Origin: Enterococcus phage Phi_Eg_SY1
Strand: one strand, 5' to 3'
Length of the DNA stretch: 42,319 bases
Sequence record: OQ623132.1
Position numbers and translations under genes: made by a program. The notes under the pieces are model-generated. The model had not been told where the DNA came from, made no database searches, and saw nothing but the letters and a program-made list of their open reading frames with translations. How positions within the stretch are numbered: the stretch's first letter is position 1; each line of letters begins with the position of its first letter. Shown one piece after another: positions 1-42,319 of this stretch.

Positions 1-534
1 ATGAGTAAAGAAGAGTGGAAACCTATTCCAAACTATGAGGGTTACTACGAAGCGTCTACATTTGGTAGGATTAGAAATGTTAAAAGGAATGAGATTCGCA
101 AATTACAATATAGAAAAGATGATTGTGTATGGGTTAACCTATGCGAAGATGGAACAGCTGACAATGTTCCGGTTCACAAAGTGGTTGCACTAACCTTTAT
201 TCCACAACCAAAAGACTATCACTGTGTAATTCATATTAATGGTATTAAAACAGATAATCATCCGGATAACCTTAAATGGGTATACGATACCTGTAGGCGA
301 AAAAAGCGTAAACAAACGGTAGTAAAACAAGTAACACTAAAAGAGCAACGTCATAATTCTAACTCAGGTAGAGGTAAAACCCCAATTGTAGCAAGTAAAG
401 ATGGCGCTGAATACATTTTCCTTTCACAATCTGAATGTGCAACAACATTAGGTCTACAACAACCAAATATTAACGCGTGTCTAAAAGGTAAACTTAAAAC
501 CCATAAAGGCTACAGTTTCAAATACTTAGATTAA
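1..534 (+). CDS. HNH homing endonuclease (NUMOD4 / HNH_3-like), gene probably begins at 42317 across the linearisation junction
   Basis: N-terminal WKPIPNYEGYYEASTFGRIRN (NUMOD4-like) and IHINGIKTDNHPDNLKW (HNH_3-like); window ends GAGGAGGAGAT-ATG and position 1 continues ATGAGT in frame. Confidence 0.65.
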   Translation: MSKEEWKPIPNYEGYYEASTFGRIRNVKRNEIRKLQYRKDDCVWVNLCEDGTADNVPVHKVVALTFIPQPKDYHCVIHINGIKTDNHPDNLKWVYDTCRRKKRKQTVVKQVTLKEQRHNSNSGRGKTPIVASKDGAEYIFLSQSECATTLGLQQPNINACLKGKLKTHKGYSFKYLD

Positions 535-621
535 ACTAATGTATCTCTAACCATTTTCTAATTGACAAACGTACTAAAACAGTATATATTAATCTCGTAA
601 TCAAACAGGAGGAAATCAAAG

Positions 622-2367
622 ATGAACAATTTACCTGAACCAATTGCCACAACAAATGTACCAACAACAATCACGCAAATATACCCCCTAACGTATTGTA
701 AACAAAAAGTAGACCTACCAATTGAAATAAATTATACTAAAGTAGGCGCACGGATTGTAACAGGTGACATAGATGTTATAGCACAGACTATTTTATCACA
801 GACTAATATTGTCCTCTCATTAGATGGACGCTCTTCATGGGTATTAAACAAAGATATGAACATTTGGACGTATGTCACAGCTAATGTACGTGAATTCTTA
901 CTATACAATGTAGTGTACCCATTGGCTCAAGAATTCAAATACGGTGATGATGACAACAAAGTTAACAATTTTCTAGCAAAAGTAGGAGATAAAGTGTATG
1001 AAATGGTCAAAGGTGATGACTCGTTCAAAGATGGTTACTTTAACGATATGACGAACGATAGATACAATTATCTCGGTGAATATTCGTATTTTCAAAACGG
1101 TGCATTACACATGAATACCTTAGAAGTACGACCGTTACGCGCTACAGATTATAGAACGAAAGAAACCATTCTACCCATAAATGTACAAGAAACACCTGTT
1201 ACTGAAACAAAAATAAAACAAAATAAGATTTGGCAAGCTGTGAATTTCTTCACTGATGAACGTAGCGAAAAAGCGTTCTGTGAGTTTATTGGGTCAGCAG
1301 TTTATGAAAGTAAGCCAGAAGTAGTCCATATGCAGATTGTTGTCTCACGTGGGACACGTAACGGAGGAAATGGGAAAACAATTCTAATGACCAAGATTAT
1401 TGGCTCGCCTTTGTTTGGTCAAATGTACACAGAACTACCTTCACAACGTGTGTTCAACACTCGTGGAGAGTTTAACACTGGTTTATTAGGTGGGAAACAG
1501 TTGATTTTCATTGATGAATTGAACCCTTATAACATTGAGCCTGAAACATTTAAGCAACAAATTACTGCTGACAAAATTAAAGTCAACGAGAAATTTAAAT
1601 CTGAATACACTGCTCGCTTTGGGGGACACTTTGCAGGTGCTAGTAATGATGTGTTTAAAGTAAGGGACGCGTCAGATGGTTCATTAAGACGTATTTTACC
1701 TGTGGTATTCAATAAACAAGTAACAACAGGTGATGATAAACTAGAGTTTATTAAAAACTATAACCCTCAGTTTAGCGAAGAAATGAAAAACGCTATTCAA
1801 GATGAGGCTGTGAAAGCTGAGTTTATTAGATGGTGCGTACAGGAGTATAATGAGCTACTTAAACGTAGAGCAACCAGTAAAGATGAGTTTGTTTGGACAC
1901 TTTCTGACGAAGCAATTCAGCTACGTGATGAGTTACAGCGCTCCAAAACACCTGTGATTGACATTGCATTTAATAGTGGACTGTTTGAACACACAGGGAA
2001 TGAAGGTGACTTGATTGAATTAAAACTGTTCACAGATGGTATTTTATTGGCAAATAAATATGACACAGATGACATGAACAGAATTAGACGTAAGATGGTA
2101 AAAGAGGATATGCGAGATTACTTGTATAAAGAGGGTCAACGCACACGTATTAAGGCTGTATGCACGAACCCTAAACAACACCATGCGGATGACTTGAACC
2201 CGTCAGCAGGTAAAAAGATTTACATTAGTGGATTCAGATTGGCACACAATGACTTAGACAGTGATTTAGAAAGAGCGTGGTATGAAACGATTAAGAAACA
2301 TTTAGGTAAGTATACACTAATGGAGCAAGTTTTTGATGTGTATGAAACACCTGATGAGGTATTTTAA
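622..2367 (+). CDS. D5/P4-type primase-helicase C-terminal NTPase (replication initiation helicase)
   Basis: RBS CAGGAGG; Walker A GTRNGGNGKTILMTKIIG and Walker B LIFIDEL typical of phage/plasmid primase P4 C-terminal / D5 family. Confidence 0.55.
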   Translation: MNNLPEPIATTNVPTTITQIYPLTYCKQKVDLPIEINYTKVGARIVTGDIDVIAQTILSQTNIVLSLDGRSSWVLNKDMNIWTYVTANVREFLLYNVVYPLAQEFKYGDDDNKVNNFLAKVGDKVYEMVKGDDSFKDGYFNDMTNDRYNYLGEYSYFQNGALHMNTLEVRPLRATDYRTKETILPINVQETPVTETKIKQNKIWQAVNFFTDERSEKAFCEFIGSAVYESKPEVVHMQIVVSRGTRNGGNGKTILMTKIIGSPLFGQMYTELPSQRVFNTRGEFNTGLLGGKQLIFIDELNPYNIEPETFKQQITADKIKVNEKFKSEYTARFGGHFAGASNDVFKVRDASDGSLRRILPVVFNKQVTTGDDKLEFIKNYNPQFSEEMKNAIQDEAVKAEFIRWCVQEYNELLKRRATSKDEFVWTLSDEAIQLRDELQRSKTPVIDIAFNSGLFEHTGNEGDLIELKLFTDGILLANKYDTDDMNRIRRKMVKEDMRDYLYKEGQRTRIKAVCTNPKQHHADDLNPSAGKKIYISGFRLAHNDLDSDLERAWYETIKKHLGKYTLMEQVFDVYETPDEVF

Positions 2368-2663
2368 TGGTTGAGGTTAAGGAAGTTAGATTAACAGAGT
2401 ATATTGACACGTATATGACTGTACTGTTATTTAGACAGAAATCGCGCAAATATTATTTAACTGTGAACGGGGAGGAGTCAAGAGAGTACACATACCACCT
2501 ATAGTATTTACAAAAGATTCCTGTATTATTTAGAATAAGTAAGTTCGTTAACACTGTTTTAGATAAGAGGTACATTAAACAAATGGGAGGGACAATGAAA
2601 TGAGCAAAGCATATAGTATTCGTTATAGTGAAGTAGTAAAAGATTAGAACATTCTCATAAAAG

Positions 2664-2694
2664 TCTAACAGTTTTTCATTGACTGTTAGATTTT
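2664..2694 (+). terminator. hairpin TCTAACAG-N11-CTGTTAGA followed by TTTT
   Basis: 8-bp inverted repeat with U-tract, read directly; 3' arm overlaps -35 of next promoter. Confidence 0.45.
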
Positions 2695-2707
2695 AATCCT
2701 TTATACT
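2679..2707 (+). promoter_or_regulatory. sigma70-like promoter TTGACT-N17-TATACT
   Basis: hexamers and 17-nt spacer read directly; 30 nt upstream of RBS AAGGGAGG / ATG 2738. Confidence 0.5.
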
Positions 2708-2737
2708 ATGGTCATAAGGTTAAGGGAGGAAACAAAC

Positions 2738-2890
2738 ATGATTAAAGTATACAATTGTGAATATGAATACGGTATGAAACGAGTTGCATTCTACAAAGAA
2801 CTTGGACATGAGATTGAGCTAGACTATAGAGAAAAATGTATACATTTTTTTTTCAGAGATGGACGCTACTACCCTACAATTGACAAATAG
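2738..2890 (+). CDS. hypothetical small protein (50 aa)
   Basis: RBS AAGGGAGGAAACAAAC-ATG; own promoter. Confidence 0.45.
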   Translation: MIKVYNCEYEYGMKRVAFYKELGHEIELDYREKCIHFFFRDGRYYPTIDK

Positions 2891-2932
2891 GGTACCACCT
2901 TAAACAAACACTAAATTAGAGGAGGAAAAAGA

Positions 2933-3088
2933 ATGACTTACCACCAAGTAAAGAAAGTTTATGACAAGTTTAACAAGGGGGAACGCACGTTTACTAATTT
3001 TGTACGGTTATTATCTGTGCTTGACGTTATCCCACTACATGAAGTACCAGCGCTAATAAGAGCTTATAAAAAGGAGGAATTGAAATGA
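2933..3088 (+). CDS. hypothetical small protein (51 aa)
   Basis: RBS GGAGGAAAAAGA-ATG; ATGA overlap with next ORF start at 3085. Confidence 0.4.
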   Translation: MTYHQVKKVYDKFNKGERTFTNFVRLLSVLDVIPLHEVPALIRAYKKEELK

Positions 3089-3318
3089 GTTTCTTAAATA
3101 TATTTTTGCCAACAATGATGGTAGGTGTTATTATTGTAGCTGTAGTTAGTGCCTTTTGGGGACTGATAGCAGGACTCTCTAAGTTACTTGATTGGCTCAT
3201 TGCTAAATTTGGAGACACAGGAGAGGTGTTTTATATGATTATCATAGGTGGTTTTATAGTTCCGTTTGTCATGTCTGTTGTGTTTTGGGTAATTGGTAAG
3301 ATTGGAGGTATTGTTTAA
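3085..3318 (+). CDS. small integral membrane protein (2-3 TM)
   Basis: RBS AAGGAGG; strongly hydrophobic segments. Confidence 0.5.
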   Translation: MSFLNIFLPTMMVGVIIVAVVSAFWGLIAGLSKLLDWLIAKFGDTGEVFYMIIIGGFIVPFVMSVVFWVIGKIGGIV

Positions 3319-3509
3319 TGCAGATTATTTCACTTTTAGTCATAGGTTTAGCAAGTTACGCACTAGGTAAGGTACTAGCAAGGCTCCTTTTTGGTTATGT
3401 GTTTGAGTGGATAGAAAAAAGAAACGAACACCTAGCAATGGCGTACTTGGTTTTGTTACTTTTACTACTGATTACAACACTGGTTTATATGGTTATACGT
3501 ATATTTTAA
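3318..3509 (+). CDS. small integral membrane protein (2 TM)
   Basis: start overlaps previous stop; hydrophobic. Confidence 0.45.
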   Translation: MQIISLLVIGLASYALGKVLARLLFGYVFEWIEKRNEHLAMAYLVLLLLLLITTLVYMVIRIF

Positions 3510-3520
3510 GGAGTGATACA

Positions 3521-4504
3521 ATGAAATACAACGAGTTAAAAGGCTTTCCTTTACAACCTCATTCTAAACTACCTGCCATTAAAAAGTGGCAGGCGCAAAG
3601 TGAATATAAAATGTTACGTGACATTGGTGCAACAAACAAAGGTGTCTTGTGTGGGCGTGAAAACAAGCTACTCGTAGTAGACTGTGACGTAAAAGGTAAA
3701 GAAAACGGAATAGAGTCTTTTAACAGTCTTTTAAAAGACCTTTCTATTGAAGTAGATACCCTAACAATTGCTACACCAAGCGGAGGCATGCACTATTATT
3801 TTAGACTACCAGATGACGCACTAGATTTACGTAAGCAACCGCGTGAGGACATGGGAATTGATTTCCAAATGGAGGGTTCTTTTGTAGTAGCACATGGGTC
3901 CAATATTGACAAAGAACGTAGGTACAACTTGTTCAAGAACAGACCTATCCAAATGGTCCCACCTGCGTTACTAGAATGGTTACGGAACAACGCAAAAAAC
4001 ACTACAGGACAGAACACCCCTTATCCTAACGCTAAGGGAAAACTGAATAGAAGTCTAAAGGTCCTATACTGGTGGTTAGCAAACCAAAGTGGAAAGGTAG
4101 GGAGTCAACCTTGGTTGCTTAATGGTCTCTATTATGAGTTAAAAAAAGCCACAAACCTTGACGAAAAAACAGTTGACAGATTCATAAAAGTCCTGTATAG
4201 TTATATTTACGGTGAGTTACCAAATTGGGATATTGACTATAGTCACCCTCACAGTGTAAAACATGAGAACGCACTTTCACGATTTATAGAGGAAATTGTT
4301 GAGACAAAGGTGGGTGAAGGAGGAAGAAACAACTCTTTAGCTAGAATGTCAGGTGTATTGGCATTAGGTACAAACGACTTCAATATGTACAAATGGTTGT
4401 GTAAAATGTATATGGACATTTGTTTTACTGAACCTCTAGAAAGTGAAGAGTTTGAGTTAACAATCACAAGCATATGGAGTAAGGAAAAAGGGAGAGGGTA
4501 TTAA
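3521..4504 (+). CDS. DNA primase (bifunctional prim-pol N-terminal domain + PriCT_1)
   Basis: RBS AAGGAG; LLVVDCDVKG...TPSGGMHYYFRL prim-pol motifs; GGRNNSLARMSGVLA PriCT-like; track ORF start 3407 is an unsupported N-extension. Confidence 0.65.
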   Translation: MKYNELKGFPLQPHSKLPAIKKWQAQSEYKMLRDIGATNKGVLCGRENKLLVVDCDVKGKENGIESFNSLLKDLSIEVDTLTIATPSGGMHYYFRLPDDALDLRKQPREDMGIDFQMEGSFVVAHGSNIDKERRYNLFKNRPIQMVPPALLEWLRNNAKNTTGQNTPYPNAKGKLNRSLKVLYWWLANQSGKVGSQPWLLNGLYYELKKATNLDEKTVDRFIKVLYSYIYGELPNWDIDYSHPHSVKHENALSRFIEEIVETKVGEGGRNNSLARMSGVLALGTNDFNMYKWLCKMYMDICFTEPLESEEFELTITSIWSKEKGRGY

Positions 4505-4708
4505 ATGAGTCCATTACTCACTGAGTCAGACAAAGGTAGATTTATAACAATTGTTCTTAATGGTGGTAGAAGTTATATCTATAAGGGTGACCCTGAGTTT
4601 ATTACAGAACGTATGCAAAACGGAGAAGTGTTCAGCATTACATTAACAGGAGAGATACCAGTAACAGTTTTAATTAACCCTATGTGGGTCCAAGCGATTG
4701 AATATTAA
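4505..4708 (+). CDS. hypothetical protein
   Basis: TAAATG overlap with primase stop. Confidence 0.45.
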   Translation: MSPLLTESDKGRFITIVLNGGRSYIYKGDPEFITERMQNGEVFSITLTGEIPVTVLINPMWVQAIEY

Positions 4709-4720
4709 GGAGGAAAAAAG

Positions 4721-5179
4721 ATGTTGGAAATAAAAAAGGGAGATATTTTGATTTACAAAGATACTATTTTACCAAGCGTAAATTGGACAAGTGGGAAGGA
4801 ATATGAGGTTTTCGCAAATACTAGAGGTGAGTTGTATGTGTGGACGGATTGTGGAGAGATATACTTTTTAGCACACCACACTGACTATATTAACACCCGT
4901 TTTATGTTAAAACAAATGCCACAAAGTGAGGATGAAACCCCAATGCAGGAAAACGCTAAAACATACGTGCGTTTGAAAATTTCCCCAACGAATGGTTCTA
5001 ATGCACGCGTAAACGAACCACTGCTACACTTCTTTCTTAGTTTCTATGATTACGCAGACGCCTCAAGTTGGAGAGATAGCAAAGAAGTTTTCCTACAAGG
5101 ATGGATAACAAGTACCAATAAGCGCAAATTATTAGATGAGATTAGTACGTTCTTTGGTTTAGACGTTGATGAGTGGTAA
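4721..5179 (+). CDS. hypothetical protein
   Basis: RBS AAGGAGG 7 nt upstream. Confidence 0.55.
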   Translation: MLEIKKGDILIYKDTILPSVNWTSGKEYEVFANTRGELYVWTDCGEIYFLAHHTDYINTRFMLKQMPQSEDETPMQENAKTYVRLKISPTNGSNARVNEPLLHFFLSFYDYADASSWRDSKEVFLQGWITSTNKRKLLDEISTFFGLDVDEW

Positions 5180-5537
5180 AGTGTTAGAAAGTATCTATTC
5201 GCAAAAGGTGAGACGGTTTGTTGAGTCACGTGGAGGGATGTTCCTTGTAAATACAGCAAGTGTTTATGACAAAGCTGGACGCCCTGACGTTGAAATAATT
5301 TATAAAGGACATGTGATTTTTGCAGAGTTGAAAACAGGAGATTACCAACCTACAAATTTACAAATAATGTTTCTTAATAATTTACGTAAACAAGGGGTTT
5401 TAGCATTATTGTTGCGAGATACATTAGATGAGTTAGAAACAGTTTTTCACCTGATAGACACAAATTATATTAGTAACTACGAACAACCACCACTGCCTGA
5501 GATTAAAATGGTTGACTTATTTGAGGAGGATGAATAG
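5169..5537 (+). CDS. VRR-NUC domain nuclease
   Basis: GRPDVEIIYKGHVIFAELKTGDYQPTNLQIMFLNNLRKQG matches PD-(D/E)xK VRR-NUC pattern. Confidence 0.55.
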   Translation: MSGKVLESIYSQKVRRFVESRGGMFLVNTASVYDKAGRPDVEIIYKGHVIFAELKTGDYQPTNLQIMFLNNLRKQGVLALLLRDTLDELETVFHLIDTNYISNYEQPPLPEIKMVDLFEEDE

Positions 5538-5538
5538 A

Positions 5539-5895
5539 ATGGACTTAACATTACATGATGTTACGTACAATGAAGATACAATTGAGGTGTATGAGTTAGA
5601 TGATATGTTAGTGTTTTATGGTAGTGAAAAAATAGGGAGTAAGGCAGTCTGTACACATATTACATTAAACAAGAACGCACAAATTGAATTATACAAGGCG
5701 TTAGACAAACACTTATATTATGATGAGTGGGGTGGACAGGTAGAAGGTATTGAGTCATATGATGAATGTGATGAAGTAATGATTGACGCTGAGGAGCTTA
5801 GAGATAAGATTAAGCGTGATGTAAACAAAGGGTTAACAGCACAAGAGATTGTTGCCTACCTGAATGGTTATATTGAGGGTAAGAAAAATGACTAA
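5539..5895 (+). CDS. hypothetical protein (118 aa)
   Basis: RBS GGAGG 9 nt before ATG 5539; C-terminus has a degenerate paralog at 7144-7251. Confidence 0.5.
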   Translation: MDLTLHDVTYNEDTIEVYELDDMLVFYGSEKIGSKAVCTHITLNKNAQIELYKALDKHLYYDEWGGQVEGIESYDECDEVMIDAEELRDKIKRDVNKGLTAQEIVAYLNGYIEGKKND

Positions 5896-6052
5896 AATTC
5901 TACTAATGATTACTAACTCCCGCGGTGATTTGTTTGTTGAGACCATAATGGTCAGAAGTCTAGATAATATTCGTGAGGTAGTTGATAACTATATAAAAGA
6001 GCGTTATAAAGATGGTGTTACCTATGTGTGGGAGAAAGTAATGGAAAATTAG
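5888..6052 (+). CDS. hypothetical small protein
   Basis: ATG overlapping end of upstream gene. Confidence 0.35.
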   Translation: MTKILLMITNSRGDLFVETIMVRSLDNIREVVDNYIKERYKDGVTYVWEKVMEN

Positions 6053-6185
6053 AAAATTCTCATTAATTTCTAACTTGTCTCTAATGACTAGGGGCAAGTT
6101 AGTTGTTATAGTTATGACATAAGATTAAGGGTTAAGCGGAAACATCAACGAGTACTAACCTAAAAATGGTATAGGAGGAAATAAA

Positions 6186-6371
6186 ATGAAACTAAACAGA
6201 ATAGAAATGCACCAGTTAATCACAGCACTAAGAGGGTATAATATCTCAAGAAACGGAGATAAAGCATATAACAGAATGACAGGCAACATCAACGGCGTAC
6301 TGGTTATTGAAAAGGAACAGGAAGCCAACGAAAAACTAATTAATAGATTAATGGAGGAACTAGAAAAATAA
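6186..6371 (+). CDS. hypothetical small protein
   Basis: RBS TAGGAGGAAATAAA-ATG. Confidence 0.45.
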   Translation: MKLNRIEMHQLITALRGYNISRNGDKAYNRMTGNINGVLVIEKEQEANEKLINRLMEELEK

Positions 6372-6400
6372 CACATGAAGGATTTATTGTAAGAGCAGAA

Positions 6401-6577
6401 ATGATGATTGAGGGACGTTTTGTCAGCAGAGAGTGGCACAAGGCGGCTGAATGGAACTGGAAACAAAGTGGTATAGTCCACATGAAACCTGTTAAGGAGG
6501 CTACTGTAATCATTCGTACAAAAGATATTGTAACGTTTAGTTCTGAACCATATGAATTTGTGGAGTCAGTTAGATGA
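6401..6577 (+). CDS. hypothetical small protein (58 aa)
   Basis: fills coding gap; weak RBS. Confidence 0.25.
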   Translation: MMIEGRFVSREWHKAAEWNWKQSGIVHMKPVKEATVIIRTKDIVTFSSEPYEFVESVR

Positions 6578-6609
6578 TATAATTGATTTGTCAAATGAAG
6601 GAGGAAACA

Positions 6610-7015
6610 ATGAAAAAAAAAATTTGAATCAGGGGACAAATTAAGACTAAAGAAAGCACCTAACTTAATTCAGTATGATAACGTAACAGTAGGTAAGATT
6701 TACGAGACATATGAACTCACTGACGCTCCAGAATATGTGAAACCTGACTACATTACAATCTTTGATGACACTTGTAAGCGGCGTAACCTCAAAAAAGATT
6801 TATTTGAACCTCTACCTAGTTGTGAGAAAGGTAGTAACATACACAATATTTTCCGTGTTCATAATGTAGAACAAGCAAAAGCGTGTTTAGCTGAACTAGA
6901 ACGCTATGGGTTTAATAAATTTAGTCTTACTGAGGATTTATTTTTTGATGAAATTTCACTCATTAACGTATACTTTGACGGAACATACGGACTACTAAAA
7001 TATACAGCAAACTAA
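6610..7015 (+). pseudogene. gene interrupted or recoded at an A10 homopolymer (ATG 6610 + A10 6613-6622); downstream frame open 6614-7015
   Basis: strong RBS GAAGGAGGAAACA-ATG then AAAAAAAAAA-TTT-TGA; deleting one A (or slippage) joins to the 134-codon open frame that contains track ORF 6737..7015. Confidence 0.4.
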
Positions 7016-7089
7016 TGTGGAACTTTGCAACGAACAGTTTCACTGTGGTGCATTTACCAGTACAATCTATAATTAATTTACAGAGTAAC

Positions 7090-7251
7090 ATGTTTAAGTT
7101 TGGACCAGCTCAAATTGAGCAACCAGAGACACATATCACAATTGACGCTGAGAAGCTTCTTTAACTGGTTGATAATGAAAAAATGAACTATTTTGAATTA
7201 ACGAACTATCTAAATGCCTACATTGACGGACAGAAAGGAAAATTGAAATGA
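7090..7251 (+). pseudogene. small gene with in-frame TAA (7162-7164); C-terminal part paralogous to the C-terminus of 5539..5895
   Basis: MFKFGPAQIEQPETHITIDAEKLL*LVDNEKMNYFELTNYLNAYIDGQKGKLK*, compare VMIDAEELRDKIK...AQEIVAYLNGYIEGKK. Confidence 0.35.
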
Positions 7252-7433
7252 AAAAATATGTAGTTATTGGAAATACGTGCCCAGAGCATAATTTTGAAAT
7301 TGGCACCACAGTGGAATAAGTTGCTCATTATTTAGATGGGATATTCTGCGTGAAAGGTAAAGTAAAGTACGCTGGCAACGAGAGTGAAATGACGTTGAAC
7401 AAGACGTACACCCTAGAGATTTACAGGAGGTAA
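7248..7433 (+). pseudogene. small gene with in-frame TAA (7317-7319)
   Basis: ATGA coupling to upstream ORF; MKKYVVIGNTCPEHNFEIGTTVE*VAHYLDGIFCVKGKVKYAGNESEMTLNKTYTLEIYRR*; the frame ends just before the next gene. Confidence 0.35.
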
Positions 7434-7439
7434 CAAGCA

Positions 7440-8024
7440 ATGAGTAATATGTTTGAGGTAGGTCACAGAGTAGTATGTGTAGACACTAGCTGTGTAGAAC
7501 GTGTATTAGAAAAAGGCAAACGCTATACAATTATAGGAGTAGACGAAGTTTTCGTACAAGTTGAGGGTATAAGAGAATGGTTCTACTACGACCGTTTTGA
7601 ACGTGACTACGTTAACGAAGAAATTGAGTATAATTTGAAAGATAAATATGGTGCTACCTTGAGTGTAGTTAGATTGTATAAAGATAAAACACTGATTGAA
7701 ATTAGTGATTTGACGGATGATATCTTAAGCGTACACTTAACAGATTTGGATTTAATTTGTTTGTATGCTATGGTGGGAGGCTTAAACGGTCAGCAAGTTA
7801 TTGATAGTTTAAAAGAGGAACAACTTAATACTACCTATAGTGACAAGGTTAAACTACTTCTACAAAAATTACAACATTCTGCTAGTAAAGGTCCTATGTG
7901 GGACCTGACAGACGTACCATACTTAAAACTTAGATTAGAACTAGTTAAACGCGGTTTGTTGGGTGGAGATGTCAAAAAAAAACTAAAGACTCACATTAAA
8001 GAGTTAGAGGGAGAAAGTAAATGA
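7440..8024 (+). CDS. hypothetical protein (194 aa)
   Basis: RBS CAGGAGG. Confidence 0.6.
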   Translation: MSNMFEVGHRVVCVDTSCVERVLEKGKRYTIIGVDEVFVQVEGIREWFYYDRFERDYVNEEIEYNLKDKYGATLSVVRLYKDKTLIEISDLTDDILSVHLTDLDLICLYAMVGGLNGQQVIDSLKEEQLNTTYSDKVKLLLQKLQHSASKGPMWDLTDVPYLKLRLELVKRGLLGGDVKKKLKTHIKELEGESK

Positions 8025-8103
8025 TTACCTACCTAGTACCACTAGTAGTTGCTATGTCACTATTGTTTTGTAAATGGTTGTTTCAACCAAATAAGGGAGG
8101 AAA

Positions 8104-8331
8104 ATGAAAATGAACACACTTGAATTATTTAATGAGTCATTAGAAATGGTAGCTGAGGAATTTACTAAAATTTCAAATGGAGATACTTCAACAACACCTG
8201 AGATTGTAGCGTTACTTATGTTAAATACAAGCGCCATAGGTGCTAAATTAGTAGAAGAAGGGTTTTCAGACGCAGAAGTAAGTAAGATGATTGATGATAA
8301 ATTGGACCCAATTGTAGGAGGTACCGAATGA
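8104..8331 (+). CDS. hypothetical protein
   Basis: RBS AAGGGAGGAAA-ATG. Confidence 0.5.
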   Translation: MKMNTLELFNESLEMVAEEFTKISNGDTSTTPEIVALLMLNTSAIGAKLVEEGFSDAEVSKMIDDKLDPIVGGTE

Positions 8332-8684
8332 TGACAAAAAGCGAACTTAACGAACAGTTAGCTACTAACGTTGACAAACTAAACACACTGGCGGATAAAG
8401 TGGCTGACTTCATTATTAAAAATGGTGTAAGTACCCATACATTAATGTTTAATTCACGAATTATTTTTCTAAGTAACACCCTAGACGCGTACATTGAAGA
8501 TGATACGCAAGTAGGAGAAGGATTTATTCACTCCGTTTTAGCAAGTGATATTGAGTATTTAAAGTATTATTTAGATGATGTTTACCCAGAGTTATTTGAT
8601 ACTAAGCGCCCTACAGATGAACTAAAAGAGTTTGATACAATTGTAGGGGATGTATATAATTTATTCTACTATGCTATAAACTAA
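8328..8684 (+). CDS. hypothetical protein
   Basis: RBS GGAGG; ATGA overlap. Confidence 0.55.
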   Translation: MMTKSELNEQLATNVDKLNTLADKVADFIIKNGVSTHTLMFNSRIIFLSNTLDAYIEDDTQVGEGFIHSVLASDIEYLKYYLDDVYPELFDTKRPTDELKEFDTIVGDVYNLFYYAIN

Positions 8685-8696
8685 CACACAAAATAA

Positions 8697-8733
8697 AAAC
8701 ACCTAATGGGGAGGAATCCACTAGGTGTTTTTA
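8697..8733 (+). terminator. strong intrinsic terminator (13-bp stem AAACACCTA(A/G)TGG, loop GGAGGAAT, then TTTTTAT)
   Basis: inverted repeat plus T-tract read directly. Confidence 0.65.
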
Positions 8734-8813
8734 TAGGGTTAGGGAGAAAAAGATGATAAGTTGCCTACATTTATTATACCATAAAAGATAATAAAAAGGT
8801 ATGTAAAAAGTCC

Positions 8814-8842
8814 TTGCAAGTATAGGCAAACTATGGTATTAT
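8814..8842 (+). promoter_or_regulatory. sigma70-like promoter TTGCAA-N17-TATTAT
   Basis: read directly; precedes small ORF 8875. Confidence 0.4.
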
Positions 8843-8874
8843 TAGAGTACAATTAGAAAAGGAAGTGTAAAATT

Positions 8875-9045
8875 ATGGGAACAATTATTTTAGGTGTGGT
8901 TCTAGCGGTTTCATTAATGATGAATGTACGGTACAGCGTTGAACGTAAGTATTCTATTGCAATTATTAACGCCCAGGACGCCTCTATAAAAGAGTTAACA
9001 AACAAACTCAACGCTAAAGGGGTAAACAACTATGAAACACGTTAA
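8875..9045 (+). CDS. small membrane-anchored protein (56 aa, N-terminal TM)
   Basis: RBS AAGGAAG; MGTIILGVVLAVSLMM hydrophobic N-terminus. Confidence 0.4.
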   Translation: MGTIILGVVLAVSLMMNVRYSVERKYSIAIINAQDASIKELTNKLNAKGVNNYETR

Positions 9046-9544
9046 CCCAAAACATGAGCAATTTGAACCAATGGAGGAACCCTTTGACATATACAGTGTG
9101 TCAAATATGGGTTACATTATTAATGTAGATGATGAAATGGTTGTACCTATGCAAAAGGATGATTCAAACGGTCGCTTATTTGTTCGTTTGACCTGTAAGA
9201 ACTCACAAGGTAACCAAGTTGTACGTGTGATGTATGTTGCTAAACTAGTAGCTGATATGTTTGTACCAAATGTAGGCAATGATAAGTTTGTAGGCTTCAA
9301 AGATGGCAACACACTAAATAACTGCGCGAGTAACCTCTTTCACGCTTCAAATATGTTTGACGCAAGCGAAACAATGAATAGACCACTACGTAAAGAACTA
9401 GAGGAAGAACGCCACAGCTTACTATGTAAGATTGGTCACGCTCTAGATAATGAACAGGAACTAGAGGCGCAACGATTAGGTAAACTATTGTGGAACCTAG
9501 AGAATGACAATTCAGAAGAACAAACAGAGTATGATTGGGCGTGA
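9032..9544 (+). CDS. HNH homing endonuclease (NUMOD4 / HNH_3-like)
   Basis: YSVSNMGYIINVDD (NUMOD4-like) and VGFKDGNTLNNCASNLFHAS (HNH_3-like). Confidence 0.6.
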   Translation: MKHVNPKHEQFEPMEEPFDIYSVSNMGYIINVDDEMVVPMQKDDSNGRLFVRLTCKNSQGNQVVRVMYVAKLVADMFVPNVGNDKFVGFKDGNTLNNCASNLFHASNMFDASETMNRPLRKELEEERHSLLCKIGHALDNEQELEAQRLGKLLWNLENDNSEEQTEYDWA

Positions 9545-9548
9545 GTAG

Positions 9549-10307
9549 ATGATTGAATATAAGATTATAAGCAGTGGGTCAGTAGGTAACGCGGTTAAGT
9601 TGACGTTTCAGAACGGTATTAAGATGATGATTGACATAGGTCTATCATATAAAGCACTTAAAAACGAGTTACAAGATTGTCACTTGCTTTTTGTAAGTCA
9701 CATACACTCTGACCATTTGAATGTAGGTTGTTACAACCAAATTAGAAAAAACCAACCTTGGGTTAAGGTCATAGCCTGCGAGGAAGTAAATGAGTTAGTA
9801 ATATCAAAAGGTAAAAAACCTGTAGATATTATAGTAACGCATGGGAGTGAAATTGAGGTAAGTGGTGTCAAATGTACATTTTTAGACGCACCACATGAGG
9901 TGCAAAATTTAGGTATTATAGGTGAGTCAGACGGACAAACATTCTTATATTCTACTGACTTAATGACTACGTTTGCGTTCAGTGAATACCTAGACAACGT
10001 AGGTAAAACAATTGACTTACTGCTCCTTGAGGCAAACTATGACCCCGCTGTAATTGGATACAGTGAGTATATGAAAATCCATAGTGGGTATGATACGTAT
10101 AACAATGGTTCATATAGACACCTTTCAACAGTAGCAAATAAACAATTCGCAGAAAAATATTTGTCCGCTGGTGGTGTGAGCATTCCCTTACACAAAAGCG
10201 GTAGTTATTACTCATATAGAGACCTTAAGGACCACCAAGACTTAGATGATTCACATGACAACGCATTTATAGAATACTGCAAAGAAAGGGGTTATGATTA
10301 TGTATAA
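9549..10307 (+). CDS. metallo-beta-lactamase-fold hydrolase
   Basis: HxHxDH motif SHIHSDH. Confidence 0.6.
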   Translation: MIEYKIISSGSVGNAVKLTFQNGIKMMIDIGLSYKALKNELQDCHLLFVSHIHSDHLNVGCYNQIRKNQPWVKVIACEEVNELVISKGKKPVDIIVTHGSEIEVSGVKCTFLDAPHEVQNLGIIGESDGQTFLYSTDLMTTFAFSEYLDNVGKTIDLLLLEANYDPAVIGYSEYMKIHSGYDTYNNGSYRHLSTVANKQFAEKYLSAGGVSIPLHKSGSYYSYRDLKDHQDLDDSHDNAFIEYCKERGYDYV

Positions 10308-10542
10308 GTACGTAGTAAGGTATAAAGATTTTGGTGGTACAGGTACAGATGTATATTTTGCACGGTTCTCAACACTGTTCCCCGTTTATGATGAGGACAG
10401 AGGACGAAATAGATTTTCGTCTATAGTTTCTGAGAAACCTATTGTAAAAATGGACATAACAACCGCTAAAATGGTTAGAGACTTAACAGGTGGAAACGGT
10501 GAGGTGGTGGCAGTCAATGAGGATGGTGTAATTATTGGATAA
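10294..10542 (+). CDS. hypothetical protein
   Basis: overlapping start, compact operon. Confidence 0.45.
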   Translation: MIMYKYVVRYKDFGGTGTDVYFARFSTLFPVYDEDRGRNRFSSIVSEKPIVKMDITTAKMVRDLTGGNGEVVAVNEDGVIIG

Positions 10543-11311
10543 TGAATTAATGATTAGTGTGGGTAATGTACCGTCAATTGAGTTTGTTCAATATGATAAA
10601 TTGTTAGATGACATTACTAAACTAGCGAATGAAATGAAACAGGTTAAGGTAACAGAGGAGAATATAAACGAGTATAAGAAACTTCTAGCACGTGCGCGGA
10701 AAGAATTCACTAGCATAGATAATGAGCGTAAAAACGTCAAGAAACAGATTATGAAACCATATGACGAACTGGACGCTAAAATAAAGCACCTTAGAGGTAT
10801 TCTAAAAGAGGGTGAGGACGCGCTTGATGTTCAAATAAAAGCCTACAGAGACGCACAGAGAGCTTCAAAGTGGGATTATATACTAGTTACCTTTGAACGA
10901 TTTAGAGAAGGCTATGAGGCTCCTACGTGGATCTCATTTGATATGTTTAAAAACATGTACCCCAACTTAGCAAATGCTAGTTCTACTCAGTCAAAAATAA
11001 ATGATGCACTAACGTCTTTTTTTGAACAATTTGACAATGACTACAAACAATTAAAGCAGTGGTACCCCGTGCGTAATCAACGTACATCTATTTTAGCAGT
11101 ATACGCAAATAATGGTTTAAACTTGATGGACGCTGTGCAACAGTATGAGAAAGTGCGTGCTGAGGGAATGCGTCTACAGGAGTTAGAAGTTGAGAAAAAG
11201 GTGCAAATAACAGTAGATGGTAAACAGGAACCCACACAAACAGAGTATGTAATGGTTAAAATTGCCAAGGATGACCTAACGAATTTAGACATTGATTATG
11301 AGTTAGTATAA
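10535..11311 (+). CDS. DUF1351-like phage protein (recombination-module associated)
   Basis: N-terminal coiled region resembling DUF1351 from memory; followed by SSB-like gene. Confidence 0.4.
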   Translation: MDNELMISVGNVPSIEFVQYDKLLDDITKLANEMKQVKVTEENINEYKKLLARARKEFTSIDNERKNVKKQIMKPYDELDAKIKHLRGILKEGEDALDVQIKAYRDAQRASKWDYILVTFERFREGYEAPTWISFDMFKNMYPNLANASSTQSKINDALTSFFEQFDNDYKQLKQWYPVRNQRTSILAVYANNGLNLMDAVQQYEKVRAEGMRLQELEVEKKVQITVDGKQEPTQTEYVMVKIAKDDLTNLDIDYELV

Positions 11312-11370
11312 CACTGATTTAATAAACAATGCTATAATATTAATAGACTTACAACGAAAGGGAGATAAAT

Positions 11371-12051
11371 ATGACAAAAGAATCACAAACTTTGATTGTA
11401 GTTGCAGTAGAAAATGAGGACAAAGCGTTAAATATTAGTGTGTGTCCAGAGGATTATTCTAAGTTGTATACATTAACGTTGTACAAGGAGGACTATGACA
11501 AGACAACTAAGAAATGGAGTGTTACTGATGAGGTAACCAAACGCTATGAGGACGAGCTTGAGAAATTAGGTGGAGTTCCTAAAGTGGGGGATAAGATTGA
11601 CGTATACCCTTCTGACAACGGTAAAGCATACCTACAGCCTAGTACATTTATTAAAGCTGAAAAACCAACTGGCAAAATGGTAGGTAAATTGCTACTTGGT
11701 TGCGAAGTAGAGTCAATTAGAGACAATGTAAAAGGACGTACCGTTACTGTAAGTTATAAAGGTAAGTTCTATGAATTTTCATTTAATACCAGTGTATGGA
11801 TTCCTACCATTGGAAAATACGTGCCTAATGACGCTAAAGCAAACAAAGCACGTGAACGGTTTGAGGACATTTTTGAAGAGTCACCTATCACATGGGACAA
11901 CGCACTTGTTCAAAATGACAAAGGTGAGTTTCTAGCTAAAGGTGTCAAGATTAATTGCATGGTTCGTAAGAATGAACTGGACCAAACAGGCAACTCAGGT
12001 TACTTAGAACCTAGTAAGATTGAAGCAGATGAAGGAGAACTACCATTTTAA
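11371..12051 (+). CDS. putative atypical ssDNA-binding protein with SSB-like acidic C-terminal tip (DEGELPF)
   Basis: C-terminal ...EADEGELPF resembles SSB DDDIPF partner-binding tail; body is not a canonical SSB OB fold. Confidence 0.4.
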   Translation: MTKESQTLIVVAVENEDKALNISVCPEDYSKLYTLTLYKEDYDKTTKKWSVTDEVTKRYEDELEKLGGVPKVGDKIDVYPSDNGKAYLQPSTFIKAEKPTGKMVGKLLLGCEVESIRDNVKGRTVTVSYKGKFYEFSFNTSVWIPTIGKYVPNDAKANKARERFEDIFEESPITWDNALVQNDKGEFLAKGVKINCMVRKNELDQTGNSGYLEPSKIEADEGELPF

Positions 12052-12066
12052 AAAAAAAAAACTTTA

Positions 12067-12094
12067 AGAACCCTGTTGACAAGGGTTCTTTTTT
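12067..12094 (+). terminator. intrinsic terminator AGAACCCT-GTTGACA-AGGGTTCT + TTTTT (preceded by A11)
   Basis: perfect 8-bp stem, read directly. Confidence 0.65.
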
Positions 12095-12104
12095 ACTGTA
12101 TATT
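12076..12104 (+). promoter_or_regulatory. promoter TTGACA (in hairpin loop)-N17-TATATT
   Basis: read directly; overlaps terminator. Confidence 0.5.
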
Positions 12105-12123
12105 AGTCGTAAGAGGAGGAGAT

Positions 12124-12327
12124 ATGATGTTAAATATTTACATTAACCATTATAACGCTGGCAATGGTGTGAAAGAAGAACAATACATTGGTGTTGATTC
12201 GTGGGGTATTGATAAGGATACTAATTTATTAGTGATTAACCACAATAGCTTTACCACTGAATACGTGGCAATGGAACAGGTACTAGGTATTAAAGTAATT
12301 GACATGAACCCAAAGGGGGAAATATAA
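12124..12327 (+). CDS. hypothetical protein (67 aa)
   Basis: RBS AGAGGAGGAGAT-ATG; track start 12076 is the -35 TTG. Confidence 0.5.
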   Translation: MMLNIYINHYNAGNGVKEEQYIGVDSWGIDKDTNLLVINHNSFTTEYVAMEQVLGIKVIDMNPKGEI

Positions 12328-12485
12328 TGTTCAAGGTAACCTATATTAATTATAAAGATTCTTACGAAGAGTGTTTTATTTTTGCAAATGACATTTTTGA
12401 GGCGTGTGAAATTGCTGAGAACTTACAAGGTGTAGAACGTGTTCTAGAAGTTGAGAAATTAGTTCAAAAAAGTGTTGACAGATGA
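12327..12485 (+). CDS. hypothetical small protein (52 aa)
   Basis: RBS AAAGGGGGAAATATA-ATG. Confidence 0.4.
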   Translation: MFKVTYINYKDSYEECFIFANDIFEACEIAENLQGVERVLEVEKLVQKSVDR

Positions 12486-12506
12486 TTAATCACCTGGTAG
12501 TATAAT
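12475..12506 (+). promoter_or_regulatory. promoter TTGACA-N17-TAGTAT(AAT) with TG extension
   Basis: read directly. Confidence 0.5.
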
Positions 12507-12536
12507 AAATGTAAGATAACTAAGGAGGAAAACAAG

Positions 12537-12788
12537 ATGAAAAACATTATTGCAGACGGATACCCCTATAAAGACGTACAGGAAGTTACTATTACAGGAG
12601 GCAAGTATAATGACGTATATGACGTGTACAAAGATTCTTTTGCGTATGTACATTTAGAGACTAATACGATTTTTATCACACCTAAGCTTAGTAGCCCGCT
12701 GCTAACATGTGACGTTGATGGAGCACCTATGATTCCGTTATTTGCTAGTGACTTTGATTATGTAGTATCTAAGGAGGAAGAGAAATGA
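12537..12788 (+). CDS. hypothetical protein
   Basis: RBS TAAGGAGGAAAACAAG-ATG. Confidence 0.5.
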   Translation: MKNIIADGYPYKDVQEVTITGGKYNDVYDVYKDSFAYVHLETNTIFITPKLSSPLLTCDVDGAPMIPLFASDFDYVVSKEEEK

Positions 12789-13039
12789 TTACTGTAAGGG
12801 TTAACAATTGGAGAAAAGTAAAGGTAACACCAGTTATTGTAACAGGTACGCCTACTGACCCTGTGGGTTCAGAAAGCCTGTTGTTTGGTCGTAAGGGTTT
12901 TGTTTCAGAGGACTATGAGACGCTATGGATTGATTCAAAAGGGATTGACTTCTTATACTCAGACACAATTAATGGTAAGGAGTACGCTCCGTTTGACACT
13001 GGTGATTATACCTTTAAGGAGGATGTACCAAATGTGTAA
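12785..13039 (+). CDS. hypothetical protein
   Basis: ATGA overlap; RBS AAGGAGG. Confidence 0.5.
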   Translation: MITVRVNNWRKVKVTPVIVTGTPTDPVGSESLLFGRKGFVSEDYETLWIDSKGIDFLYSDTINGKEYAPFDTGDYTFKEDVPNV

Positions 13040-13382
13040 TAATGAGGATGAACTAACTAAGTTGCGAACTGAAAACGCATATCTACGTAAGAAGAACCTA
13101 GATTATGCAGTGTCTGTTGATGAACTACTGGATGAAATTGATGAATTAAGAGCATGGGCAAACGAGTTGATTGAAGATAATGAGGAATTAACTAACCACT
13201 GTGACGAACTCATTGAGGAAAATACAGAACTTAGTGAGCTAAATAATAACCTACGTGGTCAGGCTGATTTTTTAGATAAGCAAGTTAATGACTTTGAGAG
13301 TGAAGTTGATTTCCTACATGACCATATAAACGAGTTAGCCAATTTTATAAATAGATTAATGGAGGATGATGAAAATGAATAA
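13032..13382 (+). CDS. acidic coiled-coil protein (116 aa)
   Basis: RBS AAGGAGGA 8 nt before ATG 13032; heptad-rich, D/E-rich. Confidence 0.5.
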   Translation: MCNNEDELTKLRTENAYLRKKNLDYAVSVDELLDEIDELRAWANELIEDNEELTNHCDELIEENTELSELNNNLRGQADFLDKQVNDFESEVDFLHDHINELANFINRLMEDDENE

Positions 13383-13569
13383 ACCAAGTTTGGGACTATA
13401 TGTTTTAATTGCATTATTGTTTGGTGGTATTGGGCTACACCGTTTTTATGAAGGACGTGCGTTTTCAGGATTCATGTACCTGTTGTTCTTCTGGACAGGA
13501 GTACCAATTATTCTCGCAGTGTTTGATGTGATTCGCGCATTGACTACTCGCAGATATTTATATAACTAG
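13366..13569 (+). CDS. TM2-domain membrane protein
   Basis: GGIGLHRFYEGR motif plus 2 TM helices. Confidence 0.5.
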   Translation: MMKMNKPSLGLYVLIALLFGGIGLHRFYEGRAFSGFMYLLFFWTGVPIILAVFDVIRALTTRRYLYN

Positions 13570-13576
13570 GAGGGTA

Positions 13577-14002
13577 ATGATGAAAAGAGAATACACAACA
13601 GGTGACATTTTAACATATGTAGGTGAGCAAGACAGTCTCAAAGGTAAGGTGATTCAATTAGACAGTAAGTGCGGAGGCTTTTGGGGGACAGTATGTGATG
13701 AAGATGGTGTCTACAGTGAAGGTTATTTAGATGAGAGTTATATGTTCGTAGATAAGAATGTTGAGCTACCTACTAATACACAGGATAACGCGAATAGATA
13801 TTTAACTGAAAGTGGCAAACAACTATATGATGTTTTAGCAGATGATTTACTTACACCTGAACAGTATGAGGGTTTTATTTTAGGTAACATTTACAAGTAT
13901 GTAAAACGCTATAAAGATAAAAATGGCGTTGATGACTTGCAAAAAGCAAAGGACTACATTGACCTTTTAATAATTGACATGGAGGGAAATAAAGATGAAT
14001 GA
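13577..14002 (+). CDS. hypothetical protein with DUF3310-like C-terminus
   Basis: GNIYKYVKRYKDKNGVDDLQKAKDYIDLL resembles DUF3310 from memory. Confidence 0.4.
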   Translation: MMKREYTTGDILTYVGEQDSLKGKVIQLDSKCGGFWGTVCDEDGVYSEGYLDESYMFVDKNVELPTNTQDNANRYLTESGKQLYDVLADDLLTPEQYEGFILGNIYKYVKRYKDKNGVDDLQKAKDYIDLLIIDMEGNKDE

Positions 14003-14171
14003 TATGCTTATTTTAGTAATGGATACGAACACAGGTGAAACGGTAGCAACCTTAGATGGTGAAACTGAGACCCTAAACAAAGATGTGATGATTGAGTTAC
14101 TAGGTGAGGTAATAGAGTTCTTACGTAGAGAACCTAGTGTATTAGATGAGGAGGAAAATGAACATGAATGA
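13995..14171 (+). CDS. hypothetical small acidic protein
   Basis: RBS GGAGGG. Confidence 0.45.
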   Translation: MNDMLILVMDTNTGETVATLDGETETLNKDVMIELLGEVIEFLRREPSVLDEEENEHE

Positions 14172-14367
14172 TTATGGGTTACTAGTAGAAATTGAAAACA
14201 CAGACAAGCTTTTGGCTGATTTAGAAGATGACATGCGGGAGCAAGGTGTAGAAGAGGAAACACTCACATTATATGCTAACTATGCATTGCTACAGGTGGC
14301 ACAACTTCTAAAACTTGATTATGTGAGTATAGACGAGTTTATTGAAAAGACTAGAGAGAAATTATAG
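14164..14367 (+). CDS. hypothetical small acidic protein
   Basis: RBS GAGGAGG. Confidence 0.45.
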   Translation: MNDYGLLVEIENTDKLLADLEDDMREQGVEEETLTLYANYALLQVAQLLKLDYVSIDEFIEKTREKL

Positions 14368-14379
14368 GAGGAAAACAGT

Positions 14380-14664
14380 ATGAAACTTGTAACTACTAAA
14401 AAAACTATTAAACCTATGCAAGAAGAGTTGCGCAATTCAATTTGGGTACATGGTAATGGTAAATTTTTCTTACCAACTCACATTACTGGCAAATGGTTAC
14501 TTGTTGACATGAGTGATTGTGGTAATGGATACACTGGATTAAACAAAGGTTGGGATTCAGTATATGAAATGTATAATGTGTTAGGTGAACAATTTACTAA
14601 GTTAGTTCCACTTAAAACCTTAGTTTTACAGTCTGATGACATTCTTGATATTACACAAAATTAA
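14380..14664 (+). CDS. hypothetical protein
   Basis: RBS TAGGAGGAAAACAGT-ATG. Confidence 0.5.
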   Translation: MKLVTTKKTIKPMQEELRNSIWVHGNGKFFLPTHITGKWLLVDMSDCGNGYTGLNKGWDSVYEMYNVLGEQFTKLVPLKTLVLQSDDILDITQN

Positions 14665-14688
14665 CCCTTGCAGAAGCAGGGGTTTTCT
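14665..14688 (+). terminator. hairpin CCCTTGC-AGAA-GCAGGGG + TTTTCT
   Basis: read directly. Confidence 0.5.
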
Positions 14689-14696
14689 GCTATACT
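14668..14696 (+). promoter_or_regulatory. promoter TTGCAG-N17-TATACT overlapping the terminator
   Basis: read directly. Confidence 0.4.
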
Positions 14697-14717
14697 AGTT
14701 TTTAGGGAGGTAATTGA

Positions 14718-17042
14718 ATGAATACTATTTTTACACCAAGTACGCAACAAAAAGAAAATGCACGCACGTTCTTTGAACTATGGAAAACACTAGAAGGGAA
14801 TGCGCGTTCATACGACCCTATGACAGGGGGAATGAAAGAAGTTGTTGTCACAGAGAACATTGAGACACAATCTAAAAAAGGTAACCCTATGAGACGTGTG
14901 AAACTGCGTGAGATTGAAACAGGTAGAGAAGCGGTATCTTATCTAATGAACTGGAAACCTGATTTTACACGTTGGGAGGACATTGAACCACTTACAACAG
15001 TACGTTTAACTATTGACTTAAAAGATGGTTTCTACAATTTAGGTAAGCCAGACATTACAGGCTCAGTAGAGTCTATCCCACAACGTCCAAATAAACCAAA
15101 CGGACCACAATACTTGATTATTTATGACATTGAGGTCTTTGAACAGGATTTTGTTATCTGTGCTAGAGACCTGTTCAGTGGGAAGCGTTGGGAAATTGCT
15201 AATGACCTAGATAAAGCACGCGAATGGTATCTAGAAGTTCGTGATAGTCTCTTTACAGGTTACAACTCTGCTAGTTATGATAATAATGTGCTACGCGGTT
15301 ATTTACAAGGTAAGGACGCCTTTCAATTGTCTCAAGCTGTTATCAAGTCAGATGACAGAGGACTCATTTACAAGCTCTTTAATACCAAGAAAACACCTAT
15401 TATAGGCTGTGACCTATACCATGAGCATAAAGGTTTTTCACTGAAAGAGCATGAAGGGTTTATGGGGTTAGAAGTCAAAGAGACGGATGTTGATTTTGAG
15501 CAAGGTGGTAAACTAACAGATGATGAATTACAAAAAGAAATTGACTATTGTTGGAAAGACGTTGAAGCAACGGAATTGCGTTTCTATGGTTGCGTAGATG
15601 GTTTACTAGCTAAGGCGTTCATTTGCGCTATGTTCAACCTTGATAAACAGGCATTTAACCAGACAAACGCTAACCTAGTAGCTCAGTTAATGGGTGCGAA
15701 CCGTCCTAAGAGTGTGCGTGATGATTTAATTGAACCCTTCACATTACCTGAGAACCTTAACTTGACGATTCCAGAGATTAGAGAAATGTTTCTAGAACAT
15801 GAGTTTGAACTAAATAAAAAAGGTAAACCTATTGCTAAGGGTACGTACACTGACCCTAAAACAGGGTATGTTATGAAGTTTGGAGCAGGTGGCGTACATG
15901 GTGCAGTTGAACAACTTATCCATATTGGACGCTTCCTAATGCGTGACTATGGTAGTTTGTACCCTAACACCTACGTAAACTTTGACGTATTATCTCGTAA
16001 CGTACCTAGTAAAAATAAGCATCTAGTGAAAGAACTCCTAGACAAACGTTTAGAGGCGAAATACACAAATGAAACAGAGATAACAATGAATGGTGTAACA
16101 TTACCAATGTACGTTTTAGTAAATGGTGTAAAACTACCACTAAATACATTGTTTGGTGCCACAGGTGCTGAGTTCAATGGTTTATATGACCCAAGATACC
16201 AATTTTTAACGTGCGTTATAGGTCAGTTGATTATGAGTGACTTCTATGAGGGGATTAGGGACCACGTAACTATGTTACAGTCAAACACAGACTGTCATGC
16301 GTACATTCCTCATGATGAAGAAGCTGAACGTATTACAGACGTATTCTGTGATGATATTTCTAAACGTGTAGGTATTGTCTTAGATAAAGATGAGTTTATT
16401 GCCTTGTACCAGAAGGATGTAAATAATTACATTGGAATTGACTCTAAAGGTAAAGTAAAGGTTAAAGGTGCTATTACATTAACGAATGGTTTGAAATACT
16501 CTAAAGCTGTAGTTTCTAATGCGTTTATTAACTACGTTGTGAGTGGTGTTGATTACAAAGAATATATTGCAGATTGTAGTGACCTGCGTCAGTTCCAAAT
16601 TATTACTAAAACAGGGTGGACATTTGATAGAACAGTTTATATTGACGCAGATGGAAATGAACATGACGCGCAGAAAGTAAACCGTGTGTTCGCTGTTACT
16701 AGTGATGAAAAAGCTGTTAAACTCTTCAAAGTCAAAACTGGACAACTAGAAGCAGTTGAAAATGAAGAGGGTGAATTTGAAAAAGAAGATGTTTCTTATG
16801 TAAAAGGTGACGACTCTTATGTAAGTGGACTAAACAACCCACCTGAGTATTACACCATTTCTAATGAGAGGATTGGTGAAGGCGTGCAACTAGATGAGAT
16901 TGACTTAAGTTACTATGAGTTAGAAGTTGAGCGCACATTAGTATTATGGTTTGGAGATAATTGGAAAGAAAGATTGAAGGACGCACACAATAAATACAAA
17001 GAACAATATGGAACGTTACCAGAGGTAAAACAGTACGTTTAA
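14718..17042 (+). CDS. family B DNA polymerase with N-terminal 3'-5' proofreading exonuclease
   Basis: ExoI YDIEV, ExoII YNSASYDNNVLRGYL, ExoIII YCWKD; pol motif A DYGSLYPN, motif B KLPLNTLFG, motif C-like SNTDC. Confidence 0.7.
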   Translation: MNTIFTPSTQQKENARTFFELWKTLEGNARSYDPMTGGMKEVVVTENIETQSKKGNPMRRVKLREIETGREAVSYLMNWKPDFTRWEDIEPLTTVRLTIDLKDGFYNLGKPDITGSVESIPQRPNKPNGPQYLIIYDIEVFEQDFVICARDLFSGKRWEIANDLDKAREWYLEVRDSLFTGYNSASYDNNVLRGYLQGKDAFQLSQAVIKSDDRGLIYKLFNTKKTPIIGCDLYHEHKGFSLKEHEGFMGLEVKETDVDFEQGGKLTDDELQKEIDYCWKDVEATELRFYGCVDGLLAKAFICAMFNLDKQAFNQTNANLVAQLMGANRPKSVRDDLIEPFTLPENLNLTIPEIREMFLEHEFELNKKGKPIAKGTYTDPKTGYVMKFGAGGVHGAVEQLIHIGRFLMRDYGSLYPNTYVNFDVLSRNVPSKNKHLVKELLDKRLEAKYTNETEITMNGVTLPMYVLVNGVKLPLNTLFGATGAEFNGLYDPRYQFLTCVIGQLIMSDFYEGIRDHVTMLQSNTDCHAYIPHDEEAERITDVFCDDISKRVGIVLDKDEFIALYQKDVNNYIGIDSKGKVKVKGAITLTNGLKYSKAVVSNAFINYVVSGVDYKEYIADCSDLRQFQIITKTGWTFDRTVYIDADGNEHDAQKVNRVFAVTSDEKAVKLFKVKTGQLEAVENEEGEFEKEDVSYVKGDDSYVSGLNNPPEYYTISNERIGEGVQLDEIDLSYYELEVERTLVLWFGDNWKERLKDAHNKYKEQYGTLPEVKQYV

Positions 17043-17115
17043 TACTGTAAATTTTTACGCTATAGTCGTCAGAGGACGATTCTAAGCACATTTAAAAAAG
17101 GAGTATGTACGATTA

Positions 17116-17337
17116 ATGATTAAAGTTTATTCTAAGAACAACTGTATGCAGTGTAAAATGGTGAAACGATTTCTAAATGAACACGGTTTAGAATATAGTG
17201 AGATAAACATTGAAGAACAACCAGAGGCGCGTGATTATCTGATGAAGATGAACCTAAAAACGGTACCTGTCACAGAAGTAGATGGTGAAGTTATTATAGG
17301 TTTCAATATAACTGAATTAAGACAATTGATTAAATAA
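17116..17337 (+). CDS. nrdH: NrdH-like glutaredoxin
   Basis: 73 aa; CMQC redox motif at N-terminus; RBS AAGGAG. Confidence 0.55.
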   Translation: MIKVYSKNNCMQCKMVKRFLNEHGLEYSEINIEEQPEARDYLMKMNLKTVPVTEVDGEVIIGFNITELRQLIK

Positions 17338-17364
17338 AAAAGAGACCTATATAGGTCTCTTTTA
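17336..17364. terminator. bidirectional intrinsic terminator (perfect 20-bp palindrome AGAGACCTATATAGGTCTCT flanked by A-run and T-run)
   Basis: read directly; lies between the convergent early (+) and late (-) operons. Confidence 0.75.
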
Positions 17365-17667
17365 GTCTTTTACAGACGTTTTGTTTAGTACACGCTCACT
17401 ATCACTAAGACTTGGCGTTGTTGGGTCAGGAATTAAGTTTACTGCGTTAACAGCTGTCAAAGCTAACAAATAAGGATTTGAGATGACTGAGATTAGAAAG
17501 TCTGTTAACCCTTGCCATGTACTTAGGTCCTGTGGTTCTAAAGCCAAGTAAGCCAAAGCTGGAGTAATGACTCCAATGATGAAACGAACCCAGAATAAAA
17601 TATTATCCTTACTAAACCTTACACCCCAATTAATGTTTTTCATTTGTATTTCCCCTTTCTTATCCAT
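17362..17667 (-). CDS. holin
   Basis: about 100 aa, 2-3 TM, charged C-terminus; resembles LL-H/phi-LC3-type holins. Confidence 0.55.
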   Translation of the reverse strand: MDKKGEIQMKNINWGVRFSKDNILFWVRFIIGVITPALAYLALEPQDLSTWQGLTDFLISVISNPYLLALTAVNAVNLIPDPTTPSLSDSERVLNKTSVKD

Positions 17668-17679
17668 TATATCATATTT

Positions 17680-17958
17680 TTAACCAGTGATGAACGCCAA
17701 AATAGCGCCCACAACACCAGTGATAATTGCTCCCACAGTGGTACGTGTTAACCACGTGTTTCTGTTCTCAAGCTCTTCAATGTCTTTCTCAAGTTGGTCC
17801 ACATGGTCTATAGACTGAGATAGACGCTTATCTAGTTCTGCAATTTGTTGTCTTGCACCTGATAACTCTCTTTTAATTTCTCCAATGTCATCTAACTTTG
17901 AATCAATTCGTGCCATTGTTAACTGCATCTGTATAAATTTTTCTTCACTCAAGGGCAT
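17680..17958 (-). CDS. XhlA-like haemolysin/holin-associated protein
   Basis: coiled coil plus C-terminal TM GAIITGVVGAILAFITG. Confidence 0.5.
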   Translation of the reverse strand: MPLSEEKFIQMQLTMARIDSKLDDIGEIKRELSGARQQIAELDKRLSQSIDHVDQLEKDIEELENRNTWLTRTTVGAIITGVVGAILAFITG

Positions 17959-17970
17959 TTGTAACCGCTC

Positions 17971-18219
17971 CTAACTTGTTTGATTGGTGGCAAGCTTATT
18001 AATAATACGTCCCATTGTTTCTACCTGTTGTTGTAGTCCCATAATGATATCATCTTGTGAGACAATATCATTCAGTTCAAAGATAAGTTCATCCATGAGA
18101 ACAGCGTTCCCATGCAATTCCTCTTCTAATACTTTGTTAAACAACTCATTGAGTTCATCTGTCATACCTGTACCATTTTCCAAGTTCTCAATATATTGTT
18201 TTTTGAATTCATCAATCAT
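17971..18219 (-). CDS. hypothetical acidic protein
   Basis: compact spacing within the lysis cassette. Confidence 0.45.
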   Translation of the reverse strand: MIDEFKKQYIENLENGTGMTDELNELFNKVLEEELHGNAVLMDELIFELNDIVSQDDIIMGLQQQVETMGRIINKLATNQTS

Positions 18220-18232
18220 TTGTATTCCTCCT

Positions 18233-20398
18233 TTAGAATAAATCTTGTCCAGAGTACACGCAGGAAATGTTTATCCATGCGCCAGAAGGCAGTGAGCTAT
18301 CTGCTGTAGTACCATAACGACTCACTAGGATAGCACCATCTTTGCGGACTTCTATCAGTATCCTGTTCATTCCAGAACCTTGTTGAATTATTGTTATGTT
18401 GTTCATAGGTCTAGCCCAAACTGGTAACGGTTGGTTTATAGTGTGTTGACCAGCACTCAGTTGGTTTATAGGTTTAAACGCACCTGCTAATTGAACCGTT
18501 CTACCTACCCGCGTGGCTGTAGGCGTATTAGTATATCCAATGACCTCACTGTACCTTTGCCAACCTGACGCAGGGTTTAGCATAGTTGTCTCAACTTTAA
18601 TTAAATCATGAATTTCTAAAGCTGAACTACCTACTGTTACACGTGAATCTGTTAATCGTATACCCGTACTCATATACTCAGCGCCTGTAAATGGATTGCC
18701 AAATTGTTGAAATATTAACGATGAATAGTCTAGGTTAACTTGTGCGTCAATATAATCAAAGTCACCCAAGTGGTCACCTTTATACTTACTCATTTGATGG
18801 TATGAGTTATCAATAATTTGGCGGTAGGTGTTTGTAACCACTCCGTTTTTATCATAATTGGTACGGTCATTGACAATTTTGGAGTCACTCATTTTAATTG
18901 TACCTACAGCCTTACTGTTATCCGCATAAGTCCTTGTGTATGGGTTTAAAATTGTTGCACCCTCAATTTCAACACCAGTTAGTTTTTTAAACATCCCGTT
19001 TTCAGCAATAACATTATCTGCTACAATATTGTTGATAGACATTCCCCAATTCTCCCACGCTGTTCCATTCCATTTTAAAACAGTGGGGTCATTAGGTTTT
19101 TGCCATAGGGTTCCTGTAGTTGGGTTACTTGGAGCTGTAGCACTGATAAAAATTGAGTCTCTACCCGTGTATGAACTAGTTACCACCCAATTTGTATACG
19201 TACCATTTGAAAGCGTATTCCTACTCCTTACCCATAACCACATACCAATTTGAGGTGTTGGACGTGTTGCACTCCACCCTGATGTAGGTTCTACAGAACT
19301 GGTTGTTTGCACATATTCTGATTGAGTACCAGTCACACTGATACCATCTTGACCAAAACGTGCTACTGAATAGGTTGTTTGGTTGGTATTATCTGTAAAT
19401 GTCCACACAATACGCGTCCATAGGTATTGACCTCCTGTTACATTTGGAGGTGTTTGTTGCCAACCTGTGGTTGGTGCTGTTGTTCCTGATGTACCTACAG
19501 CGTAAGTAACAGCAATGGATTTAACCCCGTTACCACTTGAGCCATCTACAGGAATATAGTTCACAGTATAAGCTACTGATGTCGTTCCGTCAGTGTATTC
19601 CCATGTAGTGCGTGTCCATAGGTATTTACCCTTTTCTAATGTTGGGATAGTTGTACTCCATCCAGTAGATGGTTGTGTTGTACTAGACGTACTCACAGCC
19701 CACTCTGTTTTAGTTGATTTTACAGACGCGCCATTTTGTCCAGTTGTTCTCATCCATGTGTACTTACTTGGGTCTGTGCTAGGTTCTTGAACATAGTCAC
19801 TATATTGTCCCATGTACAACGGATATGCGTTCGCAAAATCCTCTGCTGGTGAGGTTGTGAAAATAGTAGCTGTAGAACCTACTTCTAACTTAGCATTTCT
19901 AATTGTCATAGTTACGTCATCTAACGTTGAACTAGTACCATTGAGATCAAATCTAACGTATCCATTGTGGTTCTCTGAGGTATTATTTCCACCTGTTGTA
20001 AATGTAAAAGAATATTTTCCCCAAGAGGTAGACAGGATAATCCCATTTCTAGACTTATGTTGTCCGCTGGCAGAAACAAAAAACATATCACAAGTTCTCT
20101 GTGTAACTACATTGGCTTTTATTTCTACACTGAGTGTGTATTGTGTCAGTGATTTTAAGGTAATAGTTTTAGCCTTTTCGCCGTTTGAGTTACTATCAGG
20201 ATAAACAAAATTTTCAGTAGTTGTGTTATTGCGTACAGATAATTCCTCTCCTTTATATCCAATAAGTAGGTTTTCATTTGGATACGGAATCGTAAATCTA
20301 TCTGTTCCGTCACTACTCCATGCGTAAGCTGTGTGTAAAAATGGATTTTGACCATCTTGTACGTTTGCAATACTTAATGGAATTGATTCTAATGCCAT
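18233..20398 (-). CDS. receptor-binding protein / tail fibre with three ~60-aa tandem repeats
   Basis: position after Tal; repeats TGW...YLWTR x3. Confidence 0.5.
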   Translation of the reverse strand: MALESIPLSIANVQDGQNPFLHTAYAWSSDGTDRFTIPYPNENLLIGYKGEELSVRNNTTTENFVYPDSNSNGEKAKTITLKSLTQYTLSVEIKANVVTQRTCDMFFVSASGQHKSRNGIILSTSWGKYSFTFTTGGNNTSENHNGYVRFDLNGTSSTLDDVTMTIRNAKLEVGSTATIFTTSPAEDFANAYPLYMGQYSDYVQEPSTDPSKYTWMRTTGQNGASVKSTKTEWAVSTSSTTQPSTGWSTTIPTLEKGKYLWTRTTWEYTDGTTSVAYTVNYIPVDGSSGNGVKSIAVTYAVGTSGTTAPTTGWQQTPPNVTGGQYLWTRIVWTFTDNTNQTTYSVARFGQDGISVTGTQSEYVQTTSSVEPTSGWSATRPTPQIGMWLWVRSRNTLSNGTYTNWVVTSSYTGRDSIFISATAPSNPTTGTLWQKPNDPTVLKWNGTAWENWGMSINNIVADNVIAENGMFKKLTGVEIEGATILNPYTRTYADNSKAVGTIKMSDSKIVNDRTNYDKNGVVTNTYRQIIDNSYHQMSKYKGDHLGDFDYIDAQVNLDYSSLIFQQFGNPFTGAEYMSTGIRLTDSRVTVGSSALEIHDLIKVETTMLNPASGWQRYSEVIGYTNTPTATRVGRTVQLAGAFKPINQLSAGQHTINQPLPVWARPMNNITIIQQGSGMNRILIEVRKDGAILVSRYGTTADSSLPSGAWINISCVYSGQDLF

Positions 20399-20410
20399 TG
20401 TTGTACCTCC

Positions 20411-21745
20411 TTAGTAGTCTACAGAGCAGTAATACGTATACACAGTTGATTGACCTGCTGTCACTGTAATCGTTTTTCCTGTCCCTGTCCATGTTGTGTC
20501 TAATGTATTTGAAGCGTCATATCTACGCCATACAAACGATGTAAAATTATTTGTTATATCATCCTTACCCTTCATTACCTTAGCAGTAATGGTTATATTA
20601 CCTTCTCCATTAACAAAGAACTGCTTGGATGGTGTGAGTATAACTTGAGAAGGAACACTGTTGTCAAACTGCTTTGAGAAGTCTGAGGCAATTTGTAGTA
20701 ATTGGGGATCTAGTCCAGAGTATTTTATTCTGAACTCACCTAATGTAATCACTACAGTTGAATCTGCTGTACATCTGTCTACTGTTAAAACCTTACCAGA
20801 TAGATACAACTCGTCTTTCTCATCAACAATATCAATCCTATCGCCTACATTTAAATCAGAAGGTACATTGACTACGTTTACTTCATAATTAAAAGCAGGT
20901 TGACTTTTCTTTTTCAAGTCACTCACTGCCAGTGAAGCCATTTTACCTTTATCTAATGTATCATATGTCACAGCACGTGTAAACAATCCGCCTGTTGTTG
21001 ATAATAGTCTAGACCACTTAGGCGCTTCCTGTGTGTCAATCATGACACCATTTTCTAGTTTGAAACGTCCGTCAGGGTCAATCCATGAAAACCCACTCAA
21101 GGTAATTGGGTTATCTGACCCCTCTGGTGTCCCACCTAACGCACGTATTGCTGTTGTTAACTCATAGATGTTACCTGTAGTTACAATTGAATCAACGTCA
21201 CGTCCTACACGCAGCGTGATATCCTTTTCATCACCCATATCCTCTATAATGTTCATTGTTTTCGTTTTTAACTGCATGTTCTCAAAATCAAAGTCAATGG
21301 TGAACTTAGCACCGCCAAAGTCTGATATGATACTGCGTAAACGCTCTACTGCCGTTGTCTCATTATCATAGTTTAAAGTGCGTGTCTGATTACTAAGGTA
21401 GTTTGCACCTAATGTAAAACCTGTGTCTCTCATGACAATGTTCCAGTAGTATTGAAACGATTGAGGTGACGTGGTTTTAATAGCAGGTACCACATTATTA
21501 AGTAAGTCAAGCGCACCATCTTCACAACTTATCTCACGTGTTCCAGCCAATGGATTGTGTGTGAAGTCCATGATAGTAAGACAGGCGCTATCTCCGTTAT
21601 GTCGTCTATAAATTAGATAATTACCTAACTGCGCCATCTCCTTTACTTTTACAAGTTGTGCTTGTGATTCATTAAAGTGTAATACACCAGTGAACTCAAT
21701 AATGTCATCCGTTTCATAGTTGATTATTTCATGGTCATCTGACAT
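20411..21745 (-). CDS. tail-associated lysin N-terminal domain protein (Tal, prophage tail endopeptidase family)
   Basis: position after Dit; N-terminus resembles the Sipho Tal structural domain. Confidence 0.55.
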   Translation of the reverse strand: MSDDHEIINYETDDIIEFTGVLHFNESQAQLVKVKEMAQLGNYLIYRRHNGDSACLTIMDFTHNPLAGTREISCEDGALDLLNNVVPAIKTTSPQSFQYYWNIVMRDTGFTLGANYLSNQTRTLNYDNETTAVERLRSIISDFGGAKFTIDFDFENMQLKTKTMNIIEDMGDEKDITLRVGRDVDSIVTTGNIYELTTAIRALGGTPEGSDNPITLSGFSWIDPDGRFKLENGVMIDTQEAPKWSRLLSTTGGLFTRAVTYDTLDKGKMASLAVSDLKKKSQPAFNYEVNVVNVPSDLNVGDRIDIVDEKDELYLSGKVLTVDRCTADSTVVITLGEFRIKYSGLDPQLLQIASDFSKQFDNSVPSQVILTPSKQFFVNGEGNITITAKVMKGKDDITNNFTSFVWRRYDASNTLDTTWTGTGKTITVTAGQSTVYTYYCSVDY

Positions 21746-21854
21746 TTTAATGAGTCCTGCTCCATCCGTGGACGCAATTCCTATAGGGTTAAACTCCCTA
21801 TCAGTAAAATAAAATTCTATTTTAAAAACCTCCCTTACAGTTGTTTCTTTATTA

Positions 21855-21863
21855 ATTATACCA
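21855..21863 (-). promoter_or_regulatory. extended -10 promoter TGGTATAAT (minus strand)
   Basis: + strand ATTATACCA; sits immediately after the terminator. Confidence 0.4.
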
Positions 21864-21864
21864 T

Positions 21865-21890
21865 AAAAAAGCCACTCTTTGGCGAGTGGC
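21865..21890 (-). terminator. intrinsic terminator GCCACTC-GCCAAA-GAGTGGC + TTTTTT (minus strand) just after Dit stop
   Basis: read directly. Confidence 0.55.
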
Positions 21891-21899
21891 TAGATGTTA

Positions 21900-24800
21900 T
21901 TATAGATAGGTTCGTTGGTTCTTCACAGTTACTTCTAAAGTGTCTGTAGCCCAATCTGAGTTAATGAACTGTAAGAAATGCTCTCCTACATCAAGGGCAA
22001 ATCCTTCCCACTGGTTACCTATGGTTGCAAGGTCCTCACGTTCTACACCATTTACAAAGAATGTTTTATCATGTGTGTTGATGACAATCTTGTCCCCTGC
22101 TTTAAATGGGTTTTTACTTTCTTTGGATTTACCTGTTCCCATCCATGTGAATCTTGAATCAGTCACCTGCATTGTTGCAACAATAGAGTAGGTTTCTTTC
22201 TTCTTGTGTTCTACACGTTTAGTGTTTTGTAGGTAATATCCACTGACCCAACCTGACGCAGGTATTTTCTTACCTGTGTTCTTAGTTACATAGTACCATT
22301 GATTGTTGTTGATAATCTTTTGACCTGTTTGACGCTTAGTTGTTTCAAAACTTACGCCTTTAGGTAATAGACCGTAGGACTTGTAACTAGTCTTAGAACC
22401 AGCGCGAATGTGTAGGACTTCCTTAGATTTCATTGTCCATGTTACTTTGTCTACAACTTCCCTTGTAGCTAGTGAGTCTTTATATTTAAGTAGCCATCTG
22501 GATGTTTTAACAACAGAAGTTTTATTTGCCACAGGTGCATTGTAGGTAAATGGGTTTTTTGTAACTGGTTTAATTCCGTTGTTTGATTGGATATGTTCAA
22601 AGTTCCAACTGAACTTCTTACCAGTTTGGTCACGGGTCATTGTACAGCGGAACCAAGATGATTTGTACTTCGTTACATCTGTCTTGATTGATTTTAGTAA
22701 CTTGTTACCGTACCAGTATTCAACAATCACTTCGTTGCCTTTTGCGTCAGAGTCACGGATGGTCATAGACATTAAGATGTCATTGGCGTCTGTTAAAACC
22801 ACTAATTCATAACGTCCGTTCTTTTCTGACGTAGTACCAAAGTTTATGCGTTCCTCAAACTTGAAGGCTCCTGTTCGTAAACCTGTGGATGGTGCTTTAA
22901 CAGGTGCTGTGAGGGAAGGTCCTGACCATGTGTTTGGTGCGAATGTTGTTGCCCATTTAGGTTTAAACGCCTCAGAAGGAGTGTAGTCCCATGAACCCAT
23001 ATATAGGTTAGGTCTAGCAGGGTCATTGGCTGTGTTTGGATACTGCGACACATGTCCACTGTTAATGGTGAAGCCAGATGGTAGTTTAGTACCTCTGTAA
23101 CTTTCATTTAAACCAATTTCATCTTTAATTGGCTCTGTGGCGTCTTTGTTTTCTTCGTTACCAAATTGTAGAACCTTACCTTGTTCATTGATAACTCCAA
23201 TCATACCATTTTCTTCTGCGTTAGTAATCTCAAAGATAGGGTAGCTTTTCCACGTTCCATAATTAGTTACGGGGACTGTTTTGAGAAACTCTTTGACTGA
23301 CGCTACATATGCGCCATTGGTCCCACGCGTTAACATAGGTCTGTTAATGACTACGTAGGCATTGCCATATACATTTAGGCTCAATCTGAGAACTTTAGTA
23401 GCTTCATTTTGAATACTATATGTTTGTGTGGTACGCGTCATTGGAATTGTAGACGCGTCTAACCCTGTACCTATAGGGTACCATGTGTATAGTTTACCAC
23501 GTTCTGTAATGTGTGGGATAAATGGTGTCGCATGGTCGTTTTGTTCTAGTTTTAGATTTGTCACGTATATTGTACCTACAAATGACCCATCTATCATTAC
23601 CATTACTTCTACCCTACTCATGGCTTTGTTTGCTGTGGTTCCTATCCCTGTGTAGCGAACAAACTTACCTACAGCGTCAGATGTTATTGCTGCACCTATG
23701 TCTGTGTATGTTCCGTCAAAATACACTAAGCGTACAATTAACTGCGTAGCTCCTAGTTGTCCAGTAAAACCGCTTTTTACTTGTATACTACCTGAAACAG
23801 TATAGGTTGTATTTCTATATGCTGTATAAGGTATAGAAGAATATCCCGCGCGCCCACTTGATGTGGTAGTTTTAGTTAGTTCCGTGTAACCTGGTTTAGG
23901 CGTTGCTGTAATACCTCCGTTTACTCCCCAATACTGCGTACTATTGTCTTGTGAACCGTTTAGGAGAATGTTTGGAGCAGTGTCCTCAGGTACAGTATCT
24001 GTTGTGCTATACCCTACATATTTAGGTGTGGTGTTGTCAATAGTTGGGGTATTTCCATCTGTCCAGACTGTACCCTCATTGTTTGTTGCCTCAATCTTAG
24101 CGCGCCATATAGTAAGATCTGGTAGCTCCCCTGCGGTCGCTGAATAAAATACGAACTGCATTGAGACGTTCCATGTTACATAAGAAGCTGGAAACACTAA
24201 TAATCTACTCTCACCTGCGTAGACGTCAATGCGCTTACCCATATTATTTAACACGTATATTCCTGTGGTACCATTATTTTTAACATAGATACTATGAACG
24301 TAGTTCTGACCGTAGGTGTAATTTACCCCTGACACTGTTAATGTTCCAAAAATTCCGTTTGTGGCTGGATTTTTTGTTACTTTAATGTTTACAGCATTTG
24401 TTGCACCCCACTCTGGTACACTTACACCTGTTGTGCGTGTCATTGTACTACCTGAGTATGGTGTGAGCGTTGGTTCCTCAGATTGTCCACTGGGGATGGC
24501 GTTAGGGTTAGGGTACTCATCAAATGAAAAACGGTCTGAACCTGTTTCATTGAAAGCGTATGCTGTACGTACTTGACCGTTGGCTGGTACTGGAACTGAC
24601 GTAGTATGTGTGTGCAATACTTTGCCATTTATCTTATCAATTTCGTCAACTACAATCTCAAACGTACTTAAACCATCTTCGTCAGTATCATTCTTTTTAA
24701 CAATACCGTAGTCTGTAGCGAATGTAATGTTTTGTCCTTGGGTTAAGTCATCCATTTCATAGAACACATCATCACTCACAAAGTCATGAACAACTGTTTC

Positions 24801-25376
24801 CATTTCCTCAATTTGCTCATCTGAATAATTAAGCGCTAGTACATTAGAACCGTTTCTCTGTGTCTCTAATACCGTAGTATTATCTGACCAGTATGTGTTA
24901 GTTTGAAACTCACTGTCTACAAGAATGTTGGTTGATGTACTCTGTGTATTTCTAAATGGGTCACTTAGAATAGAATGCGCAACACCCTCAGGACATGAAA
25001 ATGTCAACGTTAACGGTGTAATCTCCAAATTGGTTGCGTCATATTCTTGCGTACCCTCAAATACTACGTTAAAGTATCTATCTGGTAAGGCGTCAAATAC
25101 AAGACGCATTGGTTCCCTACTCATGACTTGTGAAACTAGTAAATCTTTTGTTTCGCTTACTGATAAGCCAGTGTGTTCTGTAATCAAGTGTCCGTCAAAT
25201 GTAAGCGTTGTGTTACCCACGCGTGTATATTGTATGTTTTGTCCATCTGAATTACCAACTTGGTAATAGCCACGTTCTACATTCAAGAAAGGGATTGTAA
25301 CTGTACCAACTGTAAACAACTCCCCAATATCTACACCATTTAACGTAAAGTTTCGTAAAAAGACAGGCTGTGCCAT
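21900..25376 (-). CDS. evolved distal tail protein (Dit) with large insertions (1158 aa)
   Basis: N-terminus has a Dit/Sipho_tail-like fold signature; RBS GAGGAGG; size implies inserted carbohydrate-binding modules. Confidence 0.6.
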   Translation of the reverse strand: MAQPVFLRNFTLNGVDIGELFTVGTVTIPFLNVERGYYQVGNSDGQNIQYTRVGNTTLTFDGHLITEHTGLSVSETKDLLVSQVMSREPMRLVFDALPDRYFNVVFEGTQEYDATNLEITPLTLTFSCPEGVAHSILSDPFRNTQSTSTNILVDSEFQTNTYWSDNTTVLETQRNGSNVLALNYSDEQIEEMETVVHDFVSDDVFYEMDDLTQGQNITFATDYGIVKKNDTDEDGLSTFEIVVDEIDKINGKVLHTHTTSVPVPANGQVRTAYAFNETGSDRFSFDEYPNPNAIPSGQSEEPTLTPYSGSTMTRTTGVSVPEWGATNAVNIKVTKNPATNGIFGTLTVSGVNYTYGQNYVHSIYVKNNGTTGIYVLNNMGKRIDVYAGESRLLVFPASYVTWNVSMQFVFYSATAGELPDLTIWRAKIEATNNEGTVWTDGNTPTIDNTTPKYVGYSTTDTVPEDTAPNILLNGSQDNSTQYWGVNGGITATPKPGYTELTKTTTSSGRAGYSSIPYTAYRNTTYTVSGSIQVKSGFTGQLGATQLIVRLVYFDGTYTDIGAAITSDAVGKFVRYTGIGTTANKAMSRVEVMVMIDGSFVGTIYVTNLKLEQNDHATPFIPHITERGKLYTWYPIGTGLDASTIPMTRTTQTYSIQNEATKVLRLSLNVYGNAYVVINRPMLTRGTNGAYVASVKEFLKTVPVTNYGTWKSYPIFEITNAEENGMIGVINEQGKVLQFGNEENKDATEPIKDEIGLNESYRGTKLPSGFTINSGHVSQYPNTANDPARPNLYMGSWDYTPSEAFKPKWATTFAPNTWSGPSLTAPVKAPSTGLRTGAFKFEERINFGTTSEKNGRYELVVLTDANDILMSMTIRDSDAKGNEVIVEYWYGNKLLKSIKTDVTKYKSSWFRCTMTRDQTGKKFSWNFEHIQSNNGIKPVTKNPFTYNAPVANKTSVVKTSRWLLKYKDSLATREVVDKVTWTMKSKEVLHIRAGSKTSYKSYGLLPKGVSFETTKRQTGQKIINNNQWYYVTKNTGKKIPASGWVSGYYLQNTKRVEHKKKETYSIVATMQVTDSRFTWMGTGKSKESKNPFKAGDKIVINTHDKTFFVNGVEREDLATIGNQWEGFALDVGEHFLQFINSDWATDTLEVTVKNQRTYL

Positions 25377-25407
25377 CTTATGACCTCCTCTTATTTGCTC
25401 TCATTCT

Positions 25408-25416
25408 ATTATAACA
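25408..25416 (-). promoter_or_regulatory. extended -10 promoter TGTTATAAT (minus strand) for Dit
   Basis: + strand ATTATAACA; about 20 nt upstream of Dit RBS. Confidence 0.45.
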
Positions 25417-25447
25417 TGGTTTTAATGAAAAAGGTTGATAATACTTG

Positions 25448-25476
25448 TTGACAGTAACACTAATAGATGGTATATT
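25448..25476 (+). promoter_or_regulatory. consensus sigma70 promoter TTGACA-N17-TATATT driving the reverse-oriented moron
   Basis: perfect -35, 17-nt spacer, read directly. Confidence 0.65.
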
Positions 25477-25509
25477 ATATGTGTAATCAATATTAGGGAG
25501 GAAGTACAC

Positions 25510-25917
25510 ATGCGGAAAGAGTTGAAAAAACATATTAATCAAATGAATGCGCAAGAAATTATGACAGTTGTAAATATGGTGGAATCGTCTAAAAAGAACA
25601 TTGACCCTGTTACTCTTGATGTTAGTGGTCACTGTCTTGATATGATGAAAAAGAGATTAGGTGTAGTTAATAAAGATGTGTTACTTGATGTTCTAGCACA
25701 TTATGAGGTGGTTGAGTATAAACAGGTTTTTGATGGACATTATATGATAGATAAACGCGTTGTTTTACGTAGTAGTAAAGCTTATGATAATTATAACTAC
25801 TGTGTCGTTTTTAGTGTTATGAGAAACAGCATTATAACGTATTGGAAAAACAAAACATATAACACACATAAGAATGTTGATTTAACAAAGTACACAACCA
25901 ATATGAAGGTATATTAA
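25510..25917 (+). CDS. moron gene: 136-aa protein, DUF4258-like (toxin-like) fold suspected
   Basis: RBS AGGGAGGAAGTACAC-ATG; opposite strand to the surrounding late genes; motif SGHCLDMMKKRLGV...VVL...IITYW resembles DUF4258 from memory. Confidence 0.55.
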   Translation: MRKELKKHINQMNAQEIMTVVNMVESSKKNIDPVTLDVSGHCLDMMKKRLGVVNKDVLLDVLAHYEVVEYKQVFDGHYMIDKRVVLRSSKAYDNYNYCVVFSVMRNSIITYWKNKTYNTHKNVDLTKYTTNMKVY

Positions 25918-25946
25918 AAGACCCCTAGATAGGGGTCTTTCTTGTT
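25916..25946. terminator. bidirectional terminator AAAAGACCCCTA-GAT-TAGGGGTCTTTCTTGTT
   Basis: 8-bp GC-rich stem; T-tract on + strand, TTTT on minus strand. Confidence 0.65.
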
Positions 25947-26952
25947 ATTCAATATCTTGCTCTAATACCCATGAATTAATAGTACCTAGCAAGTATGCTT
26001 TCTTAGAACGTGACTGATTCACATTCTTAACATCTTTAATTTTGTATGTTGAACCTTTTACAAAACTAGCAATGTTCTCCCCTGTTTGGTATTTAACTGC
26101 GTGTTTTGCTACCTTCACTCTGTCTCCTACCTCGTGGGTTTTATTAGATGAGCTGATTAAGTCTAGGTCCTGTGCTAGGAACCATGAGTTAACACCGTCT
26201 AGCAAGAATGCGTACTTACTCTTAGATTGATTTACAACTTTACGCTCTTTTACTTTGTATTTAGAACCTTTTACAAACTTTGGAATCGTTTGACCTGTTT
26301 GATACTTCACTGCGTGACTACGAACAATCACCGTTGACCCATCTTCAAAAATGCGCGTATCTGAGATAGTTGGTTTAGATGGTTGTGGTTTAGAGCCACT
26401 GTTACTATCATTACCAAATCCGTTTTTGATGTCTTTAGCAAATTGTTCTTTACTAATTCCCCACTTACGCAAGTATGGGTAAGGGTCAACGTGGTCAGAG
26501 CCATTGTTTGGTTGGTGTGCTGTTGCGTACGCGTGAGAGATAACACCTGTGTTACCTTTGTCTAATGTCTTAGGTAGTTTAGCTTCATCACATAGCAGAC
26601 GAATCAACTCAACATATAGTTTATAATCTTTCATAAACTCAGCTTTTGTTTTATGTGACTCAATCAACTCAATTTGAGCATATCCCCATGCGTTCCACCC
26701 ACCTCCTACGTCATAAGCTCCGCGGTTAGTTGGTGCTGTCTGAATAACGCGCCCATTTCCTACTACGTGAGAAAAGAACCCACTTTCTACTGGTCTACGC
26801 ATGTGGTAGTCTGCTTCATTTTGCGCTGTAGATGATGGATTACCTGTGCTGTGAACGTGAATTTGACCATAGGGACGAACGCCTACTTGCGGTAAACCTT
26901 GTCTAATTTGTTTTTCAATTTTCATTCTATATCTCCTCTCTTTATCATACAA
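25945..26952 (-). CDS. N-acetylmuramoyl-L-alanine amidase (amidase_2/PGRP domain) with two C-terminal cell-wall-binding repeats; presumed endolysin
   Basis: amidase_2-like N-terminal domain; tandem ~55-aa repeats HAVKYQTG...FVKGS.YK.K..K.VNQS.SK.A.LL x2. Confidence 0.7.
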
Positions 26953-26988
26953 TTATAACATAGAAAAGGAGGCTTGCGCCTCCTTAGC

Positions 26989-29900
26989 TTATACTAGACG
27001 CCCTAGACGTCTACCTGCTGTCATAGTTGCTTTCTCTTTACCTTTCGTAAGAACAGGCTCTATTTCAGCAGTCACTTTCCGTTTGTCTAGGTAAACATCT
27101 GTATCCTTTTCTAACAACGCTTGTAGTAAGATGTTAGTTTGTTGCTGTTGTATGATTAGTTGTGCAATTAGTTCGTCATTTGAACCACCTGCGGCTACTG
27201 TTGTTGGTGTTACTCCTAATCGTTTTTGAGCCTCAGCAAGTAACATCATTGCTCTACTACGTTTTGCACTATCTAACGGAATCACCATTTCTGGCTTATT
27301 TCCTTCTCCTACCATTGCTAGGTGTTCTCTTGTGATGAGTCCACCGTTCGCGTATCCTACACCGCGCCACCCTTTTGTTAAGGACCCGTAGCGTGATAAC
27401 GTGTATCTGATAGAGGCTAAGATATTAGACAATGGGTCGTAGATATTTTTATTGTATGGCTTCATTGCATACTGTCTAAAGGTTGGGTCTATCACTTGCA
27501 TTAGCCCTTTTGATGGAATACCGTTCTTGGCGTTGATATCCCACAGGTTGATTGCTTTAGGGTTTCCGTTTGACTCTGTACGCATTTGGTTCATCAAGGC
27601 GTTAAGGTTGGCTGTTGTCCATTGTCCAGTCATTTGTAGCGCACGTTTAGCTGTTGCACGCCAACGGTCTACACCTGAGCCAGTGGTTGTTGTGTCAATA
27701 GCTCCGCCTTTAGATTGAGGGTCTCTCACACCGTTAATGTGCAAGTGGTCCATGTGACCTCCAGAAGCCCAGTTAGCCCATGCATCATGAATACCAGTTC
27801 CAGATGTTCCAGCGCGGTCACGTACTTTGTTAAGAGCAATAACGTAACCTACTTGATTTTTGAAGTTGTCAAATGCGTAGTTACCTGCTTCACGGTACTT
27901 ACTTGAACCGTTCATGCTTGCAGGGAAAGCAACGTCAATAGCGTTTCTTGAACCGTGGCTATATGGGTCGCCTGGTCTATATCCGCTTGTTACGCGCATA
28001 CCAGGGAATTTTGATACAACTTTACGCGCTACGTCTGCTAGGTACTTGTAAACCCCTGCTGTTCCTACGCCTGTATCTAGGTTTCCACTTGAGAACAAAT
28101 CAGCTACTTTACTTGTCATAGCTGTTGTTGCTTTTTTAACTAGTCCTGTAGCGATATCTAGAGGATACTTGATTAAACCTGAGGTATCTACTACGCTAGA
28201 GAATACTTTTTCAACCAGTTTGCTTGGGTTGCTTGCATAGTCCCAAATATCACCAACAAAACTACCTACTTTGTCAAATGCACTTTTAGCCATATTCTTG
28301 GCACCAGTCCAGAGGTTTTTAACCCCTCCTGTTACCTTGTCAAAGAATCCAGTTCCTTTTTTGTATGCGAACTTAGGACGTTTATGACCTAGGACTTGGG
28401 CAGTTTCTTCTGCGGTTAATACTTGCGTGCCTCTACGTCCGTACATTGTAACGTTCTTACCTTTGGGGATGATAGCTTGTCCACTAGGGTCAATTACCAT
28501 TTCTGCACCGCGTCCGTCGTTGACCATCATTGGTCCGCCCGGATGCCCACCGTTAGGGGTACCTTGAGCGTACTTAGGTGCTTCCCATGTTTTCATTTTG
28601 TCCATGCCTAGTTTTTCAAGAATCCAGTTAGCACCGCCAATGATTCCGTTTACTGGTTTCTCAATTACCTTCATGGCTCCGTTAAACATGTTTTTGAACG
28701 CGTCTTTTAGGAAGTGTGCGCCTCCTTTGATTCCGTCAGCTAGTTTTTTAGGTAGTCCTTTTATCCACCCTACTACAGTATCCATACCACCTTTGAATGT
28801 GTTTTTCACACCTGTCCAGAGGTCTTTAATTACTTGGGTAAAGTTGTTTTTAATACCTCTTACACCGTTGGCAATATTAGACGCCCAACCTTTTATCATA
28901 TTCCATGCCCCAGTTGTTCCGGATGAGAATAGGTTTTTAATGCTATCCCATAGACCTTTGATAATGTTGGTGAAGTTTGTTCCTAGTCCTTTTACTGCTG
29001 TTACAATGTTTTTAACAAAGATAATGTTAATGTAGTTCCATACTGCTTTTATTCCGCCTAGGAAAATACGTTTAATAGCGTCCCATAGACCTTTAAAATC
29101 ACCTGTAAGAACCATTGAGAACACATCTATTGTACCTGTGATGAAGTCAACCATTCCATCAAAGAAGCCAATTACTGAGTCAATAAACGACCCTAGTAGG
29201 ACAATTGCAATCTTGAATACAGGTTGTAAAAGTTTTACGAGATTTAGAATTGCCTTACCAATGCGGTCCCCGTTATTATCCCACCAACTGGAAATCTTAT
29301 CAAAGATTTTACCGAAGGCGTCAAATAGTTTTTGCAGGATTGGCATAACCAATGGTATAATATTCTTAATCACGTAGTCCATCACTTGTACAATTATTTT
29401 ACGTACTCCTGTGATGAGTTTGACAATTGTTTCTAATGCTTTAGCAATGAAAGGTATTACCATTGGTAGAATAGTCTTTGTGAAGTAATTCAATCCGTCA
29501 GCTAGTTTTTGAATAAATCCCGCTGGTCCTTCGTTGTCCCCTAATGTAAATGATGAAACTAGATATTCTTTAAAACTAGTGAATGTCTCTTTAATACTTT
29601 GAATAGAATCATCAATTAAGAAAACAGTGTCTAAGTCTAAACCTAGCTCGTTAAGATTGACGATACCGTCACCTGTCCACATTGCTTTAATACTATCAAA
29701 CCATGTGAATAGACCGCCTACTGATTTTTTAAGATTTACTACTGACTCATCAATTGCCATTACTGTATCAAGGTCTAACCCTAGTTTTTTAGGGTCAATA
29801 ATTCCGTCACCTTTCCACATAATACCAAACGCCTCAATCCAGTTTTTGGCATTGTCAAGCGTGGACTTGATTCCTCCAAATACGGCGTTAAATGTATCAC

Positions 29901-31524
29901 CTACAAAAGTTAACTTACTAGCTACCGCAGGCATTGCTGTAGCTACAGCCTTCATAAAGCCTTCTACGCGTTTACCTGAGTTACTAATCATTTCCCCAAT
30001 TGAGGGTAAGTTCATGGCTTGTAGTGAGGCGTCAAAACCTTTGATGAGTTCTGCTGTACCTCTGACCATTGCTGTCTTAGCGTTTGCTATAGATGTACTA
30101 ATACCTTTAGTTGAATCTTTGGCGATTTGTCCTAACGCTTTTAGACCTCCGCCACCTTCTTTATCTAGCTTTATCAACGCGTTTTGGAACTGTTCAACAC
30201 TGATAGAACCGTCTGATAATCCCTCTTTTAGTTCCCCTGTTGTCTTACCCATGGTTTTAGCCATAGCGTTAAGGGTAGGTCCTAAACCTGAGTTAATCAT
30301 TGAGTTCCATGTTGAAGCGTCAACTTTACCATTAGAAAAAGCTTGTGATAATTGAACGATTGCATTTGTAGCCATGTTGGCGTCTCCGCCAAATCCTAAG
30401 ATACCATCATTCAATGCCTTGTAGACGTCTACTGATTTATCTAAGTCTCCTGTTGAAGCAGCTAGCAACTGCACATTTGATACAGAGTCATTCAACGCAG
30501 TAGGTAACCCTTCAATGGCTTTACTGATTCCGTCCATTGCTTTGGATGTAGCCTTAGCAGAAAACCCCATGTTCTCAAACGCACGCGTACTGTTTGCCAG
30601 TGTGTCAATCCTACTAATAGCACTATCTAGGTTAGAGGAGATGGCACCAATTGCTTTATTACCTATGGTTGCCATTGCTCCAAAACCTACAGACCCAACT
30701 AGTGTTTTAATACCACTCAGCGCGCCTTTAGTCGCTCCTGAGATTTTGGATAAACCTTTACTAGCTTTGTCACCTGCTGAGTCAGTCTTTTTTAACTGCT
30801 CATTCATGTTTTCAGTTGCAGTACTTGTTTCTTTTAATTGTTTCTCTGTTCCGTCAAGTTGCTTGGCTGTTAATTGTTGCTGACGTTTAAAGTCACCTAA
30901 ACGGTCTTTCGCTGTTTGAACCTCACGGGAGTTTTCACCAAACTCTGAACTCAATCCCTCAATTGCTTTTTCTTGTGCCTGAATTGCTTTTGTGGTAAGT
31001 TCATCTTGACGTTTTAAACCTTCTTTTTGAGCCTTATATGCGCCTACTTTGTCTCCTGCTGATTTTAACGCAGAGACTTCTGCCTTCATATTACGCTCGT
31101 TGTCTTTCATTGCTTTGGAATACTCATCAACACCACTTGAGGCAATTACATAGGCTTGTTTTGTCTTGTTAAGCTCTGTAGATAAAGCGTTGTATTTTGA
31201 AGTTGAGTTATTAATTTGAGTATTAAGAGTTTGTACCTGCTTTGATTCTTCACCGTACTTTTTAATTGCCTCAGTTCTGCGATTATTCAAAACGTCAATT
31301 CGTTTTTCTTGAATTTTCACAACACTAGTTAGGTCTGAGTATTTTTGTTCTAAGGCGTTGACAGAGTTGCCTGCTCCATCAAACGCCTTCATGTTAGCCT
31401 TCATGGCACTTTCTGCTTGCTTGAATTGTTTCGTTAATTTGTCTAATGTATTACCAAGTTCAGCAGTACCATCTATACCCAAACCAAACTTCATATTTCC
31501 AATTGGTTTCCCGTTTTGAACCAT
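26989..31524 (-). CDS. tape measure protein with C-terminal lytic transglycosylase (SLT) and M23 peptidase domains
   Basis: 1511 aa, coiled-coil N-terminus; TESNGNP...GLMQV SLT motif; HMDHLH M23 motif. Confidence 0.8.
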   Translation of the reverse strand: MVQNGKPIGNMKFGLGIDGTAELGNTLDKLTKQFKQAESAMKANMKAFDGAGNSVNALEQKYSDLTSVVKIQEKRIDVLNNRRTEAIKKYGEESKQVQTLNTQINNSTSKYNALSTELNKTKQAYVIASSGVDEYSKAMKDNERNMKAEVSALKSAGDKVGAYKAQKEGLKRQDELTTKAIQAQEKAIEGLSSEFGENSREVQTAKDRLGDFKRQQQLTAKQLDGTEKQLKETSTATENMNEQLKKTDSAGDKASKGLSKISGATKGALSGIKTLVGSVGFGAMATIGNKAIGAISSNLDSAISRIDTLANSTRAFENMGFSAKATSKAMDGISKAIEGLPTALNDSVSNVQLLAASTGDLDKSVDVYKALNDGILGFGGDANMATNAIVQLSQAFSNGKVDASTWNSMINSGLGPTLNAMAKTMGKTTGELKEGLSDGSISVEQFQNALIKLDKEGGGGLKALGQIAKDSTKGISTSIANAKTAMVRGTAELIKGFDASLQAMNLPSIGEMISNSGKRVEGFMKAVATAMPAVASKLTFVGDTFNAVFGGIKSTLDNAKNWIEAFGIMWKGDGIIDPKKLGLDLDTVMAIDESVVNLKKSVGGLFTWFDSIKAMWTGDGIVNLNELGLDLDTVFLIDDSIQSIKETFTSFKEYLVSSFTLGDNEGPAGFIQKLADGLNYFTKTILPMVIPFIAKALETIVKLITGVRKIIVQVMDYVIKNIIPLVMPILQKLFDAFGKIFDKISSWWDNNGDRIGKAILNLVKLLQPVFKIAIVLLGSFIDSVIGFFDGMVDFITGTIDVFSMVLTGDFKGLWDAIKRIFLGGIKAVWNYINIIFVKNIVTAVKGLGTNFTNIIKGLWDSIKNLFSSGTTGAWNMIKGWASNIANGVRGIKNNFTQVIKDLWTGVKNTFKGGMDTVVGWIKGLPKKLADGIKGGAHFLKDAFKNMFNGAMKVIEKPVNGIIGGANWILEKLGMDKMKTWEAPKYAQGTPNGGHPGGPMMVNDGRGAEMVIDPSGQAIIPKGKNVTMYGRRGTQVLTAEETAQVLGHKRPKFAYKKGTGFFDKVTGGVKNLWTGAKNMAKSAFDKVGSFVGDIWDYASNPSKLVEKVFSSVVDTSGLIKYPLDIATGLVKKATTAMTSKVADLFSSGNLDTGVGTAGVYKYLADVARKVVSKFPGMRVTSGYRPGDPYSHGSRNAIDVAFPASMNGSSKYREAGNYAFDNFKNQVGYVIALNKVRDRAGTSGTGIHDAWANWASGGHMDHLHINGVRDPQSKGGAIDTTTTGSGVDRWRATAKRALQMTGQWTTANLNALMNQMRTESNGNPKAINLWDINAKNGIPSKGLMQVIDPTFRQYAMKPYNKNIYDPLSNILASIRYTLSRYGSLTKGWRGVGYANGGLITREHLAMVGEGNKPEMVIPLDSAKRSRAMMLLAEAQKRLGVTPTTVAAGGSNDELIAQLIIQQQQTNILLQALLEKDTDVYLDKRKVTAEIEPVLTKGKEKATMTAGRRLGRLV

Positions 31525-31527
31525 TGA

Positions 31528-31776
31528 TTACTCACTTCCCTCGTGATTTAATTTTGCTAGTTCGTCAGGACTCAAGAAACGTTTGATGAAGTCAGCTCCG
31601 TCAACCGTCTTTTCACTCTCTTTCTCTTTATTGAACAACCCAAGTAATAAAAAATAGTCAGCACCCTCTATCTCAGAAAGTTGCCAACCATTTTCTAAGA
31701 GGTTCCCATACGTCTCCTCCAAAGTATTAAGTTGTTCCTCAAAAGTTAGCGTCTCAAGCCCTGTTATTTCCCCTTT
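31528..31776 (-). CDS. -1 frame extension of the tail assembly chaperone (gpT-like part of the G/GT fusion)
   Basis: frame opens exactly at slippery heptamer A_AAG_GGG (31770-31776), just before the G stop. Confidence 0.5.
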   Translation of the reverse strand, partial: KGEITGLETLTFEEQLNTLEETYGNLLENGWQLSEIEGADYFLLLGLFNKEKESEKTVDGADFIKRFLSPDELAKLNHEGSE

Positions 31777-32069
31777 TCAGAATCGCCACCGCCTACTTGG
31801 TTAAACACACTTTCAACTAAAGGTAGTAGGTCCTCAAATGCTACGTTATCCACTAGGATATCGTAAGTTAATTTCGTATTTGAAAAAATAGTTAGAATTA
31901 ATTCAATCAATTCATCAATCATCTCTAATTCACTAATTTGCAAATCGCCTTTTTCTGCTTTCTCCATTTTAGTATAGTATGCCAATACTTCGCGCATTGT
32001 TCGTACTGATACCTTCTCTGTTACAAATGTTTGTTTTTTACCCTTTACCTGTAGTTCTAATTTAATCAT
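31764..32069 (-). CDS. tail assembly chaperone (gpG-like)
   Basis: position between major tail and tape measure genes; RBS AAGGAGG. Confidence 0.6.
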   Translation of the reverse strand: MIKLELQVKGKKQTFVTEKVSVRTMREVLAYYTKMEKAEKGDLQISELEMIDELIELILTIFSNTKLTYDILVDNVAFEDLLPLVESVFNQVGGGDSEKGK

Positions 32070-32103
32070 TTTGTTTCCTCCTTAATGTACTCGTTCTATT
32101 AAC

Positions 32104-32112
32104 ATTATATCA
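32104..32112 (-). promoter_or_regulatory. extended -10 promoter TGATATAAT (minus strand)
   Basis: + strand ATTATATCA, right after the major-tail terminator. Confidence 0.4.
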
Positions 32113-32122
32113 TAGAGCGCAC

Positions 32123-32148
32123 AAAAAAAGAGGGGTATTATCCCCTCT
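32123..32148 (-). terminator. intrinsic terminator AGAGGGG-ATAATA-CCCCTCT + TTTTTTT (minus strand) after the major tail gene
   Basis: read directly. Confidence 0.6.
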
Positions 32149-32151
32149 TTA

Positions 32152-32721
32152 CTATACGGCTGGTGTTGTTTTATTTGCTACGAAGTCTTGGAACTTAGAT
32201 AGGGTTAATGTTTCCGTACCTACACCAGAGGCATATACGAAGCCACGGGAGTCAGAAATTGCAGAACCTTCAATAGTGTCCGTATTAGGTTCCGTACCTC
32301 CACCCTCAGACGTGTTCAAGGCAACATCTGGGTGAGCAAAGCGAACTTTAGTCAATCCCATGTATACTTCGTTACCATCCGCGTCATCTGCTACAAAAGT
32401 AACAGACACGTAAGGTGCTTGAGTGTCTTGCCCTACTGTGATAATACCATTTTCGTCTGCTTTCAACCCTAGTACCGCGCTATACGCTCCGCCTGCTTGT
32501 AAATCAAACACGTTCAATGATACGCTTGTTTCTCCTGTACCTTTAGCAGAAACATAGAACGGGATATTTGACGCGTAAACAGTTGTAGCCTCCGCACCTA
32601 GTCCACTGATAGTAGCCTCAATAGCGCCGCCTTTTGTTTTGTCTAGGCTGTAGGTTGTGTAGCCTGTACCTTCTGAATTAGGTACATGAATATGAGCTGA
32701 TTTAAAACCGATTTTTGCCAT
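32152..32721 (-). CDS. major tail protein
   Basis: 189 aa, Ig-like/beta-rich; position before chaperone; followed by terminator. Confidence 0.65.
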   Translation of the reverse strand: MAKIGFKSAHIHVPNSEGTGYTTYSLDKTKGGAIEATISGLGAEATTVYASNIPFYVSAKGTGETSVSLNVFDLQAGGAYSAVLGLKADENGIITVGQDTQAPYVSVTFVADDADGNEVYMGLTKVRFAHPDVALNTSEGGGTEPNTDTIEGSAISDSRGFVYASGVGTETLTLSKFQDFVANKTTPAV

Positions 32722-32783
32722 AGTTTTTATTCATTCCTTTCGTTCTTTCTTATATTATTTTACCATATTCCTACGTTGTGTAG

Positions 32784-33155
32784 TCATCCTAGCTGTATGT
32801 CACGTCTAATGTAGTAACGTTTTATAATACGTACTGCATTTTGTAAATCAGGGTCAGTCCCAATCTCACTGTACGACATACTACTTTCGTTGTTCATAAA
32901 TAGTTTATCCATTTCATAATACATTGATTCAGCCTCTTGCGGTGTTTTTACCCATACATCAACCTGAACACTAGCATATAATGCCCAAGGTTTGTTACTC
33001 GCATAATCACTGTGTGTAGAACCTAATTCTACCACTCTTCCTAATGGGAGACTTGGAATCGTTTGTTCTGCCTCTGGGACAAAGTTTACATACCATTCAA
33101 TGTCAGGATACGCGCTATTCAAAATTTCTGTTACTAGTGTTGTTGTTAACTTCAT
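32784..33155 (-). CDS. tail terminator / tail completion protein
   Basis: position and size. Confidence 0.45.
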   Translation of the reverse strand: MKLTTTLVTEILNSAYPDIEWYVNFVPEAEQTIPSLPLGRVVELGSTHSDYASNKPWALYASVQVDVWVKTPQEAESMYYEMDKLFMNNESSMSYSEIGTDPDLQNAVRIIKRYYIRRDIQLG

Positions 33156-33568
33156 TATTTCAACACCCTTCTCTGTAGTTCTATTTCAACCATTGTCTGT
33201 ACTTCTCTACTTAAATCATCTAGAGACTTTTCAACAAAATGCTGAGGTGGTTGTTTGATTGTGCCAAACTCTGTAAAATGGATACGCCATGCTACCTCAC
33301 TATCAAACCCAATTTCAACAACTCCGTCTTTTGCCTTACTATAAACAACATGGTCTTTCATGTGTGCTTTTTTGTAAGATGGTCCACTAGATGATTTTGA
33401 ACCGTCCCAATATGGTAATCGTTCGCTGAACTTTTCAGCAACCTTAGGCGCTATATCGTTCATTATCTTGTTACTTTCACGTGACACGTCTTTACCTAAT
33501 TGACTAAGGGCTTTATAAATGTCACTAAAATCCACATAATTATCAGACATATTATACCTCCTTGGCAA
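33155..33568 (-). CDS. HK97 gp10-family tail-component protein
   Basis: size and position; motif resemblance from memory. Confidence 0.5.
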   Translation of the reverse strand: MPRRYNMSDNYVDFSDIYKALSQLGKDVSRESNKIMNDIAPKVAEKFSERLPYWDGSKSSSGPSYKKAHMKDHVVYSKAKDGVVEIGFDSEVAWRIHFTEFGTIKQPPQHFVEKSLDDLSREVQTMVEIELQRRVLK

Positions 33569-33881
33569 TCAAGGTATCAAAGTCCTTATTGTATGTTCCA
33601 CGTGATACGTCAGTGATTTTATATCTCCTGTTATCATGCCAAATATATTGGTCACGTGTAATCTCTTTAGCTTGGTCGTATCTGATAACAAATGTGACAG
33701 TATTTTCTAAAGCTGTGCCTGCTGTTTTTATTTTGTCACGCATGTATTGTGTTTCAAAAGACGCCCAACAAGTGTATACAGTCTCATAAGTGATTGTAGG
33801 TTGAAAGTACTCGTCTTTACCTTGAATCTGTTTCTGAATCTGGATACGGTCTTTCAGTTTGCTATACTTCCTATATGACAT
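33552..33881 (-). CDS. head closure / head-tail adaptor protein
   Basis: size and position (SPP1 gp16-like slot). Confidence 0.55.
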   Translation of the reverse strand: MSYRKYSKLKDRIQIQKQIQGKDEYFQPTITYETVYTCWASFETQYMRDKIKTAGTALENTVTFVIRYDQAKEITRDQYIWHDNRRYKITDVSRGTYNKDFDTLIAKEV

Positions 33882-34167
33882 TGATAATCAACTCCCCATG
33901 AGGTAAACCCCTCAATTGATGAATTAATGCAGTAACACCAAATGGGACCTCTGACATCTGTGCGGTCGTAACACCTTCTCTGTTCTCGTACCAGTGGGCA
34001 ATGAGAAACATTGTAGCAATATCAAAACGAGGGTCCGTAGGTGGTTCTTTCACTTCAATTGCTCCTAACATGAATGCAGCCGCTGTGTCATTAAGCATTT
34101 GCAGGTATTCATCATCCATACTGTGATCAATCCGCAAGTTGTTTTTAATTTGGTCCAATGTTAACAT
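33871..34167 (-). CDS. head-tail connector protein (gp6-like)
   Basis: 98 aa directly after the capsid gene. Confidence 0.6.
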   Translation of the reverse strand: MLTLDQIKNNLRIDHSMDDEYLQMLNDTAAAFMLGAIEVKEPPTDPRFDIATMFLIAHWYENREGVTTAQMSEVPFGVTALIHQLRGLPHGELIINVI

Positions 34168-34186
34168 TCTATCACTCCTATCTAAT

Positions 34187-34220
34187 AAAAAAGAGGTAAG
34201 AGGTCACCCCCTTACCCCTC
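34187..34220 (-). terminator. terminator after the major capsid gene (GAGG(GG)TAAG...CTTACCTC + TTTTTT on minus strand)
   Basis: stem with 2-nt bulge, read directly. Confidence 0.45.
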
Positions 34221-34234
34221 AATGGGTTTCGTTA

Positions 34235-35461
34235 TTATGCGCCTGCTCCACCGCTAGGGAATTCAGAGGCATTACCTACGATTACAGTAGATACATTGTC
34301 CTTAATTGCTCCTAGTTTAAACATCAAGCCAGCGTTTGTGTCTGTAGCTACTACGTCAAAACGGATTGCACCTGCTAACATTTCACCGTAGACGTTATGG
34401 TCTTGCCAACGTACAGTCATTTCAGTACGTTTGAACAATGTAATTGCTTGTTCTAAGTCACCAATGAACAGTAATTTGTCATCTGTTTCATTTTTAAAGA
34501 TAGCGTCAGGAAGTACTACTACTTCTTTACCAAACAATGTTTTACCACTTGCCATTGTCACGTTTGGTTGGATGATATAGCGTCCGTCTGCGTCTTTCAA
34601 TGTGTCTAATTGACCAAACGCGCTTTGTGATACATAAACGCGTTGTGCGTATGCAGGGTCAATTGTAACGTCAGAAGCCACTTTAAGTTGGTCTAATGAT
34701 GTTAATTCAGTTGGTGCGAATTTAGCTAACAACTCAGCCATAATTGCTTTGTTAGTTGTGTTCAATGCAATACGAGTGATATGTTTAGCAATCAACGCAA
34801 CCAACTCAGGGTCAGAGTCTTGAATTGCTTCGTTAGACATTGGGATGTATCCGCGGTAAGTTTCCACTTTCCAAGCTACGTCCTTGAATGTTGGTTCTGC
34901 CAATTTAGGGTTAGCTACTAACTCAGCTACTGTGTTCATTACAGCATTAGTTGTTTCCAAAATTGGGTATGAACCTGAGCCAGTTGTTACTGTCACTACG
35001 TTAACATAGTTTTGTAGGTCAACAATTGTTTCTGGTAAAGTGATTGGTTTTGTAACGCGGTCTACTGGTACAATCGCTTCAATTCCCTCTAATTTAACAT
35101 CACGTAGTTCTGGTGCTTTTACTGCTCCGTGTGAGCGGACATACTGACCGAACGCACGTAACTCAGCGTCCTCAATATTTTCTGTAGGTTTGATTTTTTT
35201 AACGTTTTCCATGTCTCGTTGCTCTCCTTTTTCGTCATTTTCTAATTCGTCAAGTGATTCCTCTAGTTCTTTAGCACGTTCATCTTCCTTAGGTTCGTCC
35301 TTAGGTTCGTCCTTAGGTTCGTCCTTAGGTTCGTCCTTAGGTTCGTCCTTAGGTTCTTTGTTCAACTCACGTACTTCATTGATTAGTTTTTCAGCTTCAT
35401 CTAACTTACCTTGTGAGAGTAATTCACGTGCCTCAATAAGTTTATTCTCCATTGTTAACAC
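34235..35461 (-). CDS. HK97-family major capsid protein with N-terminal coiled-coil delta/scaffold domain
   Basis: 408 aa after prohead protease; (EPKD)5 repeat in delta domain. Confidence 0.8.
   Translation of the reverse strand: MLTMENKLIEARELLSQGKLDEAEKLINEVRELNKEPKDEPKDEPKDEPKDEPKDEPKEDERAKELEESLDELENDEKGEQRDMENVKKIKPTENIEDAELRAFGQYVRSHGAVKAPELRDVKLEGIEAIVPVDRVTKPITLPETIVDLQNYVNVVTVTTGSGSYPILETTNAVMNTVAELVANPKLAEPTFKDVAWKVETYRGYIPMSNEAIQDSDPELVALIAKHITRIALNTTNKAIMAELLAKFAPTELTSLDQLKVASDVTIDPAYAQRVYVSQSAFGQLDTLKDADGRYIIQPNVTMASGKTLFGKEVVVLPDAIFKNETDDKLLFIGDLEQAITLFKRTEMTVRWQDHNVYGEMLAGAIRFDVVATDTNAGLMFKLGAIKDNVSTVIVGNASEFPSGGAGA
35287..35358. repeat. 12-bp tandem repeat CCTTAGGTTCGT x ~6 encoding (EPKD)n within the capsid delta domain
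   Basis: read directly. Confidence 0.85.
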
Positions 35462-35522
35462 TCCTTGTTGTCTTTCTTAAATTATTATATCATGTAACCT
35501 TATGTCGTAGTTGACCTAGCTA

Positions 35523-36080
35523 TCACAATAATTCAAGAATGTCAAGTTCTAACTCTAGTTTTCTTTTTTGCTTATAGAAATCATCTTTAGACCGTTGTGC
35601 TACTTTTACCACTGTGTCATCATATGCAGGGATGGATACTAGTGAAATTTCAATCAATTTACCAATCTTATCAATTGTACGGTGGTAAGTATCTGAATCA
35701 CTATCGTATTGCCATGTATCCGCGTCAACAGTAAATCCGAACGAACACTGTGACAAGTCTCCTCGTTTTGTTAGCTCATACACGTCTCTACCTACCTGAG
35801 TATTAGGTAATTCTAATCTGAATCGCAAGCCTTCATTATCTGTGTTTAGTTGTAGCGTGCCTGTTTTTGTTCGTCCTAACAGGTTCCCTGAGCTGTGGTC
35901 AAAAAACGCGCGGACATCTGAAAAGTCTACACCAATGAAAGCAGTGTCAGAAACCTTTTCGTATACATTGTCATATAGATTAGTTTCTGAGTTGAACATT
36001 GTAGCGTAACCCTCCACAATCATCTTGTCAGTATCTTCCATTGCGCGAATTTCAGCGCTTCTAATTTCTTCATTCTTCAT
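35523..36080 (-). CDS. HK97-family prohead protease
   Basis: RBS AAAGGAG 9 nt before ATG at 36080; position between portal and capsid. Confidence 0.65.
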   Translation of the reverse strand: MKNEEIRSAEIRAMEDTDKMIVEGYATMFNSETNLYDNVYEKVSDTAFIGVDFSDVRAFFDHSSGNLLGRTKTGTLQLNTDNEGLRFRLELPNTQVGRDVYELTKRGDLSQCSFGFTVDADTWQYDSDSDTYHRTIDKIGKLIEISLVSIPAYDDTVVKVAQRSKDDFYKQKRKLELELDILELL

Positions 36081-37242
36081 CTGTTGTTGCTCCTTTCGTT
36101 CTACTACTTGTTGTGATTCTAGCAAACTGACTTTCGTCTGTTTCTTCATACCCATAGTACGCGCGTACTTCATTAGGTGTTAGATATTCAATACCCCTAG
36201 ACGTACCGCGGAACATTCGTTTTTTACGTTCGTCTAAGGTATCACCTAGTAAGATTGAGAAGTCCATTTCTAGGCTCATTCCTAACTTTCTACCCACTTC
36301 ATCACAAATCATTCGTGCGTATCCTGAAAGAGTACTAGCAATATAAATCTCATTCTGCGTTGCGTCCTGTGAATTTACTAATTCCATCCCAAACCTATTT
36401 AGAGGGATACCAAACACTTTAGCAATTTGTTTAGTGCTGAATGTGTTTGATTGAATTAATTTCAACAAATCAGTATTAACAGTAAATGTTTCATATTCTT
36501 GAGATTTATCTAACACTAATACGCTGTTAGCGTTTTGACTACCACTATTGATTGCCTCAAAGTCTTTTTTGATTTGACGCTTAACTTCATTATTGACGAC
36601 ACCATTTGTGAGTTTGAGAATTGCTCCGCCGAAAATACCTTTTTTGAAATAACTTGATAACAATCCGTTTCCGCTATTCTGCATTTCAATCTCATTCTCT
36701 AACGCTTTCAAAGGTGAGCGTCCGTTTACTCCATCAATTGAATTCAATCTAAAATGAAGCATAGCGTCACTTGGAATGTTTTCTTTCTTTTGTGTATCTG
36801 GGTCAATATACTCATATGACAATTCTTTACTTACTGTATCTTGTAGAATTGTAATCGTATGTGGGCTTACAATCTGTAGGCGCTGAATTTGCGTTCCTTT
36901 TCGTCTAATAATCGCAAATGCTGAACCATATAATAGCGCGTACATGGTGATTGAATATAACCATGTGTATCCTGTGTGGTTTGTATCAGGGTTTGTGGTC
37001 AGTAGTTTCATTATTTGTGTTTTTGGTGTCTGGGTGTTTGGTGTTTCCCGTAACGAACTTTTTGCAATATCTCCACTAAGAATATTCGTAGCTGTGTAAA
37101 TATCAGAATTTTTTAAATGATTAATTTCATCTAATGTTTCCCCTGTGATAAACTGACCAAAGTTGATTACCATTGGTGTTGGGGTAACAGGGAACAGGTT
37201 TGAACGTTCTTCTGTTTGCTTACTTCTTACAAAAATACCCAT
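36070..37242 (-). CDS. portal protein (HK97 family)
   Basis: 390 aa after terminase; RBS AAAGGAGAG. Confidence 0.8.
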   Translation of the reverse strand: MGIFVRSKQTEERSNLFPVTPTPMVINFGQFITGETLDEINHLKNSDIYTATNILSGDIAKSSLRETPNTQTPKTQIMKLLTTNPDTNHTGYTWLYSITMYALLYGSAFAIIRRKGTQIQRLQIVSPHTITILQDTVSKELSYEYIDPDTQKKENIPSDAMLHFRLNSIDGVNGRSPLKALENEIEMQNSGNGLLSSYFKKGIFGGAILKLTNGVVNNEVKRQIKKDFEAINSGSQNANSVLVLDKSQEYETFTVNTDLLKLIQSNTFSTKQIAKVFGIPLNRFGMELVNSQDATQNEIYIASTLSGYARMICDEVGRKLGMSLEMDFSILLGDTLDERKKRMFRGTSRGIEYLTPNEVRAYYGYEETDESQFARITTSSRTKGATTDEE

Positions 37243-37424
37243 TATTCACTCTCTCCTTTACTTGCAATCTCATCTAATTCATTTGATAATTTAAAACTTG
37301 TTGCCAAACATACTGCTCCTAAGATGATAAAACCAACGGTAATATCAATTAAAAATCCTCCAATTGCGATAAAAACACACGCTAATATATACATAATCAT
37401 AGGTAAATAGACAATCTTTTCCAT
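37242..37424 (-). CDS. small membrane protein (60 aa) between terminase and portal
   Basis: RBS AGGAGG 7 nt before ATG; ATGA-type overlap with portal start; hydrophobic. Confidence 0.45.
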   Translation of the reverse strand: MEKIVYLPMIMYILACVFIAIGGFLIDITVGFIILGAVCLATSFKLSNELDEIASKGESE

Positions 37425-37457
37425 TTGAATCCTCCTAACATCATACTTCTTTATCAA

Positions 37458-37466
37458 TTATAACAC
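37458..37466 (-). promoter_or_regulatory. extended -10 promoter TGTTATAAT (minus strand)
   Basis: + strand ATTATAACA, 2 nt after the terminator U-tract. Confidence 0.45.
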
Positions 37467-37467
37467 G

Positions 37468-37493
37468 AAAAAGACAACCTAAGTTAGGTTGTC
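37468..37493 (-). terminator. intrinsic terminator GACAACCTAA-C-TTAGGTTGTC + TTTTT (minus strand) after terL
   Basis: near-perfect 21-bp palindrome, read directly. Confidence 0.6.
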
Positions 37494-37502
37494 TCAATGG
37501 AT

Positions 37503-39224
37503 TTATAAACCAAAACCAAAGTTACCGTTAGCATACTGTTCTGAGTAGTTGGTCATTTGGAACTCATAGAAGTACGCTTCACTGTATGCGTTAATTAACG
37601 CGTCTAATGGGTCAATTTTATTACGGTTTACCTGCTTATCAATCATAATCAAGTCGTTAGACTCTTTTGTGAAGGCGTTGTACATAGCACGTGTCAATAG
37701 TGGGTTATTGAAGTGTTTCACTTTACCTGAACGGATATCAGCTTGAAGTTGTTTCGTAGGTGGGTTAAGTCTCATGTAAGACTGACGAACATCAAAAAGA
37801 ACTTCCTCATATGAATCAGATAGACGAGTTGTAATAAGCTGAGACTGAGCAGGGTCATAACAAATACCTTTAACATCCAGTTTATTTGTTTCAATAAAGT
37901 CTAGTATCCAGTTTAGCATGTCCTGCCAATCCGCCTGACCGTCCTCACGGGAACTAATCTCGCAGTAACCTTGTTTTGCGTATGCGCGATAGGGTGTTTT
38001 ATCGTTTTCCTCTTTTTTCAATATTCCCCCGCCTGTTGTTGCTACCCATGAATGAGAATCAACAACAAATACTTCTTCCTCTGGAATAGGTACAACCCAT
38101 GTAACAGAGGTTAAGTCGCCTACGCGTGCCAAGTCAATACCAATAAATACTTCGCGTCCTGTGATGTCATACTCTTGTTCTGTATAAGCATTTTCCCATT
38201 CCTCAGTAGATACATAGGAGGTTGCTTGGTCAGCTACCCAAAAATTCAATTCTTTTGTTAGAAAGTTTGTTAGGTTACCTTTTGCTTCTCCTTCTTTTCT
38301 TTTTGCACGCTTATGCTCTAACATATGTTGGCGAACTTCTGGTTTCTCAAACAATGGGTTAGACTTAAACCAGTTTTCTTCATCATCCGCTTCGTCAAAG
38401 GAATCCATCTCGTACCATAGTGCTAGGTAGTGGTCAGCCTCTACCTCACCTGTTAGGACTTTCATAGTCATTGGATACTCTTCTAAATGATAGTGTCCGT
38501 TTAGGTTTTGAGATGTTGTACTAATCATTAAATTTAGTGGTTGCATTTGTTGAGATTGTGATGACTCAATAACCTCAACAATATCTGTTGACTTATTCTC
38601 TGCAATCTCATCAAAGATTGAACAACAAACATCTAGTCCATCTAGCACAGATGAGTCTGAGGCAAGTGCTTTACAGACTGAATCGTCTTTCGTTTCAATA
38701 TCATACTTGTTAACTTTCGTGAATTCACGAACCTTCTTAGACTGCTTGCGAACTGCCTGTAATTGCGTTTTAATCATACGGAAACAGATAGAAGCCTGCT
38801 CGCGCGTGTTTGCTGTAGAATACACTTGACGTGACGCCATTGGCGAACGCTCATAGAGAAGCTCATATAAGGCTATACCTGCAATTAATAGTGATTTACC
38901 ATTTTTACGACTCATGGAGATAACTACTTTAGTGAATCGTCTGTATCCTGATTCTTTCTTGACCCATGAGAAAATCATACCAATAATAAATTTCTGGAAA
39001 TCTGCCAACCCTACGCGTTTGCCTGTTTTAGGGTCCGGAAGGTTGTCAATAAATGCAATTGGTTTTTCTGCTAATTCAGGTCTATACTCGTATGGGTAAT
39101 CAGGAGACTTAGACTTTTCTAAGTCCCTTTCATGACGCTCAATTGCTAATTGAATACGTCTACCTACTTTGTATTGTCCGGATTTTACTTTATCAATGTA
39201 AATTTTTACATAGTCTTTATTCAA
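37503..39224 (-). CDS. terL: terminase large subunit
   Basis: 573 aa; Terminase_1-like ATPase and nuclease layout. Confidence 0.85.
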   Translation of the reverse strand: MNKDYVKIYIDKVKSGQYKVGRRIQLAIERHERDLEKSKSPDYPYEYRPELAEKPIAFIDNLPDPKTGKRVGLADFQKFIIGMIFSWVKKESGYRRFTKVVISMSRKNGKSLLIAGIALYELLYERSPMASRQVYSTANTREQASICFRMIKTQLQAVRKQSKKVREFTKVNKYDIETKDDSVCKALASDSSVLDGLDVCCSIFDEIAENKSTDIVEVIESSQSQQMQPLNLMISTTSQNLNGHYHLEEYPMTMKVLTGEVEADHYLALWYEMDSFDEADDEENWFKSNPLFEKPEVRQHMLEHKRAKRKEGEAKGNLTNFLTKELNFWVADQATSYVSTEEWENAYTEQEYDITGREVFIGIDLARVGDLTSVTWVVPIPEEEVFVVDSHSWVATTGGGILKKEENDKTPYRAYAKQGYCEISSREDGQADWQDMLNWILDFIETNKLDVKGICYDPAQSQLITTRLSDSYEEVLFDVRQSYMRLNPPTKQLQADIRSGKVKHFNNPLLTRAMYNAFTKESNDLIMIDKQVNRNKIDPLDALINAYSEAYFYEFQMTNYSEQYANGNFGFGL

Positions 39225-39243
39225 TTAATATCACTCCTAACCA

Positions 39244-39702
39244 TTACAACATTGCTCCAAATGGGTCCTCTGGTTCCCGTTCCTTCACTTCTGGAATAAC
39301 CAACTTCATACGTGAATCAATAGATAGACCAAGTGAGCTTGCTAAGGACTTCAATTGTTTAGAGGTTTCGTTCATAACCTTAAACGCGCCTGACGGTTTA
39401 CCATTTTCGTCTAGGAAACCATATTCAGATACTTCCTGCGTTGCCTGAGAATAAATAGCATATGTATTGCAGTAAATAACCAATAAACCAGCGTCTAGTT
39501 TTGAAATTGGTAGTTGTCTCATCTGTGGTACTAGGTCCTCATAAATAAGCCACCCTTCTTTAGTGATTCCGTGGGGTACATCCTCTAGAGAAATTGGTTC
39601 GTAATTATATAATAACTCTTCCTCTTTTTCTCGCTCTATTCTCTGTTCTTTTGTTAAGTGACTATTTTCTTGCGCACTTACTAATTTTCTAGGTCTTGGC
39701 AT
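39244..39702 (-). CDS. terS: terminase small subunit (P27 family)
   Basis: 152 aa directly upstream of terL; RBS AAGGAGGAG. Confidence 0.7.
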   Translation of the reverse strand: MPRPRKLVSAQENSHLTKEQRIEREKEEELLYNYEPISLEDVPHGITKEGWLIYEDLVPQMRQLPISKLDAGLLVIYCNTYAIYSQATQEVSEYGFLDENGKPSGAFKVMNETSKQLKSLASSLGLSIDSRMKLVIPEVKEREPEDPFGAML

Positions 39703-39735
39703 CTTTTTACTCCTCCTTATTGTCTAGTTGTATTT

Positions 39736-39744
39736 AGTATAGCA
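39736..39744 (-). promoter_or_regulatory. extended -10-like element TGCTATACT (minus strand) upstream of terS
   Basis: + strand AGTATAGCA. Confidence 0.3.
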
Positions 39745-39781
39745 TAAAATTACTCGTTTTAGGAATCGTAACTAATTTAAT

Positions 39782-39846
39782 AAAGGTATTTTGTACTTTT
39801 ATTAATAAAAGTATTTTTTACCTTTATTGTTTAGGTATATTTTACC
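39782..39846. repeat. three AT-rich direct repeats (A(A/G)GTAT(A)TTTTACC) at 24-25 bp period
   Basis: read directly; upstream of terS. Confidence 0.5.
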
Positions 39847-39974
39847 TAAATTAGATTTCATATTAGGATTTTTACACGAAGAGAAGAGAGCTTCGATTAT
39901 TTGACACTCAGAGGGTACGGGGGGTTAATTTTAGCGCGCCTAAAAAGTTTTTAATATAATTATACCCCCTCGCC

Positions 39975-40014
39975 TTAGAACGTCTCTAAGAGCCTCTCAG
40001 AGCGTTTTAGAGCG
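39975..40014. repeat. four tandem 10-11 bp repeats T(T/C)AGA(A/G)CG (candidate TerS-binding sites in the cos region)
   Basis: TTAGAACG / CTAAGAGC / TCAGAGCG / TTAGAGCG, read directly. Confidence 0.5.
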
Positions 40015-40020
40015 TGTCAT

Positions 40021-40054
40021 AAAAAAGACCCCTACAGATTATTTTCTGTAAGGG
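40021..40054 (-). terminator. hairpin + TTTTTT on the minus strand overlapping the 3' end of the HNH gene
   Basis: CCCTTACAG-N-CTGTAGGGG with one bulge, then U6. Confidence 0.4.
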
Positions 40055-40428
40055 TGTGAAGGTGCGTATTTGTGACTGTGTTTGTTATGGCAAGAATAGC
40101 AAATACTTTCTAAATTATTCATTTCTAATCGTTTTTCCCATCCACCATTAGGGTCACGTAGCTCTATGATGTGGTGCACCATGTCTGCCTTAGTGGTAAT
40201 CCCTTTGCGCATGCACACTTCACAATATGGAGTCTCTAATAACTTTACTTTACGCGTTGCTCTCCATTCTGGTGTGTGATAGAACTTGCTATACTTCCCA
40301 TTGTCACTGTTATATCTGACTCTCTTGTTGTATTCACTCTTACCTTTCTTCATATGCTTGTCACAGTACATTGTACCAAGTGGAACCTTATTCCTACAGT
40401 AGGTTACCTCACACTTCTTTAATGGCAT
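40039..40428 (-). CDS. terminase-associated HNH endonuclease
   Basis: CxxC...HHI..L....NL..IC..CHN.H zinc-finger HNH motif; RBS GGAGGAG 8 nt before ATG 40428; adjacent to cos/terS. Confidence 0.75.
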   Translation of the reverse strand: MPLKKCEVTYCRNKVPLGTMYCDKHMKKGKSEYNKRVRYNSDNGKYSKFYHTPEWRATRKVKLLETPYCEVCMRKGITTKADMVHHIIELRDPNGGWEKRLEMNNLESICYSCHNKHSHKYAPSHPYRK

Positions 40429-40430
40429 TA

Positions 40431-41723
40431 TTAAATCTCCTCCATCCATTCGTCTATTAGTGTCTGTGTTACTGATTCACCATTGGTTACGTTGTTATAT
40501 ACTTTACGTTCTATATCATTGTCTGCAATCAGATAGTAATACAAAGGATTGTCTGTTGATGTGTGTCTTGTGATTCGTCCTTTCATCTGCTCAAAGGTAA
40601 TGCTACTGAGTGGCATTTCATAGAATACCATGGTGTGGGACTGTGCTAGGATATTGACCCCTGTACTCCCTGCCTTGAATTGTACAAGGATGATAGCATT
40701 ATCATATTGCTCCCATGCTTCTAAGTCCTTTACACTACCGTTGTATGATGATACAGGTCTACCACTCTTACTGATAACATCATAGAGTCTATTATATGAT
40801 TCCGTGTAGTTGTATCCAATTACTACACGTTCTCCTTTACATTCTTCTAGTATGTCCTTTAGCGTGTCTATTTTGCTGTTCTTAGCTACTTTATCAACAT
40901 AGGGTACATAACCATTAGAAGCAACTCTAAGCGCGTTAAACACCTTGCTAGGGTTGTCTAATTCAATTATATCCCCTGAGTCTGTCTGGTAGGTCCTATG
41001 TTTAGCTAACGCCTTTACCATTGATGGTGATTTAACATATTTAACAATATCTGAGGGGACTAACTTATTATCACGCTTAATACTCACACTATGTGTAGAG
41101 ACAATCTCTTTTAGTTCATGTAGGTTCTTGTATCCTGTGATTACATTGAAACTACGCCCTCCCATATATTGAAGCTCTTCTATGCAGTAACGTTCTCTGA
41201 AAGCTTTCCATGTTCCTTTGTATAAACCAGCTATCGTTAACTGAGAGAACCACTGTTCCATTGCTCCATTTGAGATGGGTGTTCCGCTCATTAAATAAGT
41301 CTGACCTGCTTTCTTACTTGCTTTCATCCAGAATTTCGTTACGTTGGCTGTCCTATTTGCCAGTAAGTGAGATTCGTCAAAGACAATCATGGTTTCTTTA
41401 TCAATAAATTTCAATAATTGTGGGGTTCTCCATGATGATTGGAAACTGATTGCGACGTGTTGCGTTCCTGTAGCCTCTAGGAGGCTCTCTCTGCGCTTTG
41501 GTGAACCTTCTATGGTAATTATACCTAAACCTTGTTGAGACCCCTCAGAAGCCCAATCAGACACCTTAGACGCTAGGCATACAATTACCAGCTTCTTAAG
41601 ATCACTGTGTTTAAATCCTTCTAGAGCCATTAGCGTCTTTCCTGCTCCCACTTGAGATGTGTTGATGTTGTGGGTTCTTACCTTCTCAATAACCGTCTGT
41701 TGTTCTGGTGTTGGTATTAGCAT
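40431..41723 (-). CDS. SNF2/DEXH-family DNA helicase
   Basis: Walker A GAGKT, DESH box, LMSGTP, C-terminal helicase motif VI QMKGRITR. Confidence 0.7.
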   Translation of the reverse strand: MLIPTPEQQTVIEKVRTHNINTSQVGAGKTLMALEGFKHSDLKKLVIVCLASKVSDWASEGSQQGLGIITIEGSPKRRESLLEATGTQHVAISFQSSWRTPQLLKFIDKETMIVFDESHLLANRTANVTKFWMKASKKAGQTYLMSGTPISNGAMEQWFSQLTIAGLYKGTWKAFRERYCIEELQYMGGRSFNVITGYKNLHELKEIVSTHSVSIKRDNKLVPSDIVKYVKSPSMVKALAKHRTYQTDSGDIIELDNPSKVFNALRVASNGYVPYVDKVAKNSKIDTLKDILEECKGERVVIGYNYTESYNRLYDVISKSGRPVSSYNGSVKDLEAWEQYDNAIILVQFKAGSTGVNILAQSHTMVFYEMPLSSITFEQMKGRITRHTSTDNPLYYYLIADNDIERKVYNNVTNGESVTQTLIDEWMEEI

Positions 41724-41744
41724 TTTATCTCCTCCTTAACACTG

Positions 41745-41753
41745 ATTATAGCA
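41745..41753 (-). promoter_or_regulatory. extended -10 promoter TGCTATAAT (minus strand), start of the late transcription unit
   Basis: + strand ATTATAGCA about 15 nt upstream of RBS AAGGAGGAG. Confidence 0.45.
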
Positions 41754-41880
41754 TAAATACCAGTGTAATAGCCTTTCTAGGTAAAATAACGAGAAATAGT
41801 AGCATATTTTGCGGTTATTAGTGAGGTAATGCCACCTGTAAACCAAGGCTGGTAAGTGATTGAGCGATTCTACAAAAAGA

Positions 41881-41901
41881 GTGGTCAAAAAAATTGACCA
41901 C
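41881..41901. promoter_or_regulatory. perfect palindrome GTGGTCAA-N5-TTGACCAC (candidate operator)
   Basis: read directly. Confidence 0.5.
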
Positions 41902-42009
41902 TTGTAGGTCATGTGGCTGTAGGGATGAGGTCTGTTATGATTCAATGGACACTTTTTTAAGCCAAAATAAGCTAATTATTCTAATTGATATTGCGTTTGG
42001 GAAAAATAC

Positions 42010-42080
42010 CCATTTTTTATATATTACTCTTTATTTATTATTTACTTTATATAATATATATAAATAGAATATAAAAAGAG
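42010..42080. repeat. extreme AT-rich block with short direct repeats (candidate DNA unwinding element or bend)
   Basis: TTTTTTATATATTACTCTTTATTTATTATTTACTTTATATAATATATATAAATAG. Confidence 0.4.
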
Positions 42081-42125
42081 TATGTTATCCATTGGGGCTC
42101 TAAGGCTATAACCGGGCAATCGTTT

Positions 42126-42200
42126 TTTGACCAATAACAAAATAAATTGACCACATTGGTCTCAATCCCTTGGGTCACAACTACTCTAGCTGGTCATAAA
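42126..42200. repeat. cluster of TTGACCA / TGGTCA half-site repeats (iteron-like)
   Basis: TTGACCAA, TTGACCACA, TGGTCTCA, TGGGTCACA, TGGTCATA within 75 bp. Confidence 0.4.
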
Positions 42201-42319
42201 TAACTGCTATTTTTTGTCCAGTACGTGTCCACCCCTCTTAAAATAACACCACCTAACTATTGCCTGATTTCATTTTTTATGGTAAAGTGGTCTTACAAAC
42301 ATTTTGAGGAGGAGATATG

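Follow-up and report, generated by a model that had tools for sequence, protein, structure and literature searches.

Conserved terminators and extended -10 promoters predicted along the late strand of an Enterococcus-type siphovirus

The late (minus) strand of this phage very probably comprises about ten short transcription units rather than one operon. A preliminary description had proposed that intrinsic terminators and extended -10 promoters cut the strand into units, and this proposal holds, with 10 such promoters, of the sigma-A type, and 9 such terminators now predicted. The punctuation is real and conserved; it is how phages of a large published Enterococcus-type group are usually laid out, and no oddity. 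The window (the whole stretch of DNA analysed, 42,319 nt) belongs to a virulent siphovirus that infects a low-GC member of the Lactobacillales and is a distant relative of the Enterococcus phage genus Efquatrovirus; its minus strand encodes a helicase and an HNH protein, followed by the packaging, structural and lysis genes.

Elements of the late strand

The sequence elements listed below are direct observations, as are the statistics, the placement with respect to genes and the conservation reported for them (dG in kcal/mol).

T0, 41880-41902, minus: hairpin with U-run upstream of the helicase promoter; 9 pairs, dG -17.0
P1, 41745-41753, minus: extended -10 TGCTATAAT, 22 nt before the helicase ATG (41723); unit of helicase and HNH
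T1, 40028-40055, minus: intrinsic terminator at the HNH gene end, before the cos region; 11 pairs, dG -16.6, tail CUUUUUU
P2, 39736-39744, minus: extended -10 TGCTATACT (single mismatch in the hexamer), 34 nt before the terS ATG; unit of terS and terL
T2, 37471-37495, minus: intrinsic terminator after terL; dG -14.0
P3, 37457-37465, minus: extended -10 TGTTATAAT, 5 nt after T2; unit of a small membrane ORF (true ATG near 37420), portal and protease
P4, 35484-35492, minus: extended -10 TGATATAAT (protease/capsid), 29 nt before the capsid ATG, with no preceding terminator
T3, 34191-34220, minus: terminator after the capsid gene, the strongest; 13 pairs, dG -20.6
P5, 32757-32765, minus: extended -10 TGGTAAAAT (tail terminator/major tail), 36 nt before the major tail ATG
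T4, 32127-32150, minus: terminator after the major tail protein gene; dG -14.2
P6, 32104-32112, minus: extended -10 TGATATAAT, 14 nt after T4; unit of tail chaperone and tape measure
T5, 26966-26985, minus: terminator after the tape measure gene; dG -15.7
P7, 26952-26960, minus: extended -10 TGTTATAAT, about 1-5 nt after T5; unit of the endolysin alone (ATG 26925)
T6, 25917-25946, both strands: bidirectional terminator common to the lysin (minus) and a reverse-oriented ORF (plus); dG -17.0
P8, 25408-25416, minus: extended -10 TGTTATAAT, 32 nt before the Dit-like ATG (25376)
T7, 21870-21891, minus: terminator after the Dit-like gene; dG -14.5
P9, 21855-21863, minus: extended -10 TGGTATAAT, 6 nt after T7; unit of Tal (start ATA 21820), RBP, a small ORF and XhlA
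P10, 17666-17674, minus: extended -10 TGATATAAT (XhlA/holin), 21 nt before the real holin ATG (about 17645)
T8, 17338-17363, both strands: bidirectional terminator where late and early strands converge; dG -14.0
Reverse unit inside the late region, 25448-25917, plus: canonical promoter TTGACA-17-TATATT (25448-25476) and an ORF of 135 aa (25510-25917, phrog_1905)
Early compact module, 6070-6112, plus: hairpin 6070-6102 (dG -20.2, z -6.75), then directly TGTTATAGT (6104-6112)
Early compact module, 12066-12104, plus: terminator hairpin (dG -12.7), T-run and TATATT (12099-12104); a perfect TTGACA -35 (12076-12081) covers the loop and the start of the 3' arm
Early compact module, 14663-14696, plus: hairpin 14663-14684 (dG -13.8), UUUUC and TGCTATACT (14688-14696), in front of the DNA polymerase gene

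All seven elements listed in the preliminary description were recovered to within 1-3 nt, but the list was incomplete: promoters P4, P5 and P10, the tape measure/lysin module (T5 with P7) and hairpin T0 had been overlooked. The terminator and promoter of the terL/portal pair are both present, with the promoter 1 nt away from where it had been placed, and a terminator without a promoter does follow the capsid gene (T3). The pair 25916-46/25408-16 is no compact module: the plus-strand gene of the reverse unit, with its own -35/-10 promoter, intervenes. Nor do the units correspond one to one to morphogenetic modules, as had been suggested: portal, protease and a small ORF share a unit, the holin has its own promoter, and the connector genes (Ad1, Hc1, neck, tail terminator) have none and must therefore be reached by read-through past T3, behind the capsid gene.

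Promoter and terminator statistics

Chance is excluded as the origin of the TGnTATAAT sites. Exact TGNTATAAT sites number 12 in the window against 3.1 expected, a count that none of 100 shuffles reached, and 11 of these 12 fall in non-coding DNA, which makes up 8.4% of the window (binomial P=1.7e-11; base-composition expectation 0.53). A consensus match alone is no proof of promoter activity. All 10 late promoters lie on the sense strand, with the -10 box 21-44 nt before a start codon that has a Shine-Dalgarno sequence, and all carry RTG, extended to TRTG in seven. The 9-mer TGTTATAAT, earlier said to occur twice, is found three times on the minus strand (P3, P7 and P8), and P4 and P5 have a common downstream motif, AATaTAAGAAAGA.

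The absence of a -35 element noted previously is borne out at all 10 late promoters, where the best match to TTGACA averages 2.0/6, below the random background of 2.55. In E. faecalis, which may not be the host of this phage, 83.5% of mapped promoters have a -10 box and only 20.6% a -35 box, and the type that predominates is G-n-TATAAT with no discernible -35 (PMC4408782). The window's genes yielded no phage sigma factor, late activator, integrase or repressor, and host RNA polymerase with sigma-A is thus the simplest reader of these promoters. Such sigma-A-consensus promoters before late genes leave the timing of early and late expression without explanation.

The nine late hairpins fold at -14 to -20.6 kcal/mol (RNAfold), and each is followed by a U-tract (4-7 U after T1, T2, T3, T4, T6, T7 and T8); the seven that had been listed, at -14.0 to -20.6, are far stronger than the limit of -6 kcal/mol proposed for them. 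All nine are intergenic and on the sense strand, T1 overlapping the final bases of HNH. Terminator-like sites also exceed their numbers in shuffled sequence (25 against 11.1 +/- 3.2; 11 against 4.9 +/- 2.3).

Conservation and comparable systems

Comparison with related phages, a check that had been suggested, finds the punctuation conserved at matching gene junctions. The layout recurs junction by junction in L011, L012, L013/L015, L014 and L018 (terL 66-88% identical) and in phiSHEF4 (53%). More distant relatives have unrelated stem sequences at the same junctions, which points to selection on the arrangement; intergenic DNA (66-88% identity) and flanking genes (66-83%, nucleotide) are equally conserved. 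Extended -10-like sites occupy the P1 position in L011-L014 too, and all relatives have a TGnTATACT counterpart of P2 and a hairpin at the T2 junction, with unrelated stems in L012, L013/L015 and L014. A P4-type site is present in 6/6 phages compared, with 5-6/6 hexamer matches (4/6 in L013/L015, TGCTAAACT), and at the T3 position 6/6 have a terminator without a following promoter. Every relative that has the tail terminator/major tail gap has an equivalent of P5; L014 has none. In all six phages compared, capsid and major tail genes are each enclosed by a promoter and a terminator of their own, L014 being without the P5-equivalent site, and wherever the relevant gap exists their promoters have no terminator ahead. 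The T5/P7 module, T6 and P8 are kept in L015 and L018 and the T7/P9 module in L015, where the P10 junction reads TGGTACAAT.

The preliminary description had called this punctuation unusually regular. That judgement finds no support: phiSHEF4 (NC_042022, Efquatrovirus) has the same layout, similar compact modules lie on the early strand, and -35-less promoters prevail in E. faecalis (PMC4408782). In phiSHEF4 the gene order is identical, an extended -10 precedes terS beside cos, capsid and major tail genes are each preceded by an extended -10 without a terminator, the capsid gene is followed by a terminator without a promoter and the major tail gene by a terminator with an extended -10, and the tape measure gene is followed by a compact hairpin, TTTTG and TGTTATAAT. 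TGNTATAMT is enriched there (19 sites against 6.7 expected), many TTGACA-17 promoters lie on its early strand, and the motif common to sequences after the -10 box is TAGTAAGAAAA, compared with AATaTAAGAAAG in the window. These likenesses hold at a protein identity of only 35-60%. Unlike the window, phiSHEF4 has its endolysin after the holin, neither lysin nor reverse ORF in the interval from tape measure to Dit, and a 596-nt non-coding insert separating terS and terL. No published transcript mapping was found in the literature for this phage or any Efquatrovirus; the genome paper on vB_EfaS-271, a phage of this group compared there with phiSHEF5 and AL3, just counts predicted promoters and terminators (PMC7503890).

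Beyond this group, a close parallel is Kayvirus vB_SauM-515A1, in which RNA-seq places long TG-extended -10 late promoters without a -35 before morphogenesis units bounded by intrinsic terminators, one promoter directly following a terminator, while early promoters have a sigma-70 consensus (PMC7698491). This is, however, a roughly 140-kb Staphylococcus myovirus with the late motif TGTTATATTA, for which the authors infer a phage-specific sigma factor (PMC7698491), whereas the window has plain sigma-A TGnTATAAT and no sigma-like gene was found in it. Bacillus phage SPP1, likewise a lytic Firmicute siphovirus, has canonical sigma-A early promoters and late clusters delimited by intergenic stem-loop terminators, but no late promoter consensus was found there and late transcription needs an early factor (PMC6316719); the window has a clear, repeated late consensus. 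Thermus phage P23-45 and T4 also use extended -10 promoters without a -35 for middle or late genes, with early and host promoters of the -10/-35 class (PMC3950348). Their switch proteins, gp39 and AsiA, are known; no counterpart was found in the window, and E. faecalis itself mostly uses -35-less promoters (PMC4408782).

Transcriptional logic and competing readings

From these elements we infer how the strand may fire and terminate in vivo. Each unit would start at an extended -10 promoter read by host sigma-A, of the form (T)RTG-n-TATAAT and lacking a -35, with transcription beginning about 7 nt past the -10 box inside the purine run AAGAAAG and giving a 5' leader of perhaps 15-37 nt (most 20-30 nt) with a Shine-Dalgarno sequence. 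Most units would end at a Rho-independent terminator, and in short gaps holding both elements these appear packed head to tail, the terminator T-run falling in the upstream or spacer region beside the following promoter's TG. Having a promoter and a terminator to itself could set the dosage of each of the genes for capsid and major tail protein, the most abundant virion proteins, while the low-copy connector genes would be fed only by read-through of the strong capsid terminator; lysin and holin would each be driven by their own promoter. The earlier idea that each module is boosted is thus plausible for those two proteins. The terminators may also shield each promoter against upstream traffic and permit mobile genes, such as the HNH gene of the L013/L015 type or the lysin with its reverse ORF, to insert without polar effects.

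The timing problem might be solved if an early phage protein displaced or blocked sigma region 4, silencing host and early -35/-10 promoters and sparing the -35-less late ones, as P23-45 gp39 and T4 AsiA do (PMC3950348). Such a switch is rather unlikely, and it would supply timing to the reading in short units and not replace it. Promoters at 562, 2507, 2679, 12076, 12299 and 12475 on the early strand, and at 25448, match TTGACA at 5-6/6 positions and all 10 late promoters at only 1-3/6; phiSHEF4 carries 15 perfect TTGACA-N16-18-TAnnnT sites on its early sense strand and 0-1 on its late sense strand; the Kayvirus promoters divide likewise; and some 18 early ORFs could be assigned to no family. 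However, AsiA or gp39 homologues and sigma or anti-sigma domains were not found in the window, -35-less promoters are ordinary in E. faecalis and so need no special factor, and three -35-less extended -10 promoters lie on the early strand (6575, 11330 and 14688, the last preceding the DNA polymerase gene). It is improbable, too, that terminator and promoter form a single selected element in which polymerase released at the U-tract is recaptured at the abutting extended -10 and recycled into downstream units. Sliding and nearby reinitiation after termination have been shown in vitro for bacterial RNA polymerase (PMC6978380, PMC6978322, PMC10372574), and only -2 to 6 nt separate hairpin end and TG at terL/small, TMP/lysin (TMP/Dit in phiSHEF4) and Dit/Tal, a short spacing that holds across phages with unrelated stems. 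Yet mere genome compaction could account for it equally, the gaps being just 45-90 nt; MTP/TAC spacing ranges from 0 to 47 nt; and P1, P2, P4, P5, P8 and P10 lack both an adjoining terminator (T0 lies upstream of P1 by 126 nt) and a T-run, which assigns the T-run to the terminator and not the promoter.

The least probable reading is one late transcript over the whole strand, possibly made by anti-terminated polymerase, with the hairpins mainly as 3' stabilisers or processing barriers and the TGnTATAAT boxes weak, irrelevant or sites of sigma-dependent pausing. Because the connector genes are promoterless, read-through of at least T3 must occur; SPP1 late clusters are bounded by stem-loops with ill-defined late promoters (PMC6316719), and consensus extended -10 elements can reportedly cause sigma-dependent pausing (PMC4604602). 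Against this, the -10 boxes are perfect or nearly so, conserved in position, 21-44 nt before start codons and essentially absent within genes, which is the geometry of promoters and not of pause sites; all hairpins have U-tracts, and no antiterminator-like protein was recognised among the window's genes. Very doubtful as well is the view that the modules mainly mark boundaries or landing sites at which phages exchange genes horizontally, the punctuation being a by-product of swapping cassettes that each bring a promoter and a terminator along (the lysin, the reverse ORF, HNH genes and possibly the tape-measure block). In its favour, a free-standing HNH gene sits exactly in the MTP/TAC module of L013 and L015, with a hairpin and an extended -10 (TGnTATACT) on either side; this clade has the lysin and the reverse ORF between TMP and Dit, where phiSHEF4 has neither; and identity is mosaic by gene (MTP 93% against 67% and 72% for its neighbours, TMP 50%, Dit 82%). 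These differences may instead stem from differing constraint, the units of capsid and major tail consist of conserved core genes rather than cargo, and in all relatives the modules flank core genes at the same places even where no exchange is visible.

Promoters and terminators of the late strand

ORF listing and PHROG scans of the window describe a siphovirus genome of 42 kb (37.7% GC) in which the plus strand, 1-17337, carries replication and other early genes, namely HNH endonucleases, a DUF5906-type primase/helicase (the domain was seen on the homologues in four relatives' contigs, L011-L014), a primase-polymerase, a DNA polymerase and a glutaredoxin-like protein. All other genes are on the minus strand (about 41750 down to 17362), which begins with helicase and HNH and, past a 336-nt gap interpreted as the cos region, continues with terS, terL, a small ORF, portal and protease; next come capsid, four connector genes, major tail, chaperone, tape measure, endolysin and one reverse-oriented ORF; and finally a 1158-aa Dit-like protein, Tal, RBP, a small ORF, XhlA and holin. 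Among named phages, Enterococcus Efquatrovirus members come closest (terL identity 53%), and the lysin is similar to lysins of Streptococcus and Enterococcus phages, so that the host is placed as some Lactobacillales species. No integrase, repressor, sigma, anti-sigma or RinA/Alt-type activator was recognisable in PHROG/Pfam searches of the window ORFs, and the window holds no Rfam family or tRNA. Repeats of the CTCT(A/G)AG type occur in the presumed cos region (39890-40010, minus strand), together with a CCCCCCG block kept in all relatives, with a CCCCCCC version in the Efquatrovirus phage phiSHEF4, and a conserved GGGGTATAAT (about 39966-39957) with no gene nearby.

The preliminary description had proposed that the late strand is cut into insulated units by terminators followed by extended -10 promoters (TGnTATAAT). 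All of its listed elements were recovered by scans and RNAfold within 1-3 nt of where it had placed them; its list was incomplete, and after alignment of all sites the late strand has ten promoters, with P4, P5, P7 (together with the terminator at 26985-26966) and P10 as the additions.

Late-strand promoters and the transcription units they are predicted to open, in transcription order
P1, 41745-53, minus strand, TGCTATAAT, ahead of helicase; predicted unit helicase-HNH to terminator T1, then cos
P2, 39736-44, minus strand, TGCTATACT, ahead of terS; predicted unit terS-terL to T2
P3, 37457-65, minus strand, TGTTATAAT, ahead of small ORF/portal; predicted unit small ORF-portal-protease
P4, 35484-92, minus strand, TGATATAAT, ahead of capsid; predicted unit capsid to T3, then promoter-less connector genes
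P5, 32757-65, minus strand, TGGTAAAAT, ahead of major tail; predicted unit major tail to T4
P6, 32104-12, minus strand, TGATATAAT, ahead of chaperone; predicted unit chaperone-tape measure to T5
P7, 26952-60, minus strand, TGTTATAAT, ahead of lysin; predicted unit lysin to T6
135-aa ORF, plus strand, perfect TTGACA-17-TATATT promoter; bidirectional T6 common to it and the lysin
P8, 25408-16, minus strand, TGTTATAAT, ahead of Dit; predicted unit Dit to T7
P9, 21855-63, minus strand, TGGTATAAT, ahead of Tal; predicted unit Tal-RBP-small ORF-XhlA
P10, 17666-74, minus strand, TGATATAAT, ahead of holin; predicted unit holin to T8, the last

Recurrence of the 9-mer is borne out, as the TGNTATAAT pattern occurs 12 times in the window against 3.1 expected, a count attained by 0 of 100 shuffles, and 11 of these are in the non-coding 8.4% of the window by the refined gene map (0.53 expected by base composition; binomial P = 1.7e-11). 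TG stands one base upstream of the -10 hexamer at 10/10 late-strand sites, with RTG at all ten and the Gram-positive TRTG form at seven, and the hexamer itself is TATAAT at eight, TATACT at one and TAAAAT at one. The best TTGACA match at 16-18 bp spacing is 1-3 of 6, and because the mean of 2.0 lies below the random background of 2.55, the lack of a recognisable -35 that had been described is a real one. From the -10 box to a start codon preceded by a Shine-Dalgarno sequence the distance is 21-44 nt at every site and in every relative, given corrected starts for the small ORF, lysin, capsid and holin, whose mechanical ORF starts were revised, and for Tal (ATA, 21820). Most -10 boxes lead, over 4-5 A/T-rich bases, into a purine run (AAGAAAG), the expected site of transcription start. 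The late sites thus have every sequence-level feature of extended -10 sigma-A promoters and are putatively such promoters.

ORF-caller starts that overlap TATAATTG (37457, 26952) are artefacts, as is the ATG at 17667; in each case the real start lies downstream, past a Shine-Dalgarno sequence. At Tal the apparent start is an ATA codon (21820-21818, minus strand), 8 nt past the Shine-Dalgarno GGGAGG; in the alignment with the homologue of the contig locus L015 (MEFYFCNREM...), the in-frame N-terminus IEFYFTDREF... pairs from residue 1 onward, and a start at the first ATG (21745) would lose 25 conserved residues. Either the start is non-canonical or a base is in error. Three further promoter candidates were set aside: a strong-looking TTGATA-18-TATAAT at 33580-33551 in Hc1, which is kept in no relative and is attributed to chance; the sole perfect TTGACA...TAnnnT on the late sense strand (24040), which lies within the Dit-like gene and has a poor -10; and TGATAGAAT past T3, which is not a promoter because it overlaps the Ad1 Shine-Dalgarno and ATG and is not conserved.

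Nine sense-strand hairpins (T0-T8) were found by promoter/terminator scans and RNAfold, with folding energies of -14.0 to -20.6 kcal/mol, well beyond the -6 kcal/mol limit named in the preliminary description, and with a tract of 4-7 U directly 3' of each stem. All are on the coding strand and intergenic, except T1, which overlaps the last bases of the upstream gene, and by sequence they have the features of Rho-independent terminators. Four junctions are compact (T2/P3, T4/P6, T5/P7 and T7/P9), with 1-14 nt from hairpin end to TG. The pair between lysin and Dit, formerly counted among the modules, does not belong here: it is not compact, and a reverse gene lies between its two elements. T0 (41880-41902, minus strand), a good hairpin with a U-run, belongs to the divergent control region and precedes the helicase promoter by 126 nt, with no upstream gene apparently in need of termination; the corresponding region of relatives has a TGTACA...TGTACA hairpin.

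Conservation of the junctions

A DNA-level search of the phage collection gave no close relative, the sole match being a 77% identical piece of the tape-measure gene, and an IMG/VR search gave only relatives at about 52% terL identity. Closer relatives were reached by protein searches and Logan/ENA contigs, with terL identities of 88, 83, 80 and 66% (loci L011-L014 and L015-L019). Compared junction by junction, these carry the same element types at the same junctions, as does phiSHEF4 (NC_042022). The terL 3' junction has a hairpin, a T-run and TGnTATA(A/C)T in all relatives, on stems that are unrelated in L012, L013/L015 and L014 (examples are GAGACAACCTAA..., AGGGAGGTTATAACCTCCCT, ACCACCCCAAACGGGTGGT and GACGGAGTT...AACTCCGTC). 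In all relatives the capsid gene has an extended -10-type site without a terminator at its 5' junction and a terminator without a promoter at its 3' junction, and the major tail gene is followed by a hairpin and extended -10; the major tail 5' junction has an extended -10-type site in every relative with a gap there. The hairpin and extended -10 past the tape measure and the bidirectional terminator past the lysin are present in L015 and L018, the only loci reaching there, and the hairpin and extended -10 past Dit in L015, the only locus extending so far. At three junction types the distance from hairpin end to TG is -2 to 6 nt in all relatives carrying them, whatever the stem sequence.

The annotated genome of phiSHEF4 follows the same plan as the window: TGCTATAAT upstream of terS, adjoining cos; a hairpin and TGCTATAAT upstream of terL; TGATATACT upstream of the capsid gene and a terminator downstream; TGATATAAT upstream of the major tail gene and a terminator, then TGCTATAAT, downstream; a compact hairpin-TTTTG-TGTTATAAT downstream of the tape measure; and a terminator, then TGATATACT, upstream of the lysis genes. 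TGNTATAMT occurs 19 times in this genome against 6.7 expected. Its terS and terL are separated by a 596-nt non-coding stretch (34800-35395) with two extra TGnTATAAT boxes (34807, 34912) and GC-rich, structured-looking segments, which could be the remnant of an intron or other insert.

Conservation is therefore positional and structural, not a matter of sequence homology. RNAalifold on MAFFT alignments of the terL|small ORF and major tail|chaperone junctions returned no consensus structure, as the more distant relatives have unrelated stems; stems that do not align across the set make classical covariation statistics unusable, and hairpins were folded one by one and junctions scanned individually. 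Against the two closest relatives compared (L011, L012), intergenic DNA is conserved to the same degree as the flanking genes, at 60-88% and 59-83% nucleotide identity respectively.

Identity to the closest relatives is mosaic per gene: the major tail gene is at 93% and its neighbours at 67-72%, and the tape measure (26989-31524) is only about 50% identical, against 88% for terL and 82% for Dit, and is nearer to other contigs (63%). This pattern is suggestive of exchange in blocks with the terminator/promoter gaps as borders. The capsid and major tail promoters (35455-35492 and 32721-32765) share, within each phage, an extended stretch past the -10 box: AAT(A/T)T(A/T)TAAGAAAG in the window, L011 and L012, ACTTAGTAAAGA in L013/L015, and TAGTAAGAAAA in phiSHEF4, where it is present at the chaperone promoter too. 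The stretch varies between phages and in concert inside one phage, and is a possible start-site/leader element or factor-binding site.

Predicted transcription units and a probable control of gene dosage

The layout is consistent with dosage control. Host sigma-A RNA polymerase probably starts at each extended -10 promoter and stops, at least partly, at each hairpin. The capsid gene, and likewise the major tail gene, has a predicted promoter and terminator to itself. The four connector genes, whose products would be needed in small numbers, have no promoter and so should be expressible only by read-through of T3, the strongest hairpin; this promoter-less block behind the capsid terminator is conserved in 6/6 phages. 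Lysin and holin each have their own promoter. The terminators may also shield downstream promoters from incoming polymerases, and could render harmless the insertion of self-contained genes such as HNH or the lysin and reverse ORF.

Morons, in the sense of Hendrix and colleagues, are autonomous promoter-gene-terminator inserts that are accessory and absent at the same site in some relatives. A promoter and terminator of their own surround the lysin (P7-T6), the reverse ORF (25448-T6), the capsid (P4-T3) and major tail (P5-T4) genes and the HNH gene in L013/L015. Accessory presence and absence is seen for HNH, present only in L013, L015 and L017, and for the lysin and reverse ORF, missing at this site in phiSHEF4; no such pattern applies to the capsid and major tail units, which are core genes.

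The HNH gene, free-standing and of the HNH/NUMOD4 homing type, is inserted precisely at the major tail|chaperone junction (L013 17193-17516, L015 9061-9384, L017 9069-9386), with a hairpin and TGnTATACT on either side in L013 and L015; more HNH genes adjoin terS and terL in relatives (L013, L015/L016, L018). The endolysin (25945-26925, minus strand), between tape measure and Dit, forms a separate unit with promoter and terminator, next to the reverse 135-aa ORF (25510-25917, plus strand; phrog_1905, no Pfam match), which has an early-type TTGACA-17-TATATT promoter (25448). The pair is kept in L015, L016, L018 and L019, and L017 has the lysin, where the locus ends; in phiSHEF4 the lysin follows the holin and the pair is missing between tape measure and Dit.

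Segmentation of the late strand and boosting are plausible, as had been proposed, but the judgement that the arrangement is unusual is not supported: it is shared with Efquatrovirus, modules of the same kind occur on the early strand, and the promoters are of an ordinary type. The organisation resembles the transcription units of Kayvirus and is similar to that of SPP1, whose late clusters are delimited by stem-loops (PMC6316719). The transcription architecture is well defined, conserved and sensible, and is not an unusual system.

Its value is more practical than conceptual. For an uncultured relative of the Efquatrovirus phages, which are under development against Enterococcus, the sites make up a transcription map that is complete and open to test (10 promoters, 9 terminators and corrected start codons), and it is applicable across that clade. 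The bracketing of capsid and major tail genes by promoters and terminators of their own, together with the promoter-less connector block behind a strong terminator, would be a clean natural example of virion protein ratios set at the level of transcription, and the compact parts (about 40 nt for terminator and promoter) are possible insulating cassettes for Gram-positive phage engineering. A literature search found no transcript mapping for the Efquatrovirus group; the genome paper of vB_EfaS-271, of the same group, gives just counts of predicted promoters and terminators (PMC7503890).

Early and late promoter classes

Compact modules on the early strand
6070-6112, plus strand, hairpin of -20.2 kcal/mol, then TGTTATAGT
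12066-12104, plus strand, hairpin with a perfect TTGACA across the loop and the start of the 3' arm, T-run, TATATT
14663-14696, plus strand, hairpin, UUUUC, TGCTATACT, upstream of the DNA polymerase gene

Early-strand hairpins fold at -12.7 to -20.3 kcal/mol (z -2.7 to -6.75). More striking is how the early promoters, of the -35/-10 type, differ from the late ones, which have an extended -10 only. The early promoters at 562, 2507, 2679, 12076, 12299 and 12475, as well as that of the reverse ORF (25448), have a perfect or near-perfect TTGACA at 17-18 bp, and in phiSHEF4 perfect TTGACA-N16-18-TAnnnT occurs 15 times on the early sense strand versus 0-1 times on the late. The split has three exceptions in the window, extended -10 sites of the early strand that lack a -35. 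Among mapped promoters of E. faecalis 83.5% have G-n-TATAAT and only 20.6% a -35 box (PMC4408782), and the late promoters accordingly have the look of good, ordinary promoters of the host.

The split has a Firmicute precedent in Kayvirus, in which RNA-seq gave consensus early promoters and TG-extended, -35-less late promoters (PMC7698491). The late promoters of Kayvirus and of the window share the lack of a -35 and a location ahead of morphogenesis units; the long Kayvirus -10 box TGTTATATTA (PMC7698491) is not present in the window set, whose consensus of TGnTATAAT and A/T-rich bases differs from it at hexamer positions 5-6. Early-to-late timing might be added to the dosage reading if a phage protein binding sigma region 4 or the beta flap disabled sigma region 4, as gp39 of Thermus phage P23-45 and T4 AsiA do in a switch that spares extended -10 promoters (PMC3950348). 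Such a switch would suit early promoters of the -10/-35 class and late promoters of the extended -10 class, in the window and phiSHEF4, but we consider it unlikely, because the early ORFs include no PHROG/Pfam sigma, anti-sigma or transcription-factor match, with about 18 of them without assignment, and because three -35-less promoters lie on the early strand. The sharp split makes a sigma region 4 takeover factor worth seeking among those unassigned ORFs.

A bolder reading is that the abutting terminator/extended -10 composites are a selected device to terminate and restart, sigma-A recapturing the RNA-released polymerase at the adjacent -35-independent promoter. Recycling of polymerase between a terminator and a nearby promoter has been described in vitro (PMC6978380, PMC6978322, PMC10372574), but genome compaction would account equally well for the spacing, and we think it quite improbable that the composites were selected for this. 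Were it true, together with an early protein that disables -35 recognition, the early-to-late switch and fixed expression ratios between structural genes would be open to a small lytic phage without a dedicated late activator.

Two minor features of the early region may be recorded. At 6631-6648 (plus strand) ATG AAA AAA AAA ATT TGA follows a good Shine-Dalgarno and an extended -10 at 6575; a one-base shift in its 10-A run would read into the ORF at 6737-7015 (plus strand), and the frame break is either a homopolymer error or slippage. On the minus strand a hairpin terminator (8734-8693) lies about 40 nt past TGGTATAAT (8781-8773), in a segment (8770-8690) with a very stable fold (-23.1 kcal/mol, z -6.75). 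Promoter and terminator (8690-8781) would give an RNA of roughly 75 nt in an early-region gap, with no Rfam family match, and the predicted RNA is antisense to a plus-strand Shine-Dalgarno and 12-codon ORF.

Follow-up and report, generated by a model that had tools for sequence, protein, structure and literature searches.

What is the function of the gap (41724-42316) that separates two divergently transcribed gene blocks in the genome of Enterococcus phage Phi_Eg_SY1? It is bounded by the SNF2-type helicase gene (40431-41723, minus strand), the first gene of the leftward block, and by the first rightward gene on the plus strand. The original prediction, made from the sequence of the window (the whole stretch of 42,319 nucleotides that was analysed, OQ623132.1), suggested an operator array and/or an iteron-plus-DUE replication origin. 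The window is a circular permutation, contigs L040 and L041 spanning its ends, and neither the gap nor 25 kb of the genome has DNA similarity to deposited phages (50,697 phage records). An Rfam search of the gap gave no match and a tRNA scan found none. Two small ORFs lie within the gap (41736-41945 on the minus strand and 41894-42067 on the plus strand); the sequence there aligns poorly across lineages.

Repeats in the divergent gap

The left side of the gap carries a perfect 9+5+9 palindrome, AGTGGTCAA-AAAAA-TTGACCACT (41880-41902, read directly from the sequence), which supplies two inverted copies of the repeat to the left cluster and contains two of the four genome copies of GTGGTCAA. Its earlier description, with 8-bp arms at 41881-41901, was right; the full arms are 9 bp. 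The third site of the cluster, AGGTCA (41906-41911, plus strand), is followed by ATGGACACTTTTTTAA (41945-41960, plus strand), a TGGACA-type site whose 14-nt core GGACACTTTTTTAA is identical to the left site GTGGACACTTTTTTAA of the related lineage L056; the orthology of these two stretches, which MAFFT left unaligned, was called by eye. The right cluster (42127-42196, assigned to neither strand) consists of TTGACCAA (42127-42134) and TTGACCAC (42147-42154), which point one way, and of TGGTC (42157-42161), GGGTCA (42172-42177) and TGGTCA (42191-42196), which point the other. Beyond it, on the minus strand, TGTCCA occurs twice, at 42215-42220 and, within GTGTCCAC (42225-42232), at 42226-42231; this is the word of L056, and GTGGACAC, found at the TGTCCA sites (42215-42232), occurs nowhere else in the genome.

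Listed by core, the left side has TGGTCA (41882), TGACCA (41895), GGTCA (41907) and TGGACA (41946), and the right side TGACCA (42128, 42148), TGGTC (42157), GGTCA (42173), TGGTCA (42191) and TGTCCA (42215, 42226). Both orientations are present on either side of the AT-rich block described below, and the spacing of the repeats, 9-24 bp, is not strictly helical. The repeat coordinates first reported are good to 1 nt. The count of 'about ten' half-sites is reached if partial GGTC sites are included, whereas exact GGTCA/TGACC occurs seven times in 41724-42316 (41883, 41895, 41907, 42128, 42148, 42173 and 42192); the sites at 41929, 42158 and 42289 hold the 4-base core GGTC only.

Enrichment of the repeat word

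Comparison with the rest of the genome, the check proposed with the original prediction, confirms the enrichment: the gap holds seven copies of GGTCA against 1.28 expected (P = 4e-4) and five of TGGTCA against 0.44 (P = 1e-4). TGGACA/TGTCCA is found three times against 0.40 expected (P = 8e-3). Four of the 13 genome copies of TTGACCA are in the gap (P = 1e-5) and none of the other nine lies in another intergenic gap; for GTGGTCAA the fraction is three of four (P = 5e-7). Within-gap shuffles give p = 0.005 for the four copies of TGGTCAA. In a scan statistic based on 300 dinucleotide shuffles of the genome, the gap is the densest 600-bp stretch of the genome for each of four nested words: GGTCA (P = 0.013), TGGTCA (0.007), TTGACCA (0.003) and GTGGTCAA (0/300 shuffles).

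These numbers bear on the possibility that a short word has clustered by chance, and without function, in an AT-rich non-coding gap. The word was picked after looking; the bare 4-mer GGTC is not significant in the scan statistic (P = 0.13), and a looser repeat statistic, 8-mers with one mismatch within the gap, is not above shuffles. Against chance, when the non-AT k-mers of the gap are ranked without bias, GTGGTCAA and TGGTCAA come out among the highest, and the genome-wide scan values run from 0.013 to below 0.003.

The AT-rich block

Between the two clusters lies an AT-rich block (42013-42082, assigned to neither strand) with 91.4% A+T over 70 bp, which we propose as a DNA unwinding element; A+T reaches 93.3% over 42017-42076. 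No other stretch of the genome is as rich in A+T, and no other 80-bp duplex has so low a computed stability (-75.7 kcal/mol, where the genome mean is -101.4 and the sd 5.1, a difference of about 5 sd). The block had been placed at 42010-42080 with more than 90% A+T; it is present, but as bounded there it has 88.7%. An inverted pair, TACTCTTT (42025-42032) and AAAGAGTA (42075-42082), brackets the block, and this 8-mer has only three copies in the genome. By its sequence, the gap has a central AT region predicted to melt easily, flanked on either side by repeats in the manner of SaPI iterons. In the related lineages L055, L056, L037 and L053 the AT-richest block, with 87-97% A+T, occupies the same relative place.

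Layout and repeat words in related lineages

Six related phage lineages were recovered from public read-run assemblies by exact-protein look-up. Neither the SNF2 protein nor the helicase alignment, used as queries against viral, metagenome and genome collections, brought up anything beyond fragments of 23-31% identity. An exact search of IMG/VR for GTGGTCAA-N5-TTGACCAC returned 33 loci, which are without exception unrelated and for the most part coding; chance alone would give about this many. In the relatives the AT block lies between the SNF2 helicase and DUF5906 genes. The order of repeats, AT block and repeats beside the helicase gene is kept in the three lineages whose gap is complete (L055, L056 and L037) and is weak in L039 and L053; the gaps of L043, L044 and L054 are partial, ended by contig edges.

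The repeated word differs from lineage to lineage: TGGTCA in the window, TGGACA in L056, TGTACA/GGTACA in L055/L035, TTGCAA(A) in L037 and TTGACA in L044/L054. The words of other lineages have from zero to at most two copies per gap, except in the window, with its three copies of TGGACA. Over shuffles, L037 has an excess of its own TTGCAAA (six copies, p < 0.001) and L055 of GTACAA (seven copies, p = 0.003). The gaps of L055 and L056 are 72% identical, and seven of the ten GTAC cores of L055 have become GGAC or GTCC in L056, the same base-pair change on either strand (rough binomial P about 8e-7). At three of these switched positions the window has GACC/GGTC; three positions of its right cluster align with repeat sites of both L055 and L056 (alignment A6). 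Between the L055 and L035 isolates, the two differences that hit GTAC fall in two of the three GTACs without a counterpart in L056. That the layout is found with other words in independent lineages, and that seven homologous sites switch together, speaks further against a functionless chance cluster; the comparative data already disfavour that explanation, and we find it barely credible.

Concerted change of this kind points to a co-evolving phage-encoded binding protein rather than to host DnaA. A host protein (DnaA, a GntR-type regulator or a nucleoid protein) recruited to the repeats by the phage would have in its favour that TTGACCACA is two mismatches from a DnaA box, and that TGGTCA-N7-TGACCA has what we take to be a resemblance to GntR-type GT-N-AC operators. 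However, the DnaA box TTATNCACA has no match with one mismatch or fewer in 41724-42316, and such matches are under-represented in the genome (54 against 72 expected). In addition, the word differs, seven sites together, between lineages whose proteins are 76-92% identical, which would be unexpected unless the hosts differ; a host factor of fixed specificity cannot account for a word that changes between close relatives. The DnaA-box resemblance first pointed out is thus not supported, and a host reader seems to us highly improbable.

Three of the words share a core TG-NN-CA, in which NN is GT in the window, GA in L056 and TA in L055; the forms in L037 and L044 are shorter. Tentatively, and at less than even odds, the lineages may be read as a natural series in which iteron specificity has switched while the layout stayed the same. 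The gap of the window, which has both TGGTCA and TGGACA, could be a transitional state.

Promoters at the edges of the gap

Two divergent promoters are separate, conserved elements, recognized by their sequence, at the outer edges of the gap. The leftward one is an extended -10 promoter, TGcTATAAT (41745-41753, minus strand), about 20 nt upstream of the ribosome-binding site of the SNF2 helicase gene; a TGnTAnAnT element is in the same place in all seven lineages compared and marks the presumed leftward transcription start, at about 41738. The rightward promoter (42260-42292, plus strand) has the form TTGCCT-17-TAAAGT with a TG extension (-35 at 42260-42265, -10 at 42283-42288), and its TGTGnTAnAnT element is kept in all relatives compared; the presumed rightward start is near 42294. 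The repeats themselves were considered as -35 boxes and rejected, there being no -10 element 16-18 nt downstream.

The setting, a divergent promoter region, and the perfect palindrome, typical of dimeric regulators, would suit repeats that serve as operators or upstream sites of a phage transcription regulator for one or both promoters (for early/late timing or autoregulation, for example), with the AT block as a bent or UP-like spacer. Concerted change of the word would fit any co-evolving phage DNA-binding protein, initiator or other, and the partial repeat GTGGTC (42287-42292) covers the last bases of the rightward -10 element and reaches into the start region. This is the only site that touches a promoter, and the overlap is not seen in L055 or L056; 11 of about 12 repeat sites, the strong ones among them, are 60-150 bp from the promoters and clear of their -35 and -10 elements. 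A lambda-like arrangement, with operators over the -35 and -10 elements and an adjacent regulator gene, was not found, and no helix-turn-helix protein, repressor or other regulator was recognized among the early proteins scanned, although a small regulator of an unfamiliar kind may be encoded. Operators would also leave the bracketing of the least stable AT block by repeats, in the window as in its relatives, without explanation. We consider the operator reading unlikely.

On the minus strand the palindrome forms a terminator-like hairpin (-17 kcal/mol) followed by CUUUUUG. It could therefore be the terminator of a non-coding gap transcript that primes replication without any initiator on the repeats, as in c2-type origins, which share the setting between divergent modules (PMC7150918). 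Weak promoter-like matches in the AT block would agree with this, but they are at chance level (4 against 2.7 +/- 1.8 expected), the palindrome is confined to the lineage of the window, and the gap is without an Rfam match. A terminator would moreover leave unexplained both the recurrence of the word beyond the AT block and its concerted change across lineages, and the phage has an initiator-type helicase gene of its own. Such a transcript-primed origin is, in our estimate, very unlikely.

The neighbouring helicase and the candidate repeat reader

The gap had been placed at the head of an operon for replication proteins. The operon does encode a P4/D5-type SF3 helicase (622-2367, plus strand; Pfam DUF5906), its partner, a Prim-Pol primase with PriCT_1 (3524-4504, plus strand), and a DNA polymerase (14718-17042), but its first gene (1-534, plus strand) encodes an HNH/NUMOD4 (I-HmuI-like) homing endonuclease, identified by Pfam hits, which lies between the control region and the helicase gene and makes the latter the second gene. 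The HNH gene is absent from that place in L035/L055, L056, L053, L054, L037 and L039. Cumulative GC skew has its minimum at the gap and its maximum near 17 kb, where the gene blocks converge, a pattern fully confounded with the direction of transcription.

All eight members of the helicase family match TIGR01613 ('phage/plasmid primase, P4 family'), although under its curated cut-off (41.5 against 108.7 bits), and four of the eight match D5_N. The best solved relative is PriRep5 of SaPI5 [PDB-id: 7OLA/7OM0; 7OLA being PriRep5 (PMC9371898)], so that the gap has a homologue of the Rep and P4 alpha helicases as its neighbour. A profile of the close family matches 7OLA over the ATPase (E = 3e-7); widened with distant relatives, it matches PriRep5 with E = 8e-53 (positions 120-543 against residues 385-792). 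The close family aligns with the wider relatives in hhalign with 99.9% probability up to residue ~475. Full-length members are rare, with four proteins at E <= 1e-10 among 1.84 billion representatives, and a further homolog search with the family alignment found no additional proteins. Residues ~476-581 have no credible sequence match in Pfam or the PDB, and hhalign on the C-terminal part covers only its first ~80 residues. AlphaFold2 models from alignments of 5-6 sequences are too poor to use, with pLDDT values of 35 for the complete helicase and 34 for the C-terminal 187 residues.

Word and putative initiator change together: the lineages differ in word, seven sites have switched, and the helicase is most diverged in L037 and L039, the two lineages with the most diverged repeat words. 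Its identity to that of the window falls to 32% in L037 and 20% in L039, the fastest divergence of any shared core protein there (Prim-Pol 45 and 34%, SNF2 66 and 51%, TerL 83 and 66%). The helicase is a candidate for the protein that co-varies with the repeat word. Between the window and L055 it is 73% identical, with no obvious hypervariable domain, and Prim-Pol is more diverged (56%), so that Prim-Pol or an unrecognized small protein could be the reader. The helicases of L056 (P0014) and L055 (P0015), which are 92.4% identical, differ at 44 residues, and two clusters, with ten differences at residues 11-28 and nine at 513-535, account for 19 of these; as a hint to an iteron-reading domain the second cluster is suggestive only. 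TerS is unlikely as the reader: it is 80% identical in L037 despite the entirely different word there, and its gene is 2 kb away.

A model of the candidate origin

We favour the reading that the gap (41724-42316) is the replication origin of the phage, with iterons and an unwinding element in the style of SaPIs and P4 (probability about 0.62), for four reasons: the repeats flank the least stable AT block of the genome; relatives whose gap is complete show the layout again, each lineage with a word of its own and with sites that have changed in concert; the product of the neighbouring gene is an SF3 helicase akin to PriRep5, the initiator-helicase of SaPI5; and the conserved promoters lie at the gap edges, away from all but one partial repeat. 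As between the two functions first put forward, these lines speak for the origin, and little speaks for the operators, with no regulator recognized and one partial site at a promoter.

The iterons would be 6-8 bp long, with the core TGGTCA, extended to GTGGTCAA, and would probably include TGGACA; they would form clusters at 41880-41960 and 42127-42232, with the AT block (42013-42082, ~70 bp, ~91% A+T) between them as DNA unwinding element. The repeats would be the binding sites of an initiator encoded by the phage, which would open the AT block. The likeliest initiator is the SF3 helicase (622-2367), ahead of which the HNH gene would have been inserted later; it may become the replicative helicase by self-loading and pass the work on to Prim-Pol (3524-4504) and the DNA polymerase (14718-17042). 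We infer repeat binding, melting, origin activity and the identity of the reading protein from sequence comparison.

The design of such an origin is itself already known, and the understanding of phage replication initiation is unchanged. If the model holds, a likely origin is placed for a previously undescribed lineage of ~42-kb lytic phages, whose nearest genus is Efquatrovirus (40-53% protein identity), and the SaPI-style design of a self-loading helicase with iterons around an AT block extends to another tailed-phage group. Closely related origin/helicase pairs with different words would make specificity-swap experiments straightforward. Were the helicase the reader, the lineages would offer a near-minimal map of how an SF3 self-loading initiator-helicase recognizes an origin and is re-targeted, and the branch of the helicase family so described would be a rare and very divergent one. 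In practical terms the gain is modest: a candidate origin of ~400 bp for vectors or for origin-decoy phage resistance.

Comparison with known systems

In lactococcal Ceduovirus (c2-type) phages the early and late modules diverge from a gap that holds the origin; these origins are of unrelated sequence types and act via a non-coding early transcript without phage proteins (PMC7150918). The present gap is alike in being non-coding, between divergent modules, and in belonging to a group with several unrelated types of putative origin sequence; it differs by its candidate iteron array, by the initiator-type helicase of the phage and by the lack of a convincing promoter within it.

Phage P4, in which the alpha primase-helicase acts at ori and crr, has its repeat clusters kilobases apart and not around one AT block. 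Shared with P4 are the TIGR01613 match of all eight helicases, repeats in two separate clusters and, as proposed here, a single protein serving as both origin binder and SF3 helicase; here, however, primase and helicase are separate genes.

The nearest described genus is Efquatrovirus (TerL 53%, SNF2 ~41% and helicase ~28% identical). For Enterococcus phage Abitsa and this genus, a self-loading helicase resembling PriRep5 has been predicted in silico, together with an origin in which seven repeats of 10 bp surround an AT-rich region (PMC13517437). The origin prediction is thus of the same kind as ours, and the genome is likewise in two oppositely transcribed halves, but in Efquatrovirus the SNF2 helicase gene is within the replication block, and the DNA shows no similarity. 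Two other Enterococcus phages, Aramis and AL3, were rejected as parallels; their gene order is different, and no comparable AT block with repeats lies by the helicase gene.

SaPI Rep proteins are both initiator and self-loading helicase [PMC9371898 (Qiao et al., 2022)], and in SaPI origins an AT-rich region is flanked by iterons, two or more per side and in opposite directions (PMC9371898; Ubeda et al., 2007, as cited there). The SaPI origin lies immediately downstream of rep, whereas the gap described here is upstream of the helicase gene, with the HNH gene between, and it belongs, as a gap with divergent promoters, to a lytic tailed phage and not to an island. Its left cluster does not adjoin the AT block but ends ~100 bp short of it, and the C-terminal winged helix with which SaPI Reps read iterons has no detected counterpart in the last ~100 residues of the helicase. 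Common to both are short iterons (5-8 bp) that flank a central AT-rich region in both orientations, an initiator gene (here the proposed one) beside the origin and paired with a Prim-Pol-type primase gene, words that differ from lineage to lineage, and a helicase family homologous to PriRep5 (7OLA).

Genome organization

The Phi_Eg_SY1 record covers the whole genome (~42.3 kb, circularly permuted) of a tailed phage. Its end-to-start junction is spanned uninterrupted by L040 and L041 (L numbers denote contigs of related phages from public read-run assemblies). The window ends in ATG (42317–42319) and begins with ATG (1–3), and both contigs read ATGATG there; the record was thus opened at the start codon of the HNH gene and the genome reads through. 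Two gene blocks diverge from a gap of 593 bp (41724–42316). The rightward block (1–17337, plus strand) contains the replication genes, including the DUF5906 helicase (622–2367), Prim-Pol (3524–4504) and DNA polymerase (14718–17042). The leftward block (17362–41723, minus strand) starts with the SNF2 helicase (40431–41723), followed by an HNH gene, TerS, TerL, portal and other structural genes. No integrase or repressor was found among the genes scanned in the window, and none of 50,697 deposited phage records matches the window at the DNA level. The closest described group is the Enterococcus phage genus Efquatrovirus (TerL 53%, SNF2 about 41% identical); homologues of both the SNF2 and DUF5906 proteins are present only in read-run assemblies.

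The first rightward gene (1–534, plus strand) encodes an I-HmuI-like homing endonuclease (HNH/NUMOD4), which separates the control region from the helicase gene in the window lineage and L040/L041 alone. In all other lineages this HNH gene is missing from that spot and the DUF5906 helicase gene comes straight after the gap; related HNH genes occur at other places in relatives (L037, 2327–2773; L053, 9999–10520). A near-consensus promoter, TTGACA (562–567)-17-TATATT (585–590), precedes the helicase gene. The 340 bp non-coding stretch 3′ of that gene (2367–2708) seems to be what is left of a deleted gene, since 2597–2644 matches 15 of the 16 last residues of a 146-residue ORF found in L056. Between the HNH gene (40039–40449) and TerS (39244–39702) lies a stretch (~39774–39860) that ranks second genome-wide both in A+T content and in low duplex stability. 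The HNH-TerS-TerL order, together with the HK97-like ends described in Efquatrovirus, makes this stretch a candidate for the cos/packaging region. KDEP repeats follow one another close to the N-terminus (EPKDEPKDEPKDEPKDEPKED) of a 408-residue protein (34235–35461, minus strand) encoded in the head-gene region.

A predicted replication origin between the gene blocks

The gap is best described as a predicted SaPI/P4-style origin, with iterons and an unwinding element, in a new phage lineage. The original prediction placed a perfect palindrome here, and AGTGGTCAA-A5-TTGACCACT is indeed found at 41880–41902. It also counted about ten GGTCA/TGACC sites, of which seven are exact copies, whereas three more of those listed have GGTC only. 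Enrichment against the rest of the genome is borne out, the excess rising with word length: GGTCA occurs seven times (1.28 expected) and TGGTCA five times (0.44 expected), while the gap holds 4 of the 13 genome copies of TTGACCA and 3 of the 4 of GTGGTCAA. When all 600 bp windows were scanned and judged against 300 dinucleotide shuffles, the gap was the densest genome-wide for all four words (P from 0.013 down to 0/300 shuffles); two looser statistics, the bare 4-mer in the same scan and within-gap 8-mers with one mismatch, were not significant.

The AT-rich block was put at >90% A+T for 42010–42080, where the value is 88.7%, but 42013–42082 does reach 91.4%. The least stable 80 bp duplex of the genome lies at this block, about 5 s.d. 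below the mean. An inverted pair, TACTCTTT and AAAGAGTA (42025–42032 and 42075–42082), brackets the block; this 8-mer has only three copies genome-wide, and a third AAAGAGT (41876–41882) adjoins the palindrome. The pair could be the site of a second protein or plain dyad symmetry of the block.

An extended -10 element stands upstream of both flanking genes and is kept in every relative examined: TGcTATAAT (41745–41753, minus strand) for the leftward promoter and TTGCCT-17-TG-g-TAAAGT (42260–42288, plus strand) for the rightward one. The central ~480 bp is thus left with no obvious coding or promoter role. The repeats could possibly be operators through which a regulator controls these divergent promoters. 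However, no recognised regulator is present among the genes scanned, the only promoter contact is a single partial site, GTGGTC (42287–42292), whose overlap is not kept in L055 or L056, and the AT block would be left unexplained. A c2-type, transcription-primed origin would share the genomic location (PMC7150918), and on the minus strand the palindrome would form a -17 kcal mol−1 hairpin followed by a U-run, yet promoter matches inside the gap do not exceed chance, and a terminator leaves the return of the same word beyond the AT block unexplained. The reading as an origin with iterons and an unwinding element, already part of the original prediction, is supported.

Repeat words in related phages

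The gap was recovered from six further lineages, with only part of it present where a contig stops (L043, L044, L053, L054), and from a seventh source, L040/L041, nearly identical to the window. Complete gaps carry the window's word TGGTCA in L040/L041, TGTACA or GGTACA in L035/L036/L055 (SNF2, 76% to the window), TGGACA/TGTCCA in L056 (DUF5906 helicase, 76%), TTGCAA(A) in L037/L038 (SNF2, 66%) and, weakly, possibly TTGAAC in L039 (SNF2, 51%). Only the right part is available for L053 (no clear word) and L054 (TTGACA), both 63% by DUF5906 helicase, and only the left part for L043 (one TGTACA copy; SNF2, 66%) and L044 (TTGACA; SNF2, 64%). L043 and L044 possibly represent the left-hand parts of the gap in the L053 and L054 lineages but, for want of a link between the contigs, are listed apart. 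These four contigs stop inside the gap, each at a different point, probably because the AT-rich DNA and its repeats broke the assembly, and not because the genome physically ends there.

The plan of the window (repeats, AT block of 87–97% A+T, repeat array, rightward promoter) recurs in L055, L056 and L037; L039 and L053 fit it weakly. The inverted pair with an A-run spacer, GTGGTCAA-A5-TTGACCAC in the window, is TGTACCA-A6-TGGTACA in L055 and GGACAC-A6-GTGTCC in L056. In each gap the lineage's own word is abundant, with the words of the others absent or at most in two copies, and own-word counts exceed within-gap shuffles in L037 (p < 0.001), L055 (p = 0.003) and the window (p = 0.005). These comparative data across lineages speak against a chance cluster of repeats, which is disfavoured. 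The L056 word has three copies in the window gap (41946, 42215 and 42226; P = 8e-3), beside the TGGTCA sites. One of these three copies sits in sequence with a 14 nt core, GGACACTTTTTTAA, that matches an L056 site exactly, so the window may use TGGWCA or keep ancestral sites.

The strongest single result of the analysis is the switch of cores between L055 and L056. Their gaps align at 72% identity, and 7 of the 10 GTAC cores of L055 are GGAC or GTCC in L056, the same base-pair change each time, its strand depending on site orientation (rough binomial near 8e-7); at three of the same positions the window has GACC/GGTC. The two L055-type isolates differ at two GTACs, both of them among the three that lack an L056 counterpart, and the window and L040 show three differences, none of them within a 6 bp core. 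Such coordinated rewriting of many sites points to a single factor that recognises every one of them and whose specificity has changed. A concerted switch is at odds with a host protein whose specificity is fixed, DnaA for example, and no match to the DnaA box with at most one mismatch lies in the gap; the suggested DnaA link is rejected.

The DUF5906 helicase as putative reader of the repeats

We infer that the DUF5906 helicase, a member of the P4/D5 class of SF3 helicases, reads the repeats. When its close family is used as a profile, the best match is the ATPase of PriRep5, the SaPI5 initiator-helicase (PDB: 7OLA/7OM0; E = 3e-7), and once distant relatives from an exhaustive search are added, the profile matches PriRep5 residues 385–792 (E = 8e-53); the alignment of close family and distant relatives reaches residue ~475 with a probability of 99.9%. 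The family is very rare (66 proteins at E ≤ 1e-3 and four at E ≤ 1e-10 among 1.84 billion cluster representatives), and the N-terminal ~140 and C-terminal ~110 residues are found in the close family only. Among the shared proteins, the helicase has diverged furthest in L037 and L039, and the 92%-identical L055 and L056 helicases have 44 differences, 19 of them clustered at residues 11–28 and 513–535; both patterns fit a helicase that reads the repeats. Against certainty on this assignment stand the last ~100 residues, which have no detectable homologue and for which two structure models were unusable, the Prim-Pol, in which the window and L055 differ more than they do in the helicase, and the small early proteins of no recognised family that are also present.

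Comparison with known origins

SaPI Reps combine initiator and self-loading helicase, and their C-terminal winged helix reads iterons of 5–6 bp, at least two per side and in opposite directions, flanking an AT-rich region (PMC9371898). An origin of the SaPI Rep kind has been predicted in the Efquatrovirus phage Abitsa (PMC13517437). The sole feature of wider interest here is that close relatives form a natural series in which the iterons switch in small, concerted steps. In SaPI the origin lies downstream of the helicase gene, whereas the region described here is upstream; the left repeat cluster is also ~100 bp off the AT block and the repeat spacing is irregular (9–24 bp), unlike the SaPI model. 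The design is a known one, that of SaPI/P4-style origins, and the phage lineage that carries it is new.
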